Part shown: piece after piece, positions 1 through 32,294 of the stretch
Layout of the letters: each line of letters opens with the position of its first letter
Position numbering within the stretch: position 1 is the stretch's first letter
NCBI GenBank assembly: GCA_027344975.1
Contig: DAHWIP010000001.1
Coordinates: 1-32,294, forward strand
Direction of reading: 5' to 3'
DNA: 32,294 nt
From: Phycisphaerae bacterium
GTDB taxonomy: Bacteria > Planctomycetota > Phycisphaerae > WQYP01
Notes under the pieces: model-generated
Told to the model about the DNA's origin: nothing
The model's input: only the letters and a program-made list of their open reading frames with translations
Databases searched by the model: none
Made by a program: the position numbers and the translations under genes

Positions 1-379
1 CGTTTTCCGCCAGAATCAAGCGAATAAACCGCTCCACGCCATCGCTGAGGATGGCGACGGGAACATGCCGCGTTCGCAGCAACTGTAGCAGCGGGCCAAA
101 GCCGGGGTCAATCGGTATACGGCGTACAAAGTCAGTGAGTTCCGGTGTGGCCACCCGCAAAAGAGCGAATTCTTCACGAAGACAGTCGTACGAACCGATC
201 AATCCGGCTGCCCAGCGTTCTTCAATCAGACGCCACGAATCGTTTCTGGCGAATTGACGAATCAAATCATCGAGCACATCCCGTTTCGAGATCGTGCCGT
301 CAAAATCGATCCACACCTGTGAGTCTGACGGAGTTAAACGGCCGAAATCGTCCAATGGAAATACCTCATTATCGGGCAT
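1..379 (-). CDS. HAD-superfamily (subfamily IB, PSPase/MtnX-like) phosphatase, 5' part only; gene runs off the left edge
   Basis: The minus-strand frame is open from ATG at 379 to position 1. It is absent from the ORF track because it has no stop in the window. Hand translation: MPDNEVFPLDDFGRLTPSDSQVWIDFDGTISKRDVLDDL...HVPVAILSDGVERFI. DFDGT matches HAD motif I (DxDxT) and ILSDG matches motif II. Confidence 0.7.
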   Translation of the reverse strand, partial: MPDNEVFPLDDFGRLTPSDSQVWIDFDGTISKRDVLDDLIRQFARNDSWRLIEERWAAGLIGSYDCLREEFALLRVATPELTDFVRRIPIDPGFGPLLQLLRTRHVPVAILSDGVERFIRLILAEN

Positions 380-506
380 TGCTGCCCATACCTTCTCTTT
401 TACCACCGTCTGCAACTTTTATGTTTGCCGACCGTTACAGTAGTTTAGGTGATAATACAGGCGTTAGGCAAGCATCTTTGTGGTGTAGCGGGTAAGGTAT
501 TTCCCT

Positions 507-1064
507 ATGAAAATGACCAAGACCGCATCGACTGATGCGGCGACACCCGTACATAAACGCCACGCCGAGGCATCCGAGCCGACACAACTTGACCGGTATT
601 TCATGAATTTGGCTTTGGAAGAGGCACAACACGCCGCGTCGATTGGCGAGGTGCCCGTGGGCGCTGTTATCGTGCGCTTTTCCGCTGGCGCAGAACCTGC
701 AGTTGTATCTACGTCTCATAACCAGAGGGAATCATTGCATGATCCGACGGCTCATGCGGAAATACTCGCCTTACGCGCAGCGGGCGAAAAACTCGGCAAT
801 TGGCAATTAATCGATTGTGATCTATACGTGACCCTTGAACCGTGTCCCATGTGTGCCGGCGCGCTCATCAACGCCCGCATAAGACGGATTATCTTCGGGT
901 GCCGGGACCCCAAAGCGGGAGCTGTCGGGTCGCTCTACAACCTCCCGGCTGACGGGCGATTCAATCATCGGCCGCATATATTGGAAGGTGTTCAGGCGCA
1001 GGAGGCCGGTCGCCTGCTGAAAGACTTTTTTTCCGCCCGCCGTAAAAATCCCAGTCGAGTTTGA
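507..1064 (+). CDS. tadA: tRNA-specific adenosine deaminase TadA
   Basis: 185-aa ORF with the cytidine/deoxycytidylate deaminase zinc motifs HAEILALR and PCPMCAGAL. Size and motif spacing are typical of TadA. Confidence 0.9.
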   Translation: MKMTKTASTDAATPVHKRHAEASEPTQLDRYFMNLALEEAQHAASIGEVPVGAVIVRFSAGAEPAVVSTSHNQRESLHDPTAHAEILALRAAGEKLGNWQLIDCDLYVTLEPCPMCAGALINARIRRIIFGCRDPKAGAVGSLYNLPADGRFNHRPHILEGVQAQEAGRLLKDFFSARRKNPSRV

Positions 1065-1092
1065 GCGACGGAAATTCCGTCTGCCGCGTCCA

Positions 1093-2418
1093 TCAACTTA
1101 CCACATCCGATTCGGGAGCCGGTTTTTCCGTTTGCTCAGCGCGAAGTTTCGGATCGAGCGGCGGCTGGACGAGTTTCTGCAGCATGGCATTCCACGCTTC
1201 CAGACAGCGCGTATCCTTATAAAGCCGCTCGTTGGCGGCCTGACCGCGGCGTCCCATGAGTTCCAAGTTCGGATCATGTGGAAGCGATTTTATCAGTTCG
1301 GCCAGTCCGTCCACATCATCGTTTTTAACTACAAAGCCACACTTGTTTTCAGTTAATACCATGGCCACTTCCGAACGCGGACTGCCGACAAAAATAGCTG
1401 GCCGCCCCGCGCCCATGATGCCGTAAACTTTGGAAGGGAGCATCACTCCGGTGGCCCGTTCCAGCAGACTGATCATGTGAACATTGCCCAAGGCGAGCAG
1501 GTCGGAGAGTTTCGCTCGCGGCTGGTAAGGTTTGATGAGGACATTGTCGAGTTTTTTATCCTGCACGTAGGCTTTGAGTTCTTCGGCCCGCTTTCCCCCG
1601 CCGACAAACACAAATCGGATATCCGGATGGTCGTGCAGCATTTCGGCCGCAAGATAAAGCGTTTTGGCATCGTGGCCGATGCCAAGATTGCCGGAGTACA
1701 TGACCACGAATTTGCCTTCAAGCTGCCATTCTTTCCGATAAGTGCTCTGTTCCGGGGATTTGACCTGTGTTTCTTCCGCCACATTCCAGACGGGAATCAC
1801 AGCACAGCGCTGCGCCGGCGCCCCTTTGGCCATGACCAGATTTTCCATGCAGCGGCCGAGCAGAACATTGCAGTCCGCATGCCGCAGGGTGAAATTATTA
1901 ACCGCGCCAAGAGCCTTGGCCAGCAGTGAATCGCCCCGCATCATGCCGCAGGCGATGGGCGTATCGGGGTAGAGATCCATCACCCAGTAAACAAATTTCG
2001 TGCCGCGCAGCAGCTTGCGGAGATAGCCGACCGTCGCAATGAACGGGGGAGTTGTCAACGCGATGATGACATCGGCACGAGGCAATGTGATGACGCGCAG
2101 AAGGGCCAGAACATAAAAGAGGCCGAAATCAATAAGGCGAAGGGCAATCGATTTTTTACCAAATAAACTCAGCCCCACGCGGTGGATATCGATCCCCTCG
2201 ACGGTCTCGCGACTCGGGAGTTTGGCACCGGCTTCGCCGTAGAGGCTGCGAGAGGTAACGACGGTTACCTGATGCCCCTGTCGGCTGAGATAACGGCAAA
2301 GATCAAAGCTGTGTTGGGCGGTGGAGGCCAGATCGGGATAAAACGTCTGATTCACCAGAATGATTTTCAAGGTCGTCGCTTCCATCGTGCCACCGGCCGC
2401 CTGCGCCGCCGCCGACAC
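1093..2418 (-). CDS. Glycosyltransferase family 4 (WcaI-like)
   Basis: 441-aa ORF. The N-terminus LKIILVNQTFYPDLASTAQHSFDLCRYLSRQGHQVTVVTS and the C-terminal GT-B Rossmann half (VVMYSGNLGIGHD...) are typical of GT4/WcaI-type enzymes. The true start may be ATG 2385 (MEATTLKII). Confidence 0.85.
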   Translation of the reverse strand: MSAAAQAAGGTMEATTLKIILVNQTFYPDLASTAQHSFDLCRYLSRQGHQVTVVTSRSLYGEAGAKLPSRETVEGIDIHRVGLSLFGKKSIALRLIDFGLFYVLALLRVITLPRADVIIALTTPPFIATVGYLRKLLRGTKFVYWVMDLYPDTPIACGMMRGDSLLAKALGAVNNFTLRHADCNVLLGRCMENLVMAKGAPAQRCAVIPVWNVAEETQVKSPEQSTYRKEWQLEGKFVVMYSGNLGIGHDAKTLYLAAEMLHDHPDIRFVFVGGGKRAEELKAYVQDKKLDNVLIKPYQPRAKLSDLLALGNVHMISLLERATGVMLPSKVYGIMGAGRPAIFVGSPRSEVAMVLTENKCGFVVKNDDVDGLAELIKSLPHDPNLELMGRRGQAANERLYKDTRCLEAWNAMLQKLVQPPLDPKLRAEQTEKPAPESDVVS

Positions 2419-2788
2419 TCTGGCGCACAGCGCCCGACCGACCGGGCCCTGCGTAGATTATCGGCGAAAATCACCAATTGCTCCACGCCGAAAACCTCCG
2501 ACAGGCGGACGCCACCGATTCCTGCCACCCGCAAGGCACAGGGACCCCCGGTGTGGTAGCAAGTCGCAAACAGGATCGGGATGCAATGTAGCGGAGTTAA
2601 GGTGGCATAACGGAGATATCATGGCTCGCTGAAATTGTTTCTCCTTTGGTTCAAGTGTTTGCGAACATAGCTGAAATTTCGAGGGCCCGCCATTGTTCGG
2701 TCGTGGGCTATCGCCACCCCACCTTACGGTTTCGGCCGAGGCTCGCCTGTCGGTCGGTCATTGCCCGCATGGCGGGAAATTCGGTGCG

Positions 2789-4567
2789 TTACGTGGTGCG
2801 TACGATTAATTTCTCGGGGCAGCGGAGCACCAGTCCGGGCCGCCAACGAAGCGACTTTTGAGCAAGCGCCGCATGGGGAAATCGGTGAAAAAATTCGGTC
2901 AACGCCATCTGGGCTTCGAGTTTGGCCAACATGGCTCCCAGGCAGTAGTGAATGCCGAAACCGAAGGCGATGTGGCGGTTTTCTGTGCGCTCCACGTTAA
3001 AGCGCTCCGGCTCGTCGAATACCGACGGGTCCCGGTTGGCCGCCCCGATCCCCGCCAGCACGAGGTCTCCGCGATAAATGGTACAGCCGTTCAACGTGAC
3101 ATCCGTCATGGCGACGCGGCCCGTCCACTGCACGGGGCTTTCAAACCGCAGAATCTCCTCCACGGCGCCCGCCATCGATTTTTCATCTCTCAGAGCGGCG
3201 GCCCGCTGATCCGGATGGTGCAACAGCAATAATATTCCATTGGTGATCAGACTGGTGGTGGTTTCATGCCCGGCCATCAGCAGCAGCATGCAGTTGGCGA
3301 TGAATTCCTCCTGCGGCAGTTCCGCGGCATCGCCGTCCAGAAGTGCCCCGAGCATCCCCTCCTTCGGGTTATCAGAGAGCTTCTGCTGCAGATAATCGCT
3401 GAATTCGGCGTAGGCGGCGTCGGCGCGAGTCAGATCGTCCAGCGAAGAGTGAATTCCGATGGCCGGTACCATGCGGTCCGACCATGCCGCCAATTTGGGT
3501 GCATCGTCCTGCGGCAATCCCATCATGCCGGTGATGACCATCGTGGGAAGCGGCCCGGAAAATTCTTCGATGACATCAAACCGCTCCATTGCGGCCATGC
3601 GATCGAGCAATTGATGAATCGTCATCACCAGGCGACTGCGGATGAGTTCCATGGACACAGAGTTAAATACCCGCATGAATGCCGAGCGAATCCGTGTATG
3701 GCGCGGGGGATCGGCAAAGAGCATCATGGCCGGCAGACCACGGTGACTTTCCGGTGCTCCAAGCTGACGGCGCACGGCGGCGGGAAATCCGTCGGAGATG
3801 AACGGAGCCCGGCCGAAACGAGCGTCCCTGATAATCGACTGCACATCTTTGTAATTCACCGCGACAAACGCCGGCAGCAGCGGATCAAGTGCAAAAGGCC
3901 TTTCCCGCCGCAGATAACCATACATGCGGAACGGATCGGTGCGATAGCCAGGGTGCAGCAGGCTTTTCCGGGCCAGAATTTTCCATGGGATACCGGCCAG
4001 TGAGGCGGTGGTCTTAAATGACGGAATCCGCGGCATCACCGGGCGAAACACGCTGGCCGCCTCCAGCCCCAGCGCCCAACGGCGACGCAGATTGGATTCG
4101 CGTTGCCATTTTCGCCAGCACGCCTTAAGCCGCGCCGGCGTCAGGCCATGATCGCGCATCAATTGGCCGACGGGCAGATCGCTTGCCGCGAGAGCCATCA
4201 GCAGATGCGAGGTGGAAATGTACGACCGCCCGAGCGATTCGGAGAGCAAACGGGCCTGAACCAGCAATTGCATCAGCGCTGCGGAATAATAAATGTCGTC
4301 GGCAGAACGCGCCTCACTCCGGGCAAATTCCGCCACCCGGTCCTGCAACGCCTTTATATCCGCCCCACTCCGCTTTAGCAGGTATTGGGCACCGCTGCGG
4401 GATGATCGGAGCAGGGCAAGCAGGAGATGATGAGGTTCGACACTGGATTGCCCATCGGCATATTGGGTGGCATCCTGCAGGACCAGGCGCGTCCGCGGAG
4501 GGAGCCATTCCCATAGCGGGGAAACGGATTGAAGATGCGTCGCTTTGGCCGTTTCACTTGCCGACAT
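2789..4567 (-). CDS. Cytochrome P450 with an N-terminal Clp_N (Clp R) repeat domain
   Basis: 592-aa ORF. The C-terminal ~380 aa carry P450 signatures: I-helix AGHETTT, K-helix EILRFESP and heme loop FGFGIHYCLG. The N-terminal ~170 aa carry two Clp_N-type repeats (VEPHHLLLALLRS...GADIKAL and YISTSHLLMALAAS...GLTPARL). Confidence 0.85.
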   Translation of the reverse strand: MSASETAKATHLQSVSPLWEWLPPRTRLVLQDATQYADGQSSVEPHHLLLALLRSSRSGAQYLLKRSGADIKALQDRVAEFARSEARSADDIYYSAALMQLLVQARLLSESLGRSYISTSHLLMALAASDLPVGQLMRDHGLTPARLKACWRKWQRESNLRRRWALGLEAASVFRPVMPRIPSFKTTASLAGIPWKILARKSLLHPGYRTDPFRMYGYLRRERPFALDPLLPAFVAVNYKDVQSIIRDARFGRAPFISDGFPAAVRRQLGAPESHRGLPAMMLFADPPRHTRIRSAFMRVFNSVSMELIRSRLVMTIHQLLDRMAAMERFDVIEEFSGPLPTMVITGMMGLPQDDAPKLAAWSDRMVPAIGIHSSLDDLTRADAAYAEFSDYLQQKLSDNPKEGMLGALLDGDAAELPQEEFIANCMLLLMAGHETTTSLITNGILLLLHHPDQRAAALRDEKSMAGAVEEILRFESPVQWTGRVAMTDVTLNGCTIYRGDLVLAGIGAANRDPSVFDEPERFNVERTENRHIAFGFGIHYCLGAMLAKLEAQMALTEFFHRFPHAALAQKSLRWRPGLVLRCPEKLIVRTT

Positions 4568-4750
4568 GAGATGGATTCACCGCCCTGTGAGAAATAAACG
4601 TCCTCTGCATCCACGGCCCCCAATGGCGTTCCCCGTGGCCTGATGGTAGCAAGGCGGCAGGAGAATTTCTCGCCCGATCGGGTGCACCGTGGCAGACGGT
4701 GCCGCCAGCCGCTTTTCGCCGTGCCCCGCCGGGGCAAAGCGTCGCAGGTT

Positions 4751-5176
4751 TTATTCACCTTGCAGCTTAAAAATGGCGACGGGCTTGGGCTTGGGACGCT
4801 CTGGCGGCCGAAACGCCGTTTCAAAATCAAAAACATCGTTGAAATCGTCGAGCGAGTCAGTCGGCGTTTTGTGCAGGACGCCATGCGCGATCATCGCGTA
4901 GACAATACGGCCGAAATCTCGGGTGCAATGTACACCCCAATGGGCCAGTACGGCCGGCGCCAGATGTCCGTAGCGTTTGATGGCGTAGGCTTTCAGCCCA
5001 TGGGCCAATTGCTGGCCGCTGACATGACGCGAATCCTGATCCAGCGACTCGTAATTCGGGTGGACATTCATGACGGTGTACGCCAGGCCGCGCTGGACAA
5101 ATTCGAAGGCAGCGGGCGGAAATTCCGGCTCTGCCGTCGTCTCGCAGGGTAACTGTTTTTTGACTGTTTCGTCCAT
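4751..5176 (-). CDS. Minf_1886-like conserved protein (Verrucomicrobia/Planctomycetes-restricted family, recalled as TIGR04138)
   Basis: The ORF track gives 4751..5209 with a TTG start; ATG at 5176 (MDETVKK) is more likely. The core ...RHVSGQQLAHGLKAYAIKRYGHLAPAVLAHWGVHCTRDFGRIVYAMIAHGVL.KT..DSLDDF matches my memory of that family. The family assignment is from memory only. Confidence 0.6.
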   Translation of the reverse strand: MDETVKKQLPCETTAEPEFPPAAFEFVQRGLAYTVMNVHPNYESLDQDSRHVSGQQLAHGLKAYAIKRYGHLAPAVLAHWGVHCTRDFGRIVYAMIAHGVLHKTPTDSLDDFNDVFDFETAFRPPERPKPKPVAIFKLQGE

Positions 5177-5518
5177 GTAACCAAACCTAAACCCAGTTTC
5201 ACCTCTCAACAGCGCATTATAGTTTATTCGCGGAGCCTACGCAGCCTGTGGCGTTCCGGGCGTTTTTTTGCGGCCAATATGGCGATTTTTTGCATTTTTT
5301 AACCGCCGCCTTCACAGCGCACAGCGTCGGGGAAGGGGCGACATCCACTGCGGAAGACGCCCGGGGATGAGAAAAATGGGCGACCGCCGCCATATTTTTT
5401 CAAGTAAAATTTGCGGTCGACGTATCCGCAGATTATATTTAATGTTTGTCCGCATCGCCTGGGGCCCGGACGCACCACCGTGGGAACTTTAACTCGTGCA
5501 CCCTTGGGAGGAATTTTC

Positions 5519-7588
5519 ATGAAATGTCGTGGGGTTGTTGGGCTCGCGGCTGCTGCGGCAGTCGTGGCCATGGGCGTTCACACTTCTTCGGCTACCGTCT
5601 ATACCTTTAATACCAACACCGGCGTGATGACTACCACGGGCGGTACGGCGACCGGGGGCGTGATGACGTCGGGCACTACGCCTGATGGGGAGGTGTTCGC
5701 ATTCAGTGGGAACGTGTCGTTTAATGCCGGGGATGTGATCAACGTCACCGGCTCCAGGCCCATTGTAATTTCGTCCTATAACGATATGTCTGTCGCATTG
5801 GGCGTCACCATCAATCTTTCCGCCAGTGGCACGTATGCCGGGCCGGGCGGCGGGGCTGGTGGCGTCGGGGGTAGCGGTGGTTCCGGGGGCACTGGAGGCA
5901 GTCCGCCTCTTGTCGGACCGCTGGCTGCGGTCGGGGCATTAAATGGCGGCTTCGGCGGGGCGGGAGGCGGATCATATTCCTCCGGTAGCGGCGGCCAGCC
6001 GGGCCAAAGCGGGGCCGGATTCGATGGAACCGGAGGCTCGAACGGTGCTGCGGGTACCGCGGGTTCGGCAGGCTCGGCGCCGTTTGGTGCCACGGTCACA
6101 GCGCCGGGCGGGGCCAGTGGCGGAGGGTTCGGTCAGGGCGGACTGCCTGGTGTCAACGGCCAAGCCGGGCAAGGCGGGGCAGGAGGCTCTGCAGGGTTTA
6201 CGTTAAATCCGGGTCAATTTGGCAAGAACGGGAACAATGGCGCTAATGGCGGTAACGGCATTAACGGCGGCGACGGTGGTTCTGGGGCCAATGGAGTTAA
6301 TCCTGCCTCCTTCACCTTGCTGACGGGCGGAGCTGGTGGGGCCGGTGGTGGCGGCGGCCAAGGGGGTGGTGGAGGCGGCACCGGCGGAGTTGGCGGAGGG
6401 GGAGGTGGTGGCGGTGGCGGAGCGGGATCCATCTTCGGTGGCGGCGGCTCCGGCGGTAATGGTGGCGCAGGCGGCTTGGGCGGCTCTGGCGGAGGCGGTG
6501 GAGCAGGTGGATCGGGCGGCAACGGCGGAGGCGGTGGCGGCGCCATTGAACTCTTCGCAGCCGGTCGCCTCACCGTCAACGGATCGGTTTACTCAACGGG
6601 ATCAGCTGGTAAATCCGGCACCGCTGGTGCGGGCGGATCATATGCCGGGCCGATCGGCATGGGGCTGCCCGGACAACTGGGCAATGCTGCGGCAAGTGGC
6701 AGTAATTCGGCCGCTGGCGGTCAGGGTGGGTACGGTGGGAATGGCGGCTTCGGCGGAGCGGGTGGCGGGGGCGGAGCCGGAGGGGCGGGCGGCGCCGGGG
6801 CCGGGGGCACCATCGTCCTGGCCGGCTCGTCGGTCAATGCATCCAACGGCGCATTTAATACGCTTGGCGGAGGGGATGCTTCCACCAACGGTAAATTCTT
6901 CATCGCCACCAACAGCCAGATCGCTCCCATCAAAAATGTTTTCGGCGGGCCTCCCATCTACAGCGCCGGACCGGTCGGCAATAACCCCTATATCAGCGGC
7001 ACCGCGACGCCCAATATCCCCGACTTGGCTGGCGGTGTCGCAGCCCCGTACGGCATCCTCGCCAATCTGCAGGCAAATAACCCCGCACTTTACACGCTTG
7101 CCGTCAACGCACCCTTCCATTCCCTGGCCGCTGTCCTGCTGGGCAGCAGCGGTTTGCCCGGCTATTCGGATGTCTTTCCCGGTTACCAATGGGTGTTCGT
7201 TGTCAACCTGAGCGGTTCGTCGATCAACAACCTGAAAATCGGCATCAGTTCCACTTCCACTACCTACGAGGCCGCTCTCATGCAGCAGGTCCTCTCCACG
7301 GCCGGCGGCACCATCAACGTCCAAACCGACAGCAATATTGTCCTGCCCGGAAATGATGTCTACGCTTTTCTGGCCCCGACATCACTCATTGACTCCGGCA
7401 CGCTCTACGCCACCGCGGATGGCGCCGTGCCGCTGACGATGAACTCCTATTACGGCCTGGTGACCCCCGGATTTTTCCCTGTTGAATATCTGCAATCGGC
7501 TGCGGCAACGCCCGAACCCGCCGATGGGGCCATCACTCTGGCCGCCTTGGCGGGGCTCTCACTGCTGCCCCGCCGCCGACGGACTTGA
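5519..7588 (+). CDS. Very large glycine-rich (PGRS-like GGX repeat) secreted protein with C-terminal PEP-CTERM sorting signal
   Basis: The track ORF is 5411..7588. ATG 5519 is preceded by GGGAGGA and gives the signal peptide MKCRGVVGLAAAAAVVAMGVHTSSA. The central ~330 aa are almost pure GGxGG/GGNGG repeats. The C-terminus TPEPADGAITLAALAGLSLLPRRRRT has the PEP motif, a TM helix and an Arg cluster. Confidence 0.8.
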   Translation: MKCRGVVGLAAAAAVVAMGVHTSSATVYTFNTNTGVMTTTGGTATGGVMTSGTTPDGEVFAFSGNVSFNAGDVINVTGSRPIVISSYNDMSVALGVTINLSASGTYAGPGGGAGGVGGSGGSGGTGGSPPLVGPLAAVGALNGGFGGAGGGSYSSGSGGQPGQSGAGFDGTGGSNGAAGTAGSAGSAPFGATVTAPGGASGGGFGQGGLPGVNGQAGQGGAGGSAGFTLNPGQFGKNGNNGANGGNGINGGDGGSGANGVNPASFTLLTGGAGGAGGGGGQGGGGGGTGGVGGGGGGGGGGAGSIFGGGGSGGNGGAGGLGGSGGGGGAGGSGGNGGGGGGAIELFAAGRLTVNGSVYSTGSAGKSGTAGAGGSYAGPIGMGLPGQLGNAAASGSNSAAGGQGGYGGNGGFGGAGGGGGAGGAGGAGAGGTIVLAGSSVNASNGAFNTLGGGDASTNGKFFIATNSQIAPIKNVFGGPPIYSAGPVGNNPYISGTATPNIPDLAGGVAAPYGILANLQANNPALYTLAVNAPFHSLAAVLLGSSGLPGYSDVFPGYQWVFVVNLSGSSINNLKIGISSTSTTYEAALMQQVLSTAGGTINVQTDSNIVLPGNDVYAFLAPTSLIDSGTLYATADGAVPLTMNSYYGLVTPGFFPVEYLQSAAATPEPADGAITLAALAGLSLLPRRRRT

Positions 7589-7770
7589 CGCGCGCCGCCA
7601 CAGCGCTCTATTTCTGCGGCGAGTCGCGGCGGCTAAACCGTGTGAGGCTTGAATGTCCCCCGGCGGGCCGGAACCATGAAGAGATGCGGGGTGAGGCGCA
7701 CCATGCAGTTAAATGGACCCTATCGGCCGCACCTTGCCACCCTGCGTCCGAGGGAAATACCGGGGCCGCT

Positions 7771-7820
7771 AAAAAAGGAAAAAAAATGGGGTGTTCAGCT
7801 TATTAGGCGTGAACGACCCC
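7771..7820 (-). terminator. Rho-independent terminator for the minus-strand glycine-zipper gene
   Basis: Hairpin GGGGTGTTCAGC...GTGAACGACCCC (7788..7820). On the minus strand it is followed by a T run (complement of AAAAAAGGAAAAAAAA at 7771..7786). It lies in a convergent gap. Confidence 0.5.
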
Positions 7821-7875
7821 ATCGCTCGCCTCTCCACTCGGTCGTGATCTCCAGCTGAGATACCCCATAACCAAT

Positions 7876-8418
7876 TTAATGTTTTTCGGATTTGACTTTC
7901 CGTTCACCAGCTCGCTGCCAGGAATCCTTAACGGCTGGCTTGGCATGTTCCCAAGCCAATGTCGAAGTCCCGTGGCGGGAATTCCAATCTTGGGCGAGTT
8001 TCGATTCATGTTCCTCGAATGTACCTTCAACGTTACCTGTGCGAGATTCCCAGCCATATTGGTAGGCTGGTCCGTACTGCTCGTAACCGGTTCCCTTTTT
8101 TACGTACGGCCGTGTCTCAAAAACTGAACGCCAGTAACCATGCTCTACCGTCGGATCAATTTTCTCGGCAACGGCTTTACCCGCCAAGCCACCGACCAAC
8201 CCGCCGACAACGGCGCCGGTCACTCCGCCGACGACCGTTCCCACCGGTCCGGCAACTGTCCCGACCGTGGCGCCAACAGCCACGCCTCCCACCACGCCAC
8301 CAGCCACGGCTCCAACACCGGTCCCGACGGGGTGTGAACCGGGCTCGCCGGTAATAGCGTCACAGTTCGCATCGTCTTTCGACTTTTTTATTTCTTCGGT
8401 TTCATTACGATTATTCAC
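7876..8418 (-). CDS. Glycine-zipper membrane protein with conserved C-terminal Trp/Tyr-rich stress-protein-like domain
   Basis: 180-aa ORF with a GTG start 7 nt after AGGAG. The central segment GTGVGAVAGGVVGGVAVGATVGTVAGPVGTVVGGVTGAVVGGLVGGLAG is a glycine zipper. The C-terminal HGYWRSVFETRPY...YGPAYQYGWE...LAWEHAKPAVKDSWQR resembles a widespread uncharacterised domain. It is preceded by a sigma-54 promoter match. Confidence 0.75.
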   Translation of the reverse strand: MNNRNETEEIKKSKDDANCDAITGEPGSHPVGTGVGAVAGGVVGGVAVGATVGTVAGPVGTVVGGVTGAVVGGLVGGLAGKAVAEKIDPTVEHGYWRSVFETRPYVKKGTGYEQYGPAYQYGWESRTGNVEGTFEEHESKLAQDWNSRHGTSTLAWEHAKPAVKDSWQRAGERKVKSEKH

Positions 8419-8504
8419 AAGACAACTCCTGAAAATTTGAGATTAACCCAGCCCAGCGTCCCACAGATTAAATCCATAAAGAGACGCGTGCCATCCGCTT
8501 CATA

Positions 8505-8520
8505 TGCAAAGGGTGTACCA
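8505..8520 (-). promoter_or_regulatory. Sigma-54 (-24/-12) promoter match, drives glycine-zipper gene
   Basis: The minus strand reads TGGTACACCCTTTGCA, with GG-N10-GC spacing as in the consensus TGGCAC-N5-TTGCW. It is intergenic, about 87 nt upstream of the GTG start at 8418. Confidence 0.6.
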
Positions 8521-8772
8521 CGCGACGAATATTGCCCTGTCGGCTGAGGACTTTTTGCGGGCTTAGGGAATAGACGCCCGATCCTACCTCCACAGCCTGA
8601 TGTCGATATTTTGACGCACATCAGTGTCGCGCCAGCTGCGGCTCACATCATCTGAACCGCCCTTAAACCCGCGATTTCTAAGCCTCAGCGCTCGATGATT
8701 CTTTATTCGCTAATTCCCGCCAGGCAATCCGAAATACTTACTGAAGTGAACCGACGCGGTCGAAATTACCTC

Positions 8773-9119
8773 AGATATTTTATCATCTATACGCCCGTTA
8801 TTTTTCCCGATGGGGAGGAGGAGGATCGGCACCAACTGGACGGCATTTAGGCCACGGTGGACAAATTGACGCGGGCGTTTTGTCCGACGAAGCCCATATT
8901 CTCCCTTCGATACGCACCACCACCGCGGAATTGTCAGCTATTTTCTGTACGGCACGGGGATTGCGTGAGAAAAGGTTCGGGTGGTGAAATGTCGTCCGAG
9001 CGCCGATTAATCCGCCCGGATTGCATACACACGGGAAGCATATATGTCCGATACAGTGCCGCAGCAGCTTGGCAATAATTCAACATTAACGGAATCATTT
9101 GAGCTCTACGAGCAGATCA
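8773..9119 (+). repeat. Copy A of a paralogous regulatory module (upstream blocks + sigma-54 promoter + 5' UTR + first ~25 codons)
   Basis: It aligns without net gaps to 20827..21175. Shared blocks are AGATATTTTAT, TGGACGGCA, A(T/A)TGACGCGGGC(G/A)TTTTG, ACGGCAC(G/A)GGGATTGC, GGTGGTG(A/C)AATGTCG and the ATATG start. Confidence 0.75.
8950..8965 (+). promoter_or_regulatory. Sigma-54 (-24/-12) promoter match, drives GGDEF gene
   Basis: CGGCACGGGGATTGCG with canonical GG-N10-GC spacing. It lies 79 nt upstream of ATG 9044 and is conserved in the paralogous copy at 21004..21019. Confidence 0.65.
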
Positions 9120-9982
9120 GAACACGCACAGAGGCTCGTGCCCGTGAAGTGTCGGCCATCAATGAGGCATTTAAGGATAAACTCAGGGAGTGCGACTCGC
9201 AGGAAGGCGTGCGTGAGGCGATCATCTGGGGCCGGCGCATTGACGATATGCTTCTCAAATGTCTCGATGATTTAAGTTTAGTTCAGACCGCCTTGCTGGC
9301 GGAAATAGTCAAACGCCGGACGCTGGAACGCAAATTGTCCCTCAGCGAAACTCTATGCGATAAACACCTGCAAAGGGCGTTGCATGACGACCTGACCGGG
9401 CTGCCCAATCGAGCGCTCTTCAAAGATCGGCTCCAGAAAGCCTGCGTACAGGCGAGGCGCCATGAACGGCGATTTGCGGTAATGCTTATTGACATTGATG
9501 CCTTTAAAAGTATTAACGATGTGCATGGCCATGACATGGGCGACAAAGTGCTGAATCTGGTCGGGTGGCGCCTCCAAGCTTCTCTGCGAGAGGAGGACAC
9601 TGTCGCCCGCGTCGGCGGAGATGAATTCCAATGCCTGCTAATGGAAGCCAAGGATGAGGCCGTCATTGCCAAGATCGCAAAATGCATGATCACCCGCGCT
9701 GCGGGTGCCGCCGGTCAGACGGGCTTGCGTGCAAAACTGAAACTGAGCATCGGCATCGCCCTTTACCCGCTGGCTGGAACGAGCCCCGACGCTCTGTGTC
9801 GGCATGCCGATGCCGCCATGTATGCGGCAAAGGCCGCCGGCACTGGTTATCAGTTCTGGAGCGATGTTGAGTCGCGCGAATCCTCGGGTTGGAAAGAGGC
9901 GCCGCGGTCCGCTGACACGGCCGAAGTCCGCAAGACGCTGCATATTTCCGGCGAATCGTCCGGCCGGGACGGCATTGGATGA
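9044..9982 (+). CDS. Diguanylate cyclase (GGDEF domain) with coiled-coil-like N-terminus
   Basis: 312-aa ORF with LTGLPNRALF, DIDAFKSINDVHGH and the active site GGDEF. An RxxD I-site (REED) lies 5 residues upstream of GGDEF. No recognisable sensor domain. Confidence 0.9.
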   Translation: MSDTVPQQLGNNSTLTESFELYEQIRTRTEARAREVSAINEAFKDKLRECDSQEGVREAIIWGRRIDDMLLKCLDDLSLVQTALLAEIVKRRTLERKLSLSETLCDKHLQRALHDDLTGLPNRALFKDRLQKACVQARRHERRFAVMLIDIDAFKSINDVHGHDMGDKVLNLVGWRLQASLREEDTVARVGGDEFQCLLMEAKDEAVIAKIAKCMITRAAGAAGQTGLRAKLKLSIGIALYPLAGTSPDALCRHADAAMYAAKAAGTGYQFWSDVESRESSGWKEAPRSADTAEVRKTLHISGESSGRDGIG

Positions 9983-9998
9983 CCTCGATGCAGCAGAG

Positions 9999-10697
9999 TT
10001 AACCCCTGCTGATTTTATTAGAATCAAGCGTAACCTGCCCATGTTGAGTCAAAGCGCATCCATCGCTGATGGACGCATCGGCCTGCATCGTAATGCCCGT
10101 AGATGCAAGAATATCACCCTCAAAGGTACTGTCCTGTCCCAATGTGGCCGAACCACCCACCAGCCACGTCACATCGCGCCTCGCCTCTGAGGCGGGCCCA
10201 CCACCGATCGTAATGATCGCCGAATTCGCTCCGGTTGTCAGCGTCGTTCCTATTTTGAAAATAAATCGCGCACGGGGATCACCCTGATTATTGAGCGTCA
10301 GGGTGCCGTTGAGTTCGGCGGCGGAGGAGAAATTATACACCCCCGGAAGGATGGTCAGTCCACCGAGGTTCTGGCCGCTCAGGTCATGTGTGGAGACCAT
10401 GGCCAATGCGATCCTGTAGGCTGTCATCAGATCTGATTGAGCCTTCTGCGTGGTAGCATCGTCACCGCGGATGCGGTGGGGAGAGCTCACCACACCGGGC
10501 GGAAAACCACTGACATCATCGCCCGGGCTGGTGCCTACATCACCGCCGTGTACGACGGTGGTGCCCGTGTTGACAACCGAACTGCCGGCGAGAACAGCAA
10601 AATCGCGGGCGCTCCCCATGGAGATCGAGGATTGGGTGCCTTGATCCGGCGTCACCACCGGCGGCACAACAAGTAGAACAATGGTCTTATTAATCAC
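9999..10697 (-). CDS. Ice-binding-like family protein (DUF3494)
   Basis: The track ORF is 9999..10739. GTG at 10697, preceded by a GGAAAAAGGGG Shine-Dalgarno-like purine stretch (complement of 10706..10716, 8 nt upstream), is a plausible start. Diagnostic DUF3494 blocks are present: DFAVLAGSSVVNTGTTVVHGGDVGTSPG, LTILPGVYNFSSAAELNGTLTL and WLVGGSATLG..STFEGDILA. There is no PEP-CTERM tail. Confidence 0.8.
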   Translation of the reverse strand: MINKTIVLLVVPPVVTPDQGTQSSISMGSARDFAVLAGSSVVNTGTTVVHGGDVGTSPGDDVSGFPPGVVSSPHRIRGDDATTQKAQSDLMTAYRIALAMVSTHDLSGQNLGGLTILPGVYNFSSAAELNGTLTLNNQGDPRARFIFKIGTTLTTGANSAIITIGGGPASEARRDVTWLVGGSATLGQDSTFEGDILASTGITMQADASISDGCALTQHGQVTLDSNKISRG

Positions 10698-11150
10698 GAT
10701 AAACACCCCTTTTTCCGGACAACATGGGCCGCCTGTCATGAGAAATGGGTCATCCGCGGAGGCCCGTAATAATTTGGCTCAGGCTGGTGGTTGCCCGGAC
10801 CTGAAGGGCATCGGAGCGATCCGTTTCGCGCACTGCCGACAGGGCAGGCACCATTAATCGCGCGACATGTCGTGCGATATCAATACGCGCACGATTCATA
10901 TTGTAGGCACCGATCCGGTGCCCGGATGGCTATAATTGACAATTATTGACTTTCGCAACGTGTGCTCTCGCCGGGACAAACCCGCTTCTGCTGCAAACGG
11001 CCCGACTCACAGGCACCCCAGGCTCTGCCCCAAAGGTGCCCGGCGCCATTATGGCCCGCACAAGACACAACGGCCCGGACAAACTGACAAAATAATATCG
11101 CTAAATCGGCGTCTATTACCGGAAAACGGCGAATGACAGAAATATCGGCC

Positions 11151-11166
11151 TGGCACGGCAATTGCA
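11151..11166 (+). promoter_or_regulatory. Sigma-54 (-24/-12) promoter, drives DUF3309 gene
   Basis: TGGCACGGCAATTGCA is a near-perfect match to TGGCACG-N4-TTGCA. It is intergenic, 121 nt upstream of ATG 11287. Confidence 0.75.
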
Positions 11167-11286
11167 ACTATAGCCATCGAGGCTTCCTGCTGAATTCAGC
11201 TCATGCTGCCTCAATTAACGCCGGTGCAACCATCGAAAAGCGGCCGCCCGGCCCGGAAGGATGCCGCTGATAAGGAGTTTAATACC

Positions 11287-11445
11287 ATGGGCCTGATCAT
11301 CATTGCACTACTGGTTATTCTGCTGCTCGCAAGTCTGCCTACTTGGGGGTACAGCAACAAGTGGGGTTACGGTCCGACCGGCGGGATGTTTTTCCTGCTG
11401 GTCATCGTCATCGTGCTGCTTGTCATGGGTGTGATTCCGCGGTAA
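11287..11445 (+). CDS. DUF3309 family small membrane protein
   Basis: ATG 11287 follows AAGGAG. The 52-aa product MGLIIIALLVILLLASLPTWGYSNKWGYGPTGGMFFLLVIVIVLLVMGVIPR has the WGYS..WGYGP signature of DUF3309 between two TM helices. Confidence 0.75.
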   Translation: MGLIIIALLVILLLASLPTWGYSNKWGYGPTGGMFFLLVIVIVLLVMGVIPR

Positions 11446-11602
11446 ATCAACCTGCCTCGCTTCCCTGAAAGCGGTTGCGGAAGTCTGGTTCACGCGGTGG
11501 CGGTCTCGCGTTCATAAGCCACCTTTGCGTTGACAGGATGGCGAACCCCGCATCAATATTATGTTCATAAAAGGCGATGGGTCATGTTCCCGGAATCCGC
11601 AC

Positions 11603-11986
11603 GTGAAAGTAGAACGATGTCACTTTTGGTCGGCCTCATCAATCGCTGTCGCAATGGCTTCGGTCGTCGCTGGGTGTTCGCAGTCCTATCATTCGGGAGC
11701 CAAGTCGCCGACGATCAGCATCCGCGCGACGCAAAAGAGCGTTGTGGAAGGCAGGACGGTTTGGATTCACGCCAGGACGGCAAACCTCACCAACATTATT
11801 CTCAGGTGGAAGGTAACGCCGTCTTCGGCCACGATCACTCCGGACCGTTCCCGGGGGAACCGATACGCCAAATTCGTAGCGGCACGACCGGGCGGATATG
11901 TCGTCGAAGCGTATGCCGAAACCAATCCGGGGCGATGGGTGCGAGGTCAGACAGATATTTTGGTTACCGGCATGAGCAGGAGATAA
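11603..11986 (+). CDS. Putative lipoprotein, unknown function
   Basis: The track ORF is 11561..11986. The in-frame GTG at 11603 gives (M)KVERCHFWSASSIAVAMASVVAGCSQ, a signal peptide plus lipobox (VAGC). The rest looks like a small beta-rich domain. Confidence 0.55.
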   Translation: MKVERCHFWSASSIAVAMASVVAGCSQSYHSGAKSPTISIRATQKSVVEGRTVWIHARTANLTNIILRWKVTPSSATITPDRSRGNRYAKFVAARPGGYVVEAYAETNPGRWVRGQTDILVTGMSRR

Positions 11987-12157
11987 CCAGACGCCGCCCT
12001 CGTTCGCCGCACCCATCAGCATCGACTGCCCCGCCCTCCCGGGTGGGACAGCCGACTGCGGCGGTCGATCACCCCAATTTAATGAGCTTTATGGTATTGC
12101 CTTGGACGTTCGTCCTTCTGCCGTATAAAGCTGTTGTTTTCTTCATGGAGTTGTCAA

Positions 12158-12553
12158 ATGAACCGCATTATCATTTCAAGTTTTCTGTCGGCAGTGACGG
12201 TCGGCATCGCGTCTTCCGGGGCCTTCGCGTCGCTCAAAACAGTGACCGTCAAGGGCCAGTTGCTGGACCTTAACTGTTATTCCGCTGCAGGACTCAAAGG
12301 CCGTTCCCACGGTCGAACCTGCGGAAAAAAATGCCTGCTGTCCGGCGCACCGGCCGGTATTCTGGTGCATGGCCACGTTTGGACCCTTGATGCAAACCCA
12401 AGACCTCTGGCACCTTATGTCGGCATGATCATCCGGGTAATGGGAAAATGTAACACCAGCGATCATGTGCTGATGCCCGTGCAGATAAAAGTAGACGAAC
12501 ACGGTACATGGAAGACCATTAAGCTCAAGCCGCTATTCAAACCCGTCCGCTAA
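12158..12553 (+). CDS. Small secreted Cys-containing protein, unknown function
   Basis: ATG 12158 lies 7 nt after GGAG and gives the signal peptide MNRIIISSFLSAVTVGIASSGAFA. The mature ~105 aa contain 4 Cys. No family was recognised. Confidence 0.55.
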   Translation: MNRIIISSFLSAVTVGIASSGAFASLKTVTVKGQLLDLNCYSAAGLKGRSHGRTCGKKCLLSGAPAGILVHGHVWTLDANPRPLAPYVGMIIRVMGKCNTSDHVLMPVQIKVDEHGTWKTIKLKPLFKPVR

Positions 12554-12721
12554 AGCGGCGTCGGTCGATTTCAGGCGACGCGCCGGCAAACAGCATTCGG
12601 CAAGCTGCCTACGGTCGATTTCTGCTCCAACAGCGCAGGAATCCACAAACCGGGGCAGCTTGCCCTTTTTTTCCTGGTGCCGCCCGTGCGAGAGAATATC
12701 GCAATTATGTGATATATCCAT
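12533..12721 (-). CDS. Possible 62-aa Cys/His-rich small protein (speculative)
   Basis: ATG 12721 is preceded by GGAGG. The product is MDISHNCDILSHGRHQEKKGKLPRFVDSCAVGAEIDRRQLAECCL... It overlaps the 3' end of the convergent gene by 21 nt. No family was recognised. Confidence 0.3.
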   Translation of the reverse strand: MDISHNCDILSHGRHQEKKGKLPRFVDSCAVGAEIDRRQLAECCLPARRLKSTDAALADGFE

Positions 12722-13037
12722 CCCGCCTCCGATTGGTGAAAGCAAAAACTCATGCCAAAGAATATTTTCCGTTATCTGAAGTGGCTCCCCGGCGGAGGTT
12801 TTCGACCCGTCGCGCATCTTCGTTGCCGCAGAGCACGGTGGAGCGTGTTGCAGGCCAGATTATTCACCAAGCACGCCAGCCCGCGAAAGATCAAGATTGC
12901 TTCATATGACAGAAACCCGTATACTCCAGATTATATCCGGCGTCAATTTATTGGTTGGGTTTTCACCCTGACCTCTGAATGGATGCATGGGTGTAATGTG
13001 TGGTGCCAACGGCGCCAAACGTTTAGGATACCTCAAC

Positions 13038-14519
13038 ATGATGAGCCCCGATCAATACGAGATTCTGGTAATCGAGGACAATCCAACACAGCGATCTGCC
13101 CTCGAGCAAGTTCTCACGGAGGCCGGATATAACGTCAAAACCACTAATTCGGTCGAGAAGGCGTTGAATTTTGTGCAGGAGGGGATTGACTGCGTGGTGG
13201 CCGGGGTGGTCTCGGGAGATATCTCCCGACTGGATATCGTCAAGCAATGGAAGAAACATTTTCCAGATACGCCCCTGCCGGTCATAAAGGAATCGCAGTC
13301 CGTCATGTCGCTTCTTGAAATGGTCAGCACGGGCCGGCTTGGCGACAAGGACGGAATTGAGACCATTACCGAGGCCAAACACCTTCTTCAAAAGCTCATG
13401 CAGTTGGTCCACGCCTGCCAACAAGATCAGAAGATAAAAGATATCGCCTTCCCCGCCGACGGCACCAGTGATGGTCTCATCGGTGCCACGCCGATCATGA
13501 AGAGCATTATGCAGAGGATACATCGGTCCAGTGCCGCCCAGAGCACCGTTTTGGTAACGGGTGAATCTGGAACCGGCAAGGATCTCGCGGCACGGGCCAT
13601 TCACCGACACTCGGCCCGAAAGGACGGCCCCTTCATCGCGATCAATTGTGCTGCGATGCCTGAAGCTTTGGTGGAAAGCGAACTCTTCGGTTACGACAAG
13701 GGTGCTTTTACCGGTGCCTTGGATAAACGGATCGGGAGATTCGAGGCGGCTCATAACGGAACCTTGTTTATTGATGAAATTGGAGATTGCGCCCTGCCGG
13801 TTCAGGCAAAGCTCCTGCGGATTCTGGAAAATCGCGTCGTGACGCCACTGGGCGGCCAACGTGAGGTCAAGGTCGATACCCGCGTGATTGTCGCCACGAG
13901 CCGCGACCTTCCCGCGATGGTCAACAGCCGCGAGTTCAGGGAGGATCTTTTTTACCGGCTGAACATTATCAACATTATCATGCCGCCGCTTCGAGAACGT
14001 GCAGAAGATATACCGTTGCTCGTGGCGGCATTTATTCACCGCATCAATGAACAGAATAATTGGGCCGTTGATTCCATTTCAGCCGACGCGCTCGATGCGC
14101 TGCAACACTACCCATGGCCGGGGAATATCCGGCAATTGCTCAATGTCATCGAGCAGATCATCGTCCTCGCCGACCGCGATAAGACCGTCATCAGCCTGGG
14201 CGATCTTCCGGAGGTCTTTCGTACCACCGGCCAGTCCCCGTCGGAATCGGTACACAGCATCCCGCCCGGCAGTGATCCGAAATTTTCGCATAGCGCTACA
14301 CCACCGCGTCACGATCGCCGTGCGACCGACGTTGACGGCCCGCTGCTGACATTGGATCAACTTGAGAAGAGAACCATTGAAAAGGCGATGTCGCGTTTCG
14401 GCAATAACAAAACCAAAGCGGCGCAAGCCATTGGAATCAGTGTGCGAACCCTGCAACGAAAACTCAGTGAGAGCACATCCCCGCCGTTGGTGTTGCTGCG
14501 CACGGAATCGAAAGCCTGA
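13038..14519 (+). CDS. Sigma-54-dependent transcriptional activator (NtrC family bEBP) with degenerate receiver domain
   Basis: The track ORF starts at 12987; ATG 13038 (MMSPDQYEILVIEDN) is likelier. The AAA+ core has Walker A GESGTGKD and the sigma-54 contact loop GAFTGA. The C-terminal Fis-type HTH reads NKTKAAQAIGISVRTLQRKL. The N-terminal REC-like fold has IDCVVAGVVSGD where DxxxxD is expected. Confidence 0.9.
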   Translation: MMSPDQYEILVIEDNPTQRSALEQVLTEAGYNVKTTNSVEKALNFVQEGIDCVVAGVVSGDISRLDIVKQWKKHFPDTPLPVIKESQSVMSLLEMVSTGRLGDKDGIETITEAKHLLQKLMQLVHACQQDQKIKDIAFPADGTSDGLIGATPIMKSIMQRIHRSSAAQSTVLVTGESGTGKDLAARAIHRHSARKDGPFIAINCAAMPEALVESELFGYDKGAFTGALDKRIGRFEAAHNGTLFIDEIGDCALPVQAKLLRILENRVVTPLGGQREVKVDTRVIVATSRDLPAMVNSREFREDLFYRLNIINIIMPPLRERAEDIPLLVAAFIHRINEQNNWAVDSISADALDALQHYPWPGNIRQLLNVIEQIIVLADRDKTVISLGDLPEVFRTTGQSPSESVHSIPPGSDPKFSHSATPPRHDRRATDVDGPLLTLDQLEKRTIEKAMSRFGNNKTKAAQAIGISVRTLQRKLSESTSPPLVLLRTESKA

Positions 14520-14818
14520 CGCCAGCGATGGCAAGCTTTTTCGAACCGGCTGCCTTGAGCAGCGACGGGGGAGCTTCTTTCTGAGAGACCACACCCATCA
14601 GGCATTATGTCCGGGGCAATTTGACCTGCCAGACGAATTGGCCACGTGCGGTTTCGTCATTGATCTGTAAATAGGGTTATTTCGGGCCAGGAGCCGATCG
14701 GCGGCCGACGAACCATAGGTAACGAATTCTGATAATCCACATGCTTTAGCGTGCAGCTATTGCCCCTAATCCGATTTAGCCCGGAGACGGCCGGGGAAAC
14801 TCCGGCGATTACCGGCGA

Positions 14819-14834
14819 TGGCACCAGTTTTGCA
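14819..14834 (+). promoter_or_regulatory. Sigma-54 (-24/-12) promoter, drives PEP-CTERM ice-binding-like gene
   Basis: TGGCACCAGTTTTGCA is a near-perfect consensus match. It is intergenic, 135 nt upstream of GTG 14969. Confidence 0.75.
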
Positions 14835-14968
14835 ATCCAAGTACATACGCAGGTCCGCGCGGGCGGGGGGCGGTGTCAACTACGCGTATAACGGACTTCT
14901 GGGCGGCCGACGATTTGGCTGTACTTTCCCGCCGTTTATCCAATTCCTTTTTGCAGGAGAATTTTGCC

Positions 14969-15778
14969 GTGAAGAATCAAGCACCAATCCTACTTGCCGC
15001 AATTGCGTTAGCGTTGCTCCCATTGGAGGCAAAAGCCGCAGTCGTGCTGGGCACATCCGGAACTTTTGCGGTACTGGCCGGATCTACCGTTACCAACACC
15101 GGAACCACCACCATCGGTGGCGGAAACGTGGGTGTGAGCCCGGGTACTTCTATTACAGGTCTTTCAACGATGACCATCGCGCCTCCATTCAGCGTCCACG
15201 TGGGGGATGCCGTGGCCGCCCAAGCGCAAACCGCACTGACCAGTGCCTACAACGCTGCGGCAGCGCTGACGAACGCCACGAATCTTTCGGGTCAGGATTT
15301 GGGTGGCCAGACACTCACACCGGGGGTGTACGCATTCTCCTCGTCGGCGGCGCTGTCCGCGGGGACGTTGACCCTCAATGACGAAGGCAATCCGAATGCA
15401 CAGTTTGTTTTTCAGATAGGTACCACACTTATTACCGGCAGCGGTACCGACATAAAAATGAGCAACGGCGGTCAGGATCCCAACATATTCTGGCAGGTCG
15501 GCAGTTCCGCAACGCTGGGTACCGGCAGCTTGTTTGAAGGACATATTCTTGCCCTCGACAGCATCACGCTGGATACCGGTGCCAATATCATCGACGGCAG
15601 TGCGCTGGCAAGTACCGGCGCGGTAACTCTCGATGGCAACGTCATCGACAATGCGGTACCCGAACCCAGCGCCTTGACACTCGCTATTCTGGGCTTCGGA
15701 TTGATCGGCCTCTCATTGACCACCCGTCGCCTGCGCGAGCATCCTCGGCAAGCCTCGTCTACCGGACTTCCGCGTTGA
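14969..15778 (+). CDS. Ice-binding-like family protein (DUF3494) with PEP-CTERM sorting signal
   Basis: The track ORF is 14873..15778. GTG 14969 lies 8 nt after AGGAGA and gives the signal peptide (M)KNQAPILLAAIALALLPLEAKA. DUF3494 blocks are present: TFAVLAGSTVTNTGTTTIGGGNVGVSPG, LTPGVYAFSSSAALSAGTLTL and FWQVGSSATLG. The C-terminus is VPEPSALTLAILGFGLIGLSLTTRRLRE plus 14 extra residues. Confidence 0.85.
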   Translation: MKNQAPILLAAIALALLPLEAKAAVVLGTSGTFAVLAGSTVTNTGTTTIGGGNVGVSPGTSITGLSTMTIAPPFSVHVGDAVAAQAQTALTSAYNAAAALTNATNLSGQDLGGQTLTPGVYAFSSSAALSAGTLTLNDEGNPNAQFVFQIGTTLITGSGTDIKMSNGGQDPNIFWQVGSSATLGTGSLFEGHILALDSITLDTGANIIDGSALASTGAVTLDGNVIDNAVPEPSALTLAILGFGLIGLSLTTRRLREHPRQASSTGLPR

Positions 15779-15874
15779 TGGTTGCCGATGATAAGCCGAT
15801 CTTTTTCTATGGCTGCCCACCAGCCTCCCTCGGCTGTTCTGATAGTCCAGTCGGCGGCGCTCCAGAGTTGCTCC

Positions 15875-15890
15875 AGGCGCCAGCTTTGCA
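15875..15890 (+). promoter_or_regulatory. Weaker sigma-54-like -24/-12 match upstream of SPFH gene
   Basis: AGGCGCCAGCTTTGCA has correct GG-N10-GC spacing and a good -12 TTTGCA, but a poorer -24 box. It lies about 207 nt upstream of ATG 16097. Confidence 0.35.
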
Positions 15891-16096
15891 CACGCCACTC
15901 CGAATCGGGTCGCGAACGATTTTGTCCCTGACGGCGCCTGCAAAGCGTGATGTCGCTGGGACGGCCCGTTAATGATTCCGAATGGTGCCATTTGTCCTGA
16001 TGCCCGCCCGCGACCGTAAGTAATCGTTATGAAGGATTTATCAAATGAAGTCAAACAATTCTTTCGCCACGTTGATTTTTTTTTGTTATTCTCGGC

Positions 16097-16966
16097 ATGG
16101 GTGGGGGAGCGGCATTCGTCGCCTACCATTTCAACGCCCGCACAGGAAGCGTATGCATAGCAATTATTGCGGTTGCGATTGCCATCATTGTTTCCATCGC
16201 CGTCAAGGTTTCGGAACAGTGGGATAAAGTGCTGGTATTGCGGCTGGGTAAATTCCACGCCCTTAAGGGACCGGGGTTATTTTGCATCATACCGATTGTT
16301 GATGCAATTCCCTATTGGATCGACACCCGTGTCATCACGACCGGATTCAAGGCGGAAAAGACGCTCACCAAGGACACCGTGCCCGTGGATGTGGATGCCG
16401 TGCTTTATTGGAAGGTCGTGGACCCGAAGAAAGCGGCCCTCGATGTGGCCGACTATCGACTCGCCATAAATTGGGCTTCGCAAACAGCCCTGCGTGACGT
16501 GATCGGCAAAACGATGCTTTCCGACATGCTTGAGGGCCGGGATAAAATCAGCGGCCTGCTGCAGAAAATTCTCAGCGAACGTGCCGACCCCTGGGGTATC
16601 GGTATTATCTCGGTGGAGGTCAAGGATGTGTTAATTCCCCAGGCTCTTGAGAATGCGATGTCGATGCAGGCCCAGGCGGAAAGAGAGCGGCAGGCCCGCG
16701 TGATTTTGGGAGATTCAGAGCGACAGATAGCGGAGAAATTTTTTGAGGCGGCGAAAACGTATCAGCACAATCCGGTCGCTTTTCATTTACGGGCCATGAA
16801 CATGCTGTATGAGGGTTTGAAGCAGAATGCCAAGATCGTCATTGTTCCAAGCACCGCATTGGAATCCATGCAACTTGGGGGTATCGCCGGTTTGACGGCG
16901 TTGACGATGGGCATGACTAAAGAGGATGAAGGGGATGGTAAAAAAGCGGAGGCCGAAGGGCAGTAA
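16097..16966 (+). CDS. SPFH/Band 7 (stomatin-like) membrane protein
   Basis: 289-aa ORF with an N-terminal TM helix, then VLVLRLGKFHALKGPGLFCIIPIVD...TKDTVPVDVDAVLYWKVVDP...ALENAMSMQAQAERERQARV, all typical SPFH blocks. Confidence 0.9.
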   Translation: MGGGAAFVAYHFNARTGSVCIAIIAVAIAIIVSIAVKVSEQWDKVLVLRLGKFHALKGPGLFCIIPIVDAIPYWIDTRVITTGFKAEKTLTKDTVPVDVDAVLYWKVVDPKKAALDVADYRLAINWASQTALRDVIGKTMLSDMLEGRDKISGLLQKILSERADPWGIGIISVEVKDVLIPQALENAMSMQAQAERERQARVILGDSERQIAEKFFEAAKTYQHNPVAFHLRAMNMLYEGLKQNAKIVIVPSTALESMQLGGIAGLTALTMGMTKEDEGDGKKAEAEGQ

Positions 16967-17219
16967 TTACCGGGTTCCAATGCTGAGAATCCATCCGGGC
17001 AACAGAAATGTCGCAAGCGACGCCTGCGGGACTCTGCACCATCGCCTGAAAGTGGGACGGATGCAATGCCCGCCCATCGGCAACTTTTCGTGGCCAGATG
17101 CGTATAAGCAACTATAATCGGCGGAATAGCTGAAGGTGACGTATCAGGGATCATCCCCTTAAGTTCAGCTCAGGCCGGCGGCGGAACTTCGCCGGATATC
17201 AGTGGTTAGGACATGCATC

Positions 17220-18572
17220 ATGGCGGAGCCTGCAAGAGTTGTGGAGCCCGTGTCAGCTCCGGCGGCCGCGCCAGCACCCACCTTGGCAGATCAGATTCGT
17301 CGCGGACGGATGTTTTTCATTGCCATGGCCGTTGCCTATACGCTGGGTAATTTTAACGACAACTTCAACAAGCAGGCGGTAAGCCTGCTCGCCCTCAGCC
17401 ATCATCACACCGGGTTGCCGGGCCTGATTACGATATTGTTTACCATTCCCTTTCTGTTGTTTTATGCGGCGGCGGGGTGGTTGGCAGATCGGTTTCCCAG
17501 ACGCCGGGTCATTATCGCCTCAAAAATCATGGAACTGATATTTCTGGGCCTCGGCGGCGTAGGCATTATGACGTTGAATTGGCCGTTGATTGTGGCCGTC
17601 ATTTTTCTGATGGCGGTTCAAGCCACCATTTTCGGCCCGGCCCTGAGCGGCTGCATTCCGGATGTCTATCCCGAATGCCATGTGGTCCATGCCAACGCCC
17701 GGCTCACATCGGTCACCACCGCCGGAATATTGCTTGGTGTTGTCAGCGCAGGACTGGCGCTGAATCTCAAGGGAACGGTGTATGGGCTGCCGCTGGGTCG
17801 GCTCGTGGCGGCGTGCTCGCTGGTGGGGATTTCCACTATCGGATTGCTTGTGAGTTTCGCGATTCCCTATCGACCGGCAGGTAATCCCAAGGAGCCTTTT
17901 CCATGGCTCGGTCCCGTGAATTCGCTCAAAGACCTGTGGGATTTACGTACCGACGGGCTATTGACCGCTTCCGTCATCACCTATGCCTATTTCTGGTTCA
18001 TAGCCGGCCTGCAGATCCTTTTCATCAATAAAATGGGTAAGGTGCAATTTGGATTAAGCGACGCCACCACCAGTTATCTCGCCCTAGCGGAAATGCTGGG
18101 CGTGGTCATTGGATCGCTGGCAGCCGGCAGGATAATCGCGAGAGATAACGGCTTGTGGGTCACACCCCGAGCCACGGCGGCCCTGGCCGTATTTTTGGCA
18201 CTCTCAGGAATGGCACCGGCTCTTCCGGGGCCCGGCAAAATTATATTTTTGCTTTCCATGCTGGCTTGCGCTGGCGTGGCCGGGGGTCTCATGATGGTGC
18301 CGCTGAACAGTTTTTTTCAGACGCGCCCCACTCCTGCCAAGCGAGGACGCGTGATTGCCGCATCCGGATTCGCCTCCTCCGTGGGTTTACTGGTGGCGGG
18401 AATCATTTACATACCGTTACAAAAATACATGCAATCCTCGACCATTTTCATCTATATGGGGCTGATTACACTGCCGGCCGCATTGGCGATTTTCCCGATT
18501 TTTAAGCGGAATGATTCCGCAGCGCACAAAAATAAAGACCGGCGGAACCGCCACTCGCACGGCGGAGGTTAG
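17220..18572 (+). CDS. MFS transporter (LplT-like architecture)
   Basis: The track start is 17202; ATG 17220 is likelier. The product has about 12 predicted TM helices. The MFS loop motif AGWLADRFPRRRV and the N-terminal FNDNFNKQA resemble lysophospholipid-transporter-type MFS proteins. The subfamily call is tentative. Confidence 0.85.
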   Translation: MAEPARVVEPVSAPAAAPAPTLADQIRRGRMFFIAMAVAYTLGNFNDNFNKQAVSLLALSHHHTGLPGLITILFTIPFLLFYAAAGWLADRFPRRRVIIASKIMELIFLGLGGVGIMTLNWPLIVAVIFLMAVQATIFGPALSGCIPDVYPECHVVHANARLTSVTTAGILLGVVSAGLALNLKGTVYGLPLGRLVAACSLVGISTIGLLVSFAIPYRPAGNPKEPFPWLGPVNSLKDLWDLRTDGLLTASVITYAYFWFIAGLQILFINKMGKVQFGLSDATTSYLALAEMLGVVIGSLAAGRIIARDNGLWVTPRATAALAVFLALSGMAPALPGPGKIIFLLSMLACAGVAGGLMMVPLNSFFQTRPTPAKRGRVIAASGFASSVGLLVAGIIYIPLQKYMQSSTIFIYMGLITLPAALAIFPIFKRNDSAAHKNKDRRNRHSHGGG

Positions 18573-18649
18573 GCTCTCTCACGCCTGCAAATTTAGGATT
18601 GGCGGCGGGCCAGCGGGTGGTCGGCACGATGCAAGGGAATAGTGCATGG

Positions 18650-18688
18650 TTAAATAAAGAGGCCCGGCCGCTCTCTGTTCGGCCGGGC
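18650..18688 (-). terminator. Rho-independent terminator for the minus-strand PEP-CTERM gene pair
   Basis: A perfect 9-bp stem GCCCGGCCG (18662..18670) / CGGCCGGGC (18680..18688). On the minus strand it is followed by CTCTTTATTTAA. Confidence 0.5.
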
Positions 18689-18740
18689 GTATCCGAAAAC
18701 CTCACCGCGCGATCGCGTGGGTTGTTATTTTCGTTGGATT

Positions 18741-19538
18741 TCAGACCCGACGGCGCCACAGCAGAAGCGCTCCTGCCCCCGCCAAACCCATCAACCCCAT
18801 TGAAGCCGGCTCCGGGGTTGGGGTATTGCCGGCGATGGTATCGTTCAGGAACGTCATGGTGGCGGCTGATCCAGGATCAAGCGCCACGGTAAACTCCTCG
18901 GTCACCGAATAGGGCTGCGCGGGATAATTGGGCGAGGGAATGAAGTTTATAAGACCGGTGCTGCCGGACACCGTGTCAACCAACGTGCTGGAGGTGAGCG
19001 CAATGGTCTTGGTGCTGCTCGGATCGGCCATGCCGAACGCCGTCCCGGCGGGATCGACATACTGCGTAAAGCGAAGGCTGCCGCTCTGGCCCGGTTGGCC
19101 GAAGGACAAACTCGCAGAAAGGGGGCTAACCTGAATGGTGCTGTGGGGCCCAACCGGTGGCGTGGTAAACAGAGCCGTCACGTAGAAATTCAGCGTTGCG
19201 ACGGTGCTGCCGGTGTTAACCATGTTGTTAATACCGCCAAGCTGGAAAGTTTTTGTCAGCGTATTGCTGGCCACCTCATCCACGTTAACCTGGGCGCTGG
19301 AAACGCTCATGCGGCCGTACGCCGAGCTTGAGAACGTCATCGGGCCCGATTCACTCGCGGAGTTAACACCGCCTGTAACCGAGTCGTTACTTGAACTCTG
19401 CCCCTGAAAAAGGTAGAAGCCTTCCGAATAGCCGGACGACAGAGTTGGATAGGTCGACGCCGCCATAACAGCGGGTGCGACCATGCCGGCGGCCAGAAAG
19501 GATGCGATCTGGATTTTTATATGTGATGTCTTCATCAT
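18741..19538 (-). CDS. Ser/Thr-rich secreted protein with PEP-CTERM sorting signal
   Basis: The track ORF runs to 19571; ATGATG at 19538 gives the signal peptide MMKTSHIKIQIASFLAAGMVAPAVMA. The C-terminus is TPTPEPASMGLMGLAGAGALLLWRRRV. Confidence 0.8.
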   Translation of the reverse strand: MMKTSHIKIQIASFLAAGMVAPAVMAASTYPTLSSGYSEGFYLFQGQSSSNDSVTGGVNSASESGPMTFSSSAYGRMSVSSAQVNVDEVASNTLTKTFQLGGINNMVNTGSTVATLNFYVTALFTTPPVGPHSTIQVSPLSASLSFGQPGQSGSLRFTQYVDPAGTAFGMADPSSTKTIALTSSTLVDTVSGSTGLINFIPSPNYPAQPYSVTEEFTVALDPGSAATMTFLNDTIAGNTPTPEPASMGLMGLAGAGALLLWRRRV

Positions 19539-19631
19539 AACACTATCTTTCAATAAAAAAAGGATAAACACTTACTTTCATTCATCGGCGAGAGATGCCC
19601 GCCATTTACATTAACGCGAGAAAGCAGCCGA

Positions 19632-20471
19632 TCACGATTTGCGGCGGCGTACGAAAAACAATGGTACTACCCCGGCCATTGCGAGAGCGGAGGACGCGGG
19701 CTCAGGTGTGGCAATGCCAGTGGGCACCACGGTTGAAATGGTATTGTCATTGAGCATGTCGAAATTCGCCACTGCATTGGCAGAGAGCGTGAGGACAACC
19801 TTTGAATCTATCGTGAACAAATCACCCGGTGACAATACAAGGGTACTCGCAGACGCTTTTGCACCCACCGAAAACGGCGTCGAACTGGCGTTGTAGGTGC
19901 CTGAGGAATAGGAAATCTGGGCGGAGGAACCGTTTGAGGTGTCCGGCGTTGCCGTGGTGGTGAATACGAACGTGGCGGCACCCGCGCCAATTTCGCCGCC
20001 GAAGCTTTCCTGCGCGTTATACAACTCGCTGCTCAGCGATCCACTGGCGACGAAGCCGGTATCCCGAATGTCGATTGCCAAAGTCTGAGTCCTCCCGGTT
20101 GTATTCGTGATGTTGACCGCATTGGCGTTGATACTGTTGCCACCTGACAGTTTGCTGTAGATGCTTGACGCACCAGCGACATTCACCGTCACGCCATTGC
20201 TGCTCGCATTCTGTAACTGAAACGAGCTACCGGAGCTGAATATCTGCGGGTTACTCGATCCGATGGTAACCGTCAATTCAGGCAATGCTTGTACGGTGGC
20301 GGGAATTGCCGCCATCGCCGCGATGGCAACAAATGCGCCGGCCGTGATCATCTTCCTCGTCTGCCCTGATGCAAACATTGCAGATCGCCCCGGACTTCCG
20401 ACGGCGACATCATGGTTCGCATCGGGTCGCGACCTTCCTTTATTTTCGTCGATTTCCAAATGGTTCTTCAC
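19632..20471 (-). CDS. Ser/Thr-rich secreted protein with PEP-CTERM sorting signal
   Basis: The track ORF runs to 20747, but that would lie upstream of the predicted promoter. Candidate starts are GTG 20471 (7 nt after AGGAG), ATG 20378 and ATG 20351 (MITAGAFVAIAAMAAIPATVQA signal). The C-terminus is ATPEPASSALAMAGVVPLFFVRRRKS. Confidence 0.75.
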   Translation of the reverse strand: MKNHLEIDENKGRSRPDANHDVAVGSPGRSAMFASGQTRKMITAGAFVAIAAMAAIPATVQALPELTVTIGSSNPQIFSSGSSFQLQNASSNGVTVNVAGASSIYSKLSGGNSINANAVNITNTTGRTQTLAIDIRDTGFVASGSLSSELYNAQESFGGEIGAGAATFVFTTTATPDTSNGSSAQISYSSGTYNASSTPFSVGAKASASTLVLSPGDLFTIDSKVVLTLSANAVANFDMLNDNTISTVVPTGIATPEPASSALAMAGVVPLFFVRRRKS

Positions 20472-20557
20472 AACACTACTCCTGAAAACATGGTGTAAAC
20501 GTGGTCGTGCGCCCACGGATTTGATCCATAAAAAAACGCCGGACGCCACACCCTCTA

Positions 20558-20573
20558 TGCAATTGGGAGGCCA
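20558..20573 (-). promoter_or_regulatory. Sigma-54 (-24/-12) promoter match, drives PEP-CTERM gene pair
   Basis: The minus strand reads TGGCCTCCCAATTGCA with correct GG-N10-GC spacing and -12 AATTGCA. It is intergenic, upstream of all plausible starts of the 19632.. gene. Confidence 0.55.
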
Positions 20574-20826
20574 ATCGGTGAAGATATCGCAACCACCCGG
20601 GCCGGTTTGCTTGGCCAGCGAAATAAAATCCGCAGAATTCTGCAACAGGCCGGAGCCGGCGCTGTGACGATGGGTTACTCGGGGCAAACTACCCGCTAAA
20701 TCGCCATAAATGCCGATATATCGGTGTTCTACAGGGCTCAGCCACATATGGAACTTTGGCTTGTGACAACAGCCTGAGACGGCAGGTGCAGGCGCGATCG
20801 CGAAGCAACGCGATTGAAACTACCAG

Positions 20827-21175
20827 AGATATTTTATTATCGATACACCCGTCATTTGCTTTTAGGAGGAGGCGTGCTCTCGGCTCCTATTGGACGGCAC
20901 TTTTGCCGCTACGGCCAAAATGACGCGGGCATTTTGACTTAAGGAGAGCCCACTTTCGCGTCGGCATAGAGCGCCATGGCGAAAACGCGAGTACCCTCTT
21001 AAACGGCACAGGGATTGCACCAGCAGATACTCAGGTGGTGCAATGTCGCCTGAACGTCCGTTGAATCGCCCGAATGGTAAGGGCACAGGAAGTAAATATG
21101 GCTGATGCGATGCAGCGGTGGGGTATAGGCGGCAATTCCACATCATCGGAGATGGGCGAACACATAAGGAAGCTG
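20827..21175 (+). repeat. Copy B of the paralogous regulatory module (see 8773..9119)
   Basis: Same block order as copy A and identical distances. The first block lies 177 nt before the promoter and 271 nt before the ATG in both copies. Confidence 0.75.
21004..21019 (+). promoter_or_regulatory. Sigma-54 (-24/-12) promoter match (paralog of 8950..8965)
   Basis: CGGCACAGGGATTGCA with canonical spacing, 79 nt upstream of ATG 21098. Confidence 0.65.
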
Positions 21176-21346
21176 GCGGCGGCAGGTCATCCAGAAATTT
21201 GGTCGCGATTGATGGTCAATACCTTTACCACCACTTTTACGGTCGATGATCGTCCCATGTTGTTACGACAAGATTGCCGGAATGCCCGTATACCGCCGAA
21301 GTTCTCCACAAAACTGGCGTCAGTGGCTATTTTCGCATTCAAATGA
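21098..21346 (+). CDS. 82-aa ORF paralogous to the N-terminus of the GGDEF protein (small paralog or gene remnant)
   Basis: MADAMQRWGIGGNSTSSEMGEHIRKL... aligns with MSDTVPQQLGNNSTLTESFELYEQIR... of the 9044 gene. Later, EIWSRL...DDRPMLLRQDC aligns with IIWGRRIDDMLLKCLDD. No GGDEF domain follows. Coding status is uncertain. Confidence 0.3.
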   Translation: MADAMQRWGIGGNSTSSEMGEHIRKLAAAGHPEIWSRLMVNTFTTTFTVDDRPMLLRQDCRNARIPPKFSTKLASVAIFAFK

Positions 21347-21564
21347 CTGCCCGTAGATTATCTGTTGCGGGAGAAATGACTCTACTTGAACAATCGGTCG
21401 GAGAAATTTTATTTACCTCACCGGAGCCGAAAACGGCATTGGGGCAGCGATGGCGGCATTAAGCCTTCTTACGAATTCATCAGGCTGTTTACGGCGCGAA
21501 GCCATCCGGGCGGCACGGCGCCGGATTCATTTTTTGAATGTGGTGATTACTTGAGGGTGAATTA

Positions 21565-23256
21565 ATGAAAGGGGCGCCATTTATCCAGCCCAATGACCCA
21601 TCGGGGCGTAGGGCATTGAATTTTTCAGTACGACTCTGGTTCCTGATTATCGTTACCGGCATTGGCGCCGGATCAGGAGCATCATTGCTTATGGCATTAC
21701 TGGGGGCGGTGCAGCATTGGTGCTATTCCTACAGTAAGGGTGATTTTCAGCACGCGGCGGAGCTCGTGTCGCCTTGGCGGCATATCTGGATTATGGCGAC
21801 TGCGGGCCTGCTTGCGACCGGAGTGATCTGGTTCTTGAAGCATCACTGGCCCGGTAAGGACAGCGACATCCCGAAATCAATTTGGTTCAGGTCGGGGCAT
21901 CTGCCTTTCATTCGCACCATGATCGATGGGGCGCTGGCCATGACTATTGTGGGTATGGGAGCCTCGCTTGGCCGGGAAGGTGCACCGAAGCAGGTGGGCG
22001 CCGCCATTGCCGGCGTGCTTTCCGGATGGACAAAATTGGAACCTGCGGAGACCCGATTCTTAGTCGCCTGCGGTGCCGGTGCGGGTATGGGGGCTGTCTA
22101 TAATGTACCGCTTGGCGGAGCGCTGTTTACACTTGAGATACTGCTGGGAACCATGGCATTACCATTGATCCTGCCCGCGATTACCGCATCCTACGTGGCC
22201 ACCGCGGTTTCGTGGGTAACACTTCCAAATCGCGCCACCTATCGGGTGCCCCATTACCATTTTGTCGTGGGACAACTGCTCTGGGCGATGGTTTTCGGCC
22301 CTCTGGCTGGCATTGCGTCCGTATTATTCGTGCGATTGATTATTTACGCGGGTAGGCATAAGCCAAAAAGGGGCTGGTCCATACTGGCACCGCTTCCGGT
22401 GTTCACGTTACTGGGATGTGTGGCTATCGCATTTCCGCAATTGTTGGGTAACGGGAAAGATGTCACCGAATTGGCGTTTACGCATAAACTGGCCGTACCC
22501 CTGCTACTGGTGCTGATCTTCCTAAAACCACTGGCCACGTCAGGTTGCCTGGGCAGTGGGGCACCGGGCGGTCTTTTTACCCCGACCATTACCGTCGGAG
22601 CCGTGTTCGGAGGATTTTTCGGCCATCTATGGTCGCTGATTTGGCCGGGCGCAACGCCGGGAAGCTATGCCGTCATTGGGGCCGGTGCGGCATTGGCTGC
22701 AACCACGCAGGCCCCGCTCTCATCCATCGTTTTGCTGCTCGAGCTGACGCATCATACTCTGGGGATCTTGGTTCCGATTCTATCCGCCGTGGTCACCGCG
22801 ACCATAACGTCACGGTTGCTGGATCGTCGATCGCTCTACTCCGGGCCGATCAACGCGATTCGCCCGGCGATAGGAATAGCAAGATCAGCCCCGCCGATGT
22901 CATATCAAGCGGGCATCTGTTCGGACATTAATGTCATCTCGATATCTGCCAGTTACCAGGCAATTCTCCGGCGATTTTCCGGCTCGCTTGGCAGGCCAAC
23001 CATTCTGTACGTATTGGATGAAAATGGAGCGTTCGTCGGTCGTATCCGGCAGTCGGACCTGAACGCGTGTCGACCATTGGCCCGCGTTCTGAATATCGGT
23101 GCGGCCGCTGATATGGTGCACCCCGTGACATGCCTGCTTACGTCAATGCCCCTGCACGACGTCCAGCAGCTACTGGCTTGCGAGCCTGATGGAGAACTGC
23201 CCGTTGTCGATGCTGCCAGCGGCAACCTGTTCGGAGTGACGCGCCGAAAGGTATAA
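21565..23256 (+). CDS. ClC-family chloride channel / Cl-/H+ antiporter with C-terminal CBS pair
   Basis: 563-aa ORF with GREGAPKQVG (gating-Glu motif) and GSGAPGGLFTPTITVGA (GxFxP motif). It has many TM helices and a C-terminal ~130-aa CBS-like region (...ILYVLDENGAFVGRI..., ...ELPVVDAASGNLFGV...). Confidence 0.9.
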   Translation: MKGAPFIQPNDPSGRRALNFSVRLWFLIIVTGIGAGSGASLLMALLGAVQHWCYSYSKGDFQHAAELVSPWRHIWIMATAGLLATGVIWFLKHHWPGKDSDIPKSIWFRSGHLPFIRTMIDGALAMTIVGMGASLGREGAPKQVGAAIAGVLSGWTKLEPAETRFLVACGAGAGMGAVYNVPLGGALFTLEILLGTMALPLILPAITASYVATAVSWVTLPNRATYRVPHYHFVVGQLLWAMVFGPLAGIASVLFVRLIIYAGRHKPKRGWSILAPLPVFTLLGCVAIAFPQLLGNGKDVTELAFTHKLAVPLLLVLIFLKPLATSGCLGSGAPGGLFTPTITVGAVFGGFFGHLWSLIWPGATPGSYAVIGAGAALAATTQAPLSSIVLLLELTHHTLGILVPILSAVVTATITSRLLDRRSLYSGPINAIRPAIGIARSAPPMSYQAGICSDINVISISASYQAILRRFSGSLGRPTILYVLDENGAFVGRIRQSDLNACRPLARVLNIGAAADMVHPVTCLLTSMPLHDVQQLLACEPDGELPVVDAASGNLFGVTRRKV

Positions 23257-23590
23257 GGTGGTGTTCGGGGACATATTATTCCTGCCCAAGGGGCTTTTGG
23301 CGCGAATCAATCCGGAACTGGCACGTAAGCCACGCCGCCGGAAGACTCAAAGCCCCAGGCAGATCAAAAACCAACGGCTTGGGGATTCGCCGCGATTGAA
23401 GGCTAATAGTTTTATGACGGTGTCGGCGTCCGGACGAATGCGTCACGATGTGTCCTCCGCAAGGGGCAGTCTGTCGGGCGACCCCGACGAATTGTCATGG
23501 CAGGGCTGTTCGCAATAAGCCGGTGATGATTATCGCGGTGAATTCAGCCCATCGGCCACCTAATACAGACTTGGAAGAGGATAATATCTG

Positions 23591-23606
23591 CGGCACGGTA
23601 ATTGCA
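23591..23606 (+). promoter_or_regulatory. Sigma-54 (-24/-12) promoter match, drives hydrophilic disordered protein gene
   Basis: CGGCACGGTAATTGCA with canonical spacing and -12 AATTGCA, 107 nt upstream of ATG 23713. Confidence 0.65.
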
Positions 23607-23712
23607 TGGTATCTGGTTGTGTTCCGTTCCCAAAATGGTGGTGCGGCGTGAGCGTTCACTTATTCGCCATCTGCCGGGAAATGGACGGCCGTCTTTCCGT
23701 AAAGGTAACATT

Positions 23713-24075
23713 ATGAAAGAAGACAAGCGAAATTCCACGAAATCCAACGATCGCGATCAAAACTCCGATATGCGTGAGGAACCTCGCCAAGAGTCCGCTA
23801 AGCGCGACAATGAAGTTCCTAAACGCAACCGTGATAATCGCACCGATCGTGACGAATCGACTCAAGAACGGCAGGGCGAGCCGAAGCCGCAGCGCAATCC
23901 AATGAAAAAAGATTACGTACCTGACGAGTCCGACTCGGCTAAGAAACCCAGTGATGACCAATCAGGCTCCCAAGCTCCCGTACCGGGACATGGCGCCGAA
24001 TCACCGTTGATGAGTCTGGGGCAGCACGGAGGAGCTTATGACGACAAAAACCTCGATGATCCGGACGAATTCTGA
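23713..24075 (+). CDS. Highly charged, low-complexity (hydrophilin/LEA-like) intrinsically disordered protein
   Basis: The track ORF is 23602..24075; ATG 23713 lies downstream of the promoter match. The 120-aa product is dominated by D/E/K/R/N/S/Q (MKEDKRNSTKSNDRDQNSDMREEPRQESAKRDNEVPKRNRDNRTDRDESTQERQ...) and has no hydrophobic core. Confidence 0.55.
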   Translation: MKEDKRNSTKSNDRDQNSDMREEPRQESAKRDNEVPKRNRDNRTDRDESTQERQGEPKPQRNPMKKDYVPDESDSAKKPSDDQSGSQAPVPGHGAESPLMSLGQHGGAYDDKNLDDPDEF

Positions 24076-24251
24076 ACTGACAGCAATAGTTCTAAGGCAG
24101 ATTTCTCTCCCAGTGAAGTGATAGTACACCCGGTGGCCATGGGCGAATATCCCCAAGGTACTTGTTGGCAGCCGTTACCGCCACGTATCGGCAGAACGCA
24201 TCAAGTCAGTATCTGCCCGGGCGACCGGCCTTTCGAAGCGAGAAAGCGTCC

Positions 24252-24563
24252 ATGTTATACCAATTAAATCCGACCATTCCCATGCGATGTTCTCGTGGCG
24301 ATGGGTACGCCGTAGCTGTAATCGAATACAGCCAGGAGCACCACATACTCTGGGTGGTGGCACTTAACCCTTCAGGCGAAGTGTGGTGTCTGGCAAATTC
24401 GGAGATTAGCCTGCAGATCGATGGCAGCGTGCGGCATACATCTTTGCCGGAACAATATGCCGGGAGCCAGGGTCTGAGCATTGTGCGTCCGTCAAACGGG
24501 CGGCAGGTCAACGGCGACCGATTGATCGCCGGCCAAAGCGACGGCCAACAAACCGGTGCTTAG
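24252..24563 (+). CDS. Hypothetical protein (103 aa)
   Basis: The track ORF is 24162..24563; the ATG at 24252 gives MLYQLNPTIPMRCSRGDGYAVAVIEYSQEHHILWVVALNPSGEVWCLANSEI... It has globular-looking composition, but no family was recognised. Confidence 0.4.
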   Translation: MLYQLNPTIPMRCSRGDGYAVAVIEYSQEHHILWVVALNPSGEVWCLANSEISLQIDGSVRHTSLPEQYAGSQGLSIVRPSNGRQVNGDRLIAGQSDGQQTGA

Positions 24564-24704
24564 ATTTCCGCCTTGGCATCAACAGCCCTGCGGCGGGCCA
24601 CAGGGTGAAGCAGACACCACGTTCTGCGGTTATTTTCATAAAAAGCCACACCGAGGTGGCGGGAGTAACCTGGTCAAGGCCTGCCTTCGCGGACAACTTT
24701 CGGC

Positions 24705-24965
24705 TTATTCCGCCGAACGATCCACACTTCCGGCGTGATGATCGGTGGAAGTCGCCGGGCGTGGCGATGCCGCAGTCTGTGTATGTATTCCCACAGCTCT
24801 CGCTGCCTTATTCTTATCGGATTCCATTTTACCCGGGTGGACGGTCAACCGGGCTCCCACCTGATGAGAGCTCGTCGAGCCCGAAACGTTAAACCAACCA
24901 CGAAAGAATCCGACCACAAGCAGAACCGTGACTACGATTCCGACAAGTATTAGAAATGCTCGCAT
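24705..24965 (-). CDS. Small single-pass membrane protein
   Basis: 86-aa ORF with ATG 8 nt after AGGGG. The N-terminal TM helix is MRAFLILVGIVVTVLLVVGFF, followed by a hydrophilic tail. It is preceded by a sigma-54 promoter match. Confidence 0.6.
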   Translation of the reverse strand: MRAFLILVGIVVTVLLVVGFFRGWFNVSGSTSSHQVGARLTVHPGKMESDKNKAARAVGIHTQTAASPRPATSTDHHAGSVDRSAE

Positions 24966-25088
24966 GATATTACCCCTGGCCTTTCCGGCAATAAGACATT
25001 TTTACAATCTGCCCGGCAGTGCGCTGGTTGTTCCATTCGGGCCGGCACCGACAGGATAGCCAACTGACGTTCGCTACAATAAATGAGT

Positions 25089-25104
25089 AGCAATTCACGA
25101 GCCA
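25089..25104 (-). promoter_or_regulatory. Sigma-54 (-24/-12) promoter match, drives small membrane protein gene
   Basis: The minus strand reads TGGCTCGTGAATTGCT with canonical spacing. It is intergenic, about 124 nt upstream of ATG 24965. Confidence 0.6.
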
Positions 25105-25437
25105 ATGGCGGATTTCTCAGTCTTTCAGTTTTCACGCCAGCACAGGGTATTTTCTATTGATGGATCGACACTTTGGCACGGACAATTTTTCCTGATGCAG
25201 ACCATCTGCCATGGTTCTATCCTGCCGGCTGCGATATCTCTGGCGATATAACAGTTCATCGGCTGCCGGTTCGCTCTCAGGGGCGCAGCGGCGAGTCGCG
25301 GCGGCAACCGATCCGGCGAAAGGTGTTGGAACGTTCGGCAATCAACACTCGCGATTACGGAGACCTGGCAACGTTATTCCCGGAACAATGACCGATCAAC
25401 CGGCTCTTTGCCAGGTGCGCTTCATAATCCGTCTGCG

Positions 25438-26841
25438 CTATTCCTGCGCGAGGGGTTTTTGCCGCGAATCGATGCGAAACTGCCACGTCAACCACGCGGC
25501 CACAAAACTTAGTCCCCCCAGCAGATCGAAAAACAGCGGCTTGGAGATGTGCAATTCAAGCAGGGGAAGAAAAAACGTGCTGATCACGGCCCCGAACCGC
25601 GAAAACGCGGTGGCAAATCCATGGCCCGTTGCCCGCACACTCGTCGGATACACCTCCGCCGGAATCATGTAGGTTGTATTGCCCGGACCGAAGGAATTAC
25701 ATGCCGTGGAAAACAGCAGACACCCGAAGGCCACGGCCACCATGGCGGGGGTGAATTTACCGCCGGTGGAAGCGGCCGTGCCGGCAATGGCGCCGATGAC
25801 GACCAGACAAACACCGCTGCCCAGAAAGCCGATGATCTGCGGCACGATCCGTCCGATACGGTCCACCAGCAGAACGAGCGGAACAAAGCCGATCAGGAAT
25901 GAAAAACTCAAGACTGTCGAGCCGAGAATACGGTCCCAGATTCCGACAAAACCGAGATGCTTGAGGATGGTGGGCTGATAGATCGTCAGGTAATAGCCGA
26001 CGAGATCCATGATGAACCATGGAAGGCAGGCCAGGAGTGTGGCGCGGATGAGCTCGCGGGAAAATAATATTTTCCAGGATGGGGTGGGCGTGATGATTCG
26101 GTGGTGTTCGTGAGCGAGAATCTCATCGAGCTGGGCCTGAGAGATGGAGGGCCGGAGGCGCTTCACGACCGCCGCGGCGGCCGCCACGTTTCCGCGGCGC
26201 AGATACCAGCGCGGCGATTCGGGCAGATCGCGGCGCAGCCAGATGACGAGTATGGCAGGCAGAGCCCCCAACCCCAGCATCCAGCGCCAATTCGACGGGC
26301 CGATCTGCCAGAGGGCCAAACCGGTGAATCCGGCTGTGATGGCCCCGATGGACCAGAGGCCGAACATGAGCGTGATGGCGGCACCGCGGCTTTTTTTCGG
26401 TGAAAATTCAGCCAGATAGGTGGCGGAGAGTGGATAGTCGGCCCCCACACCGATACCCAGCAGCAGACGAAAAACGATCAGCACCCCTATATTCCAAGCC
26501 AGGGCACACATGAGCGCCGACGCAAAGAAGGTGATCAGATCAATCAGGTAGATCGCCTTGCGACCGAAGCGATCGGCGATCCGCCCGGCGGAAAGTGCCC
26601 CGATCAGAGCCCCGGCCAGTGCAGCCGATCCGAGCATGCTGCTCTCGACGTGGGATATATGCCACTGCCGACGGATGAAAATCATGGCGATGCCGATGAT
26701 CACCAGATCGTAGCCGTCGAGGAAGACGCCCAGTCCCGCCGCCAGAACAAGGCGTTTATGCAGCCGGGTCATCGGGGCGGAATCGAGTTGCTCCAGCAGA
26801 GGATATGAATCAGCAGACGCAATAACCGACGTTTCACTCAC
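25438..26841 (-). CDS. MFS transporter, phosphate:H+ symporter (PHS, Pho84/PHT1-like) type
   Basis: 467-aa ORF. GRIADRFGRKAIYL and PESPRWYL place it in the sugar-porter-like MFS clade. GVGADYPLSATYLAEFSPKKSRGAAITLMFGLWSIG closely resembles the [32 protein letters not shown] block of PHT1/Pho84 transporters (from memory). Confidence 0.85.
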   Translation of the reverse strand: MSETSVIASADSYPLLEQLDSAPMTRLHKRLVLAAGLGVFLDGYDLVIIGIAMIFIRRQWHISHVESSMLGSAALAGALIGALSAGRIADRFGRKAIYLIDLITFFASALMCALAWNIGVLIVFRLLLGIGVGADYPLSATYLAEFSPKKSRGAAITLMFGLWSIGAITAGFTGLALWQIGPSNWRWMLGLGALPAILVIWLRRDLPESPRWYLRRGNVAAAAAVVKRLRPSISQAQLDEILAHEHHRIITPTPSWKILFSRELIRATLLACLPWFIMDLVGYYLTIYQPTILKHLGFVGIWDRILGSTVLSFSFLIGFVPLVLLVDRIGRIVPQIIGFLGSGVCLVVIGAIAGTAASTGGKFTPAMVAVAFGCLLFSTACNSFGPGNTTYMIPAEVYPTSVRATGHGFATAFSRFGAVISTFFLPLLELHISKPLFFDLLGGLSFVAAWLTWQFRIDSRQKPLAQE

Positions 26842-26864
26842 CCGATGCCCCCGATGCTTTTGCT

Positions 26865-29555
26865 TTACTGTCCATCCGAGGCGACAATCTGATCCACACT
26901 TTCACCGCGACGCTTTGCCATCGCTTGAATGTAGGCTTGCAGCCGCCGATAGGAAGCTGCCCCCTTGGACGCAATCCATTCCTGCTTCAATTGTTCCGGA
27001 CCGGGCACCTTCAGCAGCGTCGTGGGGCCGTATTCCGAGAGCTTCCCGGCCTTCATCGGATGGAGTTTGAGCCACTGAGGTGAGAGCCAATGACCGGTGC
27101 GGCCAGCCTTCATCCGTGCCATGAGCCCGGCGGAAACATGACCCGGGTTGAGAGCCATTTTTACGCGAATCGGACGAAGACGATAGGGAGCTGTGTCGGG
27201 TGTGCTGGCCCAGATGCCACTGATGACCTGTGCACCGGCATCCCACTGCGACATCGGCGGTACACCGGTAATCGCCTCCATCGTGCGGAGGATATTAATC
27301 TGGGAATAGGGATGCGTGATCAACACGCCCCGTTTCACCCATGGGCCGATCACCAGCGCCAAACTGCGATGAGCCGAGATGTGATCGGCACCGGACTGGG
27401 CATCATCCTCGGTGATGAAAATCAGGGTATGCCGCCATGATTTGAGCCTTGAAAGCTCGGCGACAATTTCGCCGGTGGCTTCATCATTATTAGCCACATA
27501 ATAATCGGGGGTATAGTATCCGGCCTGCCGACCGGCGGTATGATCATCCGGCAGCCAGATGTACATGAGTGCGGGCATATCGCCAGAATGCGAATGGATG
27601 AATTCTTTGACTATTTTGGCCCGGTAGGTATCGAGGAAAAACCGATTCCAACCCGGAAAATTCATCTGCACATGGGCGTGCATCGCGGCTGAAATATCCC
27701 CCATCTCGCTGCGCGAGACAAATTCTCCGAAATCCTGAAACGAAACATGATGATCGAGAAGATCATTAAAAATAAACATGCCGTCGGGATACGAAATCCA
27801 CGGATTGGCCCAGCGGCCCAGTTTTTTCAGGTCGGTGTAATCCGAATACGGGTTGTCCGTCCCGCCGAAGCCGTCCGTGGAATTAAACGCGCTTCCGACA
27901 AGAGGCTCAGTCCATCCAGGGTTTTCGGATAGTCCCCGACCGGAATAATACATGGGCCAGGTCCGCTGCACGAAATCACCATCCTCGCCGGAGGTCGTCC
28001 ACTGGTGTCCCTGTGCCGTCACTTCGCCGTCCACCTTGTAATTCACCATCAGGCCGAAGCGGTTCGCCAGGGCGTAGGCATTGGGAAGTTCCTTCTGGTC
28101 ATAAAGATCAAGTTTGGGGTCGGCCCATTTTCCGGCGCGCGAATAGGTGCCGAAATCTTCATCAAAGGTTTTGTTTTCACGCAGAATAAATACCACATGG
28201 TGAATGTGCTGGTGCAGCCATGCGGTTGCCTGGCGGTTGCCGACGGATAGCCGGGAGCGATCAGCAGCGGTCATCCGCAAATCGCTCAGTGCTTCGTGAG
28301 TCCATAACGGAAGTTGACGCTTCAGCTCCCGCAGCGAAATCATCTGCAATGAACCGGGAATACAATCGCCGATCCACTTGCCGTGCGGATTGGGCCCGAA
28401 TCCGACTCCCTTGGCACTGGTGATGAGGAGTTGGCCGTAGCTGATGACGGCATCAGTTGGATACCAGCCGGTGGGAATCAAACCGAGCAGTTTGCCGGTT
28501 GCGGTATTAAATACGGCAACATCATCATTGCCGGCATTACAGGCGAAGAGGCGTTTATGCCAGACGGCCAGCGCATCGGGAAAGGTGCCGGGGAGTGCAC
28601 CGGTGAAGGGAAGATCGGCAATGGTGCGAGTGACTTTGAAAGTTTTGATGCTGATTTCAGAGAGGGTGTCGGCGTTGGCGCAAGCCACCCAGACTGAGTG
28701 ATCCGCGTGATCGTACACGACGGCGGTGGGATGGATGCCGGGCAGACGATGATGCGGCCCGGTCGGCGGACCGAGACGAACAACCGCCCGGGTCTTCAAG
28801 TTCCTCTTTTCGATGAAGCGCACCGAGTCGGCGCCCCAGTCGGTTACCACGGCATAGCGTCCGGCCGTAACAACCTCGTACGGATATGAACCGACATTGG
28901 CGTAGACCGTCTCACCGGAGCGCAGATTGATCCGCGCAAGGCTGTTACTGAGTAACCCGGTAACAAATGCAAATTTGCCGCTGATGGCGGCAGAATCGGG
29001 ATAAAACAGGGGAGGCCCGGGTGGGCCCTGATTCACGTACGGGTATTGATTCTTCGGGAAACTCTGGCCGGTAAGCGGGAATTCGCGAACGATCTTGAGT
29101 TCATCCTGCGTCACCTTGATCGCCAGCAGATTATCCGACACTCCGCCAGCGGCATAGATCATGCCGTAGGGCCCGCGGACCAATCCTTGAAAGAGGCTCT
29201 GGTTGGTGACCACATTGGGAAGTTTGAGACTGTGCCACAGATGCTGATATTTGAGGAAATGCAGCACCATATTCGGTCGCAATTTTTTGTTGTAACCCTG
29301 CAGGGACTGAATCGCCGACGCTCCAGCCGATTCCACCACAATCGTACCGTGCTGTCGGACGACACCGACGGGAAAATTAGCCGTCTGAATCGTTTTTCCA
29401 ACCGGTGCGACGATTCTGCCGTCGGGCAGCTGATGTGTCAGCGTTGCACCAGATGCGATCGCCGACCAGCATACCACCGCTGCGACCAACGCAAACAATC
29501 TTGAACCTGACACACAAGCCCCTGCCGGGGGACGCGATCGGGATGGCCGTTGCAT
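26865..29555 (-). CDS. Secreted bifunctional YncE-like beta-propeller / phosphoesterase-family (PLC/AcpA-type) protein
   Basis: 896-aa ORF with a signal peptide (...LFALVAAVVCWSAIASG). The N-terminal ~430 aa are propeller-like. The C-terminal half has HVVFILRENKTFDEDFG and LIFITEDDAQSGADHISAHRS, which are hallmark blocks of the phosphoesterase family (PF04185). Confidence 0.85.
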   Translation of the reverse strand: MQRPSRSRPPAGACVSGSRLFALVAAVVCWSAIASGATLTHQLPDGRIVAPVGKTIQTANFPVGVVRQHGTIVVESAGASAIQSLQGYNKKLRPNMVLHFLKYQHLWHSLKLPNVVTNQSLFQGLVRGPYGMIYAAGGVSDNLLAIKVTQDELKIVREFPLTGQSFPKNQYPYVNQGPPGPPLFYPDSAAISGKFAFVTGLLSNSLARINLRSGETVYANVGSYPYEVVTAGRYAVVTDWGADSVRFIEKRNLKTRAVVRLGPPTGPHHRLPGIHPTAVVYDHADHSVWVACANADTLSEISIKTFKVTRTIADLPFTGALPGTFPDALAVWHKRLFACNAGNDDVAVFNTATGKLLGLIPTGWYPTDAVISYGQLLITSAKGVGFGPNPHGKWIGDCIPGSLQMISLRELKRQLPLWTHEALSDLRMTAADRSRLSVGNRQATAWLHQHIHHVVFILRENKTFDEDFGTYSRAGKWADPKLDLYDQKELPNAYALANRFGLMVNYKVDGEVTAQGHQWTTSGEDGDFVQRTWPMYYSGRGLSENPGWTEPLVGSAFNSTDGFGGTDNPYSDYTDLKKLGRWANPWISYPDGMFIFNDLLDHHVSFQDFGEFVSRSEMGDISAAMHAHVQMNFPGWNRFFLDTYRAKIVKEFIHSHSGDMPALMYIWLPDDHTAGRQAGYYTPDYYVANNDEATGEIVAELSRLKSWRHTLIFITEDDAQSGADHISAHRSLALVIGPWVKRGVLITHPYSQINILRTMEAITGVPPMSQWDAGAQVISGIWASTPDTAPYRLRPIRVKMALNPGHVSAGLMARMKAGRTGHWLSPQWLKLHPMKAGKLSEYGPTTLLKVPGPEQLKQEWIASKGAASYRRLQAYIQAMAKRRGESVDQIVASDGQ

Positions 29556-29795
29556 TTCACTCCTTAGCGCTTAACGCCCATTGTAGAGCGGCATCAAATC
29601 CATAACCGCCGGTAACCTACCGTCGCCATCTTAACGTTCTATTTCTGTTTTGTTTAGTTTTATTGTGTTCTCGGCCGCCGTACCCATTTCACGCAGGCAA
29701 TCTGCGCCGGACACCATGGCAACGGGGAAAGATCGTGCCGCGCCCCGGATCAGAGGTGGAAAACGTGACTCATCGCGGGATTCTCGCCGTGAAAA

Positions 29796-30842
29796 TTACT
29801 GTTCCCACATGTAGAGGAAATTGGGATGCAGGAAAGTGGACATGGCGGCCCCGGAGAGATTGACGTTGACCATATTAAAATTGCCACTCTTGCCCCCGAG
29901 ATCACTCTTGGCGTAAACCGATCCGGTGTCGTGCCCATTGCGTTTATAAAGCACAATGGTCGCGTGCTTGATATGGGCGAGCGCCTTGGCTTTGCGGATG
30001 GCGGCATGCAGACCGCCGAGGGCGTCAATCATGTGATAGCGAAGGGCGTCGATTCCCGTTAGCGGACGACCGTCGGTGAGCATCGGCCAGAGCTTCGGAT
30101 TAACCTGTGGATGCGAAGACTTGACGACATGCACAAAGCGGGCGAAAAATTCACGGACAAATCCCTGGATAATTTTTTTCTGTGAGGGTGTCATCTTGCT
30201 GAATGGCGATCCGGTTTCTTTGTTCGGACCGCTGGCGAACGCGGGGGCCGTCACACCAAGATATTGCAACGTGTGGCGAAAATTGAACAATTGAACAATC
30301 ACCCCCACGGAGCCGGTAATGGTCGTGGGATACGCCATCTGATAATCGGCGGCGCATGACAGGTAATACCCGCCGCTGGCGCACACATCCATCATGGAGA
30401 CCACGACCGGTTTATGTGTTTTTCGTTCAAATCGTTTCAGGGTGTTGTACATGATGGTGCTGGCGGTTACCGTGCCACCGGGCGTATTCATCCGAAGCAC
30501 GACGGCCTTAACCCGCGGGTCTTTGGCGATGGAGTGGAGAGTCTGGGCAAAATCACTCACCGGATTGTGCGACGAACCGAGCCATGATGCGGTGGATCCG
30601 TCGAGCAGCATCCCGCTTACATCCACAATCGCCACGCGATTGCAGTTAAACCATTGATGCGTTTTATGCACCACCTGCGGCCTGATACGCGGACTTACGG
30701 GCACCAGCGATATCTGCAGGGCGCGGTCGCCGCAACCGGCAATCGACATGCAGCCAACGAGCATAAGCAGGGTGCAACATACGGAAGAAATTTTTCCGGT
30801 ACGTCCCGAAACGGGCATGCGGGAAGAGAAGTTCATGAGCAT
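29796..30842 (-). CDS. sppA: Signal peptide peptidase SppA (S49 family, 36K type), lipoprotein-like N-terminus
   Basis: 348-aa ORF with the S49 blocks VVLRMNTPGGTV and CASGGYYLSCAADYQMAYPTTITGSVGV. The N-terminus ...LLMLVGCMSIAGC is lipobox-like. Its ATG overlaps the upstream stop by 1 nt (TGATG). Confidence 0.9.
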   Translation of the reverse strand: MLMNFSSRMPVSGRTGKISSVCCTLLMLVGCMSIAGCGDRALQISLVPVSPRIRPQVVHKTHQWFNCNRVAIVDVSGMLLDGSTASWLGSSHNPVSDFAQTLHSIAKDPRVKAVVLRMNTPGGTVTASTIMYNTLKRFERKTHKPVVVSMMDVCASGGYYLSCAADYQMAYPTTITGSVGVIVQLFNFRHTLQYLGVTAPAFASGPNKETGSPFSKMTPSQKKIIQGFVREFFARFVHVVKSSHPQVNPKLWPMLTDGRPLTGIDALRYHMIDALGGLHAAIRKAKALAHIKHATIVLYKRNGHDTGSVYAKSDLGGKSGNFNMVNVNLSGAAMSTFLHPNFLYMWEQ

Positions 30843-31267
30843 CAGCCTCGCGATCTTTCCACAATCTGCATCAAGTTACCTTCGCAATCCACGAAGGATA
30901 TCAGTCTTCCGCCCCCGACCGCCTGCACCACCGCCCCGACAAATCCTACGCCGCCGGCGGATAAATGTGCATACGCGGCATCAAAATCATCCACGCGCCA
31001 CGCCACATGGCTGATTCCCGGATCATGACTGTCGCGCGGACGACGCACATGCTCGTTGCGCGGCATAATCTCCAGCATCATACCGCGATGAACATCGTCA
31101 TCCGTCGGCGGTCCAATCAGATAGGTTCGCTGTCCGGAAGGTTGCTGCGGCTCGGTCTGAGCTTTGACCACGAGGCCGAGCATCCGGTGATACCATTTCA
31201 CAAGGGCGTCGGTATCGTCCGCGGCGATCGCCACATGATCCAAGGCGTCCGTGAAAGTAATACTCAT
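30842..31267 (-). CDS. VOC family protein (glyoxalase/bleomycin-resistance/dioxygenase fold)
   Basis: 141-aa ORF. LDHVAIAADDTDALVKWY, ...GISHVAWRVDDFDAAYAHL... and ...FVDCEGNLMQIVE are typical paired beta-alpha-beta-beta-beta VOC modules. Confidence 0.8.
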   Translation of the reverse strand: MSITFTDALDHVAIAADDTDALVKWYHRMLGLVVKAQTEPQQPSGQRTYLIGPPTDDDVHRGMMLEIMPRNEHVRRPRDSHDPGISHVAWRVDDFDAAYAHLSAGGVGFVGAVVQAVGGGRLISFVDCEGNLMQIVERSRG

Positions 31268-31340
31268 CGCCGCACCGCCTCCGCCACTTCGCCTATTGAG
31301 ATAACACGGTCGGCAGACAGTCCGCCGTCAAACTGCGGCA

Positions 31341-32294
31341 TCAGACTTCCTTGGCGGCAATCCACTTCATCATCCTTCGCAAATGCTTGCCGACCACCTC
31401 AACCTGCGAATTTTTATCCGCCTCGTAAAGGGCGTTAAATTTCGGCTTGCCGGCCTTGTGTTCCGCCATCCATTCGCGGGCAAACTGGCCGGAGGTGATT
31501 TCATCCAGAATTTTCTGCATTTCCTTTTTGGTCTGCTCGGTGATGATGCGGGGGCCGCGCGTCAGGTCGCCGTATTCGGCGGTATTGCTGATGCTGTAAC
31601 GCATGTAGTTCAGCCCGCCCTGATAGATCAGGTCGACAATCAACTTCACCTCATGGACGCATTCAAAATACGCCATCTCCGGCGGATAGCCATTTTTAAC
31701 CAGCGTTTCAAAGCCGGCCTTGATCAGCGCCGAGAGGCCGCCGCAGAGCACGGCCTGTTCGCCGAAGAGATCGGTCTCGCATTCATCCTTGAACGTGGTT
31801 TGGATGATGCCCGCCCGGGCGCCGCCGACGCCGTTGCCCCAGGCCAGAGCCGTCTGCAGAGCCTTGCCGGACGCATCCTGAGCCACGGCCACCAGGCACG
31901 GAACGCCGCCGCCTTTCACATACTCACTTCGCACCAGATGCCCGGGCCCTTTGGGTGCAATCATCACCACATCCACATCCGGAGGTGGAACAATCTGCTT
32001 GAAGTGAATATTCAAGCCGTGCGTGGTACCGAAGGTCTTGCCGCCCCGCAGGTTGGGAGCGATTTCCTTCTCGTAAATTTCAGGCTGTAATTCATCGGGC
32101 AGCGTGACAATGATAAGATCGGCCGCTTTGACCACATCAGGAATGCTCATCGGATCAAAGCCATGCTCGATGGCCAACTTGCCGTTGGCGGAATCTTTAC
32201 GGTTGGCAACGATCACCTTCACGCCACTGTCGCGAAGATTTTGGGCGTGGGCGTGCCCCTGCGAGCCGTACCCCAGCACGCCGACCGTTTTCCC
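31341..32294 (-). CDS. ilvC: Ketol-acid reductoisomerase IlvC (class I), N-terminus runs off the right edge
   Basis: The frame stays open to the window end (…[24 protein letters not shown]…). The NADPH-binding GYGSQGHA motif and full-length similarity to class I KARI are clear. Confidence 0.95.

Follow-up and report, generated by a model that had tools for sequence, protein, structure and literature searches.

A predicted local sigma-54 regulon around an NtrC-type activator gene in a Phycisphaerae genome

Several described systems with a bacterial enhancer-binding protein (bEBP) invite comparison with the locus. The nif cluster of Klebsiella, about 24 kb in length, contains about eight sigma-54 promoters with their own upstream activator sequences (UAS), and the bEBP NifA is encoded inside it. 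NifA carries a GAF domain, recognizes the UAS TGT-N10-ACA, is itself under an NtrC/sigma-54 cascade and activates nitrogenase genes. FleQ and VpsR belong to the bEBP family; their N-terminal domains are not phosphorylated, and both regulators respond to c-di-GMP. In the PspF/psp and ZraR-type regulons the activator adjoins divergent or local small envelope and stress genes with sigma-54 promoters. For PEP-CTERM proteins, single-gene operons have been described in which each unit has an activator site, a spacer of about 63 nt and a sigma-54 box (Haft et al. 2006, PMC1569441). The classes for which four or more genomes carry rpoN include Phycisphaerae (PMC12316311).

The locus described here is a 17-kb stretch of the genome of an uncultured planctomycete (Phycisphaerae), located in a window of 32,294 nt, the whole stretch of DNA that was analysed. 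With a probability of roughly 0.7, it represents a local sigma-54 regulon of eight units with their own -24/-12 promoter, most likely driven by the activator encoded at 13038-14519. Based on eight credible boxes, mostly with an adjacent palindrome, that flank a bEBP gene whose receiver domain lacks the phosphorylation site, this predicted regulon is well supported but mechanistically ordinary; its genes are those of small stress proteins, surface proteins and c-di-GMP.

The initial annotation had listed nine 16-mers as sigma-54 promoters. All nine were found again at the same positions and strands, intergenic and facing the adjacent gene; eight of them hold up, the ninth (15875) fails, and two pairs stem from one duplication. 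Neither the bare GG-N10-GC geometry (471 matches against 465 expected) nor the consensus with up to two mismatches (19 against 18) was enriched in the window. With at most one mismatch, TGGCAC-N5-TTGCW was matched six times against 1.28 expected, a number reached by none of 100 shuffles. A 22-nt matrix trained on relatives only gave eight window matches at a threshold of at least 12 bits, compared to 0.89 in shuffles (maximum 3 in 100). Seven of these correspond to annotated sites (8505, 8950, 11151, 14819, 21004, 23591 and 25089) and all seven fall within the non-coding 22% of the window. The eighth match, 1990(-), is located inside coding DNA and is without the GC dinucleotide. After correction of the start codons against orthologues, the box-to-start distances, given before as 79-207 nt, range from 77 to 134 nt among the eight good sites, and 15875 lies 206 nt from its start. 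This last site, assigned to an SPFH gene and already marked as weak in the initial annotation, was rejected: it scores below 8 bits, and a 1-nt insertion in the closest relative, L001 (88%), changes it to GG-N11-GC.

The gene annotations proved essentially correct on re-examination by Pfam and translation. Box TGGTACACCCTTTGCA at 8505..8520(-) (17.3 bits; identical in L001) faces the gene of a 180-aa glycine-zipper protein (7876..8418(-)) with a weak Gly-zipper_Omp match and orthologues of about 60% identity in L081 and L083-L085; the orthologous boxes in these four relatives are situated 82-87 nt from the start. Box CGGCACGGGGATTGCG at 8950..8965(+) (14.9 bits; identical in L001) faces a diguanylate cyclase gene (9044..9982(+); GGDEF, 6.7e-46) without a recognised sensor domain, whose translation contains both the GGDEF and RxxD motifs and which has orthologues in L081-L083 and L085. 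The spacing between orthologous box and start is 64-74 nt in L081, L083 and L085; in L082 it amounts to 103 nt. The perfect-consensus box TGGCACGGCAATTGCA at 11151..11166(+) (22.3 bits) precedes a predicted operon at 11287..12553(+), consisting of a DUF3309 gene (11287-11445, Pfam), a lipoprotein-like ORF (11603-11986) and a secreted-protein ORF (12158-12553), all three with orthologues in relatives; its distance of 120 nt to the start compares with 119-121 nt in L083-L085. Another perfect-consensus box, TGGCACCAGTTTTGCA at 14819..14834(+) (13.6 bits), faces a gene for an ice-binding-like protein with a PEP-CTERM anchor (14969..15778(+); Pfam Ice_binding 4.5e-58, PEP-CTERM), and the Ice_binding genes of L082 and L083 have sigma-54 boxes too.

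The weaker box TGGCCTCCCAATTGCA at 20558..20573(-) (10.5 bits), a paralogue of the 8505 box, is identical in L001 at 16 of 16 positions while its flanks vary. It faces the first of two PEP-CTERM protein genes in 18741..20480(-), 19632-20480, and would probably also serve 18741-19571; the Pfam PEP-CTERM score of the latter is above the cut-off (27.5 bits) and that of the former below it (17.7 against 20.7 bits). The first 26 residues of the 19632-20480 protein resemble the glycine-zipper N-terminus. Box CGGCACAGGGATTGCA at 21004..21019(+) (16.8 bits) is a paralogue of the 8950 box, lies in a segment missing from L001, and faces an 82-aa ORF possibly co-transcribed with a ClC channel gene (Voltage_CLC 4.9e-77), the two together spanning 21098..23256(+). 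Box CGGCACGGTAATTGCA at 23591..23606(+) (21.0 bits) faces a gene (23713..24075(+)) whose translation is a highly charged, disordered, hydrophilin-like protein for which the family search (Pfam, NCBIfam) gave no match. Finally, TGGCTCGTGAATTGCT at 25089..25104(-) (15.0 bits) faces the gene of an 86-aa membrane protein (24705..24965(-), from translation), 31% identical to L083_89aa, which has a box 68 nt upstream.

In L001, no changes were found in 77 consensus positions of the boxes and five in 35 spacer positions, the changes in the 11151, 14819, 23591 and 25089 boxes being confined to the spacer. The chance of all five landing in spacers is about 0.003. In a more distant set of five Phycisphaerae contigs (L081-L085; activator 57-65% identical), sigma-54 boxes are present at the same distances before orthologous glycine-zipper, GGDEF, DUF3309, DUF892 and ice-binding-like genes. 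Boxes at orthologous positions are kept across relatives with activators of 57-88% identity, although the surrounding intergenic DNA has diverged. We infer that sigma-54 uses these eight intergenic boxes, which can credibly be regarded as genuine promoters.

The protein encoded at 13038..14519(+) carries a degenerate receiver, an AAA+ sigma-54 interaction domain and an HTH_8 domain (Pfam: Sigma54_activat 4.7e-67, AAA_lid_14, HTH_8 and a weak Response_reg match). The GAFTGA and Walker motifs are present, in agreement with its earlier description as an NtrC-family activator. It does not reach the cut-off for any NCBIfam equivalog, those for PrsR and NtrC included. The phospho-acceptor Asp of the receiver is replaced by Gly; this Asp is lost throughout the island-linked clade and is retained in outgroups of 43-46% identity without linkage to these genes. 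Given this loss, activity probably depends on an input other than a cognate histidine kinase. The activator gene is probably not autoregulated, since it is situated behind a terminator-like hairpin (12652-12666, after the DUF3309 operon) and has no sigma-54 box. Activators of this pseudo-receiver clade, within which the HTH_8 helix is nearly invariant, have kept their linkage to the same target families in six genomes, even though rearrangement has occurred. Common to most relatives are the glycine-zipper, GGDEF, DUF3309 and ice-binding-like families, with DUF892 in two.

A 17-bp palindrome, cCGGrCAwwwTGyCCGg, recurs in the locus and precedes six boxes by about 63-220 nt; it often occurs in tandem, usually as a pair of copies with an offset of 14 bp. 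The pattern GGNCAWWWTGNCC, partly derived from window sites, was matched 12 times against 3.4 expected (none of 100 shuffles reached 12). A PWM trained on relatives only gave eight window matches at 12 bits or more against 0.57 in shuffles, the best ones upstream of sigma-54 boxes. Some high-scoring matches (27714, 24448, 31476) also fall in coding sequence. Across 1.33 Mb of unrelated bEBP loci the background was only 0.61 matches per 32 kb. In L086 and L087, too, the palindrome is paired with sigma-54 boxes beside related activators. It is likely that the palindrome is the binding site of the activator, and its presence upstream supports a tie of most promoters to a single regulator.

The tandem candidate sites with the best scores in the window (14598..14628; PWM 17.9 and 16.5) lie upstream of the 14819 box and are conserved in L001 (21.6 and 16.4). 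Between the divergent promoters, the tandem pair at 8857..8887 (10.9 and 11.4) stops 62 nt short of the 8950 box, on its upstream side, and aligns with the pair at 20911..20941 (13.6 and 10.1) in the duplicated divergent region; this block is kept in seven of seven aligned divergent intergenic regions. Some 340 nt separate each of the leftward promoters, 8505 and 20558, from the closest site pair. The candidate site GGCGCCATTATGGCCCG at 11042..11058 (PWM 14.0) belongs to a block 100% conserved in L001 and has counterparts in L082-L085, which precede the DUF3309 boxes there by about 59-106 nt. Candidate site ACGGACAATTTTTCCTG at 25178..25194 (PWM 14.9), left out when the motif was defined, precedes the 25104 box by 73 nt. 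The 23591 box has only a weak candidate nearby (23483..23499; PWM 9.5); in L001, strong IGR_B sites are present instead, about 80 nt upstream of the equivalent promoter.

The cluster could be an artefact of a duplicated intergenic module combined with a small number of fortuitous matches in intergenic DNA, which is richer in AT. Regions 8419-9043 and 20481-21097 are paralogous across their whole length, so that four of the nine sites derive from two and are not independent, and the loose patterns are not enriched. This explanation is nevertheless very improbable: only 67-71% identity remains in the BLAST-alignable parts of the two regions, with the boxes and the palindrome as the conserved blocks, while the other four good boxes have no flanking similarity to one another, boxes persist in relatives with diverged intergenic DNA, and the L001 substitutions avoid consensus positions. 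Less easily dismissed, but still unlikely, is that the boxes are real but under the control of a different activator, or of several, with the palindrome as operator of another protein (such as a repressor or a nucleoid protein) and the bEBP linked by synteny only. Some promoters could be under further bEBPs of the genome, one relative genome has at least two paralogues from this clade of bEBPs (P0020, P0021), the 23591 promoter has no strong palindrome, and the pairing of activator and palindrome is drawn from sequence. Against this stand the linkage of the pseudo-receiver clade to the same targets in six genomes, the palindrome at classical enhancer distance and often in tandem, the nearly invariant HTH_8 helix, and outgroup bEBPs without such linkage.

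The PrsR/PrsK lead of the initial annotation had to be abandoned. Three targets are PEP-CTERM proteins, and the architecture fits Haft 2006 (PMC1569441), with a spacer of about 63 nt between upstream site and sigma-54 box and about 70-130 nt from there to the start. Membership of the PrsK/PrsR/PrsT system of Proteobacteria is very improbable and was regarded as refuted: the activator scores 315 bits against the TIGR02915 cut-off of 502.6, neither a kinase nor a TPR partner is encoded within the window, the TTTACA motif was not found upstream, and the receiver lacks the acceptor Asp. In addition, the widely shared targets (glycine-zipper, GGDEF, DUF3309 and ice-binding-like proteins, and DUF892 in two relatives) are not PEP-CTERM proteins, and Haft found PrsKRT only in Proteobacteria (PMC1569441). 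Of the earlier interpretation, the sigma-54 island around a single bEBP is supported by box conservation, gene linkage and the common palindrome; its PrsR/PrsK and SPFH parts are not supported.

In the regulon reading, eight units would be silent until the enhancer-binding protein, most likely the NtrC-type protein of 13038-14519, remodels the closed complex: the glycine-zipper gene; the diguanylate cyclase gene; DUF3309 with two envelope proteins; the ice-binding-like PEP-CTERM gene; the two PEP-CTERM genes; the 82-aa ORF, possibly with ClC; the hydrophilin-like gene; and the small membrane protein gene. The HTH_8 domain would bind the 17-bp palindrome, a single site pair probably serving both promoters in each of the two divergent intergenic regions. 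The activator itself is probably controlled by, for example, a partner protein, a ligand or its own abundance. As physiological role, we infer a coordinated switch-on of small membrane and stress proteins, surface proteins and c-di-GMP synthesis.

Among the described systems, the PspF/psp and ZraR-type regulons share the activator adjoining small envelope/stress genes; the locus differs by many more units, an activator below both the PspF and ZraR cut-offs, and no homologues of PspA, PspB, PspC or ZraP. Its AAA+ domain is strongly similar to FleQ (9.8e-74), and a degenerate or atypical N-terminal domain, a palindromic AT-centred operator and, with the diguanylate cyclase as conserved target, a link to c-di-GMP are shared with FleQ/VpsR. 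However, two of three alignable c-di-GMP-contact positions of FleQ differ in the locus activator (LFRS against tsdg, RN against RA), and flagellar or Pel/Psl-type targets are absent from the locus. With the PrsK/PrsR/PrsT regulon (PMC1569441) the locus shares numerous single-gene units set in large intergenic regions. In each unit an activator site, in some cases repeated, is followed by a spacer of about 63 nt, the sigma-54 box and roughly 70 nt up to the start codon. An NtrC-type activator with a Fis-family HTH and PEP-CTERM targets are shared as well. The locus differs in an activator that is no PrsR equivalog, lacks a functional phospho-acceptor and has no adjacent kinase or TPR partner, in a different upstream palindrome not ending in TTTACA, in core targets that are small stress/membrane proteins and a diguanylate cyclase, and in its phylum, Planctomycetota. 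NifA-type UAS (TGT-N10-ACA) are absent from the locus. The earlier view that an island with a -24/-12 promoter for nearly every unit is not a described system was overstated, since the PrsR/PEP-CTERM regulon (PMC1569441) and the nif cluster share this architecture, the latter also as a compact bEBP-centred island that includes divergent promoter pairs.

All nine 16-mers proposed in the initial annotation as sigma-54 -24/-12 promoters (boxes) were present in the window at the coordinates and on the strands given there, and according to the ORF positions they were intergenic and aimed at the adjacent gene; the accompanying gene annotations were borne out by Pfam and NCBIfam. Eight of them (8505, 8950, 11151, 14819, 20558, 21004, 23591 and 25089) held up, each matching the consensus TGGCAC-N5-TTGCW well and having exactly 10 nt between its GG and GC dinucleotides; six sites have at most one mismatch and two have two. 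The ninth, 15875, which had already been called weak, was rejected because it scored below 8 bits and carries a 1-nt insertion in the contig of the closest relative (L001), giving GG-N11-GC. After correction of start codons against orthologues, the eight good boxes were located 77–134 nt from the start.

The GG-N10-GC geometry alone was not enriched in the window (471 occurrences, 465 expected), nor was the consensus with up to two mismatches (19, 18 expected). With at most one mismatch, six matches were found compared with 1.28 expected, and none of 100 shuffles reached six. A 22-nt sigma-54 matrix was trained on 21 boxes from related contigs only and is for that reason independent of the window. 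It gave eight window matches of at least 12 bits, versus 0.89 in shuffles (maximum 3). When coding and non-coding DNA of the window were compared, as suggested in the initial annotation, seven of these eight matches were non-coding and one was coding. The seven are boxes 8505, 8950, 11151, 14819, 21004, 23591 and 25089, all within the non-coding 22% of the window and pointing at the next gene, and the eighth, at 1990 on the minus strand, lies within a glycosyltransferase gene and is devoid of the GC dinucleotide. Box 20558 scored 10.5 bits. The ice-binding gene 9999-10697 (minus strand) and the Gly-rich PEP-CTERM gene at 5411/5516 had no box scoring at least 8 bits. Sigma-70-like promoters and terminators were not enriched in the island, an Rfam scan (E up to 1) of the whole window revealed no RNA families, and no tRNAs were found in the window. 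GAFTGA-containing bacterial enhancer-binding proteins (bEBPs) were abundant in the clade upon protein search, and the Phycisphaerae are listed among the rpoN-bearing classes (PMC12316311).

The closest genomic relative, Phycisphaerae MAG contig JBMFVY010000024 (L001), encodes an activator 88% identical to that of the window and is syntenic with window 2967-25299, except for the segment 20937-23534, which it is missing. Seven boxes are present in this contig with five substitutions in total, at five of the 35 spacer positions and at none of the 77 consensus positions; the chance of all five falling in spacers is about 0.003. Two additional sigma-54-like boxes, CGGCAGAGATATTGCA and TGGCATGGGAGTTGCT, are situated just past the end of synteny (L001 19735-19750, minus strand, and 19929-19944, plus strand), and the island may continue there with different genes.

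Protein search yielded a graded series of activator orthologues, and together with contig look-ups it provided seven contigs with activators of 57–65% identity for comparison. An exact-protein look-up returned no identical protein on record for the activator of the window, and a metagenome scan with its N-terminal domain returned no relatives. The neighbourhood is kept in five of the seven contigs (L081-L085) and includes the activator gene itself, a 180-aa glycine-zipper gene divergent from the GGDEF gene, an ice-binding-like gene, DUF3309 followed by one small envelope-protein gene, a Dps/ferritin-like gene (four of five) and DUF892 (two of five). In these relatives the glycine-zipper box reads TGGTAY/TGGCAT...TTTGCA (82–87 nt to the start), the GGDEF box CGGCACrG.AATTGCW (64–74 nt; 103 nt in L082), the DUF3309 box YGGCAC...AATTGCW (119–121 nt; 63 nt in L082) and the DUF892 box TGGCACC.CATTTGCT (126–132 nt), while ice-binding-like boxes were found in L082 and L083 (159–211 nt). 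Boxes are thus conserved at orthologous positions and matching distances in L001 and L081-L085, yet the rest of the intergenic sequence has heavily diverged (mean column identity 45–55%). No other line of evidence argues as strongly for functional boxes.

Alignment of seven divergent glycine-zipper/GGDEF intergenic regions showed, besides the two boxes, one sharply conserved block, CGGACAAAATGnCGCGGACAAATTGTCCG. This block resolves into a 17-bp palindrome, cCGGrCAwwwTGyCCGg, usually in two copies offset by 14 bp, and is a candidate activator site (17-mer form CCGGACAAATTGTCCGG). The window contains 12 occurrences of GGNCAWWWTGNCC with at most one mismatch, versus 3.4 expected, and 12 was reached in none of 100 shuffles. 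A palindrome PWM trained on sites from L082-L085 only gave eight window matches of at least 12 bits, compared with 0.57 in shuffles and 0.61 per 32 kb across 1.33 Mb of unrelated bEBP loci. Every one of the intergenic matches listed in the window is located upstream of a sigma-54 box: 14598 and 14612 (17.9 and 16.5 bits) about 190–220 nt upstream of box 14819, 25178 (14.9) 73 nt upstream of the minus-strand box 25104-25089, 11042 (14.0) 92 nt upstream of box 11151, 20911 and 20925 (13.6 and 10.1) 62 nt upstream of box 21004, 8857 and 8871 (10.9 and 11.4) 62 nt upstream of box 8950, and the weak 23483 (9.5) 91 nt upstream of box 23591. The pairing of box and palindrome was seen again in every relative. 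The predicted arrangement, a putative site, about 63 nt, the box and about 80–130 nt to the start, is the classical geometry of a bEBP enhancer.

A few good palindrome matches (27714, 24448 and 31476) fall in coding sequence, so the motif by itself lacks full specificity. The match at 27714-27730 (14.7 bits) lies inside a phosphoesterase gene, and that at 24448-24464 (13.8 bits) within an unsupported 133-aa ORF (24162-24563) situated between the gene for the hydrophilin and that for the small membrane protein; neither match has a sigma-54 box nearby. Box and palindrome pairs were also found near two more members of the activator clade, one upstream of a GH39/glycoamylase operon at L086 2597-2791 (L085 and L086 belong to one genome) and the other upstream of a 78-aa gene at L087 9289-9393. 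The predicted regulon or its paralogues therefore reach beyond the island.

The divergent intergenic regions 8419-9043 and 20481-21097 are paralogous end to end, sharing both boxes, both 5' UTRs, the palindrome pair and the first codons of both flanking genes, with the boxes and palindrome as the best-kept parts of the copy. Since, in addition, the first 26 residues of the PEP-CTERM protein 19632-20480 resemble the glycine-zipper N-terminus, the island has grown partly by copying of a complete bidirectional promoter-enhancer module ahead of new genes. BLASTP gave no support for the 82-aa ORF after box 21004 as a truncated GGDEF copy, the DNA alignment covering the first few codons only. L001 is devoid of the segment that starts just past the palindromes of the 20481-21097 copy and stops about 55 nt short of the hydrophilin box, so that the same enhancer is predicted to serve the hydrophilin promoter directly in that contig. 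Just downstream of the ClC gene, 23277-23386 is a 110-bp, 78% identical copy of the 3' end (25439-25548) of an MFS sugar-transporter gene (25438-26841, minus strand), and the segment from the hydrophilin to the small-membrane-protein gene therefore lies between two direct repeats. These repeats and the 20937-23534 indel towards L001 suggest that the island's right half was rearranged recently.

Both paralogous regions carry further conserved elements. In the glycine-zipper 5' UTR, the element CCCAC.GGA...AATCCATGAAG (plus strand) is found in all relatives and in the minus-strand 5' UTRs 8430-8500 and 20490-20555 (alignment A2, columns 40-75). It contains a small palindrome, GGAT-N3-ATCC, partly like an enhancer half-site, has no Rfam match and may represent either a downstream site for a protein or a hairpin in the RNA. 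The GGDEF 5' UTR (8975-9040 and 21028-21095) contains in all relatives a G-rich, GGTGGGGGGA-like block about 20–30 nt past the -12 element. A leader ORF in this 5' UTR (MSSERRLIRPD / MSPERPLNRPN), whose changes from one paralogous region to the other look synonymous, was rejected for lack of conservation, as L001 has ATA in place of its ATG. Elsewhere in the window, an odd 592-aa ORF (2789-4567, minus strand) carries a Clp_N repeat at its N-terminus and a cytochrome P450 domain, matching only the last ~200 positions of the P450 model, at its C-terminus. It may represent a fusion or an ORF merged in error. The gene 5411-7588 (plus strand) encodes a 725-aa, extremely Gly-rich protein (GGxGG repeats, local GC 68%) with a PEP-CTERM-like C-terminus (PEPADG...LLPRRRRT) and no family match; upstream of it lies a weak palindrome match (5270-5286) with no sigma-54 box.

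The activator (13038-14519, plus strand) has a complete AAA+ sigma-54 interaction domain (PF00158, 4.7e-67) with GAFTGA and Walker motifs, an AAA lid and an HTH_8 domain (PF02954, 3.3e-13), and this combination of AAA+/GAFTGA with a C-terminal Fis-type HTH is that of an NtrC-type bEBP. No NCBIfam equivalog model, those for PrsR, NtrC, ZraR, NifA and PspF included, was matched above its cut-off. Its receiver domain does not have the phosphorylatable set of acceptor Asp, Thr/Ser and Lys: the acceptor position is Gly, and G, H or Q in most of the island-linked clade (57–65% identity). At the Thr position most clade members have Glu, the closest relatives have Lys or Asn, and one member has Gly. 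Outgroup bEBPs (43–46% identity) keep Asp, Thr and Lys and have no linkage to the island genes, and one adjoins a HAMP histidine kinase. No histidine kinase was found among the ORFs of the window, and the loss of the acceptor Asp argues against canonical two-component input. A terminator-like hairpin (12652-12666) separates the DUF3309 operon from the activator gene, upstream of which the 22-nt matrix found no sigma-54 box; expression of the activator is therefore probably not tied to its own regulon. In L084, L085 and L086 (~9075-9771), the gene immediately upstream of the activator, in the same orientation, encodes a conserved 222–223-aa protein with no Pfam domain. The window lacks this protein, and L083 has a sigma-70-family gene at that position; the 222–223-aa protein could be a partner controlling the pseudo-receiver.

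We give a probability of about 0.7 to the following reading. Sigma-54 holoenzyme would sit on the eight boxes as closed complexes, and the pseudo-receiver activator would assemble on the palindromes and open them, switching on small membrane and stress proteins, secreted ice-binding-like and PEP-CTERM surface proteins and the GGDEF enzyme. The latter has an intact GGDEF motif and RxxD site in translation and no recognised sensor domain, and the main control on its activity is probably transcription. A far more tentative extension, which we consider doubtful, is that this clade of Phycisphaerae bEBPs, having lost phosphorylation of the receiver, controls a conserved sigma-54 programme by way of a palindromic enhancer of its own, in effect as the planctomycetal counterpart of a general-stress/dormancy regulon. 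Sigma-54 would then take the place of RpoS-, SigB- or EcfG-type sigma factors, with c-di-GMP as a second-tier output that possibly also feeds back on the activator. The targets in such a scheme would be the glycine-zipper, DUF3309, DUF892, hydrophilin, ice-binding-like and PEP-CTERM proteins, the GGDEF cyclase with no recognised sensor domain and probably the Dps-like ferritin.

Three known activator types were weighed against these features. The initial annotation had pointed to PrsR/PrsK, and this lead failed: the activator scored 315.1 bits versus the TIGR02915 cut-off of 502.6, no PrsK kinase is present among the ORFs of the window, and TTTACA, on which the 17-nt motif 1 of the PrsK/PrsR/PrsT system ends, is absent within 130 nt upstream of all eight boxes. 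A FleQ-like c-di-GMP input is attractive because the cyclase is a conserved target, but is unsupported, since of the three FleQ contact positions that the alignment shows, two are different. In pairwise alignment with FleQ (8p53), covering the first two of the contact motifs LFRS, post-Walker-A RN and ExxxR, LFRS aligned with tsdg and RN with RA, and membership of the FleQ type was rejected. A NifA-type protein was likewise rejected, as Pfam detected no GAF domain and the score was below the TIGR01817 cut-off; the NifA UAS TGT-N10-ACA was not found within 130 nt upstream of the boxes.

The locus thus represents a compact, conserved and testable predicted regulon, consisting of a pseudo-receiver activator clade, a 17-bp enhancer and eight promoters. 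It includes poorly understood small proteins (DUF3309, glycine-zipper, hydrophilin-like and ice-binding-like/PEP-CTERM), and their predicted co-regulation hints at a common function in remodelling the envelope or surviving stress. To our knowledge, predictions of sigma-54 regulons outside the Proteobacteria and Firmicutes are mostly at COG level only. No planctomycetal bEBP regulon defined by experiment was found in the literature searched. A 2025 PSSM survey including the Phycisphaerae was performed at COG level and mentions PEP-CTERM zero times (PMC12316311).

The nif cluster of Klebsiella is also a bEBP-centred island, with about eight promoters each having an activator site and a sigma-54 box. 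In Proteobacteria, PEP-CTERM genes form single-gene units, each with a PrsR site, a spacer of about 63 nt and a sigma-54 box (Haft et al. 2006, PMC1569441). The claim that the island is not a described system is therefore overstated; the kind of system is known and the mechanism itself is textbook. The site-spacer-box geometry of the window matches the figures of Haft et al. for the PrsR regulon, whereas the activator subfamily has a pseudo-receiver and is not PrsR. New here are the phylum, this activator subfamily, the enhancer sequence and the target set. Regulators of PEP-CTERM genes outside the Proteobacteria were noted as a gap by the same authors (PMC1569441), and the locus described here would fill it.

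Follow-up and report, generated by a model that had tools for sequence, protein, structure and literature searches.

Two copies of a predicted bidirectional sigma-54 control region with a candidate upstream activator site in a Phycisphaerae genome

The stretch of DNA analyzed here (the window; 32,294 nt of contig DAHWIP010000001.1 from the Phycisphaerae bacterium assembly GCA_027344975.1) contains two divergent intergenic regions of 625 nt each, 8419-9043 (copy A) and 20473-21097 (copy B). In copy A, the minus-strand gene encodes a 180-aa glycine-zipper protein and the plus-strand gene encodes a GGDEF diguanylate cyclase. In copy B, the minus-strand gene encodes a PEP-CTERM protein, and the plus strand carries an 82-aa ORF followed by a gene for a ClC channel. 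A gene for a candidate sigma-54 activator lies between the two copies, while rpoN is absent from the 32-kb window. The features are collected in Table 1.

Table 1. Features of the two copies and of associated genes in the window
Feature	Coordinates	Strand	Sequence and basis
Left edge of module A	8340-8418	-	Codons 1 to ~26 of the gene for the 180-aa glycine-zipper protein (7876-8418, GTG start at 8418); alignment, repeat, translation
Predicted 5' UTR of A minus gene	8419-8495	-	Conserved in A, B, and orthologues; start predicted from the -12 element
RBS of A minus gene	within 8425-8435	-	AGGAG; inside predicted 5' UTR
Small hairpin of A minus leader	8463-8477	-	Inside predicted 5' UTR
Predicted A minus sigma-54 promoter	8505-8520	-	TGGTACACCCTTTGCA; conserved in L026, L027, L005, L042, L043
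Block 1 of A	8773-8803		AGATATTTTATCATCTATACGCCCGTTATTT; AT-rich; 80% A/B identity
Block 2 of A	8838-8853		GGACGGCATTTAGGCC; half-site-like GGCATTTAGGCC inside; L042 and L043 have a related sequence in this position
Core predicted upstream activator site of A	8859-8885		GGACAAATTG-ACGCGGG-CGTTTTGTCC; most conserved element, in all orthologues
Spacer of A	8886-8950		65 nt; length conserved, sequence not; B spacer also 65 nt
Predicted A plus sigma-54 promoter	8950-8965	+	CGGCACGGGGATTGCG; GGCAC-N5-TTGC at 8951-8964
GGDEF diguanylate cyclase gene	9044-9982	+	Pfam GGDEF E = 6.7e-46; only first ~25 codons in repeat
DUF3309 gene promoter	11077-11166	+	Single half-site GGACAAACTGAC 75 nt from GGCAC of TGGCACGGCAATTGCA (promoter 11151-11166); gene 11287-11445
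Candidate cognate sigma-54 activator (bEBP)	12987-14519	+	Receiver domain, AAA+ sigma-54 interaction domain with GAFTGA, Fis-type HTH
PEP-CTERM gene of B	19632-20472, ORF open up to 20747	-	Remnant VKNHLEIDENKGRSRPDANHD in frame
Left edge of module B	20395-20472	-	Glycine-zipper N-terminus remnant VKNHLEIDENKGRSRPDANHD; translation and alignment
Predicted B minus sigma-54 promoter	20558-20573	-	TGGCCTCCCAATTGCA; GG and GC at canonical spacing
Block 1 of B	20827-20857		Aligned to block 1 of A
Block 2 of B	20892-20907		GGACGGCACTTTTGCC; aligned counterpart of A
Core predicted upstream activator site of B	20913-20939		GGCCAAAATG-ACGCGGG-CATTTTGACT; sequence conservation
Predicted B plus sigma-54 promoter	21004-21019	+	CGGCACAGGGATTGCA; GGCAC-N5-TTGC at 21005-21018
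82-aa chimeric ORF	21098-21346	+	First ~25 codons resemble GGDEF N-terminus
ClC channel gene	21565-23256	+	Downstream of B plus promoter

An earlier sequence-only reading of this DNA had proposed that 8773-9119 and the corresponding part of B are paralogous modules that align essentially without net gaps. We find that 8773-9119 and 20827-21173 indeed align gap free at an offset of 12054, with 57% ungapped identity over 347 nt (BLAST E = 3.6e-17); the same 347-mer of A placed elsewhere in the window, on both strands, gives a mean identity of 25.1% (sd 2.4%) and a best value of 35%. At this offset, ungapped identity reaches 65% over 8747-9046, there are zero gaps from about 8747 to 9052, and the less conserved middle is still 50 to 55% identical and in register; past the plus-strand ATG, gaps of 3 nt and 9 nt are required. 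The extent proposed for the module, about 350 nt, proved too short. The repeat unit is about 780 nt (about 8340-9120 in A and 20395-21175 in B), comprising the whole divergent intergenic region, with only three 1-nt gaps in its alignment, and about 25 codons on each side. Similarity thus extends to about 25 codons of the minus-strand genes, and one repeat covers both start codons and their RBS, beyond which the flanking genes of A and B are unrelated. Block 1, from which that reading had measured its distances, is present in both copies, as are the shared inner sequences TGGACGGCA (8837-8845 and 20891-20899) and TGACGCGGGC (8867-8876 and 20921-20930). Counted from block 1, both ATGs (9044 and 21098) are at 271 nt, and each follows GGCAC by 93 nt. 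The distance from block 1 to the sigma-54 box is likewise equal in A and B, with the correction that the offset from the first base of block 1 to the start of ACGGCAC is 176 nt, not 177.

Within this repeat, each copy has predicted sigma-54 promoters on both strands. The two plus promoters are exact matches to GGCAC-N5-TTGC, and the minus promoter of A has one mismatch. In both copies the divergent promoters flank a candidate activator site, a layout of the ZraR type, and the -24 GG and -12 GC stand at exact spacing with a palindrome at a constrained distance. The activator-site region of either copy consists of GGACGGCAYTT (block 2, with the pattern GGACGGCAYTT...GCC) and the imperfect palindrome GGACAAAATG-ACGCGGG-CATTTTGTCC, whose center in A, position 8872, is about 104 nt upstream of the predicted plus-strand start. 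Most of the information in the palindrome resides in the left arm and center; the right arm is weak in the relative L005 and in Victivallis (see below), which is atypical of a simple dyad site. Judged by its sequence, block 2 is a probable accessory activator site, and block 1 may be a bend site or another accessory site; no IHF consensus was seen by eye in block 1 or the spacer. In B, three terminator-like matches (20495-20645) lie between the start of the minus-strand gene and block 1.

To see which of these elements persist, we compared the module with relatives recovered through the GGDEF protein, which occurs on Phycisphaerae MAG contigs (L027, 58% identity; L042, 47%), the glycine-zipper protein (L005, 58%), and the candidate activator (L043, 65%), along with a sister genome (GCA_049965755.1, represented by L026 and L029) that has a syntenic contig at ~88% DNA identity (L026 is listed at 87%). 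Both sigma-54 promoters, block 2, and the palindrome persist in L026, L027, L042, L043, and L005, as do the minus-gene RBS and the small leader hairpin in the orthologues of module A. The proposal of paralogous noncoding sigma-54 modules with an upstream activator site is thereby upheld, in that promoters and core survive at 47 to 65% protein identity. Block 1 fared differently: it is conserved between A and B, as had been proposed for an anchor of the module, but it is weak or absent in L027, L005, L042, and L043 and is kept by close relatives alone, the durable elements being block 2 and the palindrome. The plus-strand 5' UTR and the intervening DNA are also unconserved in distant orthologues. 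A scan of representative genomes guided by the 180-aa protein recovered distant homologs (≤58%) with coding similarity but without intergenic similarity, and a metagenome scan with a strict three-block pattern gave no match. Homologs of the glycine-zipper gene in Planctomycetota and Thermoanaerobaculia have sigma-54 sites ~115 to 150 nt upstream, and in L005 the plus promoter of the module drives a DUF3309 gene.

Measured from its left edge, the palindrome is 92 nt from GGCAC in A, B, and L027; 93 nt in L026 and L042; and 91 nt in L043 and L005. Together with the Victivallis instance described below, eight diverged sequences, including orthologues down to 47% protein identity, fall within 91 to 93 nt. 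Their spacers measure 64 to 66 nt and are only 20 to 40% identical, a level that for the promoter-proximal 60 nt of distant sequences is near random, in agreement with the earlier prediction of a fixed distance between site and promoter across a spacer free in sequence. Meanwhile, the total intergenic length varies (385 nt in L042 and shorter in L005), as does the distance from the palindrome to the minus promoter (110 to 360 nt). Since these two vary while the plus-strand distance is fixed, it is the spacing between site and plus promoter that is constrained. The helical phasing that the sequence-only reading had expected is a separate matter: related sites stand at 75, 107, and 108 nt, and these differ from 92 by 15 to 17 nt, which are not whole helical turns, so that strict phasing is unproven. 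The site at 107 nt is a core-like CGACAATATGACGCCGC upstream of TGGCAAGGGGATTGCA in L044, 7 kb from an orthologue of the activator gene. We also considered a half-site grid of 16 to 17 nt, which would reconcile 75, 92, and 108 nt, and rejected it, as L044 is without the predicted second half-site.

The gene content of B bears on how the second copy arose. A remnant, VKNHLEIDENKGRSRPDANHD, of the N terminus of the glycine-zipper protein of A (VNNRNETEEIKKSKDDANCD) precedes, in frame, the signal peptide of the PEP-CTERM ORF of B. The paralogous PEP-CTERM proteins (237 to 254 aa) are without this N-terminal extension, and their loci (L032 to L036) show no similarity to the module. Because the left gene of B keeps an in-frame remnant of the gene of A, the sequences indicate that B is derived from A by a duplication of ~0.8 kb. 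The 5' UTR, the distance to the ATG, and the first 25 codons, all of which had been described as shared parts of the module, are alike in A and B but are not kept in distant orthologues, and on sequence grounds their likeness is attributable to common descent by this duplication. The same holds for block 1 and the intervening DNA, whose resemblance we read as inheritance because it is absent from distant orthologues.

With so much of the A/B similarity inherited, and with the 82-aa ORF of B looking chimeric, one might suppose that B is an inert relic left by a segmental duplication, whose likeness and equal lengths merely reflect too little time for divergence. We give this only a small probability, as the divergence is high (43% mismatches overall) and strongly patterned: promoters, core, and GGTGGTG.AATGTCG are 85% identical, versus 50% between them. 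Indels are also in deficit, with three 1-nt events over ~396 substitutions in the intergenic alignment versus 0.04 indels per substitution in other intergenic DNA of the same lineage; this is weaker evidence, as aligners under-call indels at such divergence, although it points in the same direction as the constraint on how far the site stands from the plus promoter. Furthermore, the sister genome keeps the B core and minus promoter (76% over 563 nt) and has put the core to use with another sigma-54 promoter. It is without the window segment 20937-23534 (the B spacer, plus promoter, 82-aa ORF, and ClC gene), and the B palindrome is joined there to the orthologue of the next sigma-54 promoter of the window (23591-23606), at 108 nt. 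The regulon appears to expand as promoter cassettes are duplicated or re-joined.

Two same-strand copies 12 kb apart could in principle also represent a MITE-like mobile element or a dispersed repeat family. This has next to no probability: the core profile finds only two copies per genome in all of the DNA retrieved, terminal inverted repeats and target duplications are absent, the edges of the unit lie inside coding sequence, and the copies occupy syntenic positions in relatives.

We further considered the possibility that the conserved blocks encode a structured RNA (a leader, riboswitch, or small RNA) or a small peptide. A hairpin with 10-bp arms can be drawn (the sequence-only reading had noted a short one in each copy); one reading frame gives similar peptides in the two copies (SAPTGRH... 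in A and SAPIGRH... in B, read by hand); and block 1 looks like a -35/-10 pair 15 nt apart (also read by hand). However, no Rfam family reaches its threshold (gathering score) anywhere in the window, and the consensus fold of the core amounts to just -2.9 kcal/mol. The core alignment, for which a covariation test had been put forward as a check, shows no covariation: across eight sequences, 0 of 10 stem pairs have a compensatory change, and 25% of the cells are broken. As substitutions break pairs and never compensate, an imperfect DNA dyad is a better description of the drawable hairpin. The blocks, moreover, sit upstream of a sigma-54 promoter, and no sigma-70-type site passes the scan. The two ORFs on opposite strands (8857-9078, plus, and 20862-21146, minus) exist as had been reported, and no conserved ORF explains the blocks, in keeping with the view that their conservation is not protein coding. 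We regard an RNA or peptide product as very improbable.

Two specific candidates of this kind were rejected. The peptide SAP(T/I)GRH...GQ(I/N)DAG has no conserved start or RBS and, beyond the DNA block, is unconserved in L027 and L005 (by hand). For a sigma-70 promoter in block 1 (TTGAAA-15 nt-TATTAT), the spacer falls short of the range of 16 to 18 nt, and the scan did not call it. No sigma-70-like promoter or terminator was called within the blocks of A or the reported part of B.

The gene between the two copies provides a candidate for the protein acting at these sites. Its product combines an AAA+ sigma-54 domain bearing GAFTGA with a DNA-binding domain, as would be expected at an activator-dependent promoter (Pfam Sigma54_activat, E = 4.7e-67; HTH_8, E = 3.3e-13; GAFTGA visible in the translation), and has a partial receiver-domain match (33 bits). 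It scores below the equivalog cutoffs for PrsR (TIGR02915; 314.9 versus 502.6 bits) and ZraR (311.6 versus 760 bits) and is not an NtrC equivalog. Its orthologues form a clear group at ≥55% identity, followed by a drop to 46%. The gene is syntenic in L026, L029, and L030. In L043, the module A orthologue has the 65% activator orthologue close by, at ~1.1 kb from its glycine-zipper gene and ~2.3 kb from its GGDEF gene. From this gene neighborhood, we infer that it encodes the cognate activator of the module. The half-site 12-mer GGCATTTTGTCC (≤2 mismatches) occurs 12 times in the window versus 4.35 ± 2.06 times in shuffled sequences (shuffle maximum, 9). Six of these matches are in the modules, and those at 11077, 14601, and 14615 are intergenic and upstream of other sigma-54 promoters (see the DUF3309 gene in Table 1), a recurrence that, at the sequence level, supports a local regulon.

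A second metagenome scan, for the core followed by GGCAC-N5-TTGC within 59 to 89 nt, with ~0.5 loci expected by chance (our own estimate), matched a single locus carried by four human-gut contigs and, with a deviant distance, one soil contig. At the human-gut locus, 91 nt separate the 16-mer GGACAAAATGACGCGG from GGCAC in TTGGCACGCCCTTTGCT, and a gene starting MSKILGVDLGTTNSCMAV follows closely. This gene encodes an Hsp70 (910 bits), dnaK, and exact matches of neighboring proteins place the organism in Victivallis (Lentisphaerota). Although the match comes from a search conditioned on the motif, its intergenic position, orientation, extended promoter consensus, and in-family distance make a chance origin appear unlikely. 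For Planctomycetota, an in silico study (PLoS One 2025, PMC12316311) reports that sigma-54 promoters are enriched before dnaK, grpE, groEL, and ibpA and predicts sigma-54 control of these genes; the signal in Phycisphaerae is smaller. The Victivallis dnaK site agrees with that prediction. The study describes promoters only, and a search of its text turned up no mention of upstream activator sites.

The chaperone context also brings up a different reading of the 16-mer and palindrome, namely, as the operator of some other protein (a repressor of stress genes in the heat-shock style or a nucleoid or bending protein), with the true activator site elsewhere. Heat-shock operators have inverted arms around a short center, and the inverted arms around a center of 7 to 9 nt upstream of the Victivallis chaperone gene recall them; the palindrome center is, in addition, better conserved than the right arm. 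Yet the site stands ~104 nt ahead of the predicted start, and its spacing from the -24 element is fixed, which is activator-like: activator sites are typically ~100 nt upstream, whereas operators overlap promoters. Other sigma-54 promoters near the activator gene also have half-sites upstream, and that gene remains in the neighborhood. On balance, we consider an operator of this kind unlikely and favor an upstream activator site.

An activator site agrees with the organization of classical sigma-54 promoters (NtrC at glnAp2, NifA at nifH, and PspF at pspA), which likewise have -24 GG and -12 GC elements, a dyad-like site ~100 nt upstream, a spacer whose length matters over its sequence, and an activator of the NtrC family with GAFTGA and a Fis-type HTH nearby. 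The present case differs in its host, a Phycisphaerae planctomycete, in the absence of a visible IHF consensus from the spacer, and in the weak right arm of the dyad; to our knowledge, the motif beginning GGACAAAATGACGCGG matches no site of the NtrC, NifA, or PspF systems. The divergent layout resembles that of zraP-zraSR of Escherichia coli, where two divergent sigma-54 promoters share one intergenic region with an activator (ZraR) site and stress-related genes are likewise concerned. In contrast to that system, the activator here is not a ZraR equivalog, its gene is not one of the two divergent genes, and the site is placed asymmetrically, 65 nt from its right edge to the plus GGCAC and 110 to 360 nt from its near edge to the minus -24 GG. 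The PEP-CTERM box of the PrsK-PrsR-PrsT system (Haft et al. 2006, PMC1569441) offers a third comparison: long noncoding regions with a sigma-54 site precede PEP-CTERM genes, and an activator motif stands at a near-constant distance (mean spacer of 62.8 nt there versus 65 nt here). Its motif 1, however, is a 17-nt sequence that ends in TTTACA and is described from Proteobacteria only, and just one of the four genes driven here encodes a PEP-CTERM protein. Membership in the PrsR/PEP-CTERM box system was rejected, with the activator below the PrsR cutoff and no TTTACA upstream of the module promoters; of seven TTTACA in the window, the one within a module is in the minus-strand 5' UTR of B (20494-20499, minus strand).

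Considering homology, promoter motifs, conserved elements, spacing, and gene neighborhoods together, we think it likely that each copy is a bidirectional, activator-dependent sigma-54 control region and that B was duplicated from A. Protein binding, the identity of the activator, looping, and an inducing signal are what we infer beyond this. RNA polymerase with sigma-54 would bind the -24/-12 elements on both strands in A and B, and an activator of the NtrC family, most likely the product of the gene between the copies, would bind block 2 and the palindrome. The bound activator would loop over the fixed-length 65-nt spacer and open the plus promoter using ATP. Whether the minus promoter would be fed by the same site is uncertain at 110 to 360 nt, and, because this distance varies, it may use another site. 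The duplication would have brought the PEP-CTERM gene, the small ORF, and the ClC gene under the same control as, at A, the genes for the glycine-zipper stress protein and the GGDEF cyclase. Such a control region belongs to an ordinary type of bacterial switch, with a binding motif that seems undescribed.

We tentatively raise a wider possibility, to which we attach distinctly less confidence: GGACAAAATGACGCGG at 91 to 93 nt upstream of the -24 element may be the signature of an undescribed heat-shock-like stress regulon, driven by a sigma-54 activator, across phyla of the PVC superphylum. It would include dnaK in Victivallis and, in Phycisphaerae, the glycine-zipper protein, DUF3309, the c-di-GMP synthase, the PEP-CTERM protein, and the ClC channel, and it would grow as whole promoter cassettes are copied or re-joined.

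Very few experiments have addressed gene regulation in Planctomycetota and Lentisphaerota. Sigma-54 promoters of chaperone genes had already been predicted there, and in the literature that we consulted, we found no activator site or activator assigned to them. The present locus supplies a testable triplet: a motif, a candidate activator gene, and a spacing rule (91 to 93 nt). It also illustrates clearly, in a natural setting, how a regulon can grow when a complete bidirectional promoter cassette is copied, complemented by the sister genome, in which a 2.6-kb deletion re-joined the activator site to a different sigma-54 promoter. If the link to dnaK of Victivallis is true, it would point to a sigma-54 stress response shared among PVC phyla, including a common human gut bacterium.

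Beside modules A and B, the duplicated bidirectional sigma-54 control regions, the window carries three further exact GGCAC-N5-TTGC sites (see the table), which brings the count to at least seven predicted sigma-54 promoters in the 16 kb surrounding a single activator gene, the candidate bEBP gene at 12987-14519 (+). This activator matches the receiver-domain profile only weakly and over part of its length (33 bits, positions 1-85 of 111), and the window shows no evident histidine kinase gene; the activator may receive its input signal by a route other than a classical phosphorelay.

Sigma-54 sites beside the modules and leader hairpins of the minus-strand genes
Feature	Location	Strand	Context
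Exact GGCAC-N5-TTGC site	window 11151-11166		in front of DUF3309 gene
Exact GGCAC-N5-TTGC site	window 14819-14834		in front of PEP-CTERM ice-binding-like gene
Exact GGCAC-N5-TTGC site	window 23591-23606		in front of 157-aa ORF
Small hairpin, module A	window 8463-8477	-	predicted 5' UTR of minus-strand gene
Small hairpin, module B	window 20515-20529	-	predicted 5' UTR of minus-strand gene
Small hairpin, L043	~6492-6506		predicted 5' UTR of minus-strand gene

The rightmost of these sites has a different upstream neighbor in the sister genome (GCA_049965755.1, locus L029), which lacks a 2.6-kb segment (window 20937-23534) that in the window holds the spacer and plus promoter of module B together with the 82-aa ORF and the ClC gene. 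There, the predicted activator site of module B directly adjoins the orthologue of the promoter that precedes the 157-aa ORF, an arrangement that looks as if one promoter had naturally been exchanged for another next to an activator site. Block 2 and the palindrome of the sister module B (L029 5408-5484) are closer to window copy A (8820-8885; 85.7% over 77 nt) than to window copy B, which could mean either that the two copies have undergone gene conversion or that the site is strongly constrained.

On the minus-strand side, a leader hairpin, AUGGAU-UUA-AUCUGU in module A, is retained in all orthologues. Its closing U-A pair is replaced by C-G in the distant orthologous locus L005, some G.U pairs are replaced by G-C in other sequences, and the hairpin is perfect in L043 (ATGGAT-GTA-ATCCAT). 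The G.U pairs are possible only in the minus-strand transcript.

Comparison of the window with L030, one of the loci syntenic for the activator gene, gives 95.7% identity for the whole 8.4-kb locus and 98.5% for module B; the divergence is concentrated in the PEP-CTERM surface-protein gene adjoining module B (19632-20472), whose product shares just 78% identity with its counterpart, P0123. Immediately to the left of module A lies a very glycine-rich 725-aa ORF (5411-7588, +) without a Pfam match, which carries GGxGG-type DNA repeat families (D1-D4). A 592-aa ORF (2789-4567, -) shows an unusual combination of an N-terminal Clp_N-like region and a cytochrome P450 domain and is conserved in the sister genome.

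Homologues of the 180-aa glycine-zipper gene from Planctomycetota and Thermoanaerobaculia/Acidobacteriota have a sigma-54-like site ~115 to 150 nt upstream of the start (L005, L007, L011-L013, L016, L017, and L024); sigma-54 thus seems to target this gene family repeatedly in different phyla. In Victivallis from human gut metagenomes (L037, L039, L040, and L041), a consensus sigma-54 promoter and a 16-mer identical to that of the window lie upstream of dnaK, which suggests that a chaperone gene in one gut member of the Lentisphaerota is sigma-54 dependent.
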